The translations under genes were made by a program, and so were the position numbers. DNA of 62,498 nucleotides. Source: a virus (lineage: Duplodnaviria; Caudoviricetes). Where the stretch lies: IMG/VR virus record IMGVR_UViG_3300036846_000351, positions 1 through 62,498 of that record. One strand, given 5' to 3'. The notes under the pieces are model-generated. The model was not told where the DNA came from. It saw nothing but the letters and a program-made list of their open reading frames with translations, and did not search any database. Shown here in pieces: positions 1 to 62,498 of this stretch (the first letter of the stretch is position 1; the number at the start of each line of letters is the position of its first letter).

Positions 1-97
1 GTCGGATCGTGTCGCGATTACCGTCGCCGTCTACCACGACGAGCCTAACCACCGCAGCGGGCGCGAACTGTTCTCACTGCGCGGCGTCGACCTGCAT

Positions 98-1678
98 GTG
101 TATAATTACAAACCATTTGTGGATTTGATCTTGGCCTGGATCGATGAACTGCTGGCCGCGTGCCAGCTCCGCAATGAACCGTTGCCGAGCTTTGGCTGGG
201 CAATGAACGACAAGGGCTACACCGGCTTCGCTGTCGGTGGAACGTTCTACGCGGCGGATGGCAGCGAGACGCCAGCGCTAGGTGCGGACCCGGCACTGCT
301 ACGCCGCTACGATCCGAAAGGCTCTCTAGCGCAGTGGCAACAGGCGGCGACGTTTGTTGCGGCAGACGTTCCCGAACTGCATACCGCCATCGCCGCTTCG
401 TTTGGTGCGCCGCTGCTCACCTTTAGCGGCGAAGCTGGCGGCTGCATGGCGTTTGTCGGGCCGAGCGGCGTCGGCAAGACGAGCGCCTTTGTCGCCGGCG
501 CGGCGGTGTGGGGCGACCCCAGGCACACCATGATCAGCCTCGACGACACCTCGAACTATCAGACCTTGGTGCTGGGGCAGACCCGCGCTATGCCGATCTA
601 CTGGGATGAGGCAAAGCTCGCGACCAAGGAACGGCAGGCCGACCTAGCGAATATGCTCCACAAGCTGACACAGGGGCGCGACAAGGGGCGACTGACAGCC
701 GATATCTCGATGCGAGAAGTCGGAGAATGGAACACCATCTTCCCGCTCTCGACCAACAACTCGGTGGTGGAGCTGATCCTCGGACAAGGTGGGCACATAA
801 GCGCGACGCTGGTGCGGGTGCTGGAAATCACGATCGAGCGCCAGGGCATGCAGGCGCTCGCCAGCGCCGCCAGTACGGTCGCCAGCATGCAGCAAAATTA
901 CGGACACGCCGGTCGGGTCTACGCCCACTATATCGCTCAGCACGCGCCTCGGATCGCGGCCATGGTGACGAAGGCAAAGCAGTACGTCATGGACCGTATC
1001 CGCCCCTACGAGAACGAGGAGCGGTTCTACGTCGCCGAGGGAGCGAGTACGTTGGTCGGCGCGAAGCTGGCTCGTGACCTAAAACTGATCGATCTGAATA
1101 TCGATAGGATCGGTAAGGTGATCTGCGACGCGATCTTGTCAGCTCGCGCTGAGCGCCACCGGCACGAGCCTAAGGACCCAGTGGCGATGCTGGCACAGAC
1201 CCTCGACCGATTTTGCAACGATCTTGCAAGCGCTTGGATCATAACCGCCCGGATCGCACGGACTGGTCCCCAGCCGCTAGGGACACAAGAGCGGCGGGAG
1301 CGGCTCCCAATAGGGGTCCCCAGCCGACCAACACCGGCGTACCAGATCGCCGTTGCTGATGGCATCATGCGCGTCGACCGAAACTGCTTCACAGACTGGT
1401 GCCGCAAGAAGGGATTGCCAGCGTCGGCACTGATCAAGCAGATGGTCGAGACGTGGAACGGGTTTGAGGGTCAGGGCACTATCGGCAGTCGCGCCATCTA
1501 CGTGGGCTTAAACGTTCGATACTTTCAGATATCGTTGGATAACCCAGACCTAACACATTTCCTTGATGAGTTCCCCGAGTATGCTACTACCGGTAGTATG
1601 GCGCCGGGTCAGAAGGTCGTGCCGCTGCGGCCTAGTGTATCGGTTAGTGTATCGGCTGCGCCGCCAACGATTAACTAG
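98..1678 (+). CDS. C-terminal part of primase-associated helicase (DUF927/SF3-type); continues the ORF starting at 61611 (about 776 aa joined)
   Basis: Walker A GPSGVGKT, Walker B IYWDE, motif C STNN; in frame with 61611..62498 through the overlap. Confidence 0.85.
   Translation: MYNYKPFVDLILAWIDELLAACQLRNEPLPSFGWAMNDKGYTGFAVGGTFYAADGSETPALGADPALLRRYDPKGSLAQWQQAATFVAADVPELHTAIAASFGAPLLTFSGEAGGCMAFVGPSGVGKTSAFVAGAAVWGDPRHTMISLDDTSNYQTLVLGQTRAMPIYWDEAKLATKERQADLANMLHKLTQGRDKGRLTADISMREVGEWNTIFPLSTNNSVVELILGQGGHISATLVRVLEITIERQGMQALASAASTVASMQQNYGHAGRVYAHYIAQHAPRIAAMVTKAKQYVMDRIRPYENEERFYVAEGASTLVGAKLARDLKLIDLNIDRIGKVICDAILSARAERHRHEPKDPVAMLAQTLDRFCNDLASAWIITARIARTGPQPLGTQERRERLPIGVPSRPTPAYQIAVADGIMRVDRNCFTDWCRKKGLPASALIKQMVETWNGFEGQGTIGSRAIYVGLNVRYFQISLDNPDLTHFLDEFPEYATTGSMAPGQKVVPLRPSVSVSVSAAPPTIN
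109..235 (+). repeat. 127-bp exact repeat of the window end (62372..62498), circular assembly overlap
   Basis: caaaccatttgtgg...ttcgctgtc is identical at both places and the reading frame continues across the junction. Confidence 0.95.
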
Positions 1679-1870
1679 CTGATTTGTTTGAGCTTAACGG
1701 TAATGCGCTTGCATCATAATATGAAGTCCATACTTGTCCATGGGAGACCAATACTCCAATAATTTCAATGGTTCATACACCATAATACGGCCATTATATT
1801 TTCACCATTGACCACCACTGTCCACTACGGTACAGTGTACGGGACTACCCACCGAAAAAGTGGGTGTCAC
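1633..1870. other. Candidate attP region
   Basis: Lower-GC gap upstream of the integrase, with direct repeats TAGTGTATCGG (1633-1643, 1645-1655) and a related CAGTGTACGGG near 1833 that resemble arm-type sites. Confidence 0.45.
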
Positions 1871-1897
1871 ATGAATGGTCAATGGAGCTTACCTTCA

Positions 1898-3091
1898 ATG
1901 AAAATCGTGCGTAACCAACTGACGGCGCGTCAGGTCACGACGCTTGCGCCAGGCTTCTACTGCGACGGCGACGGGCTCTACCTGCGCGTCACCCCGACCT
2001 CACGCAACTGGATGTTCCGCTACACCCCGCCAGGCTCGCGCAAGCAGCGCCACATGGGCCTTGGCCCGACGCGGCATGTCACGCTGGCCGAGGCACGCGA
2101 CCGCGTGTACGAGGCGCGCAAGCTGATCCGCGACGGCAAGGACCCGATCGAGGAACGGCGCAAGGCTGGTGAGCAGACCGCTCAAGCAGCGGCGAAGTTC
2201 TCCAAGATACCCACCTTCGCTGAATGCGCGCGGCTGCACCTGCCTGAGCGGCTGAAAGGCCGGACGCTAGGATATCAAAAACAAATGCACCGCTACATCG
2301 AGGCGACGTTCCCGATCCTAGGCGACATGCACGTCGATGCCCCGAGGGCTGATCACATCAAACAGGTCTTAGAGCCCATATGGCTCGCAGAGCCGAGGAA
2401 GGCGCAGCACACGCGAACCGCACTTGGCTGGGTGTTCAACTACGCCAGGGCGTGCAACTACCGCGTCGACAATCCGGCGGATTTAGTAGGGACAATTCTG
2501 CCTCGACAAAACCACCAGCCTCGACACCACGACGCGGTTCACTACGAAGATATCCCCGCGTTCATGGCGAAGCTGCGGACCTATGACGGCATCGAGTACC
2601 GCGCGGTCGAGTTCACGATCCTGACGGCGACGCGTTCCATCGAAAGCCGAGGCGCGCTGTGGGACGAATTCGAGCTGGACCCTAAGCGTCGCGTCTGGAC
2701 GATCCCGGCCAAGCGCATGAAGATGCGCATCGAGCACCACATCCCGCTCAGTCGCCGCGCGCTGACGATCCTCGACGAGCTGAAGGCTATCCGGCAAAGC
2801 GACTACGTTTTTCCGGCGATGATCGCCAAGCACATCCATGAGCACCAGTTGCTCGAAGCGCTGAAAGAAATCGCTGGTGACCGCAGTAAGACAATCCACG
2901 GCACCGCGCGCTCATCGTTTGCCACCTGGGCCGAGGAAGTCACTGACTTCGACGAGCGCATGGTCATGATGGCAACCGCGCACAAGGTCAAAGGCGACAC
3001 TGAGGCAGCCTACGCGCGAGGGACCAAGCTCGAAAAACGTCGCGCGTTGATGGAAGCCTGGGCTGACTACTGCAATGGTGGTCTCCGATGA
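1898..3091 (+). CDS. int: P4-like tyrosine integrase with N-terminal arm-binding domain
   Basis: DGDGLYLRV...WMFRY arm domain; catalytic R (TATR), HxxR (HGTAR), H (AHK), Y (AAYAR); GGAG RBS before ATG 1898 (ORF open from 1808). Confidence 0.93.
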   Translation: MKIVRNQLTARQVTTLAPGFYCDGDGLYLRVTPTSRNWMFRYTPPGSRKQRHMGLGPTRHVTLAEARDRVYEARKLIRDGKDPIEERRKAGEQTAQAAAKFSKIPTFAECARLHLPERLKGRTLGYQKQMHRYIEATFPILGDMHVDAPRADHIKQVLEPIWLAEPRKAQHTRTALGWVFNYARACNYRVDNPADLVGTILPRQNHQPRHHDAVHYEDIPAFMAKLRTYDGIEYRAVEFTILTATRSIESRGALWDEFELDPKRRVWTIPAKRMKMRIEHHIPLSRRALTILDELKAIRQSDYVFPAMIAKHIHEHQLLEALKEIAGDRSKTIHGTARSSFATWAEEVTDFDERMVMMATAHKVKGDTEAAYARGTKLEKRRALMEAWADYCNGGLR

Positions 3092-3297
3092 TCTTTCGCC
3101 CCTACCGATGGCACGGATCAGATTACGTCTCGTATGAGTTCGACGGCGCTCGGGCCGACCTGTTGCGGGTGATCCTCATTGCCTTTGACGATGGTCTGCC
3201 TCTTGGGTTCAGCATTGAGGATGTCGTGGTGGCGCCCCATGGCAGCGGCGAAATTGTCAGCGCGCCGGGTTATGGCGTAATCGGCTGGATCGATTGA
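3088..3297 (+). CDS. Hypothetical protein
   Basis: ATGA overlap with the integrase stop. Confidence 0.5.
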   Translation: MIFRPYRWHGSDYVSYEFDGARADLLRVILIAFDDGLPLGFSIEDVVVAPHGSGEIVSAPGYGVIGWID

Positions 3298-3373
3298 CTA
3301 CTGTGGGGGATAGGAGTTGACCCTTGAACACGGGTGGCGCTACGGTGCCACCCGTAAATAGGAGGGTCATACT

Positions 3374-3553
3374 ATGGCGTCCTCGTCCCCTATCGTCGCC
3401 TGGACCGTCCGCGACTGGGCGCATCACACGAGCCTCTCTAAGAGCTACGTCTACATCCTGCTCACCAAGGGCGTGATTACCTCCGTCAAGGCCGGCAAGC
3501 GCCGCCTGATCACCACGCCGCCTGACGAGTACATCGGCTCGCTGGCGGCGTGA
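3374..3553 (+). CDS. Excisionase-like winged-HTH protein (59 aa, not in the ORF track)
   Basis: AGGAGG RBS; MASSSPIVAWTVRDWAHHTSLSKSYVYILLTKGVITSVKAGKRRLITT matches the Xis/HTH_17 pattern. Confidence 0.75.
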   Translation: MASSSPIVAWTVRDWAHHTSLSKSYVYILLTKGVITSVKAGKRRLITTPPDEYIGSLAA

Positions 3554-3557
3554 TGCC

Positions 3558-3872
3558 GTGCGGGTTCCGCGACCCGCGCGGGCTGACGTGTCCGCACGGT
3601 CGGTACTGGGCGAGCTGCCCGCGCTGCCGCGTAAAAGAGGTCGACCAGTCCTCTGGACGCCACGCCGCGTCCTCAAGCTGCGCAGATACGCCGATCGCGG
3701 GTTCAGCATGGCCGAGGCAGCCAAGCTGCTTGACACGACCTACGGCGCGGTTATCAACGCCGCGTCTAGGCTAGGCATCAGCTTTCATGGCCCGCCGGGC
3801 GCGCCCAAGATGAACCGCAACCGGAAGCTAGGGCTATGGCGTCAGGAGCTGCGCAAGATCGCGGCTGATTAG
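3558..3872 (+). CDS. GcrA-like HTH protein (start uncertain)
   Basis: WTPRRVLKLRRYADRGFSMAEAAKLLDTTYGAVINAASRLGIS resembles the GcrA N-terminal HTH (WT.E....L..L...G.S...IA..LG..R.AVIGK..RLGL). Confidence 0.65.
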   Translation: MRVPRPARADVSARSVLGELPALPRKRGRPVLWTPRRVLKLRRYADRGFSMAEAAKLLDTTYGAVINAASRLGISFHGPPGAPKMNRNRKLGLWRQELRKIAAD

Positions 3873-3905
3873 AAAATGCCCGGCTAGATCAGCCGGGCAA
3901 GTTTT
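3873..3905. terminator. Probable bidirectional intrinsic terminator
   Basis: TGCCCGGCT-agatc-AGCCGGGCA flanked by A and T runs, between convergent gene blocks. Confidence 0.7.
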
Positions 3906-3992
3906 CTCGTGCTACGCACTCACCCACCAATCCAGGCGCTACGCCTTTCATGAGCTAGGGTTGATACGCAGTGCAGCGAGGATACACCCGCG

Positions 3993-4232
3993 CTACCAGT
4001 TCTGCCAGGGCGCACGGCGCGACCAGTCGATTTTCCAGCCGATGACGCCGCCCAGCCACTCGGCCCAAAAGAACCGCTTGGGCTTGCCGTCCATCGCCGT
4101 CTCGATCTCCGGGGTCATCGGGGTCTCCACCATGCGGCTGCGCCCCTTGGCGTAGACCAGCGCCGGCCAATCGGGGTCGATGCTGGCGACCGGCACCTGC
4201 ACCTTGACGATTTCAGCAGACACGATCATCAT
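3993..4232 (-). CDS. Hypothetical protein
   Basis: Coherent ORF with RBS in a tight minus-strand cluster. Confidence 0.65.
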   Translation of the reverse strand: MMIVSAEIVKVQVPVASIDPDWPALVYAKGRSRMVETPMTPEIETAMDGKPKRFFWAEWLGGVIGWKIDWSRRAPWQNW

Positions 4233-4244
4233 TGCACCACCCCT

Positions 4245-4550
4245 TCAAAGCCGCTGCTTGAGCTGCTCGACCGCACGCTGGTGCCCGGCGAGCGCGTCGG
4301 CGCGGCTGGTGTAGCGCTCGCACTCGATCGGCCCATAGTCGTTGAAGGTCATCGTCTCCCAAAGGATCGGATCGCCTACGGTGAGATACCGATGGTCGAG
4401 ACCAAGAAAGACCGTCGAGACTCGGTGACCGTGCGCCAATACGTCATCCGCGACCTGGCGGTCGGCGGTCTCGAACCACACCGCCCATTTGAACAGGTCG
4501 GGTTCGAGGACCGGGTTGCCATCGGCGTCGAGAATGTACCTGCCGATCAC
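4245..4550 (-). CDS. Hypothetical phage protein
   Basis: VSTVFLGLDH...PILWETM motif typical of small phage proteins. Confidence 0.7.
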   Translation of the reverse strand: MIGRYILDADGNPVLEPDLFKWAVWFETADRQVADDVLAHGHRVSTVFLGLDHRYLTVGDPILWETMTFNDYGPIECERYTSRADALAGHQRAVEQLKQRL

Positions 4551-4565
4551 TGCGCTAAAAGCTCC

Positions 4566-4817
4566 CTATGGTAGGTGTCGCCAGAGATTGAACGCGCTCG
4601 CTATCCACAGCCCACCGCACACCGCCCACAACACGGCGAGGTGCCGCACTAGCTTCAACAGCCTTATGAGCTGATCGGCGAGCTGCTCTTGCGACTGCGA
4701 CAGCGACACAATCAGCGCAAACATGTCGAGCTTCTCGCTGAGCCCCGGCACATAGCCGGACAGCACACTCTCCTTGCCCCAAGGATGTTTAGGTCGCGAG
4801 CGTAGCGGGTTCCGCAT
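4566..4817 (-). CDS. Small membrane protein
   Basis: C-terminal hydrophobic helix; tight packing. Confidence 0.5.
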   Translation of the reverse strand: MRNPLRSRPKHPWGKESVLSGYVPGLSEKLDMFALIVSLSQSQEQLADQLIRLLKLVRHLAVLWAVCGGLWIASAFNLWRHLP

Positions 4818-4820
4818 AGT

Positions 4821-5192
4821 TCAAGTCCCCACAAGCTGAACAAGGGCAATCATCGAGATGATCGCCTTCTCACGCGCGCAAGGGTTACTGATCGCGCTAA
4901 GGCGACGCATCAGCTCCAACGCTTTCGGGTCCTCCATCCAGGGTTCGAGCGACTTGTTATCTTCAACACCCTCAAAAAACCAACAGACCGGAACGTCGAG
5001 CGCATCCGCGATCATCTGTAATCGCGACGCGCTGATCCGATTGGTTCCTGTCTCGTACTTTTGTACTTGCTGAAACGTCAGCCCGACCTTGGTCGCTAAG
5101 TCGGTCTGTGAAAAGCCAAGTAAGTTGCGCCGAAATTTGACTCGACTGCCCACGTATAAGTCGACCCTTTCCGGGCCGTTCACTCGTGTCAT
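4821..5192 (-). CDS. XRE-family HTH regulator (repressor candidate)
   Basis: VDLYVGSRVKFRR...SQTDLATKVGLTFQQVQKYETGTNRISASRL, the alphaproteobacterial XRE pattern; GGAGG RBS. Confidence 0.9.
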   Translation of the reverse strand: MTRVNGPERVDLYVGSRVKFRRNLLGFSQTDLATKVGLTFQQVQKYETGTNRISASRLQMIADALDVPVCWFFEGVEDNKSLEPWMEDPKALELMRRLSAISNPCAREKAIISMIALVQLVGT

Positions 5193-5246
5193 ACTGCGCC
5201 TCCCTGGTATCTTTTTATACGTTACTACTGGTAGTGCAGATTATTG

Positions 5247-5441
5247 TCAAATGCCGTACATAAGTACAATAACGGCGATGGCGCCTCCTAGTTCAAGACA
5301 CAGGCGCAGCCACGTCCACACGCGGTGACGGCGGTGCAGCAGGTAGTGCTTGTGGGGAAAGGCGTTGGCGCAGTGAACCGCGAGCGGAGACACCAACACG
5401 CGAACCTCCACCGGTATGGAGCTATTTAGGCGGGCGCTCAC
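5247..5441 (-). CDS. Hypothetical small membrane protein
   Basis: ORF with a hydrophobic C-terminus. Confidence 0.35.
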   Translation of the reverse strand: MSARLNSSIPVEVRVLVSPLAVHCANAFPHKHYLLHRRHRVWTWLRLCLELGGAIAVIVLMYGI

Positions 5442-5496
5442 GGCGCCCCAACGTCTCCGCGTAGAACACGCTAAGAGCGTCCTTATAATATTGAGG

Positions 5497-5679
5497 TTAT
5501 ATGACAGGTCGAGTCAATCGTGGATGATGTTGGCCGCGCATCAACGCCTGTCGATTGGCCTGGCGCATCGCCTGGGTAAAATTCCGTGGGTCCAGCTCGT
5601 ATTCGAGCAGGCGCCGCTGAATATCCTCGGCGGTTTGACGGACTACGGATTGATCATAATCTGGCGGTAAGGACTTCAT
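5497..5679 (-). CDS. Hypothetical protein
   Basis: GGGGA RBS before ATG (MKSLPPDY...). Confidence 0.5.
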   Translation of the reverse strand: MKSLPPDYDQSVVRQTAEDIQRRLLEYELDPRNFTQAMRQANRQALMRGQHHPRLTRPVI

Positions 5680-5796
5680 CGCTTCCCCATGTTTTTGCAG
5701 TATGACATAGAAGATTTCTGGGTAAAATACCCAATCATGACGGAAAAAGCCCATTCAGTTGTGCTCAGCGTCGAACCCGCGCTGAGATGCAGCCGA

Positions 5797-6054
5797 ATGA
5801 TTACCGGCGCTCAAATACGCGCGGCGCGTGCCCTGCTTGGGTGGACCGCCGCTGACCTAGCAGAACGCTCAGGACTCAGCACTTCATCAATCCAACGCGC
5901 AGAAGCAGCTCAGGGCGTTGCCTCAATCCGCGCAGATAACTTGTTCCGTCTCCAGCGCGCACTCGAAGAAGCTGGTATTATTTTTATATATTCCGGTGAA
6001 TGCCGCCCTGGCGGTGATGGTGTACGCTTTCGTTCCTCCCCAACAAATAATTGA
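5797..6054 (+). CDS. XRE-family HTH regulator
   Basis: MITGAQIRAARALLGWTAADLAERSGLS...LEEAGIIFI...GVR. Confidence 0.88.
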   Translation: MITGAQIRAARALLGWTAADLAERSGLSTSSIQRAEAAQGVASIRADNLFRLQRALEEAGIIFIYSGECRPGGDGVRFRSSPTNN

Positions 6055-6061
6055 CTAACCT

Positions 6062-6229
6062 TCATTTCTTCGCCGCCGGCTGGAGGCCCTTCTTGGTCGG
6101 CTTGTTGCCGTGCATCAACCCGGCCTTGTTGAGCGTGCCGTAGACTTTGGCTTGAGCCGCACGCGACCCGGTGCCGTATTCAGCCTTGAGCTTCGACTCG
6201 ACATCAGCAACTTTTGTTCCACGCGGCAT
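6062..6229 (-). CDS. Small basic protein, last gene of the virion operon
   Basis: GGAGG RBS; Lys-rich, 55 aa. Confidence 0.7.
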   Translation of the reverse strand: MPRGTKVADVESKLKAEYGTGSRAAQAKVYGTLNKAGLMHGNKPTKKGLQPAAKK

Positions 6230-6249
6230 TTCATCCCTCCTGTTCACGG

Positions 6250-9200
6250 TTAATTGAACCGGCCCGCCTCCAGTGCGCCCTTGAGGCGGTTCTTCGGCAC
6301 CTGCACACCGTAGGTGCCGGGCACCGCGATCTTGCCCTGCGCCCGCTGCACCGCGCGCTGCAAGTCCTGCACGGTGATCACATAGCCGCCGTTGAGCTGG
6401 CGGTTGGCGTTGTAGGCACGGACCTTTGACATGTCGCGGTTCTGCACAAAGGCGTCCTCGGCCCGCGAGCGGGCGTAGTTAATCTCGTTGTTCCGTTCCT
6501 GAATGGCAGCGCGGCGGTCGTAGATCGTCGCTGTCTCCATCGGGTTAAAGCCCAGCGTGCGCAACACCGGTGTCGATGGCGACAGCCGGTTCGCCGGCAC
6601 GATAACATTGCCCCGCGCGTCAAGCAGCCCTTGGTGCTCCATCTGGTACGACTTGGCGATGTCACCGGCAATGCGCGGCATCAGCCCCAGCACGCCGCGC
6701 TGGAAGTTGCCTGACAGCATGTCGTGGCTCGCCTGGGTCAGTTGCTCCGCCACCTCGCCCGACGCGCCGGTGAGCGCCGTGGCGAACGCCGTCGCCACCC
6801 CCTGCCGGTCAAACGTCTTGATCTCTGGCAGGTCGATCATGTTCGAGATTTTCAAGCTACGGTGCAGGTCGACACCGGCGAGCCCCAGCGCACCCCGCGA
6901 CAGGAAGGTGCTGGCAGTCGGGCCGAGTGCGTCGGTCATCCACCGCCGCAAGTCAGTCTCGTAATTGTGCGGCCCCGGCTCGCCACGCAGCAGGTCCCAC
7001 GCTCCGGTGAGCGCGTTCACCGGCACGCCGAACATGTTGGCGGTGAGCCCGACAAGCAGCGAGTGCGTCGCGACCAGCCCCGCCAGCGCCTTCAACGCCT
7101 CGGCCCGCTCACCCGGTCGGGTCGCCGCCTGCTTCACCAGCGAGCCCATCACCGAATAGAGGTGCATGCCGTAGATTTTGTACTGGAAGGTCGCCGCGAC
7201 CAGCGGGTTGCGCAGCGGGCCGCGCTCGGTCGCGAGGCGCGGCTTGTTCCAGATGTTGTAGTTGGGCATCGCGCGCTGGGCGTAGCGCATCGCGTCCTGA
7301 ATGGCGCCGTCGACATTGCCGCCGTTCTCTCGCATCGCCAGGTCAAACCCAGCCTTGAGGATCGCCACCCGGTTTGTCGCGTCGACCGCATGCTCGGCGC
7401 TGGCGAACAGGTCCATCATGTTGCCGGCCATGTGCCCCAGCCGGGTCGTGGCGTCACCGCCAAAGTTGAAGGCGCCGGGATGCGCCATACGTTGCAGCTC
7501 ACGCGAGCGTGACACGTCGATCATGCCGTACTGGTTGGCGGCGGCGATCAGCGCCTTGGCGTGCGCCGGGTCCATCTTTGCCGCCGAGACCAGCCGCTTC
7601 TCCAGTACATCGGACAGCACCCAGTTCGATTGCTGGAGCTTACCCTGCACCGCCGCGACCATGTTGCGCATGCCGCTGCGCGCGCCCTCGGGCGCAAGCT
7701 GGGTCATCGCCTTCATCAGCGCCCCGCCAGCGCGGCCATGTCCGTAGCGCGCCCCCAGGAACGCCTGGGCGTTGGACATGGCGTCGAGCTGCTGCACCGC
7801 GAGGTGCGCCGGGCGCACGAGGTGCATGACAAAGCTGAGCCCGGTGAAGCGCTTTGCAATCGTTCCAAAGAAGCGCGAGCTGCTGTCGCCGTCGATCGGC
7901 GTCTGCCGCTGGCGCAGCTCGTCGAGCACCTGGCGGGCGCGCTGCACCTGCGAGCTGGTCGGCGGGTTCTTCAACCACTCGTGTTGCTGGCGACTGTCAG
8001 CGATTTCTTCGGCGCTGACCGCCGGGTCCTTGTTGGCAAAGCGCTGTTCGAGGTCCGCCAGCCGCTGCGCCGACGCAGTGATATCCGCCGGTGTCACCTG
8101 CCCGCGCCGCTGGCCCATCTGCTGGAGCCGACGGTCAGCGTCCGCATAGATACGGCGTTCCTCGGCGCCGTTGAGCAGGTAGCCCATGCGCTCGCGGTGC
8201 GCCGCGAAGTCGCGGACAAGGTTCTGCGCCCCCTCGGTCGACGCGCCCTGAATGCCGCGCCGACGCATTGAGTACCGCGCCGCCTGGCTCTGAGTGGCGT
8301 GGGTCAGCATCATACCCGTGAAAGCGTCGAGTGCGTTGTTGGCCGCGTCACCAGTGATCCCGCGCGCCGCGAGCGCGCGTTCCAGCTCGACCGTTGAGGT
8401 TTCTGGCATGAACTCACGGAACCGGCGACCACCACTACCGGTAGTACTCTTTAATTTTACCGGTGACAGATCGACGCCCTGATTGATCGGCTTGCCAGTG
8501 TCGGGATCGGTGTAGAACTGGTCGCGGAACGCCTCGGCCTGGCTGTTGCGGTCGAACATCCGCACGCCATAGCTGTCGGTGCCAGGCTCGCCAAAGCTGA
8601 CGATATAGTCACCGTGGCGTTGCAACGGCGTAAAGTCACCCTCCATCCAGCCGGCGCGTTGCATCTTCGCGATTTCGCGCGCCATGCCGCGTACACCGGG
8701 GTTCCAGCGATCCGCCATCATCGTCGCCAACGGCGAGGCGTCGGGGTTCTTGATGAGCTGGTCGATCGTCGGTTTGCTGCGCGCCTGACGTGCCAGCCAC
8801 GCACGTTCCTCGGGTGTAATGGTATCGCCCAGCCCCAGATCGATCGCGTGCTCAAACGCCGCCTGGCGCTGCGCCCAACCGGTCTCGGTGTGGTAATCGC
8901 GCAGGTCGAGGTAGAGCTTCTGCTGCTCGGGGGTCAACGCGTTAAACTCAGCCTGCAAACCACGCGCGACATCGAGCTGATCAGCATTGAGGTGCGCGTT
9001 GGCTGCCTCGAAATCGGGTCGGCCTAGGCTCGCCTGTGCCAACGAAGCGCGGTTGCGCAAATCCTCGAACTTGTCGCCGGCCTGCGCGAGCTGCTTCGCC
9101 CATGCCTGGACTCGGTTGCCCCACTCCTTCTCGACCTCGGCAGCGGTCGCCGACATCTTCGCCCGCACACCGACGATCTTCTGTGCTTCGGGCAGCACAT

Positions 9201-12200
9201 CCTCGTTGTAATTGGCGATCTCGTTGGTCGTGCTTGCTGGCAGTATCAAGTCGCGCATCGACCGTGAGAGACCGCCGCGCTCGGCCAGGGCACGACGCCA
9301 CAGCGAGGCGCGCACCGGCTTAGTCTCGTCGGGTGTGCCAAATATGCCCTTGTCGCCGATCGCCTGTACTCGGTCGCCAAAGTCTTGCAATCGCTCCGGC
9401 AGGTCACCGGGTGCCGCGTCGGTGATCCGCTCACGCCCACGCGCCGCCGCGCGCAGCTCGGGCGCCCGATAGGTCGCCGGGTCCGGCGTCATCCCCTCGC
9501 GACGGAACCTACCGCCCTGCTCGACCGCCTCTGTCAGTGGACGCATCGCGGCGTCAAGGACGCTGGTGTGCTGCGAGCCTAGCCCGAACACCCGACCAAC
9601 CAAGTCCCTAAAGGTGCTCCACAGGCTACGCCCGCCCTTTGGCGCCAGCCCCAAATAGTGCAAGTCCGCCATCAAATCGTCACTAGCCGCGTGACGTGAC
9701 ATCAAGTCCATCACATGCGGATCAGTCAGTGCCTGCGTCACCAGCTCGGTGAAGTGATCACGCGACAGCGCATAGTCCACGCCAAAAGTTTCTTTGTCGG
9801 TCTGTGCCTTTTCTGTCCCTAGCTCGTCGATCTCACGCGCGACCGACCGCAGCCCCTCGTAAATATTCCGCTCGCGTGTAGTGACCTTCCCACCGTTCTC
9901 GATGCGGTCACCTACATCCTCCAGCCAGCGCACAGTGCCGGCGTGCAGCCCCTCGTGCAGGATCACCCTAACAGGCGGCTCTACTGAACTGGACTTAAGA
10001 GCAATGAAATCACCTTTTGAACTGTAAACACCCGCGAACCTTGCCTCCGTCGGCGCTTTAACAATCGCGACGCCGCGATCGATCGTAGCTTTCAAAGCCT
10101 TCGCCAGCGCGACGAGGTGCGGGGTTGTCGCGCGAGCCGTTGGGTTGTCGATGATATCGTCGAGATAGTCGTGCAGGTCGTGTGCCCTGCCTTCGCGTTC
10201 CCCCGCAGCAAGGCGGTCCCTGAGCGGCTTATTGATCCTCGGGTCCTGCTCAAGCCGCGCGAAGCGCCCGCCGCGCGAGTGTGCGGTTTCGTCCGGCGCG
10301 CCGAACTCGCCCTCACCTAAATCCCGGCGGTTCTGTTCCTCCATCGCTCGGAGCGCGGCGTCGGACTCGGCCTCGCTAACAGCGGGTCGCGCCACAGGTT
10401 TTCTGCGCAACGCGTTTTGCAGCTTGCCGCGCTCCTGAACCATCTGTGGCAGCCGCTCTTGGTCGTCGAATACCCGCTGGTATTCCTTGCCAATGCGATC
10501 GGCCTCGGCCAGGCGCTGCTCGGGGGTGATCGACCGGTTACGATCGTTCGCCGTCGCCGCCTGGGCGAGCTTGCCCAGCGCCTTGGGATCGCCGGCCTGT
10601 TTAATACGATCGTTGAGATAGTCGAGAAACGTCGCGAACTTGCGCGGCCTGCCGCCAGTCTTACTTGGCTCGCCATAAGCGCTGTGCGCCTCGGCGGCAC
10701 TCATCCTGCCTTCCAGCACATCGTGCAGCAGGTCGGCGGCGTGCAGCTCCTTATCGGTCGTTGAGGCGGCGCGCTGCCCCGACTTCAGCTCGCCCGCTTC
10801 CTCGCCCGCCGCCTCGGCGACGGTGGTCACACCCCGCTTAGTCTCGGTCGGCGCCTTCTCAGCTTCCCGCGCCGCAACCTCGCCCACATTCTCCATACCA
10901 CGCGCCGGCGCCCGCGCAGCGGCGGGCGGCTCAGCGGCTGCCTCGAACTCAGCGGCGGCCTCGGCCTTGATCCGCTGCGCCCGCTGCGCGGGCGTTTCAC
11001 GAGGCGCCGTGCTCGCCGTGGGCTCCGCTGGCGCCTCTGTAGGGGCGCGTTTTCTTAAAAGGCTCACGAGCCCCGGCGGCTGGGTAGGCGCCTCAGGCGC
11101 CGCCGCACGCGCCTGCTCGGCCTGTTCGAGCACCTCCCGCGCCGCCGGCTTCATCCGTGCCCGCGCCGCCGCGCGGCGCTGCTGCGCGGGAGACGGTGGT
11201 GTCTCCCCAACAGAGGATACTGTTTCGGGAGACAGCGGTGTCTCCGGCGCAGACGGAGGGGTAGGAGTTGCCTGCGCCGGAGCCCGCTCTCCGGTCGGGG
11301 CGATGGGTTCCACCATCGCTGCCGGTTCGGCTGCGACCGCCTCGACCGGTGCCCTTGCTGCTGCTTCCTGTTGACGCGCCTGCTCGATCTGCGCCGTCGG
11401 CGCGCGGCGTGTCGGCTCGACGGTGGTCGCTGGCACCTGGCTCTGGCTCGGCAGTGTCGCGGGTGATAGTTGCGGTCCTGCCGGCGGCTCTGGTGCCGGC
11501 GGCGCCTCGGGGGCGAGCTGACGCGCCTCGATCCTCGGCGGTGGGAGCTGGGCCTGCGTCGGCTCGACCGTGGTGCGCGGCACCTGGCTTTGATTGGGGA
11601 GCGTCGCGGGTGATAGCGGCGCCGTGCTCGCCGTGGGCTCCGCTGGCGCCGGTGGCGCCTCCGGGGCGAGCTGGCGCGCCGTGATGGATGACGGTAGCGC
11701 CGGCAGCTCGGGCTGCACCATGGCCGCGTTGAGTGCCGCTGCCTCGGCGGGATCGACCCCCCGACTCTGCGGCGGTGCGGGGCCTGGCCGCTCCGTCACA
11801 GGCGCCGGCTCGGGTCCACCCGGCACAGTAAATTCCGCAGGTCCGGCAGCGGCTCCCGGCGGCTGCACCGTTGGCGCCCGGCGCAGCGGGTTGACCGTTG
11901 GCGCGCCCGGCTCGGTAATCGGCGGGACTTGATCGGGCGGCACCGCCTCGCCAGGGCTCGTCGGCGGTCGGAACGGCGCCTGTCGCGACGGTGGCAGCTC
12001 GGTCGGTTCTGCCGCTGGCGGCGGTGTTCCGCGAGTAAAGTCACCGGGACCTGGCGGGTTGACTGCTTGTGTTGTCGCGGCGGCGATATCGGGATCGCCC
12101 GCTGCCGCCGCTGGTCGCTCCGCACGCGCGCCGCCAGCTAGCGCCAACGGCGCCATCAGCGAGCCGACGACACCACCCTGCGCGATCTGACCCATCGACG

Positions 12201-13152
12201 GCGCCTCGAAGGCGCCGCCACGCACCATCTTCTGGACCGGTTCCTCAAAGGTCTGAGCCGCGCCCAGCCCGCCAAAACCTAGCGCACCTGCCGCCAGTTT
12301 GGTCAGCCAGGACTGCCCCTGGACGCCGTGCATCAGCGCGATCGGGGCGCCCATCGAGGCCGCGCCCATGGCACCGCCGGTGAGGATCGAGCCTTGGGTC
12401 GCGTCGGGCTTCTTCGCTTCCTCGTTCATCCCGACCAAAGCGCCGTACACGACCGGTAGTATCGGCGAGAGCCGCGCCATGCCCAGCAGGGCGACACTCG
12501 GCAACACCTGCTCCGATGCCTTGCCGGCGAGCCACGGCATGATGACGCCCTTATCCCAGGCGTCCTTCATCGGCATGGTGCCCAGGCTGTACTTCTCGTC
12601 GGCGGCTTTCTGTGTCTGCTCATCGAAGTTGTCGATCGCGTCGGCGCCCTCTTGCAGCCACTTGGTGTCGGTCCACTGCCCGGTCTTGCGCATCACCGTG
12701 GCGAGCAGCCCACCGCCCTCACCCAGCAAGTGCGCGCCGCTGCGGGCGAGCCCACCGACCAGCTCGGACCCGATGCCCTGCTCGGCCTCGGGCGGCGCCA
12801 TATCCTCGGGAGCGCCAAACGTAAAGGTGTCAGCGCCACCAAACTTGAAACCTTGCTTCCCTTGCGGTGGAGGCGGCGGTGCTGGCGCCGCCGGTGCCGG
12901 TGCCGGTGCCGGTGCCGGCGCTGGTGCCGGTGCCGCTGGAATAATAATCTGATCTTCGCCGCCGGTGGGTTGCGGCGCGCCGATCGCCTGCTGCTGCGGC
13001 TGGTACGCAGCGAGGCGGGCGTCATCCGCCGCGTCCATGTCATCCGGCGCCGGCGCCGGGCGCGGGGTGTAGTCCTCAACGAGAGGCGCTACCGGCGCCG
13101 TCGGCGTCGCGCCAAGGTCCTGATCCTCGTAGAACTGGCGCAGGTCACTCAT
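6250..13152 (-). CDS. 2300-aa polyvalent ejection/internal virion protein
   Basis: Hydrophobic N-region, long Pro/Ala linker, zincin HExxH (ILHEGLH), PLxRFG-like motif (FTPLQRHGDY); position at the end of the structural operon. Confidence 0.8.
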   Translation of the reverse strand: MSDLRQFYEDQDLGATPTAPVAPLVEDYTPRPAPAPDDMDAADDARLAAYQPQQQAIGAPQPTGGEDQIIIPAAPAPAPAPAPAPAPAAPAPPPPPQGKQGFKFGGADTFTFGAPEDMAPPEAEQGIGSELVGGLARSGAHLLGEGGGLLATVMRKTGQWTDTKWLQEGADAIDNFDEQTQKAADEKYSLGTMPMKDAWDKGVIMPWLAGKASEQVLPSVALLGMARLSPILPVVYGALVGMNEEAKKPDATQGSILTGGAMGAASMGAPIALMHGVQGQSWLTKLAAGALGFGGLGAAQTFEEPVQKMVRGGAFEAPSMGQIAQGGVVGSLMAPLALAGGARAERPAAAAGDPDIAAATTQAVNPPGPGDFTRGTPPPAAEPTELPPSRQAPFRPPTSPGEAVPPDQVPPITEPGAPTVNPLRRAPTVQPPGAAAGPAEFTVPGGPEPAPVTERPGPAPPQSRGVDPAEAAALNAAMVQPELPALPSSITARQLAPEAPPAPAEPTASTAPLSPATLPNQSQVPRTTVEPTQAQLPPPRIEARQLAPEAPPAPEPPAGPQLSPATLPSQSQVPATTVEPTRRAPTAQIEQARQQEAAARAPVEAVAAEPAAMVEPIAPTGERAPAQATPTPPSAPETPLSPETVSSVGETPPSPAQQRRAAARARMKPAAREVLEQAEQARAAAPEAPTQPPGLVSLLRKRAPTEAPAEPTASTAPRETPAQRAQRIKAEAAAEFEAAAEPPAAARAPARGMENVGEVAAREAEKAPTETKRGVTTVAEAAGEEAGELKSGQRAASTTDKELHAADLLHDVLEGRMSAAEAHSAYGEPSKTGGRPRKFATFLDYLNDRIKQAGDPKALGKLAQAATANDRNRSITPEQRLAEADRIGKEYQRVFDDQERLPQMVQERGKLQNALRRKPVARPAVSEAESDAALRAMEEQNRRDLGEGEFGAPDETAHSRGGRFARLEQDPRINKPLRDRLAAGEREGRAHDLHDYLDDIIDNPTARATTPHLVALAKALKATIDRGVAIVKAPTEARFAGVYSSKGDFIALKSSSVEPPVRVILHEGLHAGTVRWLEDVGDRIENGGKVTTRERNIYEGLRSVAREIDELGTEKAQTDKETFGVDYALSRDHFTELVTQALTDPHVMDLMSRHAASDDLMADLHYLGLAPKGGRSLWSTFRDLVGRVFGLGSQHTSVLDAAMRPLTEAVEQGGRFRREGMTPDPATYRAPELRAAARGRERITDAAPGDLPERLQDFGDRVQAIGDKGIFGTPDETKPVRASLWRRALAERGGLSRSMRDLILPASTTNEIANYNEDVLPEAQKIVGVRAKMSATAAEVEKEWGNRVQAWAKQLAQAGDKFEDLRNRASLAQASLGRPDFEAANAHLNADQLDVARGLQAEFNALTPEQQKLYLDLRDYHTETGWAQRQAAFEHAIDLGLGDTITPEERAWLARQARSKPTIDQLIKNPDASPLATMMADRWNPGVRGMAREIAKMQRAGWMEGDFTPLQRHGDYIVSFGEPGTDSYGVRMFDRNSQAEAFRDQFYTDPDTGKPINQGVDLSPVKLKSTTGSGGRRFREFMPETSTVELERALAARGITGDAANNALDAFTGMMLTHATQSQAARYSMRRRGIQGASTEGAQNLVRDFAAHRERMGYLLNGAEERRIYADADRRLQQMGQRRGQVTPADITASAQRLADLEQRFANKDPAVSAEEIADSRQQHEWLKNPPTSSQVQRARQVLDELRQRQTPIDGDSSSRFFGTIAKRFTGLSFVMHLVRPAHLAVQQLDAMSNAQAFLGARYGHGRAGGALMKAMTQLAPEGARSGMRNMVAAVQGKLQQSNWVLSDVLEKRLVSAAKMDPAHAKALIAAANQYGMIDVSRSRELQRMAHPGAFNFGGDATTRLGHMAGNMMDLFASAEHAVDATNRVAILKAGFDLAMRENGGNVDGAIQDAMRYAQRAMPNYNIWNKPRLATERGPLRNPLVAATFQYKIYGMHLYSVMGSLVKQAATRPGERAEALKALAGLVATHSLLVGLTANMFGVPVNALTGAWDLLRGEPGPHNYETDLRRWMTDALGPTASTFLSRGALGLAGVDLHRSLKISNMIDLPEIKTFDRQGVATAFATALTGASGEVAEQLTQASHDMLSGNFQRGVLGLMPRIAGDIAKSYQMEHQGLLDARGNVIVPANRLSPSTPVLRTLGFNPMETATIYDRRAAIQERNNEINYARSRAEDAFVQNRDMSKVRAYNANRQLNGGYVITVQDLQRAVQRAQGKIAVPGTYGVQVPKNRLKGALEAGRFN

Positions 13153-15893
13153 AGCGACGCCGCCCCGCCAGTGACTAAGCGCGGCGTTGGCTGTTGCTGC
13201 TGTTGCGGTTGCAGTTGCTGCCCCTGCGCGCTTGGCATGATGCTGCGCATCACCGAGTCGGGCAGATACGCGCGTTTAGTACCAGTCGCGTCAACAACCG
13301 CCCACACCGGCTGATTATTCTTGTCCATAAAAGCTGGCGTCCGCAGCATCGAATACTTCTGCCCCTTTGTACCGTCGGGCACGACCAGGGATCGCACGAT
13401 GTCCTGCACTAGGCGCGTGGCGATGTTATCGTTGTAGCGGCGCAGGCCAAAATAGAGGTCCTGCCCCTTGTCCTTCATCGCTGCTGTCATTTCATTGCCG
13501 TTGAGATCAAGCGGCGCGACAGGCGCCTGATCGCCGTATAGATCAGCAGCTTCCTTGTTGTAGGCGTTGATGCGCCCGGCGGTCATGTCTTTCTGCGTAG
13601 CGTCGAGGCGCTGGCGCAGCCGGTCCTGCGCCGCCGCAAGGGCATTAGCAGCGCGGGTATTTGTCTCGCCTTCCTTATACTGCGCAAGACTTCTCGCCGC
13701 CGCGATGTTCGCCTGGGTGGTCTCTTGCGCGATCCGCTCACGGGTCGCCAGTTCTTCGCGACCGTGCTGCTCCAGCTCTTGGTTGTGCGCGATCGTCTCG
13801 TTGGTCGTGCGCTCCTGATTGACAGTCGTCAGAAACGCCTGCGGGTCGGTCGTCTGGTTAATCATCCCCCGGATGCCGTCCTTGGTGATCTCGAACGGCT
13901 GACCCAGCGGCTGATGCGTATCCTCACTATAGCGCTGCCCAAACACCCGATTACCCTGGACTTGAAACCCTAGTGCCGCGCCGTCATTGGCAAAGGCGTG
14001 GCTCGCGGCCAGGAGCTGCGCCGCACCCTGCGGGTCGGTGTCGAACGTATTGTAGGCGCGCATCAGAGACTGCACCGCGCCCTGATGCTGCAAGCGGAAC
14101 ATCCACTCCTGGGCGTGCATCCCACCAACGGGATCGCCCTTGAGGATGAAGTAACCTGTCAGATCGTGCAGCGCCCGGTCCCAATTCTGCCCGACCGTGT
14201 TCCCCGCCGCACCGTTATGAGACATATAAGTCAACACCTGCATCGGCCCGCCCGCGACATCGGCACGCACGAGACCCTGCGGCGTCATGTTGTTGACCCG
14301 GTTCGACACGCGATTGATCGGTCGCTCCGGTGTCGCTCCCGGTGTCGAGATCGCCGGGGGTACACTACCGGTAGTACCGACTTCCGGCGGCGCTGGCTGA
14401 CCTTCACCATGAACCTGTGGTGCGGTCGTAACTGGCGGTGTTGTCGGTGTTGTCGGTGTTGTCGGTGTTGTCGGTGTTGTCGGTGTTGTCGGTGTTGTCG
14501 GTGTTGGGCTCGGTGGTGCCGCAGCGGCAGGTGCTGGCGCTGCGGCAGGTGTAGTTGGCGCGAGCGCTCCACCCGCCGCCGTTAATCCAGTCGGCGCGGC
14601 CCCTGACTGCGGCGGCAGCCCTGTAACGAGGTTAGGTGCCGGCGCGGCAGGGGTAGCACCTGGCGCACCGATCGCCGGCGGCGCAGCTGCGGGCGCAGGA
14701 GCGGGTGTTACCGGAGCCCCGGTGGGATATTGAACCGGCGTAGCCGCAGCTTCGCCTGTCGCCGTTGGATAAATCGGAGGCGCGTTCGGCGCGCTCCCGC
14801 TTTCGCGCACGATATCGATAATGCTACGGCCCGGCGGCGGCTGTCCCGGTGCTGGCGGTCCACTGCCACTGCCGTACATGTACTGTGGAGGCATAACCGT
14901 TGTGGAAGTCGGAGGCCCTACAATCGCCGTCCCGATCCGGCTAAGGGCCTCGCGGTTGCGCACGTCAGGATCAACCGGCGGCATCGTCGTGCCACCAATG
15001 TTCATCTCCATCGCGGCGTTGTCACCACCGCCGCCCGTGTCAACATCGGTGTCGCGACCCACCACCCGGTTGACAAAATCGAACGTCCCGTGCGGCGCGA
15101 TCTTCTCATGATCGTCGCCGTGCCGACGCTGCATCGCGTCGACCGTCCCCGGCCCGGCATAGTAGGCGGCGAACACATCGGCGGTGCCACGCCCGTACTT
15201 CTGCGCCAGGTCCTTGTATTTGAGCGCGCCGAGATAAAGGTTCTGGATCGGGTTGGTGGGATCGAAATGCCCACCGGCGTCGTACTGCTGCACGTCGTCA
15301 GGGGTGATCCCCATATACCCGACCCGGTTCCCGTTCTTCGCGTTGGGGTCGTTGTCGCTGTTGGCGTAAACCAGCGCGGCCAGGTCGAGACGCGGGATAC
15401 CCACATCGTCGGCGACGTGGTTGACCGCCTCGTAGAGCGTCGGGTTGTGTTCTTCGAGGTCCTTGTAGCGCCCGACCGGAACCTTGAGGCGTGGCTCACG
15501 ATCAGGATACTCAGGCGTGCCGAGTACCCCGGCCCCGCCGGCTGAGCCCTTAAGATTAATCGGTGGCGGAGCCTGGGCGATGATCTCCTGCGGCGTCGAC
15601 TGCGGAGGCGCAACGTCAGGACCTGCTGTCGTGCCTTCTGGTGTAGGTGGAGGCGACGCTGGCGCCGGTGCCGGTTGCACCGGCACAGCCGGACCTAAGT
15701 CAGCTGGCACACCCGTAGAAGGCTGCAACGCGGCGGGCGGCAACGTATCGGTGCTATCCGCCGTACCGGCAGGCGGAGGCGGCGGGCTCGCCGGCGCCCC
15801 GATCGCCTGCGCCGCTCCACCCGGCACCAGCACCGGCGGCGGTGCGTTGCTAGGGAACCCCAGCGTATTGAGGGGGTCGTTATCCGTTGCCAT
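13149..15893 (-). CDS. Ejection protein with a degenerate SLT lytic-transglycosylase domain
   Basis: LAALVYANS.NDPNA..GYMG..FDPTNPIQNLYLGALKY..AAYYAGPG follows the SLT pattern. Confidence 0.75.
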   Translation of the reverse strand: MATDNDPLNTLGFPSNAPPPVLVPGGAAQAIGAPASPPPPPAGTADSTDTLPPAALQPSTGVPADLGPAVPVQPAPAPASPPPTPEGTTAGPDVAPPQSTPQEIIAQAPPPINLKGSAGGAGVLGTPEYPDREPRLKVPVGRYKDLEEHNPTLYEAVNHVADDVGIPRLDLAALVYANSDNDPNAKNGNRVGYMGITPDDVQQYDAGGHFDPTNPIQNLYLGALKYKDLAQKYGRGTADVFAAYYAGPGTVDAMQRRHGDDHEKIAPHGTFDFVNRVVGRDTDVDTGGGGDNAAMEMNIGGTTMPPVDPDVRNREALSRIGTAIVGPPTSTTVMPPQYMYGSGSGPPAPGQPPPGRSIIDIVRESGSAPNAPPIYPTATGEAAATPVQYPTGAPVTPAPAPAAAPPAIGAPGATPAAPAPNLVTGLPPQSGAAPTGLTAAGGALAPTTPAAAPAPAAAAPPSPTPTTPTTPTTPTTPTTPTTPTTPPVTTAPQVHGEGQPAPPEVGTTGSVPPAISTPGATPERPINRVSNRVNNMTPQGLVRADVAGGPMQVLTYMSHNGAAGNTVGQNWDRALHDLTGYFILKGDPVGGMHAQEWMFRLQHQGAVQSLMRAYNTFDTDPQGAAQLLAASHAFANDGAALGFQVQGNRVFGQRYSEDTHQPLGQPFEITKDGIRGMINQTTDPQAFLTTVNQERTTNETIAHNQELEQHGREELATRERIAQETTQANIAAARSLAQYKEGETNTRAANALAAAQDRLRQRLDATQKDMTAGRINAYNKEAADLYGDQAPVAPLDLNGNEMTAAMKDKGQDLYFGLRRYNDNIATRLVQDIVRSLVVPDGTKGQKYSMLRTPAFMDKNNQPVWAVVDATGTKRAYLPDSVMRSIMPSAQGQQLQPQQQQQPTPRLVTGGAASL
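14437..14499. repeat. 7 perfect copies of GGTGTTGTC (PTT linker)
   Basis: Read directly from sequence. Confidence 0.95.
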
Positions 15894-17103
15894 AGATACC
15901 CCCGCCGTAGAGCCCGGTGTTTGGCACCGCGAGCGCGAACTGTTGCTGCTGTGGTGCCACGAAGTACGATTGCTGCTGCGGCGGCGGTACCACGACCACG
16001 CCGGGGCTCGGGTGCGCTGGGATCATCACGCCGGACGGCGCAGCGCCCTGCGCGCCGCCACTCACCATGTCGGGGTTGTAGGCCACACCCTGCGAATTGA
16101 ACTTCACATTTGGCCCCAGCCCACCGTACCCCCGACCGGCGGCGCTCTGCGGTATCGGAGCTGAAGGTGCCAACGCTGCCTGTGGCGCCAGCGCCGGCAC
16201 ACCCTGCGGGAACAGCGGGCTCGACGTGGAGACTGGCGATGTAGCCGGCTGCGAGGGGTCCATGCTGTGGGTCAGCACCTGCGGTAGCCCAAGCGCTGCT
16301 GTTTGTGGCGGCGCTGCTGTTGCCGGCGGGTTGGCAAGATATTTCTGCGCCGTCGCCAGTTGCCCGTAACGCGCGCCCGGATAGTTGTATTGAGCCGCAG
16401 GGTTCTCAAAACCCTTCAAAACTAGATCAGTCGCCGCCTTAGGGTCCGTTGCCTGCCCATAGTGTGGGTCGATGTCAGTCATACGCTTCGCGAAGAACTT
16501 CGCCTGGTTAACACTATCTTGTAGAACTGCCGGGTCGTCAGGATTAAGACCGTTACCTTTGAGCCAATCTTTGTACGGCTCTAACTCACCACCTTGGTGA
16601 AATTGCCAATGACCAAAACTCGACCCTTTATCTCCTGCCTTCCAGTTCGTACCGAAGCCGCCTTCAGCTAATCCATTCGCAATAGCTCCTTGGATCGCCG
16701 CGTCACTCCAGCCGATTGACTTAAAATAATCGACGACTTGTTGCCCCGCCGGCCCCCACTCACCGCCGCCACCGCCGCCGCCACCGCCGCCGCCACCGCC
16801 GCCGCCACCGCCGCCACCGCCGCCACCGCCGGGCGCACCGGTCGGTGATCCGCTGGCATCGCGAACAAACGTGTCCTGCGGCGTACCTTTGTCCCCGCCC
16901 CCACCTTGCGTGCCAGTATCAGCGGTGTCGTAGCTCTTTAGTGCCTTGCGCTTCTGAGCGTTCTCCGCAAGTGTCTGTTCGAGATCATCTGCCTTCTTGC
17001 GCAGGTCGATCATCTTCTCGAAACCGGTCTGCGCACCGGTGACGAACTGCGCGAGCGGACTCGTGGGGTAGTTGCTGGTCGGATAAATCTCAATGCCAGC
17101 CAT
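15880..17103 (-). CDS. Ejection protein with a phage-tail-lysozyme-like domain
   Basis: WSDAAIQGAIANGLAEGG...GDKGSSFGHWQF...FENPA; poly-Gly linker. Confidence 0.75.
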   Translation of the reverse strand: MAGIEIYPTSNYPTSPLAQFVTGAQTGFEKMIDLRKKADDLEQTLAENAQKRKALKSYDTADTGTQGGGGDKGTPQDTFVRDASGSPTGAPGGGGGGGGGGGGGGGGGGGGGGGEWGPAGQQVVDYFKSIGWSDAAIQGAIANGLAEGGFGTNWKAGDKGSSFGHWQFHQGGELEPYKDWLKGNGLNPDDPAVLQDSVNQAKFFAKRMTDIDPHYGQATDPKAATDLVLKGFENPAAQYNYPGARYGQLATAQKYLANPPATAAPPQTAALGLPQVLTHSMDPSQPATSPVSTSSPLFPQGVPALAPQAALAPSAPIPQSAAGRGYGGLGPNVKFNSQGVAYNPDMVSGGAQGAAPSGVMIPAHPSPGVVVVPPPQQQSYFVAPQQQQFALAVPNTGLYGGGIYGNG

Positions 17104-17157
17104 CGCGGCTCTCCACTACCGGTAGTAACCGAACCTCATAATACGACTGTTGTATTA

Positions 17158-18225
17158 TTAAGCGAACGCCATGATCGCAGCCCCGCCAAGCCCACCAGCG
17201 ATATTCCCGATTGCGCCCCACGGCGACTGCGCCGCCTTGGCCTGGTAGTTCGCCATCTGCGCCGAGAACATGTTGCTCATCGCCCCGGCGCCGGCGCCGA
17301 TCGCGCTGGAGATATTGCCCAGGTTGGAAGCCTGATTGCCGTAGAGGCCGACGCCCTGAGTGCCGTAGGCGCTGGTGAGCTGGGTGTAGGGGTTGAGCGC
17401 GGCATACTGCGTGGGCGAGCCCATCGCCGTCGTGCCCGATGTGAGCAAGCCGCTCCCCGCCGCGACCCCGCCACCGCCGATCGCGGCGCCGCCAAGCCCG
17501 GAAGAGGTCTGGTTGAGCCCAAGACCAGCCTGGGCAATCGCCTGGGCTGGCAGCTTCTGCCCGATTTCCAGCGCCGCCGTCTCGTACTGCTTGCCCTGCG
17601 CTTCGGTCTGCGCTCGCGACATCGTGCCGGCAGCCGCCGATGCCGCTGCTTTCGAGATGTCCATGGCGCTCATACTTCGGGCATAGGCACCCTGCGACGG
17701 GTCGATGCCGTAACTCGCAAGCTGACGACCGGCAGCATCCTTCTGTGCCTGGAATGCCGTCGCCACGTCCCCCCGCGCCGCAGCCGCGTTCTGCTCGATC
17801 CGTGCCGGGCTGGCATAGGCGAACGCCTCGTTGGCGAACTGATCCTCCTTGGGCGCGTAGGTCGTCTTGTAGCGGTCGTAAGTCTCCTGCGCCTGCTGGT
17901 TGCTCAGCGCCGCCGCTGCAACCTGCTGCCGTTCGTTGTCCGCCGCCGCACCGGTGAAATCGAGTTGCGACTGCATGTACTTTGTCAGGTACGGCTTGAT
18001 GTCCTCGTATTGCTGCTTGCCGTAAGCCGCCTGGTCCTGCGCCATCTGCGCGTAGCGGTCGCCAAGATCGGCGGCTCGCTGGGCGTAGACGCCCTGCTGC
18101 GCAAGCTGCTGTCTGCCTAGGTCGGCCTGGACTTGCGCCGCTGCCGCGTCGGACGCCGCCGCGTTCTGCGATGCCGCGATGAACGGCGTATAGTCGGGGG
18201 CTGGCGGCGGCGAGGACTTACCCAT
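17158..18225 (-). CDS. Ejection/pilot protein
   Basis: MGKSSPPPAPDY start; Ala/Gln coiled coil; Gly-rich hydrophobic C-terminus. Confidence 0.7.
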   Translation of the reverse strand: MGKSSPPPAPDYTPFIAASQNAAASDAAAAQVQADLGRQQLAQQGVYAQRAADLGDRYAQMAQDQAAYGKQQYEDIKPYLTKYMQSQLDFTGAAADNERQQVAAAALSNQQAQETYDRYKTTYAPKEDQFANEAFAYASPARIEQNAAAARGDVATAFQAQKDAAGRQLASYGIDPSQGAYARSMSAMDISKAAASAAAGTMSRAQTEAQGKQYETAALEIGQKLPAQAIAQAGLGLNQTSSGLGGAAIGGGGVAAGSGLLTSGTTAMGSPTQYAALNPYTQLTSAYGTQGVGLYGNQASNLGNISSAIGAGAGAMSNMFSAQMANYQAKAAQSPWGAIGNIAGGLGGAAIMAFA

Positions 18226-18680
18226 CAGGCAGCCCTCTCATTGTGCGGGACCCAGAGCTTTGGCGGGGAGCGCTTAAGCCAGGGGCACGCTTCTCGCGTC
18301 ATCCCCAGGATCATCAGATGGACCCCCGGCGCATAAGCGTCGCGGACCACCGCTTCCAAGCCCCACCCGGCGCGCATATCCATGGCGATAGTCCGATGCT
18401 GATCGGAACGCAGTGGGGCAAGCGCTTTATAGCACCCAAGCTGATCGAACGTATAGTGGAAGACCATCCATAAGAGATCGCGCGAGCACCAGTGCTTGTC
18501 TTCGCCGGCCATGTGGAGCGTCACCGAATTGCCGAGATAGGCGCTGACGACAAAGCCGCCGATCAGCACGCCGTCGCGGTGGGTCGTGAACGAGTGATCA
18601 TAGCCGGAGGTAAAACACCCCCCAGCCCGCTGCATAACCCACTCGCCCGCGCCCGGCGCGTCTATGCGAATTTCCCGCAT
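18225..18680 (-). CDS. GNAT-fold protein
   Basis: SRDLLWMVFHYTFDQLGC...GWGLEAVVRDAY; typical position between podovirus tail and ejection genes. Confidence 0.75.
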   Translation of the reverse strand: MREIRIDAPGAGEWVMQRAGGCFTSGYDHSFTTHRDGVLIGGFVVSAYLGNSVTLHMAGEDKHWCSRDLLWMVFHYTFDQLGCYKALAPLRSDQHRTIAMDMRAGWGLEAVVRDAYAPGVHLMILGMTREACPWLKRSPPKLWVPHNERAA

Positions 18681-18686
18681 ATCAAT

Positions 18687-19811
18687 TCACCAATGCCAAG
18701 TCTGAACGCTCACAGCGTATTGCCGGGGAGACCCTAGGATCGGCGGTGCCGCCGCGAGATAGCTCTTGGCGTAAATCCGACCGGTGATCAACTGCGCGGC
18801 CCCACCGCCCGGTCCGCCGGTGCCGGGACCGCCGCCGCCACCAGTCCCGCTGCCACTGGGGATACCACCGTGGCTGGGGTCGATAGGAACCGGCGGCGTG
18901 CCGCCGGTCGTCCCGTCACCATTGACCCCCGGCGGCGCCGAGTAGCCCCCGAACACCGTGTTGCCTTTAACGCCGGCACAGACTTGTGCGGCTGAGGGGA
19001 TGTCGATGGGGATAACCTGACCGGGCGTGAAGAGATCGGTGTTGACCGCGCCGATTACCGAGCCGCCACCGCCGCCCCCGCCGCCTGTCGTCAGCCCGCC
19101 ATTCTTGCCGCAGCCACCGGCCCCGATGATGAGCACGGTATTGCTCGACATGCTCCAGTTGGCCGGGATGGTGTACGAGCTGCCGCTGTCCTTGGTCAGG
19201 GTGATGTAAACCGGACCGGTGCCGGGGTTATATTCGAGGAAGATAGCTCCCTCGCCACCAAGCGCCCCCAGACCGCCGCCGGCTAGCCCGCCGCCACCGC
19301 CGCCACCGCCGCCACCGTAGAGCCCACCGACACCACCATTGCCACCGTGACCGCTACCGCCCCAGCTACCACCCGAGCCGCCCGAGCCACTACCGGTAGC
19401 GCCGCTGAACTCAGTGCCGGTGTTACCGGTCGAGCTTGGCGTGGTCTGTCGTGCGGTGTAGTAGTCATCGCCCGCCCCGCCGTAACCCCCCGTCCCGTCA
19501 TACTGCCCGGTCTGACCATATTCGCCGGGACCATACAGCCCAGCCGCACCGCCACCTCCGGCGCCACCGGCGACAGTAGTCACCCCACCGGTAACGTTTA
19601 GACTCCCCCGGATAAACGATTTGGAAGAAGACCGAGCATTGGCAAACTGAGCGATGTCCAGACGACCACGAACCGACGACTTAGCTGTCATCCGCCCATC
19701 GACGCCGGTACCCGAGATAAGAGCCTCGCGAGCAAGGCCGGCGAGCTGCGCCTGCCCAACTGAGGCTATGAGCGCTTCGCGGGCAATATTGCCGAGGCGC
19801 CCGTCCGTCAT
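18687..19811 (-). CDS. Glycine-rich virion/fibre protein
   Basis: Gly-rich repeats within the structural operon. Confidence 0.65.
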   Translation of the reverse strand: MTDGRLGNIAREALIASVGQAQLAGLAREALISGTGVDGRMTAKSSVRGRLDIAQFANARSSSKSFIRGSLNVTGGVTTVAGGAGGGGAAGLYGPGEYGQTGQYDGTGGYGGAGDDYYTARQTTPSSTGNTGTEFSGATGSGSGGSGGSWGGSGHGGNGGVGGLYGGGGGGGGGGLAGGGLGALGGEGAIFLEYNPGTGPVYITLTKDSGSSYTIPANWSMSSNTVLIIGAGGCGKNGGLTTGGGGGGGGSVIGAVNTDLFTPGQVIPIDIPSAAQVCAGVKGNTVFGGYSAPPGVNGDGTTGGTPPVPIDPSHGGIPSGSGTGGGGGPGTGGPGGGAAQLITGRIYAKSYLAAAPPILGSPRQYAVSVQTWHW

Positions 19812-19814
19812 GGA

Positions 19815-21305
19815 TTACGCGTCGATCTTAAAGCCGGCCAGCGCAGCGTTGAGCGCCGCTCCGGTCCAGACAATCGAACCGTTAGGATCACGCTCGAAAT
19901 TCGAGCCAATCCACCCATAGCTGGTGGCCGGCACCTGTCCAGTCAAACTCCCGCCGCTATCAGTGCTGCCTGACTTAATGCGAAGGGACACAGTTCTCGC
20001 GCCGCTGTCGCTCCGAGCACAGTACGCCTTGACCGCAACCGCATAGACATTCAGCGGCACCACGCTGAGCGTGGGAAAATTATAAAGGTCTTCGTGGTTT
20101 ACGGTGCTATCGTAAACATAGGAGTTGACGCCGGCGGGCGGTTGCTGGTTGACCTCGTAGAAGTTGACCGGGGTGGTCAGGGTGATGTTGCCCCAGAGCA
20201 GGGCGGTGGTGGTGGCGGTGAGTGTCGGTGGGGAACTCGGCGCACCACTGGCAAACGTGCTCGCCCCGTTACGCCCCTGGTTCGCACTATCAGCAAGTTG
20301 AAGGCCATTCGTTAGATTAGCGTCGCACATATATCCGAGCCAATATTGGGTGCCGGCGCTTAACGACTGCGGGGTCGTTAGTGGCATGGTGGTTTGCGAT
20401 CCAGAAGTCAGCCCGGTCACGGTTGAGCCAGTGGTGAGCAACGAGCTTGGCGATCCCGCGCTGTCTGAATAGACAATCGGTCGCAGATTAATCGTGCCGC
20501 CTGATGCGCCTGCGACAACGGTCAACGAATTGAGCGTGCAAGCGCGACTCGGCGTGAATGGTCGCACATAAAAGTCGTTAGTACCCAAAGTCCGGTTAAT
20601 TCCGGTGCGGTTGACTGTGCCGCCCAGCACGGACGACCCGATCGCGAATTGCACCGCGCTATCCGACGTTGGCAACGTCGTCTCGATGCGCGGGCTGGTC
20701 AGGAGGACCGCGTTGTTTGTCGTACCGGTCGTGTCGAAGAGGTATAGGTCATCCCAAATAGTCGTCACCAACGTACCCATCGCCAGTTGAATGCCGTTCA
20801 TCGTATTGTTCGCAGTGGCTGTCGTGTCGCCCGTGCCGGAGATAATCGACACACCATCCAAGTAAACACTATAGTTTGCCGAGTTGCCTAAACTAATGTC
20901 CCACTCTAGATAATGCGTAGTATTGGCAGCAACCGGGGATGCGGCGGAACCAAGAATAGTTCCAGAACTGAAAGTCGAATTTCTGATGGAAATTGTTCCT
21001 GTTGAAGCAATTGAGATGCTGCATTGCGCCGTGCCGGCATCTAAGAATTGAATGCCAGATACTCCGCCTAAGCTGGAATTAAACCGCACGCCGCCAATGA
21101 TCCGACCATAACTAGCCGAAAGCGTCTTAGTGGCGCCTGAGCTGTTCGCGGCGCATTGCAGAGCCTGACCAGTCGCGCTCAGCGGCGCGCCGATATTAGC
21201 GGTGGTTATCGTCGTCCACTCGCCCGCCATCAGCGCGGCAACGCTTGTGCTGTTGCTGTTCGCCGGCCCGTACTTATCGAACCCATCCATAAAGAGCAGA
21301 GCCAT
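19815..21305 (-). CDS. Beta-rich virion/tail-associated protein
   Basis: MALLFMDGFD start, DDLYL motif, Thr/Ser-rich. Confidence 0.65.
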   Translation of the reverse strand: MALLFMDGFDKYGPANSNSTSVAALMAGEWTTITTANIGAPLSATGQALQCAANSSGATKTLSASYGRIIGGVRFNSSLGGVSGIQFLDAGTAQCSISIASTGTISIRNSTFSSGTILGSAASPVAANTTHYLEWDISLGNSANYSVYLDGVSIISGTGDTTATANNTMNGIQLAMGTLVTTIWDDLYLFDTTGTTNNAVLLTSPRIETTLPTSDSAVQFAIGSSVLGGTVNRTGINRTLGTNDFYVRPFTPSRACTLNSLTVVAGASGGTINLRPIVYSDSAGSPSSLLTTGSTVTGLTSGSQTTMPLTTPQSLSAGTQYWLGYMCDANLTNGLQLADSANQGRNGASTFASGAPSSPPTLTATTTALLWGNITLTTPVNFYEVNQQPPAGVNSYVYDSTVNHEDLYNFPTLSVVPLNVYAVAVKAYCARSDSGARTVSLRIKSGSTDSGGSLTGQVPATSYGWIGSNFERDPNGSIVWTGAALNAALAGFKIDA

Positions 21306-21310
21306 CGTAT

Positions 21311-21970
21311 TTAACTCGATGTGATAACAAACGACGCTGGCGGAAATGTTGCAGAGGCACCGTTGATAATTGCTTGAGGAGTTAACTTCCGCACCATCCC
21401 GCTGCCACTACTGGTCGTATTGACCGCCGTCCCGCCATTGGTGACAGTAAACGTGTCACTCGTCGGACCCACCACGGCCAGCACGCCGGTAAAATTACTC
21501 GCGCTAAAAGTCGGGTTCCTCCCGCCGTGCTCGATCGTCCACTCAATGCTGTCAGCGGCAGCGAACCCGTGTAGCGGTAATGTAATTACAGCAGGCGAAG
21601 CAGCGTTTACCGTCGCGGGGAACCACGCGTAGTTCCCAAAATAATCCCACGCCAGGAGGTTGCCGCTGGTCAGCGCGTCATAGAGACCAAACGCGGTAAC
21701 AATCCCCCAATCAGCGGTAGCCGTCGGGAAGACCAACGACGCCGCATTCTGGATGGTGCTGGGTGCGGACCCACTAGCAGACCCCCAGTCCGCCGCCACC
21801 GTCGATCTACGGGCGTAAGCGCCGCCACTGACTTCGGTAAATCCAGCCCCACCATCCGTCCCGCCCGCCGTAAACAAGGCGATGTAGGTAGCCGGTAGAC
21901 TGAATATCGCCGCCTTGCCGGTGATGTGGTTGAGTATCCCCTGAGATGTTCTATCAGTGAACCCGGTCAT
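21311..21970 (-). CDS. Virion/fibre-associated protein
   Basis: EVSGGAYAR, FPTATADWG, YDALTSGNLL motifs common in phage structural proteins. Confidence 0.7.
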   Translation of the reverse strand: MTGFTDRTSQGILNHITGKAAIFSLPATYIALFTAGGTDGGAGFTEVSGGAYARRSTVAADWGSASGSAPSTIQNAASLVFPTATADWGIVTAFGLYDALTSGNLLAWDYFGNYAWFPATVNAASPAVITLPLHGFAAADSIEWTIEHGGRNPTFSASNFTGVLAVVGPTSDTFTVTNGGTAVNTTSSGSGMVRKLTPQAIINGASATFPPASFVITSS

Positions 21971-22446
21971 GTCTCAAACCCCACCAGATTAGCGGCGAAA
22001 TCGCCAAAGGTGGCGTCCACCGTTGCGGGGGCGAAGATGCCCATCGTATCGCCCTCCGCGAAATTGAGCGGAACCCCCGATGTTGATAGCGTACCCAGCA
22101 AGGCACCGGCGGGTATCAGACCGCTAGCGACGGCGGTGAAACTGCCCGGCGCGGCGGCGGTCGCCTGCATGATGCTGATCGTCACATTAGCAGTCGCGGC
22201 AAACCCGCCCCTGATCTCACTGACATGGCCGAGGTAAGAGCCAAAATCGATCGGGAAGGTTACGTTCTTGGAGAACCGGTGCATTAATAAACTTTGGTTC
22301 GCCTTGAGCTTATCGGGCACAAAGCAAGCGACGATGTAGCGCGGGTGCGCGCTCGACACGTCCCACTTAACACCGTCCCAAACCCAGCTCGACCGGTGGG
22401 CGCTGAATATCTGGCCGACGACCGGCGCGTCAGGAAAGTCGATCAT
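21967..22446 (-). CDS. Virion protein with a fibre-type N-terminal module
   Basis: MIDFPDAPVVGQIF...WVWDGVKW. Confidence 0.6.
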   Translation of the reverse strand: MIDFPDAPVVGQIFSAHRSSWVWDGVKWDVSSAHPRYIVACFVPDKLKANQSLLMHRFSKNVTFPIDFGSYLGHVSEIRGGFAATANVTISIMQATAAAPGSFTAVASGLIPAGALLGTLSTSGVPLNFAEGDTMGIFAPATVDATFGDFAANLVGFET

Positions 22447-22447
22447 C

Positions 22448-22705
22448 TCACGCCGCCATCACTGTCCAATTGGTGCCGTTGTGAAACGCCAGCACGCGGT
22501 TTGTCCCACCGCCGGCGATCGTCGCGCCCCAGGTCGCAGTGCTGCTGTCGGTGATCACCGCCATCATGCCGAGCGCAGCCGCCGGCAGCCCGGCAAAAGC
22601 CACACCGGTGAGCCTGACGGTGACGCCAGCCACCGTCAGCGGGCCGTCACTTAGGACCGTCGCACCGGTCGCAACGGGTATCCTATTAGGGGTCAGGTCA
22701 GCCAT
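22448..22705 (-). CDS. Small virion protein
   Basis: Ends LAFHNGTNWTV, a fibre-tip-like motif. Confidence 0.6.
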   Translation of the reverse strand: MADLTPNRIPVATGATVLSDGPLTVAGVTVRLTGVAFAGLPAAALGMMAVITDSSTATWGATIAGGGTNRVLAFHNGTNWTVMAA

Positions 22706-22711
22706 CGCCCC

Positions 22712-23188
22712 TCACGTCACGATATGACCAGAGGTCGTCGTTATGATCGCCCCATCGCCAGTTATCCGAAACGCAGCCACACCAGGAGGCCCAGCGGGTC
22801 CAACAGGCCCAGCCGGGCCAGCAGGCCCGACAGGTCCAACAGCGCCATCAGCGCCAGTAGCGCCGACAGGCCCGACCGGACCCACCGGCCCAGGCGGACC
22901 CTCTGGACCTGGTGGACCCGGTGTAGCAGCGCCACTTGGGCTCGACACCGCGCCTGGTTCAAGCAGCCCAAAACTAATCAGATCGCGAAACGTCACCGCC
23001 CGGTTCGCCGCGTCACCGCGTTGCCCGATGATGCTCTCAAGCGACGCCTTAATCGCCTCGACGCAAGCCCGCAAATTATTAACGTCGGTCGTCGGCGCGG
23101 GGATCGGCGGCGTGAACGGGTTGAGGATCGGACGCGTCGAGATACGACGTGGGATCGTCGTACCAAGCGGTGGGTTAGGACTAGCCAT
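22712..23188 (-). CDS. Collagen-repeat virion protein
   Basis: About 16 G-X-Y triplets. Confidence 0.7.
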
Positions 23189-24936
23189 CAGACAGTCTTC
23201 AATTCTTCCAGCGTCGTCGCCAACTGGATCGACGACACCGGCACACGCGCCACAATTTCGGCCTGGTGGTCAAACGCCTTGAAACCTTTTGGCAGACGAA
23301 AAATCTCCATCTGCTTCGTCAGGTTCCGCGTCATAATCAACACCAACTTTGGCCCGGCGTAATAGCGGAACTGCGCGTTGATCCCCGCCGGGAGCTGCAT
23401 CGACGGGTCGCCGTTGTCGAGCGGAGGCGCGCCGATGGGCGGCGGGTCAAGCACCTGCGGGTCCAGCTCGACCTGAGCTGCACCAAGGCTCAGCGGCAGC
23501 GGCGTGAAGAACCGCTTTGAGCGCCAGCGGTAATTAAGCGGCGGCATGCCGGGGCAGTCCCACTCATAAATCTTACCGCCGGCACAAACCAGCGTGTCGC
23601 TGGTATATTCGTCGTTCCAGATGCACACGACCCCATTGAGCGCGCTCAACTTCTCGACGCCTAACCGCACCTCGGAGTAGTCGACGATAAACCCGACATT
23701 GGTGCCATTGACCGCCATGTACTGCGAACGGTGCCGCGCCGAGACTAAGCTACCCGCGTGGTAGTCCTCGACCCAGTTGAGCTTCGACATGATCTGTTCA
23801 GTGATGTTCTGCATCGCGTAGCCGGTGAACATGATCAAGCCGTTCTGCGAGGCGTAGTAGACCCCCGTCGTATCCACCACGACCGACCCGCGCGCGATGC
23901 ACGGCTCTGCTACCTGGGTTTGCGTGAAGAGGATGTTGCTGGGCATATTGCCCGAACCGGCTGACGGAAACCCTTGTGTCAGCACCATCAGGTACTGTTG
24001 CCAGACCGCGAGCGCCACGATCGGGTAATGTGCGCTTTGATCATAAACCTGCGGCCAGGTGTGTGGCCGGTCAGGCTCACTAAAATGCACGGTGTTCGCG
24101 GTGAAGCCACAGAGAAACCCACCGGGCATCGCCACCAGCCCGTCGAGCCCGACAGGCGGATTATCCCAATTGGTCGACTCCAGTATCTCGTTGTTGACGA
24201 CCGTATCATCGTGCAGGGTATCAACATAAGTGCCGCTCCCCGTAGGTAGAGCGACTTCGGTGACCATGTAAAACTGCGCCCCCGAGGTGGCGCTGGTAAT
24301 CGTGCGGTAGATGCGATACTTGGTAATCGCCGGATAGTTGCGGCCTGACGGGTTCACCGGCACAGCGGTCGGGAACCCCGAGACCGTCCATGTCGCGTCG
24401 GGCGGACCTGATCCCGTAGGGCTCGCCGACGAGGGCGCGCTCTCTTCGCCAAACGAATTGATGTAGGTGTAGAGGTAGCTGCGGTCGATCGGTTGCACAG
24501 CAGGCGGCGGTGTGCCGCCTGTCACACTATCGATGTTTGGCGCCGTCGTTGGCTGCACAGTCCCCAGATTATAGGCCGGCTGACCCGCCTTGATGTTCGC
24601 CCGTGTGTTGAACCATGGCGCGGGGTCGCCGGGGTTTGTCCAGTACACCCGCTGCTGCGTGTCGTTCGCCAGCGGCGAGCGCACCACGCAGCTATAGCGG
24701 GACGGCAGCGGCAGCCACACCTCCGGCCCAGTACTGTCAGCCGGGAAGCGATATGCCCTTTCCACTACTGGTAGTATCGCGGAGAGATCAATCTGAAACT
24801 CGGCCTGCGGCAGCCCTTCGAGCTTACCGCCGGTCAAGTCAACATTCACCGACTCGACCGCCATATTGTCACCAATAAGGCGGTCGTCGGTGCGGGGGAT
24901 CATACCCCCGTTTTGTTTGATCTCCCACGCGACCAT
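23188..24936 (-). CDS. Tail nozzle/stabilisation protein (tail tubular B-like)
   Basis: 582 aa, beta-propeller-like, GCI-type PCIARGS and YYAS.NGL motifs; position in operon. Confidence 0.7.
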
Positions 24937-25451
24937 TATCGCTTTGGCGTGTGAGCGCCACCACTACCGGTAGCGGACAAGGACGAAGCATGCGTCCGCG
25001 TCTCCTCGTGCTCCTGCGCGCGAGAGTGACGCGGATGCGGCACGGCCTGCTCGTAGAGCTGGTGCTGGTGCGCCTGCGCCGACTGATGCGGGTGGGCCTC
25101 GCCCGGCTCTGGCGGAACCTTGAGGGGTTCCCCTGGCTGCTCACGCTGATTACGGTAGAGGTTCTCGTTCCACGGTTCACGCGCCGGAGGAACCCCCGCC
25201 AGGTCAGGATCGTAATCTTTGATCGAATAGAACATAGACCCAACAACGACTTCATCCTTATCGGGTGAAATCGCCTGCCCACCGTGAACCGGAGACCGCC
25301 ACGGGTCCGGTCTATTGCCTTCGGCGAACCACTTCATATAGTCGTCCCACTCCTTGCTGTTCGCCTCGCAAGGGATGAATTTGCCGCCGCGAAGCACACC
25401 CGAATAGGCGCGCTCGTCAAAACCATCGTGTGCAAGCTGATACTCTGCCAT
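24936..25451 (-). CDS. Hypothetical protein (possible fibre-assembly protein)
   Basis: FIP.EAN..W.DY.KW.AEGN.P motif; GAGGA RBS. Confidence 0.6.
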   Translation of the reverse strand: MAEYQLAHDGFDERAYSGVLRGGKFIPCEANSKEWDDYMKWFAEGNRPDPWRSPVHGGQAISPDKDEVVVGSMFYSIKDYDPDLAGVPPAREPWNENLYRNQREQPGEPLKVPPEPGEAHPHQSAQAHQHQLYEQAVPHPRHSRAQEHEETRTHASSLSATGSGGAHTPKR

Positions 25452-25467
25452 GTTGTCCTCCTTTCCG

Positions 25468-25728
25468 TTAGCGAACACTGCCCGCGCCAGTGGTGTTGCG
25501 GTTGGGCAGCCCCGGCCCAGCGCCGTTGACGCTGGCGCCGCTCTTAGGCGCGAGTGCCTTCTTCATCGAGACCGGACCACCGGTGCTCTCCGGGCCAGGG
25601 ATCGGCTTCTGCGAAAAGCTCTTGCCCGGCCCACCAGGGCTGTTGTTAACCGTGTTGCCGCCCCCGCTGCCGGTGGTGCCGCTAGGCCCCTTACCCTTAT
25701 AGTAGGGGCCGCCGATCGTGCCGTGCAT
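25468..25728 (-). CDS. Small Gly/Pro/Lys-rich protein
   Basis: AGGAGG RBS before ATG (MHGTIGGPYY). Confidence 0.6.
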   Translation of the reverse strand: MHGTIGGPYYKGKGPSGTTGSGGGNTVNNSPGGPGKSFSQKPIPGPESTGGPVSMKKALAPKSGASVNGAGPGLPNRNTTGAGSVR

Positions 25729-25741
25729 AACAATCCTCCTC

Positions 25742-25915
25742 TTAGCTAACCGGTTGCAGTCGGGGCCGTTCAGTTTCCTGATCCTGTTGCTGTTGCGCAC
25801 GAGCCTGATCGATGATCTTCTTGATGAGGGGGCTGGCCCGCTTAAACGACCCATCGCCCAAGAGATCGAGCACCTGATCCCATTCTTCACCCGCTAGCGT
25901 AACCGAGATATCCAT
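25742..25915 (-). CDS. Small protein (57 aa, not in the ORF track)
   Basis: AGGAG RBS; MDISVTLAGEEWDQVLDLLGDGSFKRASPLIKKIIDQARAQ... Confidence 0.65.
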   Translation of the reverse strand: MDISVTLAGEEWDQVLDLLGDGSFKRASPLIKKIIDQARAQQQQDQETERPRLQPVS

Positions 25916-25923
25916 GTGATCTC

Positions 25924-28134
25924 CTATCGCATCCGCCGGGCTATGAGCTTACCCCAGCCGGTAACCGTGCCGCCGCCGATCGTGCAGGTCATTCCAAACC
26001 GCACGGCTGTGGTCGCGGCCAGCGGTATCCGGATCGGGGAAACCGGCTGGATCACCAGAGGTATGTTATTCGCCACCGGCATCAGCATGTTGCCGCCGAT
26101 CTGGTCGATCGATGGGGCGGCTGTCCCGCCCGTCGGGTTGATCCAGGCTTTGAAGGTTATCCCGTTCCCGTTGGTCATACTCAGGCCGGCGCTGGCAAAG
26201 ACAAGCCAGTCACCGGGGCCAAGCGACAGGGTTATAATCGAGGCATCGACATTATTGGTCAGCGCGATCCCGGAGGTGCTGAGCACCTGAGCCGTGAGAT
26301 ACTCACCAACCTGACCGGCGGGCGCGTCGTCGTTGGTTGTCGTGCCGGTGCGGACAAACGCCGTCGTCGCGAGTTGTAGCGAAGCGTCGGTCGGCACCGG
26401 CGCCGGCGCGGTGGGCTTCCCGGTAAAGACCGGCGACGCCAAGGGTGCGTAGTTCATATTGGACGCACCGGTCACCAGCCCCTTAGCATTGACGATCAGC
26501 CCCTGAAACGTGCCGGGATTGGAGTTCACTACCGGTAGCGTCGTCGCGATCGTCGGCGTGCCTGAGCCGGTGATGTCCCCGGTCAGGGTGATCACCGGCG
26601 GAGTGTGCCCCTCGACGATAGTCAGCCGGTCGTCGAGATCGTCGCTCGTCGTCGACAACTCCTTGACCGCATTGGTCAGCACATAGACCAGATGGGTCGG
26701 CGCGATCGTCGCCAGTGGTACGTTCGACGGCAACCCCTGCGCGATGTCAAGAAACTCCACCTCGGAGACCATCTCCGGCAGCACAGGATCGACGTTCGAC
26801 GCTAGCAGACCGTAATGCACCGTCGGCGTGGTCGTCCCCAACGGGTCGGCAAACGGGCTCCACTTAGCCTCACGCTTGCTGCCAGGCACGTAATAGTTAA
26901 ACGACACCGGGTTCAGTTGGAGTATCTCAGCGAGACCCTTTGAGTACGGTGTGACGTTTTCCTTCACCGTATCGTCTGAAATGACAATCCACGACCCGCT
27001 CTGGTTAGCAGTGCCGCCCGCGTTGAAGACAGCAAACGTGGCAAAAGTGGGTAAGCTCCAAAAGTTATGAACGTCGGATTTATAGTAAGCCGTCCTGTTG
27101 GCACAAAGATCAATACGCGACGCACCACTAGCAACGGCATCGGGGCCAAAGATTACCGCCGCCTCGGTGGCAAGACCGGTATCATATCCAAAATCAACAA
27201 AAGCATAATCAGTACCAGCGTCGCGGAGAAAAACCTGACCCGTAACGACACGGCCTAAAACCCCATCACCAGTTACATTTAAGCTAGCCCCGGATACATC
27301 ACCCGACGAGCTAAGCGTACTCCCGCTAATCGTCGTGCCGGTGATCGCACCGCTCACACCCAGCGACGCACCGGTGATCGCGCCGCTTACACCCAGCGAT
27401 GCGCCGGTGATCGCGCCGCTTACACCCAGCGACGCACCGGTGATCGCGGCGCCGGTGATCGCCCCGGCGTTGAGTGTACCGAGCGTCGTCGTGCCGGTAA
27501 CATTCAGCGTACTGTCGAGAGTAACCGCGCCAGTGGCGTGTAACGCACCCACCGTCAGGCTGCCCAACGACGCAGCACCAGATACGCCCAACGTCGCACC
27601 GTTAATCGCACCGGTTACATCCAACGACGCGCCGGTGATCGCACCGGCGTTAAGCGCGCCAAGCGTCGTCGTGCCGGCGACATTCAACGTGCTGTCAAGC
27701 GTCGTGGCACCAGTAGCGTGCAGCGTGCTCACCGTCGTCGCGCCGGCAGTCAAAGTTCCCAGCGTCGAGGCACCGGTTACGGTGAGCGTATTAAGGTGAG
27801 TGGCGCCGCTCACGGTAAGGTCGTGAACATTCAAAACGCCGCTGCCACCGGTAAAGTCTACGTTGTCAGTATTGAAATGAAATTTCGCGCCGGCGATATC
27901 GATGACCCCGAGAGTGATCCACTCAGCCGGAACGTAGACCCCCGCCGTGGCGCGCGCAGCGATGCACTGACGCAACGACGAGCTGGTCGTGTCCACCCAA
28001 TAACGATACCTGCCAGCACCTCCTGCTGTGCCCGAGGGCGGCACCGGCCCTGGGCTGAACTCCAGATCGAGGTCGAGATTAACCCCGATCCGGCGATCGT
28101 GCTTGGTATAGGGGTAGGTCAGTCCAGAGGTCAT
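25924..28134 (-). CDS. Tail fibre with an internal S74-type intramolecular chaperone
   Basis: GAITGASLGVS repeats; SDDTVKEN...LNPVSFNY...GLLAS.V..VLPEMV...LTNAVKEL. Confidence 0.8.
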   Translation of the reverse strand: MTSGLTYPYTKHDRRIGVNLDLDLEFSPGPVPPSGTAGGAGRYRYWVDTTSSSLRQCIAARATAGVYVPAEWITLGVIDIAGAKFHFNTDNVDFTGGSGVLNVHDLTVSGATHLNTLTVTGASTLGTLTAGATTVSTLHATGATTLDSTLNVAGTTTLGALNAGAITGASLDVTGAINGATLGVSGAASLGSLTVGALHATGAVTLDSTLNVTGTTTLGTLNAGAITGAAITGASLGVSGAITGASLGVSGAITGASLGVSGAITGTTISGSTLSSSGDVSGASLNVTGDGVLGRVVTGQVFLRDAGTDYAFVDFGYDTGLATEAAVIFGPDAVASGASRIDLCANRTAYYKSDVHNFWSLPTFATFAVFNAGGTANQSGSWIVISDDTVKENVTPYSKGLAEILQLNPVSFNYYVPGSKREAKWSPFADPLGTTTPTVHYGLLASNVDPVLPEMVSEVEFLDIAQGLPSNVPLATIAPTHLVYVLTNAVKELSTTSDDLDDRLTIVEGHTPPVITLTGDITGSGTPTIATTLPVVNSNPGTFQGLIVNAKGLVTGASNMNYAPLASPVFTGKPTAPAPVPTDASLQLATTAFVRTGTTTNDDAPAGQVGEYLTAQVLSTSGIALTNNVDASIITLSLGPGDWLVFASAGLSMTNGNGITFKAWINPTGGTAAPSIDQIGGNMLMPVANNIPLVIQPVSPIRIPLAATTAVRFGMTCTIGGGTVTGWGKLIARRMR
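27335..27730. repeat. Intragenic 33-bp tandem repeats and longer duplications in the fibre shaft
   Basis: ccggtgatcgcgccgcttacacccagcgacgca about 3 times; LHATGA.TLDSTLNV.GTTTLG.LNAGAITG twice. Confidence 0.85.
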
Positions 28135-28138
28135 GCGC

Positions 28139-28918
28139 TCACCCCAATATCGGGAACAGCTTCGTACCCACCGCCCAATAAATGCCGGTCCACTCAAACG
28201 TTAGATCGTCGCCGTTGATGTTGGAGACAAACTCGGTGCCGATATCGCCAAAATTCTCCGAGCCGAAGGCGCCGATAAAGGTCACCGGGTAGGTACTCGC
28301 GGTCAGCCCATAATCGAGGACCATCACCACATCGCCCAGTGCCGGCGATGGCGGCAAGGTCACGGTAATCGGCGCCGACTGCTGGTTATCGATATAGACC
28401 CGACCCTGAAACCCAAGCGGGAGCGCCGTCGTCATCGTGATGAACAGCGGATAGACGTACACCGGAAAGGTCGGCGCAAGCGCAAGCATGCCCGGATTGA
28501 GCGGCTGATCAATCTTCAGAAGGACATCAACCTCGCGCTTACGTAGCGACACCCCAGCGGTCGCTACGAAACTAACCACATAAGTCAGCCCCGGCGTACC
28601 CGACGCCATGTCAAGCGCCACCGCCTTACCAGCTTGAACGATGTTGTTCCGCCAGAATGACAGCGGGTAGAGGTCCTCCGGTATGACGATCGAACTCGTC
28701 TGATCAAGTGGGTAATTCGCCTGCCAAGGGGGCACCGTCTGCGGTGGATCGGCGGCGATCAGCAAATGCTCCAGTAAAGTGATGGACTCACTAGGGTCAA
28801 GCCAACAGCTAAAATCAATAAGCAGCCTGGATATATCCATATTATCCTTATCGACAGGCCCAAACGGCACGCCTTTATCATCGTCAGTATTAACCGCGAA
28901 GTAGTATTCGTTTGCCAT
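28139..28918 (-). CDS. Virion structural protein
   Basis: ITVTLPPSPALGDVVMVLD module typical of fibre proteins. Confidence 0.65.
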   Translation of the reverse strand: MANEYYFAVNTDDDKGVPFGPVDKDNMDISRLLIDFSCWLDPSESITLLEHLLIAADPPQTVPPWQANYPLDQTSSIVIPEDLYPLSFWRNNIVQAGKAVALDMASGTPGLTYVVSFVATAGVSLRKREVDVLLKIDQPLNPGMLALAPTFPVYVYPLFITMTTALPLGFQGRVYIDNQQSAPITVTLPPSPALGDVVMVLDYGLTASTYPVTFIGAFGSENFGDIGTEFVSNINGDDLTFEWTGIYWAVGTKLFPILG

Positions 28919-29763
28919 CAGTGCCGCCGTCCTAAAGCAAAGTATGGGTAGTACCAGGACGCGCCGTCGGTAATGAACTGCGACTGAACGTGCGCCCTCG
29001 CCTGAATGACCCCGTGGCGAAACTCTAGCGCTTTAAGCCTGCCCATCTGCGGATCGGTGTAGGGCTTACCCGGCTGCAAAAAAAGCCGCGACAGCGTGCC
29101 GGCAACAAAAGCGTCGTACCACATCGCCCAGATGTCATCGTCAAAAGGCGCGTCGACACAATCAGGACGAAGGGACAGCAGAACCTCACCGGTGCGGGTA
29201 TTATCTGGGATCGGCCATGTCAGGTCGCGCAACCGTCCCGGAGGCTCGAATTTGGGCTTATTCAGTCCACCCGAAAAGCCAAGGAACCGCGACACGCGCC
29301 AGTGCGCATCCCACGGGTCAAAACTAAGGGTGACAACCCCAGGGTCCATCCGCCAGTAAACGTGCTCGCGGCGGTAGGTAGAGTCGACAAAAAACTTATG
29401 GATCGTCCGCCACGCTTCGAGCTGAACAACATCCGTGGTCACCCCAGGCAATTGCAACTGCACCTCATCGTAGAGCGCGTCCAAACCCGTCTTACAGACA
29501 AAGGGCTCGCATTCCGGTGTAACGATGACCGGCAAGATAGGATCGCCGCTATTGCGGCCTGGACGACCAGGCGTGCCCGGCGGTCCCTGCGGCCCAACAC
29601 CAGGGCCGGGCGCACCGGGCTGGTTGACCGCCGCGACCCATTGATACGAGCCGCTGGGGTCCGGTCCGAACCACAGATAGAGTTGACCTCCGACACTATC
29701 CCACCAACCGTCGCCGACGGCGGGAGCAGGTGGAGGAGTATCGCCGACGCTGATCGTACTCAC
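28918..29763 (-). CDS. Head-tail adaptor/tail tubular A-like protein with an N-terminal extension
   Basis: LYDEVQLQLPG...FFVDSTYRRE...GTLSRLFLQPGKPYTDP; position after the capsid gene. Confidence 0.6.
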   Translation of the reverse strand: MSTISVGDTPPPAPAVGDGWWDSVGGQLYLWFGPDPSGSYQWVAAVNQPGAPGPGVGPQGPPGTPGRPGRNSGDPILPVIVTPECEPFVCKTGLDALYDEVQLQLPGVTTDVVQLEAWRTIHKFFVDSTYRREHVYWRMDPGVVTLSFDPWDAHWRVSRFLGFSGGLNKPKFEPPGRLRDLTWPIPDNTRTGEVLLSLRPDCVDAPFDDDIWAMWYDAFVAGTLSRLFLQPGKPYTDPQMGRLKALEFRHGVIQARAHVQSQFITDGASWYYPYFALGRRH

Positions 29764-29767
29764 GGCG

Positions 29768-30145
29768 CTAACCCGAATGCTTTAACAACATTGAGGTGAA
29801 TTTTGACATCAATGCTACCGCCCGCCCGTCCTCGCTAAACGTGTCCTCGGTCAGCTCCGACCGGCCCACGACATAGAACAGCAGCGGCGAATAGAACTGA
29901 TCGTCGAACGAGAATACCAAGTCTTGGTCACGCGGATACGCATAGATAGGCACCGTCTTGCGCAGCCCATAGCGCAGAAACGCGTCAGGCCGCTTGGCGC
30001 GGATTTGCAGCACGCCCTCATTGAGCGCCGCCACGAGGTCACCATCGGGGAACCTCGGCACCCCGTTGTTGATCGGCACCTCGTCGTTCAGCAGTTGCCG
30101 TGCTTCGGTGATCAACTGGCCGACCGTGCGGCTCGCTAGCGTCAT
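29768..30145 (-). CDS. Head-tail adaptor-like protein
   Basis: LITEARQLLND...LVAALNEG..QI...RPDA; directly after the capsid gene. Confidence 0.65.
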   Translation of the reverse strand: MTLASRTVGQLITEARQLLNDEVPINNGVPRFPDGDLVAALNEGVLQIRAKRPDAFLRYGLRKTVPIYAYPRDQDLVFSFDDQFYSPLLFYVVGRSELTEDTFSEDGRAVALMSKFTSMLLKHSG

Positions 30146-30198
30146 CTACACCTCCGAAAAGGGAAGGGGGTCACCCCCCTCCCACTACCGGTAGTGGC

Positions 30199-31152
30199 TT
30201 ACGACGGAGCGGCGTACAACTCAACGAGCGCGGTGCCGTCCAAGACCTTAAAGCCGTAAACCTGCAACCCGCGCAGCAGTGTGCCAAAGGTCGACTCCGA
30301 CCGCAGCGTTTCCATCTGGCTGATCTGCGAGGCGAAGGTGAGCCCCGCACTGATCCCACCAAAAATCCGCGTTACGGTGTGGGTGGTGTCGGTCGCCGTC
30401 GGCAACAGGTTCGAGCTGTAGAGCGTGAACCGGTCGATCATACCGAGACGCCCATTCCGCGCCAGCGAGATGCCATCACCGGAGATCGAGGCGTCACGCA
30501 GGTCCGACTTCTTGATAAGCGAACCCAGCCACGGCGGGATAACTAGCCACCGCCCAGTCTCGGGCATATTCTGCTCATCCAGCACCTGACCCATATCAAC
30601 GATGTGGTCGATGATATCGGCCTTAGTCGGGACAATAGGCGCGCCGGTCGCGCCCAGGTTAATGTTGGCGCTCTTGATCCCCGCCGTCGCACCCTTGTTT
30701 GCCGCAACGATCCCCGTATCGATACCTGCCAGAACGCCGGTGTCGATGGTGATCTTAAGCTGCTCCGACGCATCGTCCGCCCACATCGACATGAGGTTCA
30801 TGTCGCTCTGGCGCTCCATAATGTCGTCGAGGACCAGGTTGAAGTATTTGGCGAAGTCGATGGTCAGCTCGACCGCTGTCGAGGACGGACGATCAACAGT
30901 CAACGTCTGGTCGAGGGTGTAATCGCGGATCGTGATCGTGGGCTTGGTGCGGATTTTCACCTTATCGCCCATGTTCTTGATCTCGCCCTCGTAATCGGTG
31001 TTGCTGATCGCAGTCAGCACCGTCGCGGCGTAGAACTTCTCGATGAGCTTGCCACTCCAAATTTCGGGGATAAACACGCCACCGGCGGGTGCCCCCGAAT
31101 AAGCAGGATTGGCAGCGACGCCCAGATAGGGCGTACCCTGCGCAATAGCCAT
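30199..31152 (-). CDS. Major capsid protein
   Basis: FIPEIWSGKL..KFY...ISNTDYEGEI...GD.VKI...LRGLQVYG; GGAGG RBS. Confidence 0.92.
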   Translation of the reverse strand: MAIAQGTPYLGVAANPAYSGAPAGGVFIPEIWSGKLIEKFYAATVLTAISNTDYEGEIKNMGDKVKIRTKPTITIRDYTLDQTLTVDRPSSTAVELTIDFAKYFNLVLDDIMERQSDMNLMSMWADDASEQLKITIDTGVLAGIDTGIVAANKGATAGIKSANINLGATGAPIVPTKADIIDHIVDMGQVLDEQNMPETGRWLVIPPWLGSLIKKSDLRDASISGDGISLARNGRLGMIDRFTLYSSNLLPTATDTTHTVTRIFGGISAGLTFASQISQMETLRSESTFGTLLRGLQVYGFKVLDGTALVELYAAPS

Positions 31153-31161
31153 TTAGTCCTC

Positions 31162-32238
31162 CTACTGGATGCGCCCCTCCTGCGCCGCCTGGAGGATGTC
31201 CCTTTCGAGTGCGTCGCCCTCGGCTTCGCGCCCCCGGTATCTCCCATCCGTGCGGTCCCGGTAGAAGCGTGTGATTTCGGGTCGTGACCAGATACGCGGT
31301 TGTGGAGCGCCGTCTGATCCGCCGGAGCCGCCTGCGGCTCGGCCCGGAACCACCAAGTCCTCTAGCCGGGTCCCCGCTGAAGCGTAGTGTCCGTTTCCGC
31401 TACCATTCGGGCGGACACCATTGCCAGTCTGAGGCTGTGCTGGTGGAGGTGGAGGTACGGTGTGCTCAGCCATGTACTTCCTGAAGAACCTACCCGTGCG
31501 CATGGCGTCGCCGTTGGCGTAGGCGTGCTGAAGCATCGTGTTACGCGACACTCCAGAATACTCGTCGACACCCTGAAGCCAGCGGATGAACTCGGGGTCA
31601 GTGTTGACACCGCGCCAACCTGCCAGCTCAGGGTCCTTATCAAGCGCGTCAAAGACGCGATCCTGAATGTTCTGATTGCTAAGGTTCTGCTGTCCCCCTT
31701 CAAGCCTCGCGATCTTGCCGTTTAGCTCGGCGATGATCGGCTCATAACGTGCGGACGCGGCCCGCGCCGCCGCCTGAAGAAAATCCTCACCGTAGAGGTC
31801 GATGTCGCCCTGCTCGAACGTCATCGGCCCCGGCGGCGCTGGCGGGGCGGCAGCCGGCGCTGCCGGCGGCGCCTGCATCGTCGCCAGGAGGCGCTCCATG
31901 CCCTGGACCTGCGCCCGTAACCCGGCGGTCTCGCTGTCGTACTTACCCTGAAGCGTGCGGTAACGCTGCTCCCAATTATCGGCGGAAGCATGCGGCGGCG
32001 TTGGTGGTGCCGCCGAGGGCTCGGCTGCGGCAGCGGGCGGGGGAACGGGAGGTGGTGTTCCCCTACCGACTACCGTAGTGTCACCGCCCTCCGGCGGCAC
32101 CACCTCCGTCGACGGCGGAGCCTCGTCCCCACGATCGCCACGCCCTGCCGCCAATTCACGCTGCAATTCCTCGGCGCGCTCGGCCTGGCGGCGCACCTGC
32201 TCGGGAATGACAACGCTGGTGTCGATAGCGTCAGCCAT
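31162..32238 (-). CDS. Scaffolding protein
   Basis: WEQRYRTLQGKY coiled coil, C-terminal AAQEGRI; directly upstream of the capsid gene. Confidence 0.8.
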   Translation of the reverse strand: MADAIDTSVVIPEQVRRQAERAEELQRELAAGRGDRGDEAPPSTEVVPPEGGDTTVVGRGTPPPVPPPAAAAEPSAAPPTPPHASADNWEQRYRTLQGKYDSETAGLRAQVQGMERLLATMQAPPAAPAAAPPAPPGPMTFEQGDIDLYGEDFLQAAARAASARYEPIIAELNGKIARLEGGQQNLSNQNIQDRVFDALDKDPELAGWRGVNTDPEFIRWLQGVDEYSGVSRNTMLQHAYANGDAMRTGRFFRKYMAEHTVPPPPPAQPQTGNGVRPNGSGNGHYASAGTRLEDLVVPGRAAGGSGGSDGAPQPRIWSRPEITRFYRDRTDGRYRGREAEGDALERDILQAAQEGRIQ

Positions 32239-32497
32239 TGTGCTGTGCCTTCACATGCGTTTTTGGCACACGATTGCCGGGCAACGGGTTCTCGATCATC
32301 TCGATGTACGACCGCAGGTCGCGCAGCGCCCGCGCGTAACCAGTCGCGTCGACCCGCCCGTTACCCGCCTCGATATCGAGCGCCTTGTGCATAAAAACCG
32401 ACATCTGCTCGTCGAGCGCAGTGACGAACTGCCGCCAATCCGAGTTACCCCGCAGATTGGTGATCGCCTCAAACGCCGCTGAGCCGAGATTAACCAC
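32231..32497 (-). CDS. Small head-associated protein
   Basis: Position between portal and scaffold; GYARALRDL motif. Confidence 0.6.
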   Translation of the reverse strand: MVNLGSAAFEAITNLRGNSDWRQFVTALDEQMSVFMHKALDIEAGNGRVDATGYARALRDLRSYIEMIENPLPGNRVPKTHVKAQHNG

Positions 32498-32883
32498 TAG
32501 AGCAGCCCTCCTCCGACCAACCCACCAAAACCACCGCCCGGCTTGCCCTTCTTGCCGTAGTGATTGACCGAGTGAGCGCCCTGGTCGCCGCCGGTAATCT
32601 GCGACAGACCGGCGCCCCGGCGCCCAACGACGCTGCCCATGTCCTGGCGCTTGAGCGACTTGGGCGGTCCCGCAGCCTCGGGGTCCTTCATCGGGCCAAA
32701 CATCGGCCCCATGCCGCTAGGACCGTCATTGTCGGTCGACTGAAGATAGGTCGGCGCTTGCTTGGGCTCGGACGCGTGCGACGGCGCAGTGCCGTAATCA
32801 GTCGTTGAAAGCGGCTTCGGCCTCGCTACCGGTGGCACTAACGGTGGCGATACGAATGGCTTCTTGTCGTATCCGCGTGCCAT
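32497..32883 (-). CDS. Hypothetical Gly/Pro-rich protein
   Basis: Start/stop coupling with its neighbours. Confidence 0.6.
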   Translation of the reverse strand: MARGYDKKPFVSPPLVPPVARPKPLSTTDYGTAPSHASEPKQAPTYLQSTDNDGPSGMGPMFGPMKDPEAAGPPKSLKRQDMGSVVGRRGAGLSQITGGDQGAHSVNHYGKKGKPGGGFGGLVGGGLL

Positions 32884-33128
32884 TAGTCGACTCCACCGAC
32901 GTAAATGTCGGTCGCCGGGACATTCCGGGGGTTGAACGGCGCATCCTGGGTATCGCTCGGCTTCGAGCCACCCTTGGGGTAAGAGCGCGAGCTGCCGGTC
33001 GGACCCGACCCGCTGTTCGAGCGGTCCTCGGCGCTGTCATAACCTGCGCCACCCCCGCTGCCGGACCCGCCCTTGGTCATTTCCAAGTTCTTGGTGGAGA
33101 GCTGCTTGCTTTGTCCAAGTGCCGCCAT
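32883..33128 (-). CDS. Hypothetical Gly/Ser-rich protein
   Basis: AGGAGG RBS; coupled stop. Confidence 0.65.
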   Translation of the reverse strand: MAALGQSKQLSTKNLEMTKGGSGSGGGAGYDSAEDRSNSGSGPTGSSRSYPKGGSKPSDTQDAPFNPRNVPATDIYVGGVD

Positions 33129-33151
33129 AATATGAACCTCCTATTTTAAGC

Positions 33152-35332
33152 CTAAGCGGCTTGCGGTTGAACCGTGTTGACCGGCGGCGCCACCTGCGAC
33201 AGCGACGGTCCCGGAAGGTTAGGTGGTGTGCCACCAGGCGGGCCTATAGCGCCCGTAGGAGCCCCGCCAGGTGGTGGAGCCCCCGGCGGGGCTCCACCAC
33301 CCTGCCCGGCCTTTGCCAGCCCCGCCAGCGCCTGCATCTGCGTCGCAGCGGCGGCTTGCTGCTCCATCTGTGTCTGCTTTTGCTCTAACTGATCGTCGCT
33401 CGGCACGATGTCGTCGGGCATGCCCAGCGCCTTTGCCAGCGAGCGCAACACCCGGCCCCGCCCCACAAGCCCGACGATCTGCATGTCGATCGGGTTGCCG
33501 GTGATCTGGAGGAACTGGAGCTGCTTCTGCTGCTCGGTCTCTTTTTGCAGCGCTACGACAACCCCATTGACCTTGATCTGCTCGTCGCCCGACAGCAGCC
33601 CCGATTGGTCAGTCAGCATGATCATGTCGTAGAGCGAGCTGAGGATGCCGCGCATGACATCGATATCGACATTCGCGGCGACGGTCTGGAGAACCTTCTG
33701 AGCGTTGCCCATCAGCATCGATAGGCCGGACGCGGTACGCCCCGCCCCGCCTGATAAACTCTCACCCGTCACGTAGCGCGGGATCGCCGAGGTGTCGTCG
33801 CCCAGCGATGACATCCCCTGGTAGATCGTCATCAGCTCCTGGGCGTTGGACGCCGGCTGGAAGAAACTCACCGGCGCCTGGGTCGAGCCCAGCGGATCGG
33901 AGTTGACCTTCCACCGCTTCCACGGGTAGAGCTGATCCTCGTTGACCGTCGGATCAAGTAATTCTGTGTTGATAACGACCTGCGGACCGCTAGCAATGCT
34001 CATGTTGTTCACAAGAGCGCGCAGCGTTGCATTGGCGACTTCTTGAACGTCTTCAAGAATATCGGGCAGACCGTGCCCCGCTATTGTACCGGGGACTTTC
34101 TCAAATGACGTAACGTAGTAGGGATGCCGCTTACGCGGGCTGGGGCTGATCTGCGTCTTGATCGTATAGCGCCCAACAACCCAGGACTGGATCAGGTAAT
34201 CCCGGTCGGGGTCGGACACCTGCTGCGTGCTCACGCCCTCGTTTAGCAAGGTGCGGCCCTGAATATTGCCGTGATACTCGATCGCATCGATCAGATTGGA
34301 ACGGTTCTGCTGCGGCGCCTCGCGCCCGGCGTTGAGCGCCGTCTCGGTATCCGGCGCGTCCATCCAATCACGCAGTCCGTTACCGTAATCCTCCAACACG
34401 CCGCGAATAGCCGCGTCGTTGTAGCCTGGTAGTCCCAGCACATCATTAAGATCAGAGCGGGTTAATTTCTTACGCTCGATCAGCTCGGCGTGCTCGATGC
34501 TAGTCGCGCCAGGGTCCCAATACAGATTAAATGGGTCTACCCGTTCCCAAAATAGTTGCGGAACGGTCTGCATAATGGGGGTGCGCCCCTGCCAGGTCAG
34601 CTTGGGCACCATCCGCACAACCGGACCTTTGATGATCGCGAACGGGAATAGCGCCAGGTCGACAAGAAACTCGGCGAGCGCGTCGTAAAAATTCCCCGCT
34701 TCGAGGATGTCCTCGACCTTGTTCCCCGCCGCGTCGGCTTGGCTCTGCGCCGTGCGCCGCGCCGCCTGTTGCGCCTGGCGCACCAGGCCAACGTAACGCG
34801 CATGCGTGTCCTCGCCGCTGAGCTGCTGCCCGGCCATGTGCATCTGCCCGGCCTCGGTGGCGATGAGCTGAGTAATCGTCGCCATGATCTCCGGCGGCAC
34901 CGGCGGGTCCGGCTGCGGGTCGATCGTCCACGGGCGATCGGCGCCGAGATACACATCCCTGAGTAAGGATGTCGCGCCCCGGCACTTCACCGCGACGATG
35001 CGGGCATAGACTTCCGACCCGCCAAATTTCCTAATCTCGGCCAGCTTTGACGGATCGTACTGTCCCTCGAACATGCGCTGCGCGCGGAGCAAGCGCTCGT
35101 TTAGCGGGTTCCGGTTCGAGTTGCGGTGGTTGCGCATCGCATCCCACCGACCCCGGATGTAGTGCCCCAGATCGGCGGGCTGCACCGGACGATTGGCCTG
35201 GCTGAGCTGGGCAAGCCGCTGCTGTTCCTGCAAGTCCAGTTGGGCTGGACTTACAACACGCAAAAACCCCGGCCCCATCTCGCGTGCAGGCGGGATGTTG
35301 GTAGGTCCCGGTATCGGCAGCGCGTAGGGCAA
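33152..35332 (-). CDS. Portal protein
   Basis: 726 aa; DPFNLYWDP, GHGLPDILEDVQ..AN...R..VNN..IASGPQ, RTASGLSMLM motifs. Confidence 0.9.
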   Translation of the reverse strand: MPYALPIPGPTNIPPAREMGPGFLRVVSPAQLDLQEQQRLAQLSQANRPVQPADLGHYIRGRWDAMRNHRNSNRNPLNERLLRAQRMFEGQYDPSKLAEIRKFGGSEVYARIVAVKCRGATSLLRDVYLGADRPWTIDPQPDPPVPPEIMATITQLIATEAGQMHMAGQQLSGEDTHARYVGLVRQAQQAARRTAQSQADAAGNKVEDILEAGNFYDALAEFLVDLALFPFAIIKGPVVRMVPKLTWQGRTPIMQTVPQLFWERVDPFNLYWDPGATSIEHAELIERKKLTRSDLNDVLGLPGYNDAAIRGVLEDYGNGLRDWMDAPDTETALNAGREAPQQNRSNLIDAIEYHGNIQGRTLLNEGVSTQQVSDPDRDYLIQSWVVGRYTIKTQISPSPRKRHPYYVTSFEKVPGTIAGHGLPDILEDVQEVANATLRALVNNMSIASGPQVVINTELLDPTVNEDQLYPWKRWKVNSDPLGSTQAPVSFFQPASNAQELMTIYQGMSSLGDDTSAIPRYVTGESLSGGAGRTASGLSMLMGNAQKVLQTVAANVDIDVMRGILSSLYDMIMLTDQSGLLSGDEQIKVNGVVVALQKETEQQKQLQFLQITGNPIDMQIVGLVGRGRVLRSLAKALGMPDDIVPSDDQLEQKQTQMEQQAAAATQMQALAGLAKAGQGGGAPPGAPPPGGAPTGAIGPPGGTPPNLPGPSLSQVAPPVNTVQPQAA

Positions 35333-35340
35333 AACTGCGC

Positions 35341-35391
35341 CCTTATAATATGAAGGTCATAGTGTTATACCATCAAATTTGGCGAGTGCAA
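35341..35391 (-). promoter_or_regulatory. Candidate promoter and operator for the virion operon
   Basis: Minus strand TTGCAC-N16-TATAAC with TGn; CCTTATAATATGAAG at 35341-35355. Confidence 0.55.
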
Positions 35392-35410
35392 TAGTACGTG
35401 AGCATTTCGG

Positions 35411-36007
35411 ATGGATGCCCTCGACAGCCTGGTCAGCGAGCCCCTTGACTTGGTGCTCGCTGATAATCCCCAGCTCGATGATGCCTTAATCCTTCGGATG
35501 ACTTACGATCTCGCGACCGGCATGCACAACGGCGAGGTCATCGCAAGACGCTACGGTCTCGCCGACGCGGATCAACTTAAAGATTACCTGCGCCAACACC
35601 CCAACGTTGTGCATGAAGCGAAGCGGTTACGCTCGTTATTTCAGAGCGACGAAGCGACCGAGGGGCGCATCCGTGCCAAATTTCTCCGCGCGACCGAGCA
35701 GCTCATCATCCCAATCGCGGCGCTCGTCGCCGATCCGCGCACCCCGATCAACAGCCGGATCGACGGGTTTAAGCAAATCCAACGCGGCGCCGGGGTCGAT
35801 GGCGTCGCCGCCGGGGCGAAGGACCAGGGGCGTAGCGGCGCCGCGTTCAGCCTGACGATCAACTTCGCCGGAGGCCGCGAGAGCGCCGATCGGCGCGCCG
35901 AGGAGATCACCGGCACTACCGTAGTGGACGCTGGTGATATCCCAGGTCCTGACCATCAGCTCCGTCTTACCGCCGACGACACCGACATCCCCGAGGAGGA
36001 CGTGTGA
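35411..36007 (+). CDS. Probable terminase small subunit
   Basis: N-terminal HTH-like region, C-terminal FSLTINF strand; upstream of TerL. Confidence 0.6.
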   Translation: MDALDSLVSEPLDLVLADNPQLDDALILRMTYDLATGMHNGEVIARRYGLADADQLKDYLRQHPNVVHEAKRLRSLFQSDEATEGRIRAKFLRATEQLIIPIAALVADPRTPINSRIDGFKQIQRGAGVDGVAAGAKDQGRSGAAFSLTINFAGGRESADRRAEEITGTTVVDAGDIPGPDHQLRLTADDTDIPEEDV

Positions 36008-36165
36008 TGGTCATCGAAATTTTATTGGTGGTGGATTTATTCCTTTGGTTCCTCACCCTGCTGCCGGTGCCACCAGCGACGCAATTTAGCTGGGCGTCGA
36101 GCTGGTTTGCGTGGATCGCCGCGCTGTTGCTCGCGCTGTTCCTGTTCATCCCCGGTATGCGCTGA
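36007..36165 (+). CDS. 52-aa protein with two membrane helices (holin candidate; not in the ORF track)
   Basis: GAGGA RBS; MVIEILLVVDLFLWFLTLLP...WFAWIAALLLALFLFIPGMR. Confidence 0.65.
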   Translation: MVIEILLVVDLFLWFLTLLPVPPATQFSWASSWFAWIAALLLALFLFIPGMR

Positions 36166-36176
36166 AGGAGGCTGTC

Positions 36177-36380
36177 ATGGCAGGACGGATTTATTGGGAG
36201 AAGCTGCGCCCACTCGTGCCGGCAAACGCGACCACCGTCAACAACGCACTCGCCGCCGATCCGACACTCTCGATGTACGCCAAGCTCTACTACCGCCGGC
36301 GCTATGCCAACGCACGGGCGTCGATGGGGTTTGGCCCAAGCCCATTCGAGGAAGATGAGGATACGCAGCCAGCCCCATGA
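36177..36380 (+). CDS. Hypothetical protein
   Basis: AAGGAGG RBS; ATGA overlap with TerL. Confidence 0.65.
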   Translation: MAGRIYWEKLRPLVPANATTVNNALAADPTLSMYAKLYYRRRYANARASMGFGPSPFEEDEDTQPAP

Positions 36381-37786
36381 TCTATACGCCTCCGCCAACG
36401 GTACAGGACTTCATGCTCGACGAGCTGCACCGGATACGGGTGCTGGTCGGACCCTTGGGCAGCGGCAAGACGATGGGCTGCATCATGGAGCTGCTGCGCT
36501 GGGCATGTGAGCAGTGGCCGCATAACGGCACCCGCTACACCCGCTTCGCGCTGATCCGCAACACGCTCCAGCAGCTCCGTCAGACAGTGCTGTCGGACGC
36601 CGTGCAGTATCTCGGCGAGTGCGTACATTACTACGTCACCGACAGCACCTTGCAGGTCAGGTTGAACCTGCCTGACGGTTCTTCAGTACACTCCGACTGG
36701 ATGCTGGTGCCGCTCGACAGCAAGGAGGACGTGCGTCGGCTGCTGTCGATGCAGCTCACCGGTGCCTATGTCAACGAGCTGCGCGAGGTGCCATTTGAGA
36801 TCATCCGGCCTTTACTAGGCCGCTGCGGGCGGTATCCCTCCAAGGCGCTGGGCGGCGCCCGGCGACGCGGGATCATCGCCGATACCAACCCGTGGGACAC
36901 AGACAGTCTTTACCATGATCGAATGGTGCTTAATCCTCACCCCTCATGGGCTCTTTATCATCAACCTAGTGGTATTGGCCCGGATGCTGAGAACGTAGAG
37001 AACCTCCCCGAGGGCTACTACGACGAGCTGATGAGCGACAAGGACATCGAGTGGGCGAGTGTCCATGTCGAGTCGCAGTGGGGTTCATCACTCGCCGGCC
37101 AGGCGGTGTTCCGCAAGACTTTCAACCCCGACTACCACGTCAAGGATATGAGCGTGACGGTCAATCCCAACCGGCCCCTGATGGTCGGTCTGGATTTTGG
37201 CCGCACCCCCTGCGCGGTGATCGGGCAGCACGACAATTTTGGTCGGGCGATCATCATGAAGGAGATCGTCACCGAAGGCATGGGCCTCGTACAGATGCTT
37301 CAGGAGCACCTAAAGCCAGTGCTGTTCCAGCCGCCCTTTGCCGGCAAGCGGGTGTTTGTTGTTGGTGACCCTGCCGGAAGGCAGAGGTCACAAACCCGCG
37401 AGGAAACGCCGTTTGATGTTCTCAGAGATGAGGGTTTTCTGGCGTACCCCGCGAGTACGAATGTCATTGATATGAGGTTACTCGCGGTCGAAAAGATGCT
37501 GCGGCAGACCGCGATGGGTCAGCCGGCGATGCAGATCAGTCGCAGCGGCTGCCCGATCCTGATCAGCTCGCTAGGCAACAAGTACCGCTACCGCCGCCGG
37601 CGCGACGGTGTACTCGACGACGTGCCTGAGAAACTCCACCCCTGGTCGGACATCTGCGACGCGCTCCAGTATTTTTGCCTGGGCACCCAGAGCAACTACA
37701 CCGGGCGGGTGATGCAGCGCGAGCGACGCTACTTCCAACCCGATTTTGCACCCGCGCAGGCGCCTAGCGCGGCGGGCTGGACATGA
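36377..37786 (+). CDS. Terminase large subunit
   Basis: Walker A GPLGSGKT, AYVNE, nuclease GLDFG, DPAG, DICDALQY. Confidence 0.93.
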   Translation: MIYTPPPTVQDFMLDELHRIRVLVGPLGSGKTMGCIMELLRWACEQWPHNGTRYTRFALIRNTLQQLRQTVLSDAVQYLGECVHYYVTDSTLQVRLNLPDGSSVHSDWMLVPLDSKEDVRRLLSMQLTGAYVNELREVPFEIIRPLLGRCGRYPSKALGGARRRGIIADTNPWDTDSLYHDRMVLNPHPSWALYHQPSGIGPDAENVENLPEGYYDELMSDKDIEWASVHVESQWGSSLAGQAVFRKTFNPDYHVKDMSVTVNPNRPLMVGLDFGRTPCAVIGQHDNFGRAIIMKEIVTEGMGLVQMLQEHLKPVLFQPPFAGKRVFVVGDPAGRQRSQTREETPFDVLRDEGFLAYPASTNVIDMRLLAVEKMLRQTAMGQPAMQISRSGCPILISSLGNKYRYRRRRDGVLDDVPEKLHPWSDICDALQYFCLGTQSNYTGRVMQRERRYFQPDFAPAQAPSAAGWT

Positions 37787-37893
37787 CCTGGCTGGTGCTG
37801 ATGTTCGTCGGCGTCCCAATCGTCATGCTGATCGGCTGGGCGCTGGAAAAGCCACCACCTCGTGACCCGGAGTTTGACGATGACTGGCCCTAA
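37783..37893 (+). CDS. 36-aa single-helix membrane peptide (not in the ORF track)
   Basis: ATGA overlap with TerL; MTWLVLMFVGVPIVMLIGWALEKPPPRDPEFDDDWP. Confidence 0.45.
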   Translation: MTWLVLMFVGVPIVMLIGWALEKPPPRDPEFDDDWP

Positions 37894-38143
37894 TCTGGAA
37901 GTGGTGAAACTCGATAAGCCAACCACCTCCGACGAGATCATTGCCGGGCTAGAGCGACTGATCGCGCGCCTGCGAGAGGGCGAGTTTGAGACCGTGCTGG
38001 TGTGTGCCTTCACCCCCGGCGGTCAGTGGCTGAGCCAGGAGCTGGGGCGCCACCACAGCCGGCTGGAGATGGTCGGCGTCCTCGAAATTCTCAAGTCGGA
38101 TGTGATCGAGGCCACCTCGACCGGCGAGCGTGCCGGAATTTAA
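37880..38143 (+). CDS. Hypothetical protein
   Basis: GGAG RBS; compact globular sequence. Confidence 0.65.
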   Translation: MTGPNLEVVKLDKPTTSDEIIAGLERLIARLREGEFETVLVCAFTPGGQWLSQELGRHHSRLEMVGVLEILKSDVIEATSTGERAGI

Positions 38144-38160
38144 GGAAGGGGGAACTTACC

Positions 38161-40038
38161 ATGCCTTCACCCAAAGTGATTGCGTCTATTGCTCTTGCTT
38201 TGCTGGTCTCGGTGGGCGCCGATGCCCAAACGCAAACGCACCAACTGCGCGACACCACCGGCAAATGCCTGACCAATAGCCTCGCGCTGCTAACGTGCGA
38301 CGGAAGCCCGACGCAAAGCTGGTCCTATGAGGCGCAGCAGGCAGCCGCGCCGGTCGGTTTGTTCCCCACCGACGCCACGCCGGGGACAGTTGCCGAAAAT
38401 GATCCCCATGCTGTCGTGCTCGGAATGAAGTTTTTGGTGAACGCGGACGGGAAGATCAGCGGGCTGCGGTTCTACAAGAGCGCGCAGAACACCGGCACGC
38501 ATGTCGGCGATCTGTGGGATGCGCAAGGCAAGAACCTCGCCACAGTGACGTTTGCGAACGAGACCGCGAGCGGCTGGCAGAAGGCCGATTTTGCCACGCC
38601 GGTCAACATCACCGCCGGCACGACGTATACCGTCTCCTATCACACGACGACGGGGCATTACGCGGGCGACGAGGGATACTTTAACGCTGCCAAAACCAAT
38701 AACGGCATCACCGCCCCGGCAAACGCCGGGGTGTTTGTCTACGGGGCCAACGCCTACCCCAACGAAACATGGAACCACAGCAATTACTGGGTCGACGTTC
38801 AGTACAACCCTGGGGTATCGGTCCCGATCAACGGCGCGTGCGGCAGCGCCAACGGCGTCCCAGTTTCCAGCGCGCCCAGTCAGAACCTGTGCTCGGCTGG
38901 CACGGCCTCGGCGGTGACGGGGGCGGGACCGTGGAACTGGTCGTGCAATGGCTCGGGCGGCGGGACGAACGCATCGTGCAGCGCGCCAAAGGCAACGATA
39001 CCGCCAAGCCAGAGCACGCTGTTGCTCGGCGTGAATAGTCCATATGACACCAGCATCCAACCCCGCCCGATGTGGGTCGAGGGGCCGGACGGTCAGGGTT
39101 TCCAAGCGTGGACGATCCCCGAGGACTACGCCTACTGGGAAAAGTCGATTGGCTATCCGGCGGGCAGCATCGCCTCCAGCGGGGCCGGGATCGCGATGGA
39201 CCCCGACCCAAGCCGGGGTCCGTGGGACAATTACGAGGGCTCGGCCTGGACGATGGTGCAGTGGATGTACACCCAGGGGAGAGGGGCGGATAAGCTCTGG
39301 CTGAACATCCCGCCGTTCCCGCAGCACCTCGGCATGAAGCTGCCCGAAGTGGCAACCGGAGCCTACGACGAGCATTACCGCAAGGTCGCCGCGCAATTGA
39401 TGGACCACGGCTACGACAAGATTGTCTGGCGACCGATCTGGGAGTTCGAGGGCGGGTGGTACGAGTGGGGCTGGAAAAGCGGTCACCAGAACGGCCCCAC
39501 CTACTGCACCGATTACATCGCCGCGTTCCGGCGGATGGTGCAGGTCATTCGCTCAGTCATGCCGGAAGCCAAGTTTGCCTTTAACGCGGCGGACGGCACG
39601 ATCATGACCCCAAACAACGGCGCGCCCGAAGGATGGCAGGCGTGCTATCCCGGCGACGACGATACGGATTTTGTCGCGATCGACACGTATGATGGGCTGC
39701 GCAGCCGAACCACGCCCGCCGAGACGCGATGGCAGCAAGACCAAGTTCCCGGCATCCGCGACAGTCAGGCGTTGGCGTTGGCGCATCACAAGGGCTGGGC
39801 CGTGCCCGAATGGGCGCAGGGCGACATGGGCGATAACCCGCTCTACGTCAAAAACATGCACGATGCGGCGGTGGCGTTTATGGCGCACGGGTTGCCGGCG
39901 ATGCTCGGCTACTGGAACAGCGGCGATCCGGCGTCCGGTTATGCCGGCTATATGAACACCGACCACAACCCGCAAAGCTGGGCCGAGTTCACAAAGGACT
40001 TTCACGTCCAGAGGAAGGGGCGGATCATCTATCACTGA
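38161..40038 (+). CDS. Secreted multidomain GH26-like glycoside hydrolase
   Basis: Signal peptide; ricin-B-like fragment; DUF4082-like domain (VLGMKF...NYWVDV); Cys-rich repeat; WRPIWEFEGGWY, YPGDDDTDFVAIDTYD, AVPEW. Confidence 0.8.
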   Translation: MPSPKVIASIALALLVSVGADAQTQTHQLRDTTGKCLTNSLALLTCDGSPTQSWSYEAQQAAAPVGLFPTDATPGTVAENDPHAVVLGMKFLVNADGKISGLRFYKSAQNTGTHVGDLWDAQGKNLATVTFANETASGWQKADFATPVNITAGTTYTVSYHTTTGHYAGDEGYFNAAKTNNGITAPANAGVFVYGANAYPNETWNHSNYWVDVQYNPGVSVPINGACGSANGVPVSSAPSQNLCSAGTASAVTGAGPWNWSCNGSGGGTNASCSAPKATIPPSQSTLLLGVNSPYDTSIQPRPMWVEGPDGQGFQAWTIPEDYAYWEKSIGYPAGSIASSGAGIAMDPDPSRGPWDNYEGSAWTMVQWMYTQGRGADKLWLNIPPFPQHLGMKLPEVATGAYDEHYRKVAAQLMDHGYDKIVWRPIWEFEGGWYEWGWKSGHQNGPTYCTDYIAAFRRMVQVIRSVMPEAKFAFNAADGTIMTPNNGAPEGWQACYPGDDDTDFVAIDTYDGLRSRTTPAETRWQQDQVPGIRDSQALALAHHKGWAVPEWAQGDMGDNPLYVKNMHDAAVAFMAHGLPAMLGYWNSGDPASGYAGYMNTDHNPQSWAEFTKDFHVQRKGRIIYH

Positions 40039-40076
40039 CCTGCGCCGAGGGCAAAGACTATGACATCACCTAAGCC

Positions 40077-40313
40077 ATGAGCGACCAACAGCAACAACAC
40101 TCTGGCGTAATTGGTGCGGTGACTGACCTTGGTTCAAAGTTAGTCACCGCGCTTCCACCTGCGTTCATCATGCTCTGCTTGGTGAATGCGCTCTTCATTT
40201 TCGCAGTCCTCTATTTTTTGGACGACCAGCTCGACCAACGAACGGCGTTGGTGAAAGGTTTAGTCGATAAGTGTATGGACATCGCACTCCACGCGCCGCC
40301 GCCCCCACATTAG
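40077..40313 (+). CDS. Small membrane protein
   Basis: ALPPAFIMLCLVNALFIFAVLYFL transmembrane segment. Confidence 0.7.
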   Translation: MSDQQQQHSGVIGAVTDLGSKLVTALPPAFIMLCLVNALFIFAVLYFLDDQLDQRTALVKGLVDKCMDIALHAPPPPH

Positions 40314-40316
40314 GAG

Positions 40317-40640
40317 CTAAACTCGACGCTTCCTACGGCGCCGCTTGTTTGGCGGCGCCAACGTCACCCACATCTGGTTCCCAACCAATCCCCGAGCCAC
40401 CATCCGGGGGTAACCAAACTCGTCCATAATCTGGTTAATCTTATCGAGTTGCGACTGTACCTCCGCGATGCGTTTAGCGACATCATCGGGAGCAACGATC
40501 ATCTCAGCGCCGCATGCGTTGCACAACCACGCGTCTTCGTCGTCAACCGCGTGATCGGGAACGATGCGCCCATCTTCGAGGCGGCAGTACCAAAGCTGCC
40601 GCAGCGCCGCGCCGCAGTGGGGGCATCGTGGGTTTTCCAT
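40317..40640 (-). CDS. Zinc-ribbon protein with a basic tail
   Basis: CPHC...CNAC; GGAGG RBS. Confidence 0.7.
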   Translation of the reverse strand: MENPRCPHCGAALRQLWYCRLEDGRIVPDHAVDDEDAWLCNACGAEMIVAPDDVAKRIAEVQSQLDKINQIMDEFGYPRMVARGLVGNQMWVTLAPPNKRRRRKRRV

Positions 40641-40661
40641 CCTCCAAGTTTAGTACACGAA

Positions 40662-40695
40662 AAAACCGGGCACCACTACTGTAGTGCCCGGTTTT
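40662..40695. terminator. Hairpin with A/T flanks that contains the ACTAC palindrome
   Basis: AAAACCGGGCAC...GTGCCCGGTTTT, 12-bp stem. Confidence 0.6.
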
Positions 40696-40933
40696 AGTTT
40701 GTTCACCACCACGAAACGATGAACCAACCCAACCATACTGCACGCTGCTCGACTTTCGTCTCCGCTCGTGCAGGTAGTCGCGGACAGCCATGGAGCTTCA
40801 AGAGCCATCCCACTACTGACGGAGTTTTTCCGGCACCGCCCGTCTAACCCGGCCTAGACCCATACTGCTCGATGCTCGACTTTCGTCTCCGCTCTCGCAG
40901 GGTGGTACTAGGCAAGAAGAGAGTCTACCAGAT

Positions 40934-41391
40934 TTAGGAGCTTCTGGCTACCCGGCGTCTTTTAGAGCGATGACCCACAACCCGACGGGCAACTTCAGCC
41001 CTGGTGACGCCTTCTGCCAACAGTAGCTGTGCTTTTTCGTATGCTGTCCAAAGGTCCTCCGAAGGCTCGATAAAGCGGTGGGTTATGACCGACTGCCGCT
41101 GCTTCACAAACCCCTGCGTCGTCTCGATCACGACCTTGATCAGCCTCTGTGCCCGGCGCTGCGAGATGGCGCGGTCGACAAGCGGCAGTGACACATCGAG
41201 GTGCTTCGCCACCGCCGGTCGGGTGGGCCAGGGCGTGCGGTCCTTGTGTAGCTTGCAGACGAGGATCAGCAGCTTTGCCGACGCCTCGGGGCGACGTTGC
41301 GATTTCTCTCGTGACAAAAGGAAGTCGACCATCGCGTCGATCTCGACGGGATCGATCGGCGGCAGCGGCGCGTCCCCTGCCGGCTGCGCCA
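40934..41391 (-). CDS. Winged-HTH DNA-binding protein (start uncertain)
   Basis: WPTRPAVAKHLDVSLPLVDRAISQ...RLIKV. Confidence 0.6.
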
Positions 41392-41681
41392 AGACAGAAC
41401 TTATCACCTCAGAAGCTCCAGAGCCCAGTTTAATTATGAGGTTTATATTATAACCCCAGCCCAATAAACCATGGAAATCTCTAGGGGTTCCTACCTGCGA
41501 CAATTAACAACTGACCCTATGGTATATAGATCGTATTTAAGATTTTTCCTATTTTGCCTTACAAAACAACAACCCAGGGGTAGGAATGCCATACTGCCGT
41601 AATCTTATGCTAGTAACGTTTGCTTAACGATCGCGTCATCTATGTGTCATATGCGACGATCCGCCGCACACTTAAAGTTGA

Positions 41682-41903
41682 TTACGCCGCCTGTATTTCT
41701 AGTGGATGTTTACAATACGATGCAGCGCTGAGCTGCTCGACGCGAGCGCGATCCTTTTGGTGCTGCTCGTAGCCGCGTACCCACGCACTGTATAAAACAA
41801 AGTCGTCGCGGCGCCTGTCGAGCGGACAATGCTCGATCGAGGGGGCGCGGTAGCCCATCTGGTAATAGTGTTTTTTCAGTTCATCAAGCCGCCACGTCTC
41901 CAT
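41682..41903 (-). CDS. Hypothetical protein
   Basis: AAGGAGG RBS; CP...W.RGY motif. Confidence 0.6.
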   Translation of the reverse strand: METWRLDELKKHYYQMGYRAPSIEHCPLDRRRDDFVLYSAWVRGYEQHQKDRARVEQLSAASYCKHPLEIQAA

Positions 41904-42582
41904 GGTTTGTCACCTCCTTTACAGTGTCAGGAAGTCGTCCTGACATGTCACGAAAGCGAATGACACACGTATCCAGGCTACCATCGTCGTTGAGCTTCAC
42001 CTCGACGATGGTGCCACCATAAACCAGTGGCGGGTTGCGGGTGTTGGGCGGGGCGGAGAACACCCCGACCGTGCCGATAAATGCCCTATCATGGTCGTAG
42101 TATTTACAGCTTACCCGGCGCGCGCCGCCGACCAGCGTGATCGCCGGAGGTTGCATGGCGTGGAGAGTATCTCGAATGAAGGTCTTAAATTTCAGGTGGG
42201 GGCTACGGAGCAGGAGAAGATCAGTCGAGCAGCTCGCGAGGACGCTAGACCCCCTGTGAGCCCCGTGGGTGAGCTTTAGCGTGGGGCCGGTCCCAACCAC
42301 GTCGTCTCGACGATTGCCGCACAGGCGCGGCTCCAGCGCCGGCAGAAGGCCAAGCCCCAGCTCGTAGGTGGTGATGCCCTCGACCTGGGGGTATGCGATG
42401 GGGGGCTCGACCCCTAGCCCCACAGCGCCGCCGAGGTGGAGGACCGTGGAGATGCCCAGGTCGGGCAGGCCCCGCAAGAACCACTCAAGGTCCTCAGGCC
42501 GGGCGGTGCGCGACCCCAGCCAAGTGTCGGAGATCGCGGCAAAGCGTAGAAAACCTTGGCTGTCGGTAGCCAGGGACGGCAT
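41884..42582 (-). CDS. Degenerate calcineurin-like metallophosphoesterase
   Basis: FAAISDTWLGS, VLHLGG, LTHG, LVGGAR, GGTIVEV follow the fold pattern. Confidence 0.6.
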   Translation of the reverse strand: MPSLATDSQGFLRFAAISDTWLGSRTARPEDLEWFLRGLPDLGISTVLHLGGAVGLGVEPPIAYPQVEGITTYELGLGLLPALEPRLCGNRRDDVVGTGPTLKLTHGAHRGSSVLASCSTDLLLLRSPHLKFKTFIRDTLHAMQPPAITLVGGARRVSCKYYDHDRAFIGTVGVFSAPPNTRNPPLVYGGTIVEVKLNDDGSLDTCVIRFRDMSGRLPDTVKEVTNHGDVAA

Positions 42583-42907
42583 GGGGGAGTCCCTGTTGGA
42601 GTGGATTTAGTGAACTTTAGGAGTCGCGGGGAGAGGGGGCAAGAGCTAAAATATCAGGGTTGTATGTTAACGAAGATTAATTTCGCTGTAGGTGCTTCGC
42701 GTCTACGCGCCTCAGGTGGCGGCGGGTGGTGGGGTGGGGGCCATGGACAGCCTCCCCTCCCCTGGCCCCCTGCCGAGGTGGTGCCAACGCGCGCGTGCGA
42801 CGCGACGGCAAACCGGTCGAGCCGAGCCGAAACTACCAGTAGTGGACGCCAGTAAATCAGCTTGGCCGGTAGTGGACATCCCGTCCCTCATACACATGGA
42901 GCATGAC

Positions 42908-43822
42908 ATGCCTGCCAAGACGCCCAAGACACTCCCGAACACGACTGCACAGGTTGTGCAGGCGGTCCCACACCGCGATCTCGTTGCGGCGCAAGCCGCG
43001 TTCGACGCGATCATCCCACGCTTCACCGCAGCGCGTAGCGACGTGGACGACGCCAGAACGGCGCTCGACGCTGCCAACGCCAGCGAAAACGGCGTTCGTG
43101 GCGATATCCTGATCGAACTCGCCAAAGCCAGCATTGCCGGCGATTGGTCGTTTGAGCACGCTCAGATGGGCGTCAAGGCGTCACTGAAGGCGTATGAGGC
43201 GACGCACAATACGCTCCCGAGCACGCTCACCACGTTCGCTGCCGAGTGCTACCGCGCCATCCACCCGAAAGCGCGGGATCACGTCGAAAGCGCGTTTAGC
43301 GACGCGGCGGAAGCCTGGGAAGCGGAAGGCGCTAGGATCAAAGCGGCGCAAGCCAGCGCTTTGGCAGCGAAAACCAAATACATCGCCGATCCCGAGGAAA
43401 CGCCACTACGCGAAGCGTTCAAGCGCAAGTATCACATGGTCGCAGGTACGAACGGCATGCTCGCCGCCCATGCAAGCAACGATGATGAGCGCAACATGCT
43501 GGCGAACGATCCCGTCATGCTCGCCGATACGATCGTGGGCAGCGAGAAGCGCGACGAAAAGCGCGCTGCCCGTGCCATCGCCAAGGTCGTTGCCACCATC
43601 GAAGATGTGGCGAATGAGTTTCCGTCACCGCGATGGGATACGGTAGTGAAATTCCTTGGCGGTCTGAACGCGAAAACGCTCGTGGCGTTCCGCGATGCCC
43701 AAGTGCGCCAACAGCGCATGGAACAGCGCGAGCGTCCCGCAAAGCGCAATGCGTCACCAGCACCCGCAAGCGTCACTGCCGACGCGGTGAATGCCGCTAG
43801 CGACGATTTGCTGGCAGAATAG
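42908..43822 (+). CDS. Ala-rich helical protein, probably early
   Basis: GGAG RBS; first gene after the strand switch; followed by a terminator. Confidence 0.8.
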   Translation: MPAKTPKTLPNTTAQVVQAVPHRDLVAAQAAFDAIIPRFTAARSDVDDARTALDAANASENGVRGDILIELAKASIAGDWSFEHAQMGVKASLKAYEATHNTLPSTLTTFAAECYRAIHPKARDHVESAFSDAAEAWEAEGARIKAAQASALAAKTKYIADPEETPLREAFKRKYHMVAGTNGMLAAHASNDDERNMLANDPVMLADTIVGSEKRDEKRAARAIAKVVATIEDVANEFPSPRWDTVVKFLGGLNAKTLVAFRDAQVRQQRMEQRERPAKRNASPAPASVTADAVNAASDDLLAE

Positions 43823-43838
43823 CACTCTACACACTCAC

Positions 43839-43871
43839 AAACCCGCGATGCCAGCGCATCGCGGGTTTTTT
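43839..43871 (+). terminator. Intrinsic terminator
   Basis: ACCCGCGATGC-cagc-GCATCGCGGGT followed by a T run. Confidence 0.9.
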
Positions 43872-43899
43872 CTTGCGCGCGCGACGCCTAACGCCAGGC

Positions 43900-44450
43900 T
43901 TTGCCTCGCTTGACTGTAGGCCGTATAGTAGGCTAGACGCCACATTACCGTCTAACCCATTGATTTCAATAGAGAATACGATGATGTCGTATCCGTCGAA
44001 CAGGCATTTAACGCTATTAACAACAGAAAATCTCGAATTGCCCACAGCGCGCGGGTCTCGACTGTTGTTAATTATCTCGACCAAACCGTTGAAACACCTA
44101 TATATAATTATATTAAAAACAATAACAACAATAAACACATGCTTTTCGACAAGACGCTTATGGCCGGGCCTACGCATTGCGAGTGATGTGAATTTTAGAG
44201 TTAGACGTATGTAGGCCGTTCTTGAAAATCGTGTGTTTATTGTTGTTAATTTGTTTATTCCTATAACATCAACGGCTTAGCGTTGTTGATAATAGCCAAA
44301 AAACCGTGGTTAACAACAATACGACGCCACGTCGTACCGACATGCGAGCCCATTTCGCATCAAAACCCCCCTAAAACGCTATTCTCAGCAATCACCATTA
44401 TCAAAACAGCATCACTTCGCGCTGAAAAGCGATGCACTTTGACTACTGGT
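43900..44450. other. AT-rich non-coding region with repeats (candidate replication origin)
   Basis: TAACAACA in both orientations; 16-bp inverted repeat 44123-44138/44233-44248. Confidence 0.5.
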
Positions 44451-44490
44451 AGTGATAATATGGCGTTCGTATTTTTTAAGGAGGCTCAAA

Positions 44491-44694
44491 GTGCATCGTT
44501 TTTACCTCACGTTGGCGCCAAAACTGGAACGCCATCTACGTGACACGAAGCTTGCCACCGGCGACGTGGCTCCGTTTTCGCGCTTCCTCGTGCGCCTGAT
44601 CGAGCTTGGCTTAGAGCAGCTCGACGCAAAATTCTACGCGGAACTCGTAGAACTAGCCCAAATCGAGGACGACATGCACGATACGCGTGAGTAA
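44491..44694 (+). CDS. Ribbon-helix-helix-like DNA-binding protein
   Basis: AAGGAGG RBS and GTG; HRFYLTLAPKLERHL...FSRFLVRLIELGL. Confidence 0.6.
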   Translation: MHRFYLTLAPKLERHLRDTKLATGDVAPFSRFLVRLIELGLEQLDAKFYAELVELAQIEDDMHDTRE

Positions 44695-44732
44695 TAACAC
44701 GTCTAACAGGCAAGACTAGCAAACTAATAAAT

Positions 44733-44761
44733 TTGACATCGGTCGAGAATTATTGTACGAT
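44733..44761 (+). promoter_or_regulatory. Sigma70-type promoter
   Basis: TTGACA-N17-TACGAT with an AT-rich UP region. Confidence 0.8.
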
Positions 44762-44817
44762 CAAAATAAAAACGTCGCGTTACATAAGCATCACCCAAGC
44801 ATGGAGCAAGTACACAC

Positions 44818-45009
44818 ATGAGTAATACACGAGACATTACCAACGGCGACTTGTGGTCCGCAATCCGAGGGCTCGGATTGTACGGCATGACCCGCGACGA
44901 GCTTCTTATGCTCGCGGAGACCTATGAAGCCAACCCGCTGTTCTGCGGTCGCGTTATCGCGGTTGCCGCACGCCAGGTCGCGGCGACAAAGCGTGGCTGC
45001 GAGCAGTAA
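44818..45009 (+). CDS. Hypothetical protein
   Basis: GGAG upstream; follows the promoter. Confidence 0.6.
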   Translation: MSNTRDITNGDLWSAIRGLGLYGMTRDELLMLAETYEANPLFCGRVIAVAARQVAATKRGCEQ

Positions 45010-45049
45010 ACTTCACCCAACGCTCTGTCACTACCAATAACTACCCGTA

Positions 45050-45268
45050 GTGACAGAGCTTCAACATTGGAGCTTCAACGTGAGACAAAAACTGACCAAG
45101 GACCAGCAGGTCGCGATCAAGCGCTTGCATGAGCGCAGCGCCGACGGCGCGGCGTCGTACCTGCAATTTCGCAGACGCGCGTACTATTCCAGCCTCATGG
45201 GCTGCGTGATGCTCACCTGGCACAATATGACCGTCGGCATCGAGACCGACGGCTACACCCACTCGTGA
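45050..45268 (+). CDS. Hypothetical phage protein (start probably about 45080)
   Basis: Ends W..M.VGIETDGYTHS. Confidence 0.7.
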   Translation: MTELQHWSFNVRQKLTKDQQVAIKRLHERSADGAASYLQFRRRAYYSSLMGCVMLTWHNMTVGIETDGYTHS

Positions 45269-45277
45269 GGTTAGGCG

Positions 45278-45637
45278 ATGTGTAAAATCTTGTTTGTCGG
45301 CGCGATGCTGGCATCCCTCGCGTGTGTCGCACAGGCACCAGCGCGCGCTGATCGGCTGCGCGACATGCAGTGGCAACTCGACGATATTCAACGCCAGATC
45401 GAGGACCAGCAGCTCGAACGCGAGGACGCCGACATGATGTTGCGCATGCGGATCGAGAGCCTGCGGTCTGAGCGCGAGATAGAGATCGAGGAAGATCGTT
45501 TAGAGCGCGACATACAGGCCGGCAGGTGCTGCGCGGCGTTGCCCGAGGTGCCGCCTGAGATCAGGCAGCTTCAGCTCCACCCACCGGCGCCTGACCCAAG
45601 CCGCTGGAATAACGCAACTTCGTTCGGCGCAAAGTAA
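45278..45637 (+). CDS. Exported coiled-coil protein
   Basis: Signal peptide MCKILFVGAMLASLACVAQAPARA. Confidence 0.6.
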   Translation: MCKILFVGAMLASLACVAQAPARADRLRDMQWQLDDIQRQIEDQQLEREDADMMLRMRIESLRSEREIEIEEDRLERDIQAGRCCAALPEVPPEIRQLQLHPPAPDPSRWNNATSFGAK

Positions 45638-45648
45638 GGTGTGCTATA

Positions 45649-45876
45649 ATGCCGGAGGATGCGATGAGCGCAGACATGACCGACGACGATAATCTTAAGC
45701 GTGAGCTGCTGCGGCTCGACGTGCTGTTGCGCCGCAAGCAAGCCTGGTGGGAGCACCCACGCAACGCCGCTGTTATATTAGGCGTTGCTGTCGCTGCCGC
45801 TGGGTTGCTGGGCTACAAGATCGGTGCCACACCACCGGCACCGATCATCATCCATCTCGATCATGCCCCAACCTAA
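45649..45876 (+). CDS. Small membrane protein
   Basis: One transmembrane segment. Confidence 0.6.
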   Translation: MPEDAMSADMTDDDNLKRELLRLDVLLRRKQAWWEHPRNAAVILGVAVAAAGLLGYKIGATPPAPIIIHLDHAPT

Positions 45877-46075
45877 CCCCATCGCCACCGCCCTCCGGGC
45901 GTTCCTACGAGAACACCCGGAGGGTGTGCGCGAGCGCGTGCTGATCATAGCCTTTGTCGAGTTGGCCGGTCAGTCACGCGAGGACTATGATCGTGTGATG
46001 CGATCATTCTTCAACGCCGGTTGGATTTGGCGCGACGCCGACGGTTTGATCAAACCAAACGACTCCATCCTCTAG
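45863..46075 (+). CDS. Small winged-helix-like protein
   Basis: Overlapping ATG; ends just before a terminator. Confidence 0.5.
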   Translation: MPQPNPIATALRAFLREHPEGVRERVLIIAFVELAGQSREDYDRVMRSFFNAGWIWRDADGLIKPNDSIL

Positions 46076-46102
46076 CAATCCTCAACAATCGTCGAGAATA
46101 CG

Positions 46103-46137
46103 CCCGCCCGGCACCCAGCCGAGGCGGGTTTATTTTT
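46103..46137 (+). terminator. Probable intrinsic terminator
   Basis: CCCGCC-CGGC...GCCG-A-GGCGGG followed by TTTATTTTT. Confidence 0.65.
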
Positions 46138-46154
46138 GGCGTAAATTTATTTTG

Positions 46155-46183
46155 TTGACCTCATAGTATGAGGGTGATATGCT
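46155..46183 (+). promoter_or_regulatory. Sigma70 promoter with a palindromic operator in the spacer
   Basis: TTGACC-N17-TATGCT with TGn; CCTCATAgTATGAGG at 46159-46173. Confidence 0.8.
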
Positions 46184-46309
46184 TATGATCCCGTAACCTA
46201 CTGAAAAGGTTGATGAAAACGCCGCCGCACGAGCGGCTTGCGAGACCGTCCCTTCCGGCAGCGATACTGCCGCCGGTCAACCTTCAATACTACTCGTAGT
46301 GGAGCTACT

Positions 46310-47533
46310 ATGAACCTCGAACAAGCTAAGGATATCCTGTTTCACACCCACATCGCGGCGATCGAGAGCGGTGAGCGGGCACACGGCTATGTTTTGCAGT
46401 CGGGTCCCGGCATCGGCAAGACCGATGGCATCTTTCAACTGGCCGAGCGGCTCGCGCGACACCTCAACGAGCCGGTCGGCGTCGTCGTGACGATGATCGC
46501 CGAGCTAACCGGGCCGGACATGAAGGGCTTTATGCTGCCTGTCCGTGGGGATGCGGGTAGCGTCCCCAAGACGGTATTCACCTGTCCGCCGTGGATGCCA
46601 ACGCACGACAACATCTACGTCGTGCTGCCTGATGGCACCTGGCACGACCCGTCGCTCGACGGTCCCTGGACCGGCGACATCCCCATTACAGGGATCGAGT
46701 TTCTCGACGAGTGGGGCCAGGGTGACGAGGATGTGCGCAAGCCGGGCGCGCCGCTGATCCACCGGGGCTATGTCGGGACTTACTCGCTGCCACCCCTCTG
46801 GAGGGTGGTAGCCGCGCAAAACCGGGTCAGTGACCGGTCGGGTGTGCAGCGCGAGCTGATGCACATCGTCAATCGTCGTTTTCTCTTGGACATCGAGCCC
46901 GACCTAGCAACCTGGCTCAACTGGGCCGACGATCAGCCGGTGCACAAGCGTCCGCACCACCTAACGCGAGCCTTTGCGCGCTCCGAAACCCAAATCGTGT
47001 TTCGGGCAACGCTCCCCGACAGCACCGACCCATACTGCACCCCGCGCTCGCTGTGCATGATGGACCGGGATATTCGGGTTTTACGGAGCGACGAAGATAA
47101 GGAGCACGACAGGCTCCCCATGAGCGATCTCGCTCGCGAGCTGTGCGCGGCGGCGATCGGCAAGGGTGCGGCAGCGCAGTTTTTCACTCATCTGCGCTTT
47201 GCCGATGAGCTGCCCGACCTACAAGACATCATCGACGACCCCACCGGGGCTAAGGTGCCACCGGGCAAGGACGCGCAGATGATCGTCGCCTACATGCTGG
47301 CGGACACGATCGACGAAAACACCGCCAAACCGTGCTTCCGCTACCTCACCCGTCTCGACCGGCGGATGCAGATGCTGGGTGTCGGGACGATCACCGGCAA
47401 GAGCGACGTTGCCATCGCCGACGCGGCGCGCTCGCAATCACAGGTGCGCCGCACCAAGGCGCTGGTGATCCTGCCCGAGTACCAGCGCTGGCTGATGGAG
47501 CACAAGGACCTGTTGTTGGCATCGCAGATGTAG
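46310..47533 (+). CDS. MoxR-like AAA+ ATPase
   Basis: GPGIGKT, FLDE, AAQNR, TPRS; GGAG RBS. Confidence 0.88.
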   Translation: MNLEQAKDILFHTHIAAIESGERAHGYVLQSGPGIGKTDGIFQLAERLARHLNEPVGVVVTMIAELTGPDMKGFMLPVRGDAGSVPKTVFTCPPWMPTHDNIYVVLPDGTWHDPSLDGPWTGDIPITGIEFLDEWGQGDEDVRKPGAPLIHRGYVGTYSLPPLWRVVAAQNRVSDRSGVQRELMHIVNRRFLLDIEPDLATWLNWADDQPVHKRPHHLTRAFARSETQIVFRATLPDSTDPYCTPRSLCMMDRDIRVLRSDEDKEHDRLPMSDLARELCAAAIGKGAAAQFFTHLRFADELPDLQDIIDDPTGAKVPPGKDAQMIVAYMLADTIDENTAKPCFRYLTRLDRRMQMLGVGTITGKSDVAIADAARSQSQVRRTKALVILPEYQRWLMEHKDLLLASQM

Positions 47534-47542
47534 AGGTGAGCG

Positions 47543-47854
47543 ATGACACCTGCGGAGTTTCTTTTGTGGGAGGCGTGTAATCGGCCCCCCACAACAGCGG
47601 AGTGGCTCACCTGGCTCAGACGGACCAACCAGCCGAAGTGCTTTCTGCGGTACACCAAGCGCGGCTGGGTTCGCCATCGCCGATTGCGGCCCTTTATATG
47701 CCCGATGACGCTCCCGCTCTATCGCGTGACCTGCGGTGGGTACTGGTGGGTGCCTCTCTTGTTGCGCCGCATGGATAAGTCACCGATAGCGACGCCGCAG
47801 CACCGCCGCGCCGCACCGTTGCAACTAACTACCGGTAGTAAAGGAAATGACTGA
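47543..47854 (+). CDS. Hypothetical basic protein
   Basis: GAGG RBS; fills the gap. Confidence 0.45.
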   Translation: MTPAEFLLWEACNRPPTTAEWLTWLRRTNQPKCFLRYTKRGWVRHRRLRPFICPMTLPLYRVTCGGYWWVPLLLRRMDKSPIATPQHRRAAPLQLTTGSKGND

Positions 47855-48791
47855 CATGAACGATATTACACCGATCGGAGTGGTTATCCTTGAGAACTCC
47901 GATATCACTCAGGCCGTGCGTGAGGCCGCGATGCTGGCTTATGTCAGCATCGGCGCGTGGAGCGCGACCGAGAAAGACGACGCGCTGATCGAGGAAGTGA
48001 AGTCGCGCCATGGCGCGACAGGCGAGGTCGGAACCGTGATCAAATATCTGCTCTCAGGAGCAGATAGCAAGCTTAAGGAGGTGCGCGCGGCGTTTCACGC
48101 CGTGCGTAACCACCACTACAAGCTGACGCTGCCATGGGTCAACGACCCGCACGCGCCGACGAACAAGGGGCCGAGGTTACTTCCACATTTAATTTATCCT
48201 CGGTACATGGTGGAGATTTCAGAAAAACGTCGCGCCGCGCTCGCCGCGCTGGAGGAATTTCTGGTGGTCTACCCTGACCTTGTTATCCAGGCTAAGGCCA
48301 ACCTCAGCTCCATGGTCGGGCAAAGCTCGTACCCGACGCCCGAGCAGCTTCGCAAGCTGTTTAGGTTACACGTTGACTTCTCACCCATCCCAGCGGGTCA
48401 GCACTTCACCGGGCTCAACGAGCACATGCGGGAGCGTCTAACCGAGAACCTGCGCAAAAAGCAGGAGCGCCAAATCATGGAGGCATCCTCCATGATGTGG
48501 GCACGGGCGCGCGAGCGTATCGAGCGCCTGGCCGACAGGATGGAGGTCAAAACCGACGAGGATAAGAAGCGGTTTAAAGAGGCGACCATTGAAAATGTCA
48601 GGGACCTCTTAACCTTGCTGCCCGGCTGGAACATCGCCGGCAACCCGATGGTTGACGAGATCACCCAGGACATCGAGCAGATGTTGCACGGGCTCGACGC
48701 GGGTCAGCTCCGGCGCGACGACGAGTTGCGCAAGGAGGTCGGCGACGAGGCGAAGAAAATCGTCGACAAGATGGCGCGCTGGGGCCTGTGA
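47847..48791 (+). CDS. DUF3150-like helical protein
   Basis: HYKLTLPW...GPRLLP, YPT.EQL...F; usual companion of AAA/VWA genes. Confidence 0.65.
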   Translation: MTDMNDITPIGVVILENSDITQAVREAAMLAYVSIGAWSATEKDDALIEEVKSRHGATGEVGTVIKYLLSGADSKLKEVRAAFHAVRNHHYKLTLPWVNDPHAPTNKGPRLLPHLIYPRYMVEISEKRRAALAALEEFLVVYPDLVIQAKANLSSMVGQSSYPTPEQLRKLFRLHVDFSPIPAGQHFTGLNEHMRERLTENLRKKQERQIMEASSMMWARARERIERLADRMEVKTDEDKKRFKEATIENVRDLLTLLPGWNIAGNPMVDEITQDIEQMLHGLDAGQLRRDDELRKEVGDEAKKIVDKMARWGL

Positions 48792-48800
48792 GAGGCTGGC

Positions 48801-49223
48801 ATGGGATACAACTCCATGCCGGCGCCTCCGCCGCAGCTGCCAGGCCGCGCCGAGCATGTCAGCCGCTTTGAGGTGCTGAGCGAGCTGGAGGACGTGTGGA
48901 ACGACAGCCAGCTTCGCACGGCGATCCTGCATGTGACCGGCGGGCACATCAATATGCGCACCGTCGTCGTCGAGACCAAGGTGGACGCCCAGCGTCTGCC
49001 CGTGGTTTGGAGCGATGCTCAGTCGGTCGGGCGGGTGCTCTACATGAGTCCCTGGCTGCCCCACAAGAACGAGCTGGCGATCGAGGTTTACGCCGCTTGT
49101 GAGCGCGTGGTCACCGCGATGAACCGCATGAACCTCGCGCTACAAGCCAACGACGCCCAGGACGTTTTCAACCACCTTTGGAGTATGGAGCAAATCGATG
49201 TTACCGACACGAGCAAAACTTGA
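48801..49223 (+). CDS. Hypothetical protein
   Basis: GAGG RBS; codon usage fits the genome. Confidence 0.6.
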   Translation: MGYNSMPAPPPQLPGRAEHVSRFEVLSELEDVWNDSQLRTAILHVTGGHINMRTVVVETKVDAQRLPVVWSDAQSVGRVLYMSPWLPHKNELAIEVYAACERVVTAMNRMNLALQANDAQDVFNHLWSMEQIDVTDTSKT

Positions 49224-50538
49224 CTATCAACAGCGCAAAGCCATGGACGAAGGCATGGTTGCCTTTATGAATTTCTGTCCGTTCTTTGCCTATTTCTTCA
49301 ACGACCAGATGGAGGAATACCCGACGCTGGAAGTGGAGACGGCGGCGACCGATGGCCGGCGGCTGTTCTACAATCCGTCCTACATGATGACGCTCAAACC
49401 CATGGAGCGCTGTTTCGCCTTCGCCCACGAGACCTATCACGTCATCTACAAGGACCCGATCAAAATGGCGTATTACATGGCGCAAGGTACGGTGAAGGGG
49501 CTGCCCTTTATCCGCGACCTGATGAACTGCGCGATGGATTACGTCATCAACGCGGACCTTGTGGACAGCGCGATCGGCACCTGCAACCCGGCCTGGCTCT
49601 ACGACGCCGCCATCAAGGCTAGCGAGATGGCCGAGGATGTCTACGTCAAGCTCTACAAAAAGCTCCCCCCGCCCCCGCCGCAACGACCCCAACAAGGCCA
49701 GGGCCAAGGCGGTGGCAGCGACGGTCAACAACAGCCGGGGCCAACTACCGGTAGTGGGCAGCAACAAATGCCACCACCTAAAACGCGTGGGCAGACAACC
49801 GGGCAAAAGGCTGGTCACGACCAGACGGCGCAAGCCGCCGGTGGGCGCTTTGACGAGGTGCTCGAACCCCACCGCGACGCAGCGTCGGGCAAGGAGGATT
49901 TGCCCAGCGAGATGGAGTTCCGCGAAGCGGTTTCGCGCAGCGAAGCCGCTGCGAAGCGGGTGGGTAAGATGCCCGGCAACTTACAGAGGATAGTAAGAGA
50001 AATTATCGAACCTCAGATTTATTGGAAGGATGAATTACGCCTCAGGATTACAGGGAAAATCGGCGCGCGGCGCGAGAATTGGGATCGTCCCAACCGTCGG
50101 CGCCTGGTGCTCAACCCGATGGTCTACATGCCCAGCCGCCAGGGGCATGGCGCGGAGCTGATCACCGTCGTCATCGATAACTCTGGCAGTATTGGAGATG
50201 ATGAATTAACCGTGTTCTTCTCCGAGGCCGCGTCGATCCTGGCCGATTGTAGACCTAAGAAGGTCCAAATCATCTGGTGCGACGAGCAGATCAAGCGCGT
50301 CGAGGAAGCGCGCTCGCTAGATGAACTCCTTCATCTACGCGAAGCTCCTGGTGGCGGCGGAACAAGTTTTATACCACCCTTTGCTTACCTTGAGCGCGAG
50401 CGCATCCAGCCAGATACACTCGTGTATCTGACTGACATGATGGGGCCTTTTCCTAAGGAACCAAATTATCCCGTAATTTGGTGCGCCACCACCGACATCA
50501 AGGGGCCGTTCGGCGAAACGGTGAGAGTGAAGGTATAA
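49198..50538 (+). CDS. DUF2201-type HExxH metallopeptidase-like plus VWA protein
   Basis: TAATDG, FAHETYH, MIDAS DNSGS, GGGGTSF, YLTD. Confidence 0.88.
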   Translation: MLPTRAKLDYQQRKAMDEGMVAFMNFCPFFAYFFNDQMEEYPTLEVETAATDGRRLFYNPSYMMTLKPMERCFAFAHETYHVIYKDPIKMAYYMAQGTVKGLPFIRDLMNCAMDYVINADLVDSAIGTCNPAWLYDAAIKASEMAEDVYVKLYKKLPPPPPQRPQQGQGQGGGSDGQQQPGPTTGSGQQQMPPPKTRGQTTGQKAGHDQTAQAAGGRFDEVLEPHRDAASGKEDLPSEMEFREAVSRSEAAAKRVGKMPGNLQRIVREIIEPQIYWKDELRLRITGKIGARRENWDRPNRRRLVLNPMVYMPSRQGHGAELITVVIDNSGSIGDDELTVFFSEAASILADCRPKKVQIIWCDEQIKRVEEARSLDELLHLREAPGGGGTSFIPPFAYLERERIQPDTLVYLTDMMGPFPKEPNYPVIWCATTDIKGPFGETVRVKV

Positions 50539-50549
50539 GGGAGGTGACA

Positions 50550-50870
50550 ATGACCCTAACCCCAGGAGTGTATGACCATAGCGAAGCGCCTTGGTGGGAG
50601 TTTACTCGCGACGATGACACTACGGTAGTGGTGAAGCAGTGGATGTCACAAGCAGCGGAGGTGTTCGCACAAGAGATCGCAAATCGTGCCGCCGGCGGGC
50701 TTGCCCGCGTCGAGAACGAAGGCATGTCGCTCGACGGCATGCAAGGATATTACACCTGTTACCTAGAGTTTCACCCCAATCACCCGGTTTACTTCACGGT
50801 TCACCGGGGCAACCAGACCATGGAGCCAAAAGATGCCACGACGCAAACCATCGACGGTGATCAAAAGTAA
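50550..50870 (+). CDS. Hypothetical protein
   Basis: GGAGGT RBS. Confidence 0.65.
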   Translation: MTLTPGVYDHSEAPWWEFTRDDDTTVVVKQWMSQAAEVFAQEIANRAAGGLARVENEGMSLDGMQGYYTCYLEFHPNHPVYFTVHRGNQTMEPKDATTQTIDGDQK

Positions 50871-51582
50871 TTACCCGCTGCGTGATACTTTTCGGAGCGA
50901 GCTTAGACACAAGGCCGAGAGCTTGCTGCTACGGGCGGTCGAGCTGCACGAGGCGTTCTGCCCGCTCGATGTCGACGACGTGATCAACGCAATCACGCAG
51001 GAGGAAGAACGCGCGGCGTGGATGCTGCTGCGCCATCGCCAGTTCTATGTGCCGATGGCGCACAGCCTACAGCCGTGGGTCCGTGCCGACGAGGACGTAA
51101 AGCTGCCGGCCAAGGTAAACTTTATAAGTTCGTCGCGCTTCCCCATGCTCCACACGGACCCGCTGTTCTTCGATCTCGACACGCTCGACGACGACAAGCG
51201 GCAAGCCTTTGTCGAGTGGCTCAACGCGGCGACGCGGCAGCGCCGCATCTTCAAGACCGCGAAGGCGTTGACCGACGCCTTTGTCGATCACCATTGCGGC
51301 GACAGCATCGCCTCGCTGCACACCCGCTGGCCCGAGTTCACCATCGTCCTGATTGAGATGGGAGACCCCTGGCCGACGCGGGCGCGCAACCTCACATCGA
51401 TCAAGCGCAGCGAGTATGACTGGCCGCGCTCCGGCGAGACCTATGACTGGTATCTCGACAACATGCGCAAGCTGGAGATCGTCGGCGGGCTGCTCGCCGA
51501 GGCACAGATGCTCAGCGTGCCCGAGGAGAAAAACGCGCTGGTCAGGGCGAGCGTGGTTGACTGGAAGGTCGAGCCGAGCTGA
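50833..51582 (+). CDS. Hypothetical protein
   Basis: 249-aa ORF with GGAG RBS. Confidence 0.7.
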   Translation: MPRRKPSTVIKSNYPLRDTFRSELRHKAESLLLRAVELHEAFCPLDVDDVINAITQEEERAAWMLLRHRQFYVPMAHSLQPWVRADEDVKLPAKVNFISSSRFPMLHTDPLFFDLDTLDDDKRQAFVEWLNAATRQRRIFKTAKALTDAFVDHHCGDSIASLHTRWPEFTIVLIEMGDPWPTRARNLTSIKRSEYDWPRSGETYDWYLDNMRKLEIVGGLLAEAQMLSVPEEKNALVRASVVDWKVEPS

Positions 51583-51614
51583 TAATATAACAACCATATT
51601 ATGCAGGTCCGCCG

Positions 51615-53543
51615 ATGATCATCAGCGGCGACTTTGAAACGTTCTACGACCGCGAATACTCGCTGTCAAAGCTCACCGAGGTTGAGTACATCCTCGATGA
51701 TCGCTTTGAAGCGATTATGCTGTCGCTCAAGCTGGGGTCCGGTCGCTCCCAAATTTATGTTGGGAGCGACGCCATCGCCGCCGCGCTGGCTGAGATCGAC
51801 TGGTCAACAGCGGCGTGGCTCAGCCACAACACACGCTTCGACGGCGCGATCCTGGCCTGGCGCTTTGGCTACATCCCCTCGCTTTACCTCGATACCTTGT
51901 CGATGGCTCGCGCCACCACCCATTGGAACCTGGGGCGCTCGTCCCTGCGCGCTGTCTCCGATTACCTTGGACTTCCTCCGAAGGGGGATGAAGTCGTGCG
52001 CGCGATCGGCAAGCGGCTCGCGGACTTCACGCCTGAAGAGCTGCGCGCCTACGAGGCGTATTGCATCAGGGATAATGATAACTGCTACGAAATTTTCCAG
52101 CGCATGCGACCGTGCTTCTCCGCCGTCGAGCTGCGGCTGATCGATCTCGTACTGCGCATGTTTATTCTCCCTCAAGTTTTGTTGGACGAGGATATCCTGC
52201 AAGACCATCTAAACGAAGTTCAGGCGGAGAAAGCGGCGATCCTGGCTGAGGTCGAGGCAACCATCGACAAAAGCGTATTTAGCTCCAACGCCAAATTTGC
52301 CAAGTTGCTTGAAGATCGTGGGGTTGTCGTCCCGCTCAAGCGGTCACCGACGACCAACGAGTTTATTCCTGCGGTCGCCAAAAATGACTGGGCCTTTAAA
52401 GAGCTGTGCGTCGACGACACGCAGCCGCTGTTTGTCCAGGCGCTGCTGGCTGCGCGCCTCTCGATCAAATCTACCATCGAGGAAACCCGCACGCGCCACC
52501 TGCTCCGCTTGTCGCGTACCGCGTGGCCTACCCAAGGGGTAGGTTGGGGCGTGGTGCCCCTGAAATATTCGGGCGCGCGTACCCACCGTCTCAGTGGAGA
52601 TGGGGGTACGAATTGGCAGAACCTCGTGCGCGGCTCGACCATTCGTAAGGCCATCCGGGCACCGGATGGCATGCGCGTCGTGCATCGCGACGCCAGCCAG
52701 ATCGAGGCGCGGATGGTCGCGTGGCTGGCTGGGTGCTGGGCGCTGCTCAACGCGTTCGCCGAGGGGCGCGACATCTATTCCGAGTTTGCGTCGGTGATCT
52801 ACCACCGGCCTATCGACCGTACACCCGTGGAAAAGGGTGGCGCCGGTGACATCAAGGAAGGCTTTGTCGGTAAGACCGCGATCCTTTCACTGAGCTACGG
52901 CGCCGGTGCGGTGCGGTTCCGCCACATGCTGTTTATCGGCAACGGCGGGATCAGTTACCGGATCGAGCTGGACGAGTCGGTGCGCATCGTTCGCATCTAC
53001 CGTGACCAACACCCTGAGATACCCGAGCTGTGGAACGCTATGGGCGTGCTACTCGCCGAGATTATCGAGACGCGATCGATGCACGGTGCCGTGACACTGG
53101 CGACGGCGCATGCCATCCTGCGCCGGCTGCCAATCGCAGCGGACCACGACAGCATCGTGCTGCCCAACGGGTTGAAGATCGCCTATCCCAACATCCGTCA
53201 CTACCGTAGTGCCATGAAACTGGAGGTTTGTTACAACGACCCCTACGGCGGGACGCAGAAAATCTACGGCGCCAAGACGCTGGAGAATGTCAGCCAGGCA
53301 CTGGCGCGCATCATCGTCACCGACATCGCCGTGCGTGTTCACCACACCACCGGCTACTGCCCGTTCCTCTCGACCCATGACAGCCTCGACTACTGCGTAC
53401 CCGTCAGCGAGGCCGAGGATATGGACACCGAGCTAGAGCGCGAGTTCGCCCTTGTGCCTTCCTGGGCACAAGGACTGCCGCTCGCCAGCGAGGGCGGCTG
53501 GGGCGTGACGCTACACGACGCCGAGCGGAGGGTGAACGCATGA
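51615..53543 (+). CDS. Family A DNA polymerase with 3'-5' exonuclease
   Basis: ExoI DFET, ExoII HNTRFD, ExoIII YCIRD; motif A DASQIEAR, motif B KTAILSLSYG, motif C HDS. Confidence 0.93.
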   Translation: MIISGDFETFYDREYSLSKLTEVEYILDDRFEAIMLSLKLGSGRSQIYVGSDAIAAALAEIDWSTAAWLSHNTRFDGAILAWRFGYIPSLYLDTLSMARATTHWNLGRSSLRAVSDYLGLPPKGDEVVRAIGKRLADFTPEELRAYEAYCIRDNDNCYEIFQRMRPCFSAVELRLIDLVLRMFILPQVLLDEDILQDHLNEVQAEKAAILAEVEATIDKSVFSSNAKFAKLLEDRGVVVPLKRSPTTNEFIPAVAKNDWAFKELCVDDTQPLFVQALLAARLSIKSTIEETRTRHLLRLSRTAWPTQGVGWGVVPLKYSGARTHRLSGDGGTNWQNLVRGSTIRKAIRAPDGMRVVHRDASQIEARMVAWLAGCWALLNAFAEGRDIYSEFASVIYHRPIDRTPVEKGGAGDIKEGFVGKTAILSLSYGAGAVRFRHMLFIGNGGISYRIELDESVRIVRIYRDQHPEIPELWNAMGVLLAEIIETRSMHGAVTLATAHAILRRLPIAADHDSIVLPNGLKIAYPNIRHYRSAMKLEVCYNDPYGGTQKIYGAKTLENVSQALARIIVTDIAVRVHHTTGYCPFLSTHDSLDYCVPVSEAEDMDTELEREFALVPSWAQGLPLASEGGWGVTLHDAERRVNA

Positions 53544-53854
53544 GCTGGTGTAATCCACCAACCACAAAGGCTAAGCAGCGCGCCTTTCTCACCGTCATTG
53601 CTGACCGGATCGAGCGCGACGCGCCGCATCTGATAGCGCATGTCGCCGCGCTGCGAGCGCTCGAACGGCATATGTATAACCGCAAGCCGGCGCACATTTG
53701 TCGCAAGCAATCCGTGCCCATGTCGCCTGCGGTCAAGCGCCAGATCAGGCTCTGGCGCGCTGTCGATCCAGACTTGCCACAGCACGTCATCGGTACGCGT
53801 GTCGGCGTGAACCAAGGTCGGGTCAACAACACACTGAGGGGGGTTCGTATATGA
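53540..53854 (+). CDS. Small protein with a C-terminal HTH
   Basis: LPQHVIGTRVGVNQGRVNNTLRG; ATGA overlaps. Confidence 0.65.
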   Translation: MSWCNPPTTKAKQRAFLTVIADRIERDAPHLIAHVAALRALERHMYNRKPAHICRKQSVPMSPAVKRQIRLWRAVDPDLPQHVIGTRVGVNQGRVNNTLRGVRI

Positions 53855-54384
53855 ACGTCGACACACTAAAGCGCGCTCTCACAGCTGTCCGTGAGAAGAT
53901 CGCCGCAGCGGATCAAGAGGCGTCTGAGTGGCTCGCCGAGCGTGATCGCCGGCGGCGACAGGAAGCCGCGTTCTTGCGTGGGATCGTGCGGATCGAGGGG
54001 TCGCAGCGTAAGGCCGCGATCGTTACTGGGATTAGCCAGGCGACGATTTCGCGAACCCTCGACCCTCAGGGATACGAGAAGAAGCGAGAACGTGATGCCG
54101 TTTATCGGCAAACGGCATCAGCTAAACCGCTGACAGTCGGGCAGACGCCGCCAGCTAAGCTGAGGCGCCGATCCGGCTGGCAGCCACATGAACCGAACCG
54201 GCACGAAATGGATAGGTGGTATCAACAATATTTAGGCTGGACAAAAACCAGCCAGGCGCAGGCAAGGATGTTGGTGTTTAACTCAACAGGGAGACTCCCC
54301 GATGCAGCCTACTACACCCCTAACGACACCAGTCGTGAAAGTTCCTTGGGCGCGCAAGGCGGACCTGCCGAGAGCGCTGATTGA
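53851..54384 (+). CDS. Coiled-coil/HTH protein
   Basis: SQRKAAIVTGISQATISRTL. Confidence 0.65.
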   Translation: MNVDTLKRALTAVREKIAAADQEASEWLAERDRRRRQEAAFLRGIVRIEGSQRKAAIVTGISQATISRTLDPQGYEKKRERDAVYRQTASAKPLTVGQTPPAKLRRRSGWQPHEPNRHEMDRWYQQYLGWTKTSQAQARMLVFNSTGRLPDAAYYTPNDTSRESSLGAQGGPAESAD

Positions 54385-54799
54385 GCGCGCTTACGAAACG
54401 TGCAAACGCGGTGACGAAGGGCACTGTATCAACACCAACCTCGTGCGCGCGTTTGCTACGCATTTGGGCCGGACGATCCGTCACCCTCATACCTATAAGG
54501 GCAACTTTCATTGGTCAGAAAAAATCAATGGTCAATGGTGTATGTTTGTTGCGCCGCTCGCACCTAAGTACGCCCGCCGGATCGACGCCTTTGATCACGA
54601 CGGCAAGCATTTTTGGCCTCCGGTCAAATGCCCGATGGGTCCGGTCCACTTTGTCGGGTTTTGTGAGCCGCGCAAAGTAGACCCGGCGACCATTAAGGAA
54701 CGTCGGGATCGCCACGAGGCCAGGATCGCCGCCGGTAAGCTAGTCCCCGGCTCGCGGTTCCGTGAACGGCAACTCCCCTATGTAGAAATCGGGACCTGA
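54302..54799 (+). CDS. Hypothetical protein (start uncertain)
   Basis: ORF fills the gap before the nuclease. Confidence 0.55.
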   Translation: MQPTTPLTTPVVKVPWARKADLPRALIERAYETCKRGDEGHCINTNLVRAFATHLGRTIRHPHTYKGNFHWSEKINGQWCMFVAPLAPKYARRIDAFDHDGKHFWPPVKCPMGPVHFVGFCEPRKVDPATIKERRDRHEARIAAGKLVPGSRFRERQLPYVEIGT

Positions 54800-54802
54800 A
54801 AC

Positions 54803-55465
54803 ATGGCGTTCACATGGTCCTACTCCCGGCTCAAGAACTTCGAGACCTGCCCGCGCCGGCATTGGCACTACGACATCGCGAAAGATATCGGCGAACCTGA
54901 AACTGTTCAGGTCGCCGACGGTCACGACGCGCACAAGGCGTTCGAGCTGCGCATCCGCAAAGGCCAGGCGTTGCCCCTGCCCTTGCTTCAGCACGAGCCC
55001 ATCATGCAGAAACTCGCCGCGCTGCCCGGTGAAATCTATGCCGAGCAGAAGCTGGCGCTGACCGCCGAGTACAAGCCGGTCGACTTCTTTGGCAAGGGTG
55101 TGTGGTTCAGGACGGTCGTCGACTTCTGCAATATCAACAGCGGCGTCGCGGCGGTCATCGACTACAAGACCGGCAAGCCGGGGCCGGACGTGACGCAGCT
55201 CCAGCTTATGAGCGCGACCGTCATGCACTACGACCGGCGGGTGCAGCGGGTCAAGGCGCGGCTGCTGTTTATGAACCACGACCATGCCGAGCGGGCGGAG
55301 TTTGTACGGGAAGATTTACCTGAAATATGGTCGGAGGTTCTGCCACGCGTCGCCAACCTGCGTATGGCGGTCGAGACCCAGGAGTTTCCGCCCAAACCGG
55401 GCGGCTTGTGCAAGCGCTACTGCGCGGTGGTGAGCTGCCCCTACCATGGGAGGGGAACGCGATGA
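54803..55465 (+). CDS. Cas4/RecB-like PD-(D/E)XK exonuclease
   Basis: WSYSRLKNFETCP, VIDYKTGK, QL.L, C-terminal C...C....C. Confidence 0.88.
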   Translation: MAFTWSYSRLKNFETCPRRHWHYDIAKDIGEPETVQVADGHDAHKAFELRIRKGQALPLPLLQHEPIMQKLAALPGEIYAEQKLALTAEYKPVDFFGKGVWFRTVVDFCNINSGVAAVIDYKTGKPGPDVTQLQLMSATVMHYDRRVQRVKARLLFMNHDHAERAEFVREDLPEIWSEVLPRVANLRMAVETQEFPPKPGGLCKRYCAVVSCPYHGRGTR

Positions 55466-55683
55466 GTGAAATTAAATTAACGGAAGAAGAACGCCGCGAG
55501 TATGTTCGCCGCGTCGATGAAGCTGTAGCCGATCTCAATAACGGAGAAATGCTAAGGGTTATCGGTATATTTCTAACCGACAGAATTTACGATTGTAAAC
55601 CGGAAGGTAGATTAGTTATCGCCGCAGGTTTTGCGTCACACTTAATAAGCGTTACTTTAAATATGGGTGCCCGTGATGACTGA
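55462..55683 (+). CDS. Hypothetical protein with low GC
   Basis: ATGA overlap; GGAGGG RBS. Confidence 0.6.
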   Translation: MSEIKLTEEERREYVRRVDEAVADLNNGEMLRVIGIFLTDRIYDCKPEGRLVIAAGFASHLISVTLNMGARDD

Positions 55684-55993
55684 CTTATCCAACCACAACT
55701 TCGCGCCGCGCCCGGCGTTCCCTAGCACGCCGTTCCGCTCGATTGGGGAGAGCAGGCTGCTGCGCAGCCCGTTGTTCCTGGCGATCCGCGATCAGCTCCC
55801 CGAGGGTGTCGCGCGCCGGGTCATGGTGACGCTGATCACCGATCCCTATTTCCTCGCGACCAAGGCGACCTTTATGACCGAGGACGGGCGCGCGTTTGAC
55901 GTGACGCTCGAACCGATGACACTACCCAACGGCAAGTGGGCATGTGCGAGGGTGCCCGAGCTGTTCATCGCCCATCTGTGTGTGGCGTTATGA
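55676..55993 (+). CDS. Hypothetical protein
   Basis: Overlapping start and stop. Confidence 0.6.
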   Translation: MTDLSNHNFAPRPAFPSTPFRSIGESRLLRSPLFLAIRDQLPEGVARRVMVTLITDPYFLATKATFMTEDGRAFDVTLEPMTLPNGKWACARVPELFIAHLCVAL

Positions 55994-56316
55994 CTCCTGA
56001 AGCCAAGGTCAAGGCTGGGATCAGGGCGGTGCTGCGCCGCCACGAGCCGCATGTCTACGACTATATGCCGGTGCCCGGCGGTTATGGTCGCAGCGCGCTC
56101 GACTATATCGGCTGCTGCTGCGGGATGTTCTTCGCGATCGAGGCAAAGCGCCGGGGCAAGGTGCCGACACCACGACAGGAGACAACCATCGAGGCAATGG
56201 AGCTTGCCGGTGCACGGGTCTTTATCATCGACGGACCCGACGGTATGGGAGAACTAGACCGATGGCTCACTACAGTAGTGACAGCGAAGGCGAGCCTTTC
56301 TATGTCATCGAGCTAG
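55990..56316 (+). CDS. VRR-NUC nuclease
   Basis: TPEAKVK...LDY...FFAIEAKR.GK.PT.RQ. Confidence 0.88.
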   Translation: MTPEAKVKAGIRAVLRRHEPHVYDYMPVPGGYGRSALDYIGCCCGMFFAIEAKRRGKVPTPRQETTIEAMELAGARVFIIDGPDGMGELDRWLTTVVTAKASLSMSSS

Positions 56317-56430
56317 GGAGTGGTGAACTACAGCTTTCGTTCAGTGGTGAAGTTATTGAAATCATCGAGCCGCGTGTTGTGTGGCCGATGCGGAGGTTAC
56401 CTATGTCGAGAGAGGATTTGAAGAAACTCT

Positions 56431-57987
56431 ATGTATGTGACTGCTGACACCAACCACATCGTCGTGCCGTGGCGGGCCGACCTTGCCAACATCATGCCGC
56501 AAGCACGTTCGATCGACTACCAGGGGCAGAAGATGCTGCTGGTGCCCAACGGGCACGCCGAAGCCAAGGTTGCGCGGAACCTGGGTGTGCCGGTCCCGGC
56601 GCCGATCTTTACGCGCTATCGCTGGGCCGGCGGGCAGAAGCCGTGGGAGACGCAAAAGGTCACGTCGGCGTTGCTGACGGAGAGCCCTAGAGCGTATGTC
56701 TTAAATGAGTTTGGAACGGGGAAAACTAGATCGGTCATATGGGCGGCGGACTACCTGCGCCAAGCGGCCAAAGTTGGCCGCGTATTAATCACCGCACCTT
56801 TGTCGACGCTTACCCCCGTTTGGGAAGCTGAACTCTTTAGGCTCTTGCCATTAGCCAGAGTTCAGGTGCTGTACGGCGACAAGCGCCAGCGTCTTGAGCG
56901 TTTAGCAAAAGACGCCGATTACTACATCGTCAATCACCATGGGCTGTCGTTGCTGCGCGACGCACTGATTAAGCGCGGGTTTGATATCTTCGTCATCGAC
57001 GAGCTGGCGATCTTTCGTAATAAATCAACCGACCTGTGGAAGGCAGCCAACGCGATCATCCGCACCAGTGCGGGTATGCAGTATGTGTGGGGCCTGACCG
57101 GCTCGCCGACGCCCAAGGCGGCGACCGACGCCTGGGCGCAGACCATGCTGCTGACGCCCGACCGCACGACCGTCTCGCTGACCCGCTTCAAAGACATGAC
57201 GATGCGGCAGATCACTGGGTTCAAATGGGTTAACCGGCCCCAGGCCCAGGAGATTGTGCAGGAGACCATGCAGCCGAGCGTGCGCTTCGCGCTCTCGGAT
57301 GTGACGGAACTCCCTGCAACCTCGTACCAAACCTATCGGATCGAGTTAGAGGCGCCGACGCGCGCCGCCTACAAGATGCTGTTCGACAAGATGGCGGTGA
57401 TCACCAAGAACGGCGAGAGCGTGACCGCCGTCAATGAGGGAGTGCTGCAATCTAAACTTTTACAGGTCTCCCTCGGCTACATCTATACCGACAAGCGCGG
57501 CACCGTCGCCCTGCCCAACGCCAATCGCTTGGAGCAGCTCCGTGAGCTGGTCGAGCAGACCAGCCGCAAGGTCATCGTCTTTGTGCCCTTTCTGCACGCG
57601 CTCGAAGGCGTCGCTGCCTTTCTGCAAAAGCATACGTCGATCGCGGTTGTGCATGGACAAACTCCGATCGGCGCTCGCAACAAAATCTTTCGCTCATTCC
57701 AAGAAGAATATAAGCCTCATACTATTGTCGCCCATCCCGCTTGTATGTCGCACGGGCTGACGCTGACCGCCGCCAACATGATTGTTTGGTTCGGGCCAGT
57801 AAATAATTACGAAACATACGAGCAGGCCAATGCGAGAATTATCAGACCAGGGCAAACATCAAAAACAATAGTTGCCCATTTAGTGGGCTCTCCGGTCGAG
57901 CGTCTGGCTTACAAGAGACTACAAGAACGTGGTACATTCCAGGGGATGCTCCTGGAATTGTTTCGCCAACAGGAGCTGGAGTTCTGA
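56431..57987 (+). CDS. SNF2-family helicase
   Basis: GTGKT, IDE, LTGSP, HGLTLT, QANARIIRPGQ. Confidence 0.92.
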   Translation: MYVTADTNHIVVPWRADLANIMPQARSIDYQGQKMLLVPNGHAEAKVARNLGVPVPAPIFTRYRWAGGQKPWETQKVTSALLTESPRAYVLNEFGTGKTRSVIWAADYLRQAAKVGRVLITAPLSTLTPVWEAELFRLLPLARVQVLYGDKRQRLERLAKDADYYIVNHHGLSLLRDALIKRGFDIFVIDELAIFRNKSTDLWKAANAIIRTSAGMQYVWGLTGSPTPKAATDAWAQTMLLTPDRTTVSLTRFKDMTMRQITGFKWVNRPQAQEIVQETMQPSVRFALSDVTELPATSYQTYRIELEAPTRAAYKMLFDKMAVITKNGESVTAVNEGVLQSKLLQVSLGYIYTDKRGTVALPNANRLEQLRELVEQTSRKVIVFVPFLHALEGVAAFLQKHTSIAVVHGQTPIGARNKIFRSFQEEYKPHTIVAHPACMSHGLTLTAANMIVWFGPVNNYETYEQANARIIRPGQTSKTIVAHLVGSPVERLAYKRLQERGTFQGMLLELFRQQELEF

Positions 57988-58001
57988 CGGGAGGAAATCG
58001 G

Positions 58002-58886
58002 ATGTCAGACAGCGTACAATTATTGACCCGACCGGAGACCGTGCTCATCCCCAGCGGTCCCAACAAAAGCGGCGACCAACGTCGACGCAATTGGGTGCCG
58101 CTGAAAAACGAACCCGGCACCTTCCGCATGATCCCTAAGTCGAGCCTGGGCGTCGACAACATCTATCAGCGCAAGGTTAACGATCGGCTGATCAGGCGCA
58201 TCATGGGTAACTGGTCGTGGGTGGCGTGCGGCGTGATCGAGGTCTCGACTCGCGACGGCGGCGTGACGTGGTTTATCGTCGACGGTCAACATCGTTGGGA
58301 AGCTGCGAAACACATATCCTCGATCAACAAACTGCCCTGCCTATGCTTCGAGCTGGACAACGTGCGCGACGAAGCTATTGGTTTCCTCGCGGCGAACTCA
58401 GAGCGGCGGCTGCCGTCGCTTGCCGATCAGTTTAAGGCGCTGCTCGTGACCGGCGACCCCAACGCGGTCGTCGCGCACAAGTTGGCGGGACAATTTTCAC
58501 GCGAGATTAAGGCGCCCGCCAGCCCAACCACAGTCTCCTGTGTCTCTGATTTTATGCGTTGCCTCCAGGCAAATCGCGCCGCGATGGAGCGGGTGTTTCC
58601 GATCATGGCCGAGGTATGTCAGGGGCGTATCATGCCAGGGCGACTGTTCCGTGCGATGCACGGGCTAGAGCGCCGAGTCACTAACGGCTCACTCAGCGAT
58701 CCGCGCTGGCGCAAGCGCATCGTCGATATCGGTCTCGACGATATCCTCGACAGTATCCGCGCGATCACTCTGATCGAACACAATGCTGGCGACCGCGCCT
58801 GCGCGCAAGGGTTGCTGCGGGCAATTAATAAACGCGTGCCGTTGCGCGGTCAGTTGCTGGCGAATATGGACATCGTGCGACGGTGA
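58002..58886 (+). CDS. ParB/Srx-fold protein (DGQHR motif, DUF6551-like)
   Basis: VDNIYQR...FIVDGQHRWEAA...EA..F...N; GGAGG RBS. Confidence 0.75.
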   Translation: MSDSVQLLTRPETVLIPSGPNKSGDQRRRNWVPLKNEPGTFRMIPKSSLGVDNIYQRKVNDRLIRRIMGNWSWVACGVIEVSTRDGGVTWFIVDGQHRWEAAKHISSINKLPCLCFELDNVRDEAIGFLAANSERRLPSLADQFKALLVTGDPNAVVAHKLAGQFSREIKAPASPTTVSCVSDFMRCLQANRAAMERVFPIMAEVCQGRIMPGRLFRAMHGLERRVTNGSLSDPRWRKRIVDIGLDDILDSIRAITLIEHNAGDRACAQGLLRAINKRVPLRGQLLANMDIVRR

Positions 58887-59314
58887 GTGATCATCGGCTC
58901 ACCGACGAGGAGCGCAAGCGGCTGATCGCCGCGCTGATCGCCATCGTGCCGGTCAGGCGTGGCGACCCCACGCTGACCGCGTTGGTCAGGAAACTCAGCG
59001 GCACCGATACGGTGGTCATCGTGCGGCGCGAGCCGCCCGACCCGGCCGAGCAGTACGCCTCGACCCCGCCAGCCGAGACGTATCACATGACGCCCGGCGA
59101 GCAGCGAATTATGGACAAGGCGTTGCGTCGATCGACACACCTCGTCACCCCGGCCCCAGCGAGCGACCTGAGCACCGCCGCAAAGGCTTGGTATACACAC
59201 ATCGACCCCCAGCCAACGGTCCACGGCAAAATCCAGGGGCTTGCCGCTGCCCTGGCCGAAGCCAAGGCCGAGCAGCACGCGGCGGATGTGGCGGTAAAGG
59301 GAGGTGAAGAATGA
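58883..59314 (+). CDS. Hypothetical protein
   Basis: GTGA and ATGA overlaps. Confidence 0.6.
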   Translation: MSDHRLTDEERKRLIAALIAIVPVRRGDPTLTALVRKLSGTDTVVIVRREPPDPAEQYASTPPAETYHMTPGEQRIMDKALRRSTHLVTPAPASDLSTAAKAWYTHIDPQPTVHGKIQGLAAALAEAKAEQHAADVAVKGGEE

Positions 59315-59691
59315 CCCCGGCTCAGATGATCGAGAAATACATCGCGCTGCGCAACAAGCTGGCGGAGATCAAGGGCAAGCACATCGACGAGATCACCCCC
59401 TACATCAACCTGATGCAGACCCTGGAGGCCGAGCTGCTGCGCCACCTCAACTCGACCAAGCTCGACGCGATTAACGCACCTCGGGGCACCGCCTACAAGC
59501 AAACGGCGACATCCGTAACAGTAGATGATTGGTCGCAGACGCTAGACTTTATTCGCGACCAGAGATTGTGGGATTTACTTGAGGCACGAGTGGCAAAGAA
59601 CGCGGTGCTCGAAGTCATGGAGCAGACGAAGAAGTCAATTCCGGGGGTGAAGATTTCTCAGGCTGTGGTCTTGCGTGTCCGCGCATCTTAG
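59311..59691 (+). CDS. Conserved replication-module protein
   Basis: Coiled coil, GTAY, DLLEARV, IPGV; GGAGGT RBS. Confidence 0.75.
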   Translation: MTPAQMIEKYIALRNKLAEIKGKHIDEITPYINLMQTLEAELLRHLNSTKLDAINAPRGTAYKQTATSVTVDDWSQTLDFIRDQRLWDLLEARVAKNAVLEVMEQTKKSIPGVKISQAVVLRVRAS

Positions 59692-59739
59692 GTCTTATAA
59701 TATGAGGTTCGTACTCTAGCCCCCTATGGAGACAACCTC

Positions 59740-60915
59740 ATGTCGCTCGTCCCCATTGACAGCGGAGCCGTCCCCGCCGCGTTCTCTGGTCGCAAGTTAT
59801 CAGGCATGTTGGACAACGCCCGTGCCGGGGTGCAAGCCTCGTTCGCTGTCTTGGGCTACAAGGGCCGCAACTGGCGGCTGAAGTATCGCGGTGAGGAAAC
59901 ACTGCTACGTGACGCAAAGGGGATGCCGATCCCCGAGCTGGAGGTAGTGATCGTCGGTGTCGCGCCGTCGGTATCAAAAATCTACTATGTCAAAGCCTAT
60001 GTCGAGGGCGACGACAGCGCGCCCGATTGTTTTAGTCTGGATGGCGTCACCCCCGACGCCGCCGCGCCAAAGAAGCAGAGCCCGACCTGTGGCAACTGCC
60101 CGCACAACCAGTGGGGCTCACGCATTACCGACGCCGGCAAGCGCGCCAAGGAGTGCCAGGATAGCCGGCGCATCGCCGTCGTGCCCATGCTCGACATCAT
60201 GAACGAAAGCCTTGGCGGGCCGATGCTGCTGCGCATCCCACCGACCAGCCTTCCCAACCTCGCCAACTACGCCGACCTGCTCGTTCGCAAGGGCGCCGAT
60301 CTGCCGTGGGTGGGAACTAAGCTGGGGTTCGATTATAACGTGGCGTATCCAAAAATCACCTTCCAAGCGATCGGCTTTCTCAGCGACGAGCAGGCGCAGA
60401 TGGTGGTCGAGGTTATCGAGAACCCGCTCATCGAACGCATGCTGCTCGACGCGGGGCCTATCGAACAGGCTCCCGCTCCGGCGGCGGGCGCTGAGATCGC
60501 AGGCAAGCCGCCGGCGGCAATGCGTACCGCCACCGTCACGCCGATACGCGCGGGCGGTTCACCGGTCCAAGAGCCGCCCGGCCCGCAGGAACCACCGCCG
60601 CCGGAACCGGAACCGGAACCGGAACCGGAACCGGAACCGGAGCCGGAACCCGCACCGGAGCCACAACAGGCTGCTCGCACTACGGTAGTGAACCCCTTCG
60701 CCGCTGCAACCCGACCATCGACCGGAAGCGCCGTCGTGGCCCAAGCCGCCCAAGGTACAGTAGCCGCGCCGGGCGCTGCCCTTGCAGGTGCGGCTGTCGC
60801 ACCCAAGGCGAACGGGCGTGGGCGCCGGGTCGCTTCCGCAACCCAGGCGCCTGCCGCCGCGCCGCCCGATCTGGAGTCGGCGATCAGCGATCTGCTGGAT
60901 GATGTCGCAGGCTAG
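59740..60915 (+). CDS. SSB/annealing-like protein with Cys motifs and a disordered acidic tail
   Basis: PDCFS.DG, CGNCPHNQWGS, LRIPPTSL; ends DLLDDVAG. Confidence 0.7.
   Translation: MSLVPIDSGAVPAAFSGRKLSGMLDNARAGVQASFAVLGYKGRNWRLKYRGEETLLRDAKGMPIPELEVVIVGVAPSVSKIYYVKAYVEGDDSAPDCFSLDGVTPDAAAPKKQSPTCGNCPHNQWGSRITDAGKRAKECQDSRRIAVVPMLDIMNESLGGPMLLRIPPTSLPNLANYADLLVRKGADLPWVGTKLGFDYNVAYPKITFQAIGFLSDEQAQMVVEVIENPLIERMLLDAGPIEQAPAPAAGAEIAGKPPAAMRTATVTPIRAGGSPVQEPPGPQEPPPPEPEPEPEPEPEPEPEPAPEPQQAARTTVVNPFAAATRPSTGSAVVAQAAQGTVAAPGAALAGAAVAPKANGRGRRVASATQAPAAAPPDLESAISDLLDDVAG
60601..60648. repeat. CCGGAA microsatellite (Pro-Glu repeats)
   Basis: 6 perfect units plus 2 further units. Confidence 0.95.
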
Positions 60916-60927
60916 CCTCTGAAACTG

Positions 60928-60958
60928 AGGGGGAGCGGTGCCACCCGCTCCCCCTTTT
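60928..60958 (+). terminator. Intrinsic terminator
   Basis: AGGGGGAGCGG-tgccac-CCGCTCCCCCT followed by TTT. Confidence 0.85.
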
Positions 60959-60977
60959 AACCTCCGAGGCCCGTGCT

Positions 60978-61610
60978 ATGAGCCTGGAAGCTTTTCTTGA
61001 CCGTATGGTAGCGCCGGGTAATTTCCTGGCGGTGGCGTTCAAAGGGGATAAGGGGCTAAGCCATCGCTTCTTCCCTCGTGCCAACGTCGCCGAGGCGGCG
61101 TCATTCATTCATTGGGCCTCAGACGTAGCCCAGATGGATACATGGTACTCGCCAGCGAGTTACAAAACCGCGTCGCTTCGTACCAATAATAAAACCCAGA
61201 AGCAATACTACATAGGCGCCCGCACACAGGCAAACGTCGACCGTCTAAAAACATTCTGGTTCGACGCTGATATTAAGCGCCCCGGTGACGGCAAGGACCC
61301 GAGCAAAGTCTTTGCCAGCGTTAACGACGTAGTGCGCTGGACGCAGGACTTTAGCCGGTCGAGCGGCGTACCCTTGCCTAATGTGTGGGTGCGGTCGGGC
61401 TACGGCATTCATCTTTACTGGACTTTTGCTGACGCTATTGATCGAGCGACCTGGCAACCCCATGCCGAAGCACTTAAGGGCGCGCTGATCGCGCACGGCG
61501 CCAAGGGCGACACGTCGATCGTCGCCGATAGCGCGCGCATCCTGCGCCCGATCGAAACCTTCAACTACAAGGATAAAAGCGCCTCAGTGCCCTGCTATTT
61601 GGTGGTCTAA
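60978..61610 (+). CDS. Archaeo-eukaryotic primase (AEP/RepB-like) catalytic domain
   Basis: FWFDAD, SGYGIHLYW, DSARILRP. Confidence 0.85.
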   Translation: MSLEAFLDRMVAPGNFLAVAFKGDKGLSHRFFPRANVAEAASFIHWASDVAQMDTWYSPASYKTASLRTNNKTQKQYYIGARTQANVDRLKTFWFDADIKRPGDGKDPSKVFASVNDVVRWTQDFSRSSGVPLPNVWVRSGYGIHLYWTFADAIDRATWQPHAEALKGALIAHGAKGDTSIVADSARILRPIETFNYKDKSASVPCYLVV

Positions 61611-62498
61611 ATGTTTGATGACTACCTCAACGCCGAGTTGTTGTCGGCACTGCAAAGGCTCAACCACTACGGTAGTAGCCGCCTCACCGCGACACCGGCC
61701 AAGGGACCAACCAGGCCGGGCTCGATGGCGGCGAACGCCAGGGCCGGGATCAGCGCGCAGCCGCGCGACTTCTCCATGATCGCGCAGCACTGCGGGCAGG
61801 CCCGCCAGTCGCTGATCGAGGGCGGTGCACAGGACGGACGCCAGCTCTGGCACGCGCTGATGACGCTCGCCTTCTTCTGCGAGAACGGACGCGACTGGAG
61901 CCACGCGGTCGGCAAGGACCATCCCAAATACGATACCGCCGACACCGATAAGGAGTTCGACCGGATCGAGGCCGAGCACAAGGCCAAGGGTTTTGGCGCG
62001 ACGCTGTGCGCGACGTTCGAGGCCGAGCGGCCCGCCGTATGCGCCGCGTGCCCGCATAACGGCAAGATAACCTCGCCCTATCAGCTAGGACTCAGGGCGG
62101 GTCCCTATAACCCCAACAACCTGCCGGCGAAGTTCCGCCGCAACAACGGCTGGCTGGAGCGCCTGGTCGACGAGGAATGGCGGCGCGTCGTGCAGGGCGA
62201 TATCAGCGACCCGATCCTCGAAGAAGTTGGGGATCGTTTACGGCTGACCTTTACCTTCACCCGGTCAGACCGCACGACGAAAAGGGTCGTGGTCTATGCT
62301 GACGAGCCAAACTATCGCAGTGGGCGTGAGCTGTTCGAGCAGCATGGCGTCCATCTTCAGATGTTCACTTTCAAACCATTTGTGGATTTGATCTTGGCCT
62401 GGATCGATGAACTGCTGGCCGCGTGCCAGCTCCGCAATGAACCGTTGCCGAGCTTTGGCTGGGCAATGAACGACAAGGGCTACACCGGCTTCGCTGTC
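61611..62498 (+). CDS. N-terminal part of the primase accessory/helicase protein (continues at 236..1678; not in the ORF track)
   Basis: Open from ATG 61611 to the end; HCGQ...LCATF...CAACPH.GKITSP. Confidence 0.85.
   Translation, partial: MFDDYLNAELLSALQRLNHYGSSRLTATPAKGPTRPGSMAANARAGISAQPRDFSMIAQHCGQARQSLIEGGAQDGRQLWHALMTLAFFCENGRDWSHAVGKDHPKYDTADTDKEFDRIEAEHKAKGFGATLCATFEAERPAVCAACPHNGKITSPYQLGLRAGPYNPNNLPAKFRRNNGWLERLVDEEWRRVVQGDISDPILEEVGDRLRLTFTFTRSDRTTKRVVVYADEPNYRSGRELFEQHGVHLQMFTFKPFVDLILAWIDELLAACQLRNEPLPSFGWAMNDKGYTGFAV

Follow-up and report, generated by a model that had tools for sequence, protein, structure and literature searches.

A dispersed ACTAC-N(1-2)-GTAGT palindrome in a soil phage: candidate docking sites for a phage-encoded protein

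The palindrome and its sites in the phage window

The window, the whole 62.5-kb stretch of soil phage DNA analysed here (G000), contains 21 perfect copies of the palindrome ACTAC-N(1-2)-GTAGT, 13 with a 2-nt spacer and eight with a 1-nt spacer. A pattern search places all 21 exactly where an initial annotation, made from the letters alone, had put them. The three near copies that it reported (ACTACCGGTAGC at 19389, 24963 and 26528) are real as well, and three further one-mismatch copies begin at 12449, 21407 and 21622. In the following list the spacer is 2 nt unless stated, the four-letter words are the peptides read through the site, and G001 to G004 are related genomes.

1586..1597, site ACTACCGGTAGT, C-terminal piece of the primase-helicase, codon 529 of 558, TTGS; aligned motif in G001
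5224..5235, site ACTACTGGTAGT, intergenic, 32 nt upstream of the start of a CI-like HTH_3 gene (4821-5192, minus strand)
8434..8445, site, 2300-aa virion protein, codon 1570, TTGS; common to G001 and G003 at 37-47% local amino-acid identity
12449..12460, one-mismatch copy ACGACCGGTAGT
14364..14375, site, 914-aa virion protein, codon 507, TTGS
17115..17126, site, intergenic; GGAG comes next on the minus strand, ahead of the ATG of gene 15880-17103
19389..19400, one-mismatch copy ACTACCGGTAGC
21407..21418, one-mismatch copy ACTACTGGTCGT
21622..21633, one-mismatch copy ACCACGCGTAGT
24764..24775, site, internal virion protein, codon 54 of 582, LPVV; in G001 and G002, not in G004
24963..24974, one-mismatch copy ACTACCGGTAGC
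26528..26539, one-mismatch copy ACTACCGGTAGC
30184..30195, site, intergenic, just 3' of the major head gene and adjoining a GC-rich hairpin; arrangement repeated in G001 and G002
32069..32079, 1-nt-spacer site, putative scaffold gene (label from the initial annotation), codon 54 of 358, TTVV; common to G001
35915..35925, 1-nt-spacer site, putative small terminase, codon 169 of 198, TTVV; G004 has the peptide GTTVVD in non-motif codons
40675..40685, 1-nt-spacer site, apex of a terminator-like hairpin (A-tract, GC stem, T-tract)
42832..42843, site, within a long called ORF (42692-43822) whose homologues start only downstream of the site
44442..44453, site, intergenic, early small-gene region
45040..45051, site, intergenic, early small-gene region
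46289..46300, site; GGAGCTACT comes next, then the ATG (46310) of an AAA_5-like ATPase
47828..47839, site, 3' end of ORF 47543-47854, 8 nt before the ATG of a 314-aa gene
49744..49755, site, DUF2201 VWA/metallopeptidase-like gene, codon 183 of 446, TTGS
50619..50629, 1-nt-spacer site, 106-aa gene, TTVV; common to G001 and G002
53200..53210, 1-nt-spacer site, DNA polymerase A, codon 529 of 642, HYRS; in G001 and G003, not in G002 or G004
56269..56279, 1-nt-spacer site, endonuclease gene (PHROG; earlier labelled VRR-NUC), codon 112 of 126, TTVV
60679..60689, 1-nt-spacer site, 391-aa gene, codon 314, TTVV
61666..61676, 1-nt-spacer site, middle piece of the primase-polymerase, codon 19, HYGS; aligned motif in all five type-A genomes tested

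Dinucleotide-preserving shuffles of the window (n=100) contain on average 0.02 copies with the 2-nt and 0.01 with the 1-nt spacer, about 0.03 together and never more than one per shuffle, in line with the earlier claim of enrichment over some 0.05 copies expected by chance. The accompanying visual estimate of about 63% GC was too high; the window has 61.2% G+C. Both the orientation and the spacing of the arms are narrowly defined. In the window, inverted ACTAC/GTAGT arms separated by 0 or 3-11 nt do not occur, nor do everted arms at any spacer from 0 to 12, and the direct arrangement occurs once in total. When 5-mer arms are ranked in the window, ACTAC comes first (21 copies) and the GC-rich CGCCG second (10 copies). 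A purine lies directly 3' of the palindrome in 21 of 21 window copies, and among the 102 copies of five genomes, 80 have C at position -1 and 84 have G at position +1, the full type-A site being yC-ACTAC-N1-2-GTAGT-Gr. Information content is limited to the site and its two flanking bases, with none beyond ±2 nt. Because no compensatory variants of the palindrome were seen within a genome and the arms ranked next are GC-rich words unrelated to it, the arm sequence itself appears to be read, beyond its capacity to pair.

Selection on the DNA and placement of the sites

Permuting synonymous codons within each gene (n=1000) leaves a mean of 0.19 in-gene sites and a maximum of three, against 15 observed, and the motif is actually written at 15 of the 25 peptide positions able to spell it. 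Selection thus acts on the DNA and not on the peptide, as had been proposed, and the small terminase of G004, with its non-motif codons, agrees with this. The peptide readings proposed from the letters are borne out (TTGS at five sites, TTVV at five, LPVV at two and HYRS/HYGS at two), and the motif is indeed written in all three frames, with codon phases of 10/2/2. After one gene-start correction, 14 of the 21 sites lie in genes and seven are intergenic, although non-coding DNA makes up only about 6% of the window. Sites originate by point and synonymous changes: at orthologous motif-free positions the differences are substitutions, often synonymous.

The mean gap between window sites is 3004 bp, matching the suggested spacing of about 3 kb over all modules, and the sites are more evenly spread than chance would have them; the spacing in four of five genomes has a coefficient of variation of 0.47-0.71, where about 0.93 would be expected. 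They are denser in the early small-gene region. Intergenic junctions, terminator loops and variable linkers are the preferred places, with at least three copies at the apex of terminator-like hairpins, and conserved stretches hold few sites (8 of 105, where about 24 would be expected). Among 199 sites in 11 genomes, where genes on the relatives' contigs were called by our own ORF heuristic and not by a gene finder, about 25% fall within 32 nt upstream of a Shine-Dalgarno (SD) sequence and start codon, compared with 6.6% of random positions. The sites have no strand bias relative to transcription. Sense-strand mismatches are G-U or A-C in nine versus six cases at the flanking pair and in four versus three cases in one-mismatch copies.

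Related phages and private motif variants

Type-A copies number 21 in G001, 33 in G002, 18 in G003, nine in G004 and 20 in G006, with zero or one in controls; four independent relatives share the motif (9-33 copies), partly at common positions. An assembly artefact is excluded, since the type-A motif is enriched in the independent records G001-G004 and G006. In the one metagenome-assembled genome (MAG) that holds a related contig, G005, which is not necessarily a host, all five matches lie on a phage-like contig and none in the remaining ~2.24 Mb. The motif is accordingly a feature of the phage lineage, and not the host-wide repeat that the initial annotation had allowed for.

The conservation in related phages that the annotation had proposed to check takes two forms, the type-A motif in the relatives named above and private variants in others. 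A de novo search of 22 related records found a similarly built private motif in 17, at 7-33 copies each, among them the palindromes TT-AGTAC-CG-GTACT-AA and TT-GCTAC-N-GTAGC-AA. Such sites run through a whole clade of ~60-kb soil phages, with at least eight variants, and also occur in distantly related cultured Rhizobium phages. The window copies are the local version (type A) of this family of private, dispersed dyad sites of 14-16 bp. Within each type the spacer takes two lengths that differ by 1 nt: 1-2 nt for type A, 0-1 nt for type E, and 5-6 nt for one of the cultured Rhizobium phages, with 31 copies of TTACC-N5-6-GGTAA. In that phage, 14 of the 31 site centres lie within 15 nt of the end of a coding sequence, and the sense-strand mismatches are G-U in eight cases and A-C in six. 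One arm of types E and G is GGAG(TAA), which is an SD sequence plus a stop codon. Type-H sites are asymmetric, run with and against the gene in ratios of 12:13 and 8:10, and in their commonest form cannot fold into a hairpin.

The positions of the sites turn over: G001 shares nine of ten alignable coding sites with the window, and G004 none of five. Motif type is independent of the tail module, because G007 alone shares the tail genes of the window (55-78% identity) yet has TT...AA flanks and only 2-nt spacers, while these tail genes are missing from the type-A genomes G001, G002, G004 and G006.

Candidate partners, alternative readings and known systems

The initial annotation had suggested correlating the motif with gene content. 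An AAA_5 ATPase-VWA module co-occurs with the motif, whereas ParB-like and CI-like genes are missing from most motif-bearing relatives. Three genes of the window stand out.

46310..47533, plus strand, AAA_5-like ATPase; its presence in relatives tracks the motif, as a correlation only
49198..50538, plus strand, DUF2201_N and DUF2201 (VWA-like) protein; its presence tracks the motif, as a correlation only
50833..51582, plus strand, fast-evolving 249-aa protein; in 16 of 16 motif-rich relatives and in none of five others

The independent losses behind the co-occurrence with the ATPase-VWA module number perhaps two or three. In the Rhizobium phage the ATPase and VWA genes are present, and the 249-, 314- and 376-aa families were not detected; G012 is without the module, yet has about five copies of a related word. 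The 249-aa protein yields a confident structure model that matches no solved fold, the 314-aa module protein likewise has no solved-fold match, and none of the phage proteins compared combines a known DNA-binding fold with the distribution of the motif.

Because each relative has its own motif variant, the copies are most likely docking sites for a putative phage protein. We put a probability of roughly 0.5 on a co-evolving, dimeric binder, encoded by the phage, that recognises them as sites in double-stranded DNA; we infer the binding itself, the phage origin of the protein and an effect of binding. A sequence-specific and probably dimeric phage protein is predicted to dock on the sites as double-stranded DNA, and its specificity would have drifted jointly with them between lineages. 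The phage would maintain roughly one site per 2-3 kb, more among small early genes, and may put sites where they are cheapest (gene junctions, terminator loops, variable linkers), often with the help of rare synonymous codons. As to function, analogy with proposals for the scattered repressor sites of some other phages leads us to a tentative preference for genome-wide transcription control at gene junctions, which could take the form of a roadblock, silencing or insulation. The initial annotation also listed genome organisation and packaging, ejection or self-recognition signals, any of which the sites may serve. Some findings count against this main reading. A hairpin would readily let the distance between half-sites change by 1 bp, which a rigid dimer would find hard to accommodate, and the proximity of a quarter of the sites to SD and start, and of nearly half of the Rhizobium phage sites to gene ends, would also suit an RNA element at junctions.

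It may be, though we think it unlikely, that the sites are instead hairpin signals in single-stranded nucleic acid. In mRNA, hairpins at junctions could mask SD sequences, shield transcript ends or alter translational coupling; in SSB-coated lagging-strand DNA they could be landmarks for the phage primase-polymerase/helicase. The 1-nt shifts of the spacer in every motif type, the enrichment at junctions, the SD-plus-stop arms of types E and G and the copies at terminator-like apices all fit such a signal. Sequence-specific priming is known from archaeo-eukaryotic-type primases, and regular 2-3 kb spacing, equal on both strands, would suit lagging-strand priming, but the primase-helicase is also kept by motif-free relatives. 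The arms, moreover, are conserved in sequence and not merely complementary, compensatory variants are lacking, and a 1-2 nt spacer leaves, by our estimate, a weak hairpin of four to five A/T-rich pairs with a 3-4 nt loop. The sites do not appear to be directed at RNA, because there is no sense-strand G-U excess here or in the Rhizobium phage, and type-H sites are unoriented to genes and commonly unable to pair. A different proposal, to which we assign a low probability, is that a private palindrome marks the phage's own DNA, so that a phage machine can distinguish it from the DNA of the host or of rivals. The machine might be a nuclease, the AAA_5 ATPase-VWA module or a loader for packaging or replication, and the mark might, for instance, stop a DNA-degrading motor coming from either side. 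Privacy to each lineage, absence from the rest of the MAG, a palindrome that works in both directions, even spacing and the co-occurring ATPase-VWA pair would be expected of such a mark. No nuclease or motor is tied to the sites, however, the co-occurrence stems from few independent events, and a pure protection signal does not require the higher density in the early region.

The initial annotation had suggested parS-like loading, and the window does encode a ParB-like protein (58002-58886; DUF6551, PHROG 'ParB-like partition protein', weak DGQHR match) that might act on the sites as on a plasmid centromere or KorB-type operators. Dispersed palindromic sites for ParB-family proteins are known from plasmid RK2 and prophage N15; in RK2 KorB, N15 sopC and P1 C1, one element-encoded protein serves at least a dozen sites dispersed through a replicon of 50-100 kb. 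The idea did not hold up here. Among 21 records compared, 16 of them motif-rich, only G001 has a homologue of the ParB-like gene, and G004, G006 and G002, the last complete and with 33 sites, have none; homologues of the CI-like gene occur in four of the 21 (G001, G002, G018 and G027), and many relatives lack an integrase. A six-frame search of the window for ParA (PF13614 and PF01656) found no match, while control genomes matched in 14 of 14 cases. With both the ParB-like gene and the CI-like repressor absent from the majority of motif-bearing relatives, parS loading is unsupported and seems very improbable; as a common mechanism it is contradicted, a ParB-family protein not being encoded wherever sites occur, and the motif-bearing phages have no homologue of the plasmid ParB, KorB or C1 proteins in common.

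Recombination or mobility has about as little likelihood: the sites would be linkers at boundaries that promote module exchange, or a micro-palindrome spread by insertion. Many of them do lie at gene or domain borders, and T4-type phages shuffle genes by means of promoter-stem-loop cassettes. However, only eight of 168 site-by-genome comparisons fall within 25 nt of a homology breakpoint, where random positions give 2-5% and gene boundaries 3-20%. Motif-free orthologous positions differ by substitutions and not by the 11-12 nt indels that a REP- or MITE-like element would leave, and an 11-nt insertion would break the reading frame. This reading is thus already contradicted, if weakly. For the Cluster O repeat discussed below, too, no link to rearrangements was seen (PMC4351075).

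Type-A sites also resemble the 16-bp NrdR box, fitting c2 a3 C4 w5 A6 .. T11 w12 G13 t14 g15, and could in principle titrate or recruit the host reductase repressor as decoys or operators, a role that we regard as highly unlikely. As described in PMC13584703, the box depends critically on C4, A6, T11 and G13 and can do without the central AT; box 2 of E. coli nrdAB reads GTACTACAGGTAGTCT, and EcoNrdR binds its A39C variant, GTACTACCGGTAGTCT, with a KD of 127 nM. All 13 sites with a 2-nt spacer have the four critical bases, and the phage lacks its own reductase gene, PF02867 having no match in the window. The other eight of the 21 have a 7-bp C-to-G distance instead of 8 (or 9), and the single 7-bp construct assayed lost NrdR binding (PMC13584703). 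NrdR requires two boxes 15-16 bp apart upstream of nrd genes (PMC13584703), whereas the phage sites are single, dispersed, often shorter in the centre and not in reductase promoters. A second box is not apparent: offset 32 shows a weak bump (5 of 102) that is equalled at offset 20, and offsets 31-33 give nine weak matches among 102 sites, against about three expected, again not above offset 20. The box is conserved across bacteria but the phage motif differs between close relatives, and the MAG has nrdR but no type-A site outside its phage contig. The resemblance looks coincidental.

The initial annotation recognised no described motif. This stands for the exact words, which are printed only in unrelated contexts (one natural E. 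coli NrdR box contains ACTAC-AG-GTAGT; PMC13584703), and not for the kind of element, a dispersed phage dyad repeat being known from Cluster O mycobacteriophages. As described in PMC4351075, their 17-bp repeat TGTTCGG-NNN-CCGAACA is the closest published analogue. It has 34 copies in Corndog, spread genome-wide and denser at the early end, with about one third of them in genes and the others between genes or close to gene 5' ends, unoriented to transcription, and its authors likewise inferred a dimeric DNA-binding protein (PMC4351075). The window sites, too, have invariant inverted arms, a short variable centre and a denser early end, and their 21 copies in 62.5 kb are likewise spread genome-wide within and between genes, unoriented to transcription. 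Sequence, phage lineage and host phylum are unrelated and the arms differ on inspection, and we treat the two as analogous, not homologous. According to PMC4351075 the Cluster O spacer is fixed at 3 bp, against 1-2 bp here; coding copies are two thirds (14 of 21) here, against about one third there; and the five Cluster O phages share a single motif, against the eight or more variants of the soil-phage clade.

Cluster A stoperators are many dispersed repressor sites, often in short intergenic gaps, that silence by blocking elongation and co-vary in sequence with the phage's own repressor (PMC4351075, PMC9283540). As these sources describe them, they are asymmetric, oriented with transcription and bound by a monomeric immunity repressor, whereas the sites here are dyad-symmetric, the asymmetric type-H sites are unoriented and CI-like homologues are sparse; a stoperator system of that kind is not supported, although an unrelated repressor may be at work. 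Cluster K start-associated sequences, as described in PMC4351075, are a repeated phage-specific word adjoining translation starts. The quarter of sites shortly upstream of SD and start, and the GGAG of types E and G, are reminiscent of these, but most copies here lie away from starts, many of them deep inside genes and conserved.

The dispersed palindrome and its conservation

The palindrome ACTAC-N1-2-GTAGT is a real, strongly non-random pattern that is selected at the DNA level. Its coordinates in the initial annotation are exact: 13 copies have a 2-nt spacer and eight a 1-nt spacer, compared with means of 0.02 and 0.01 in dinucleotide-preserving shuffles. The window has a G+C content of 61.2%. 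Inverted arms occur in it at spacers of 1 or 2 only, except for one copy with a spacer of 12; there are no everted copies and one direct pair. The half-words alone are not enriched (59 ACTAC and 52 GTAGT, 21 of each inside palindromes, with about 43 expected by a hand estimate from base composition), and six more copies carry a mismatch at one arm position. The 102 copies pooled from five genomes give the extended site yC-ACTAC-N1-2-GTAGT-Gr, with C at -1 in 80 and G at +1 in 84; past two bases, no flank conservation was found in these pooled type-A sites. Arm sequence is constant within one genome, not just complementary. As a duplex, the window palindrome reads:

CACTACCGGTAGTG

The peptides noted at coding copies (TTGS, TTVV, LPVV and HYRS/HYGS) are correct, with codon phases of 10/2/2, and the claim that selection acts on the DNA rather than on these peptides is upheld from two sides. 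In 1000 within-gene synonymous permutations, in-gene sites averaged 0.19 (maximum 3), compared with 15 observed; the motif is spelled at 15 of the 25 motif-capable peptide positions in the window. Aligned positions that lack the motif in relatives differ by substitution, often synonymous. For example, the putative small terminase gene reads GGC ACT ACC GTA GTG GAC in the window and GGC ACG ACC GTG GTG GAT in the relative G004, and the peptide is GTTVVD in both. This selection outweighs codon choice and even the encoded peptide sequence.

Relatives found through the polymerase (63-76% identity; G001-G004) carry 21, 33, 18 and 9 copies, with 0-1 for a reversed control pattern. Among 22 further terminase relatives, the type-A core has 8-20 copies in four, 1-2 in seven and none in 11; several relatives' records are incomplete. 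The initial annotation had raised conservation of the motif as against conservation of its positions. The former held and the latter did so only in part, since partial sharing across relatives indicates that the motif persists even as the majority of its positions change: of the alignable coding sites in the window, the motif is present at 9/10 in G001, 6/8 in G002, 3/5 in G003 and 0/5 in G004. A single site, in the primase-polymerase gene, aligns with a motif copy in every one of the five genomes, at a local identity of just 36-50%. In a metagenome-assembled genome titled uncultured Acetobacteraceae bacterium (G005), which is a putative host only, all five perfect type-A matches fall on a phage-related contig and none in the remaining ~2.24 Mb; a control pattern occurs five times.

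Private motifs among related phages

The main new result is that relatives carry diversified, private motifs. De novo palindrome and word counts, which took in 20 records out of 75 terminase loci and for which some expected values rest on base composition only, found a private site of like design, again dispersed, in 17 of 22 related records, at 7-33 copies each. At least eight variants occur among otherwise similar genomes.

Table. Motif types in the window (G000) and related records, with copy numbers.
Type A: yC-ACTAC-N1-2-GTAGT-Gr; G000-G004, G006
Type B: TT-ACTAC-NN-GTAGT-AA; G007, 16; G016, 13; G026, 8 (pattern only)
Type C: TT-AGTAC-CG-GTACT-AA; G020, 19
Type D: TT-GCTAC-N-GTAGC-AA; G018, 11, terminal duplication included
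Type E: TT-ACTCC-N0-1-GGAGT-AA; G014, 22; G019, 14
Type F: TC-CCTAC-NN-GTAGG-GA; G011, 9
Type G: asymmetric TTAnTAC-G-GGAGTAA; G009, 14; G010, 7
Type H: asymmetric CACTAC-C-GT[AC]G[GT]GA; G005 contig 1, 25; G013, 18 (pattern counts)

About five copies of a related word occur in G012. The complete genomes G008 and G015, which lack a dense motif, have just four copies each of TATAG-N3-CTATA, where base composition predicts about 0.01 per spacer; these copies may be plain operators or a sparser form of the system described here. No motif was found by de novo counts in G017 or in the 24-kb fragment G027. Motif type does not track the tail module: G007, a type-B genome, alone has the window's tail genes (55-78% identity), and these are missing from four other type-A genomes.

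Several of these records have repeats of their own. In the 66.4-kb record G018, the first ~6.4 kb is repeated at the end with an offset of 59,983 bp, so that the real genome is ~60 kb and three motif copies (1142/61125, 4779/64762 and 5363/65346) are counted twice. The start of the G027 contig (1-150) has a 25-bp unit repeated six times head-to-tail. A run of AGGGTATCC words in G009 (12425-13166) is a collagen-like Gly-X-Y coding repeat, probably in a tail fibre, and is unrelated to the dispersed motif.

Beyond the metagenomic records, the cultured Rhizobium phage RHph_TM3_14A (MN988472.1, host Rhizobium etli) carries TTACC-N5-6-GGTAA 31 times in 50 kb (3598-45691; 0.07 in shuffles), at a spacing CV of 0.66. 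Many of these sites fall exactly at annotated gene ends, and for 14 of the 31 the centre is no more than 15 nt from an annotated CDS end, compared with 8.2% of random positions. No mention of the RHph_TM names or of this palindrome was found in the literature searched, and the accessible part of PMC13611946 mentions no repeats. The first 50 of 61 kb of Pseudomonas phage Rollin (OR577172.1) contain six copies of AAAAGGTAGTAA, which resembles a type-B half-site, with no palindrome and no match to the ATPase or von Willebrand factor A (VWA) protein discussed below.

Site placement, possible modes of action and candidate binders

With ~94% of the genome coding, seven of the 21 window sites fall between genes; several more are a few codons away from the end of a gene. 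GGAG and a start codon come immediately after some of the intergenic copies. Some sites adjoin terminator-like hairpins or form their apex, and one lies directly 3' of the major head gene, an arrangement also seen in G001 and G002. Across 199 sites in 11 genomes, 25.1% occur within 32 nt upstream of a Shine-Dalgarno (SD) sequence plus start codon, compared with 6.6% of random positions, a figure that rests on our own ORF and SD heuristic; gene calls on the unannotated relatives' contigs are heuristic as well. Site density is higher among small early genes and lower in conserved sequence, with 8 of 105 sites in regions that align by blastn to five relatives at greater distance, where coverage predicts about 24. 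Spacing is more even than random in four of the five type-A genomes (CV 0.47-0.71 compared with about 0.93; a CV this low or lower arose in a fraction of 0.000-0.024 of simulations), the exception being G004, with nine sites.

By analogy, the palindromes belong to a known kind, the dispersed dyad repeat of phage genomes, here in a new clade and with a diversified motif. Such repeats have been on record since at least 2015, with their function unexplained (PMC4351075). The nearest published case, again by analogy, is the 17-bp dyad repeat of the Cluster O mycobacteriophages, present 34 times in Corndog, both intergenic and intragenic, unoriented and unlinked to rearrangements, for which a dimeric binding protein has been predicted (PMC4351075). 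Cluster A stoperators are dispersed like the window sites, but as described there they are asymmetric, oriented and tied to the immunity repressor, and the start-associated sequences of Cluster K are linked to starts (PMC4351075). The type-A site also resembles one single NrdR box as set out in PMC13584703. A decoy for NrdR was rejected as a general explanation on the basis of the absence of box pairing, a spacing that is wrong in 8 of 21 sites, the location of the sites and the variation of the motif between phages. No paired boxes were found beside nrdR and a partial nrd gene in the G005 assembly, where the loci are short and at a contig edge.

The reading we favour is that the sites are bound by a sequence-specific protein on duplex DNA. 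A hairpin in RNA or in a single strand is kept as an alternative active form, as both the 1-bp play in the spacer and the preference for gene junctions would suit it. However, G-U and A-C mismatches on the sense strand number 9 and 6, and 4 and 3, in type A (arm-level strand calls) and 8 and 6 in RHph_TM3_14A (GenBank annotation), so there is no bias of the kind expected for a paired transcript, and the element is read as acting on DNA and not on sense RNA; asymmetric type-H sites face either way relative to genes (12:13 and 8:10), and the commonest type-H form is unable to pair as a hairpin. It is this lack of G-U bias, together with the unoriented type-H sites and the fixed arms, that favours a protein on duplex DNA. 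That the site reader differs between close relatives argues for a phage-encoded factor over a conserved host factor. We infer a co-evolving phage protein that would dock on the duplex at gene junctions and linkers, and this docking would serve genome-wide control. It is improbable, at perhaps one chance in eight, that the sites are instead each phage's private palindromic barcode, written even into coding sequence, distinguishing self from host or rival DNA, read by a co-evolving factor tied to the AAA_5 ATPase-VWA module and perhaps acting as the sole licensed loading or stop sites for a replication, packaging or DNA-degrading machine. On that view, an arms race among co-infecting phages, or exclusion of one by another, would lie behind the differences in motif between close relatives. 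Recombination linkers were discarded: only 8 of 168 comparisons fall at homology breakpoints, which is not an enrichment, and motif-less positions differ by substitution.

Since the motif has diversified within a clade, the old question of function becomes testable: the binder could be traced by covariation, and specificity swaps are possible. The 31 copies in the cultured RHph_TM3_14A, whose host is non-pathogenic, make bench tests feasible. If the sites constitute a self-recognition or genome-wide silencing code, they would represent a general, so far unrecognised layer of phage genome organisation and a useful signature for grouping uncultured phages.

Among 21 compared records, 16 of them motif-rich, the only genes whose occurrence follows motif richness are grouped together upstream of the polymerase. 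Of these, the 249-aa family is present in 16/16 motif-rich relatives and 0/5 others, the DUF2201 VWA-like protein in 15/16, the ATPase and the 314-aa family in 14/16 each, and the 376-aa family in 15/16 plus G027; absences among motif-rich relatives fall in incomplete records. This is a correlation that rests on few independent losses, and DNA binding by these proteins is putative. In RHph_TM3_14A, just the ATPase and the VWA protein were detected. The 249-aa protein (50833-51582) is fast-evolving (17-46% identity among 16 relatives), and three sequence relatives were found. Its AF2 model (pLDDT 89.6) has no PDB match at E<=0.001, and a PDB profile search and the Atlas also gave no match; the best BFVD matches are uncharacterised proteins (E 1.8e-5 to 1.5e-3). 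A likeness to 'Nmad5' (BFVD E just 0.15) is too weak to adopt (see PMC11846954 and PMC9476957). The 314-aa model (pLDDT 75.9) has no PDB match. The ATPase groups with viral AAA_5 proteins, this domain occurring in 23-79% of members of the Atlas clusters listed, and a PDB sequence search for it gave no match.

The parS-like loading suggested in the initial annotation found no support: a homologue of the ParB-like protein occurs in 1 of 21 compared records (G001), and the window has no ParA family, nor were NrdR or reductase families found in it. The ParB-like protein and the CI-like repressor (4 of 21 records) are rejected as binders on distribution. A 106-aa protein (50550-50870) is found in exactly the six type-A genomes; it was set aside, being acidic by eye and absent from type-H genomes with the same half-site.

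The phage genome

At 62,498 bp, the window comprises an entire virus record, with an estimated completeness of 99%. Its main features are as follows.

Leftward structural arm, ~6.2-35.3 kb: portal, major head protein, internal virion protein, tail fibre and 2300-aa virion protein
Rightward arm, part 1: large terminase, AAA ATPase, DUF2201 VWA/metallopeptidase-like protein and family A DNA polymerase
Rightward arm, part 2: PD-(D/E)XK nuclease, endonuclease, SNF2 helicase and ParB-like protein
Rightward arm, 61611-62498 continuing into 2-1678: primase-polymerase/DUF927 helicase, spanning the window ends
Also encoded: a tyrosine integrase and two Cro/C1-type HTH proteins

The two ends (1-200 and 62300-62498) have ~90 identical bases in common within the primase-polymerase/helicase gene, and the stretch ahead of these bases is similar but diverged. 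The pattern resembles that of a circularly permuted genome or of a circular one closed imperfectly, perhaps from two strain variants. When 20 kb were compared with the phage collection by megablast, no match and hence no close DNA-level relative was found there; the isolates with the most similar terminase are RHph_TM-group Rhizobium phages (39% identity), with gene order in common. The window sequence was found as contigs in three soil-metagenome runs, and no RNA runs containing it are listed. A small protein (3558-3872) matches the GcrA cell-cycle regulator family at E 2.5e-4, below the Pfam cut-off. This match, the Rhizobium phage relatives and the Acetobacteraceae label of the G005 assembly jointly hint at an alphaproteobacterial host.

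The ParB-like protein (58002-58886; DUF6551), common only to the window and G001, is probably encoded by an accessory gene that has no connection with the palindromes; its weak DGQHR match was the only addition from an NCBIfam search of ten proteins. None of the 21 compared relatives has a homologue of a 678-aa protein (38002-40038) that contains DUF4082 and a stretch resembling glycosyl hydrolase 26; its gene may have been acquired recently, as a depolymerase or as cargo. In the 2300-aa virion protein (6250-13152), the C-terminal part matches the PHROG family for DarB-like antirestriction at E 2e-10.
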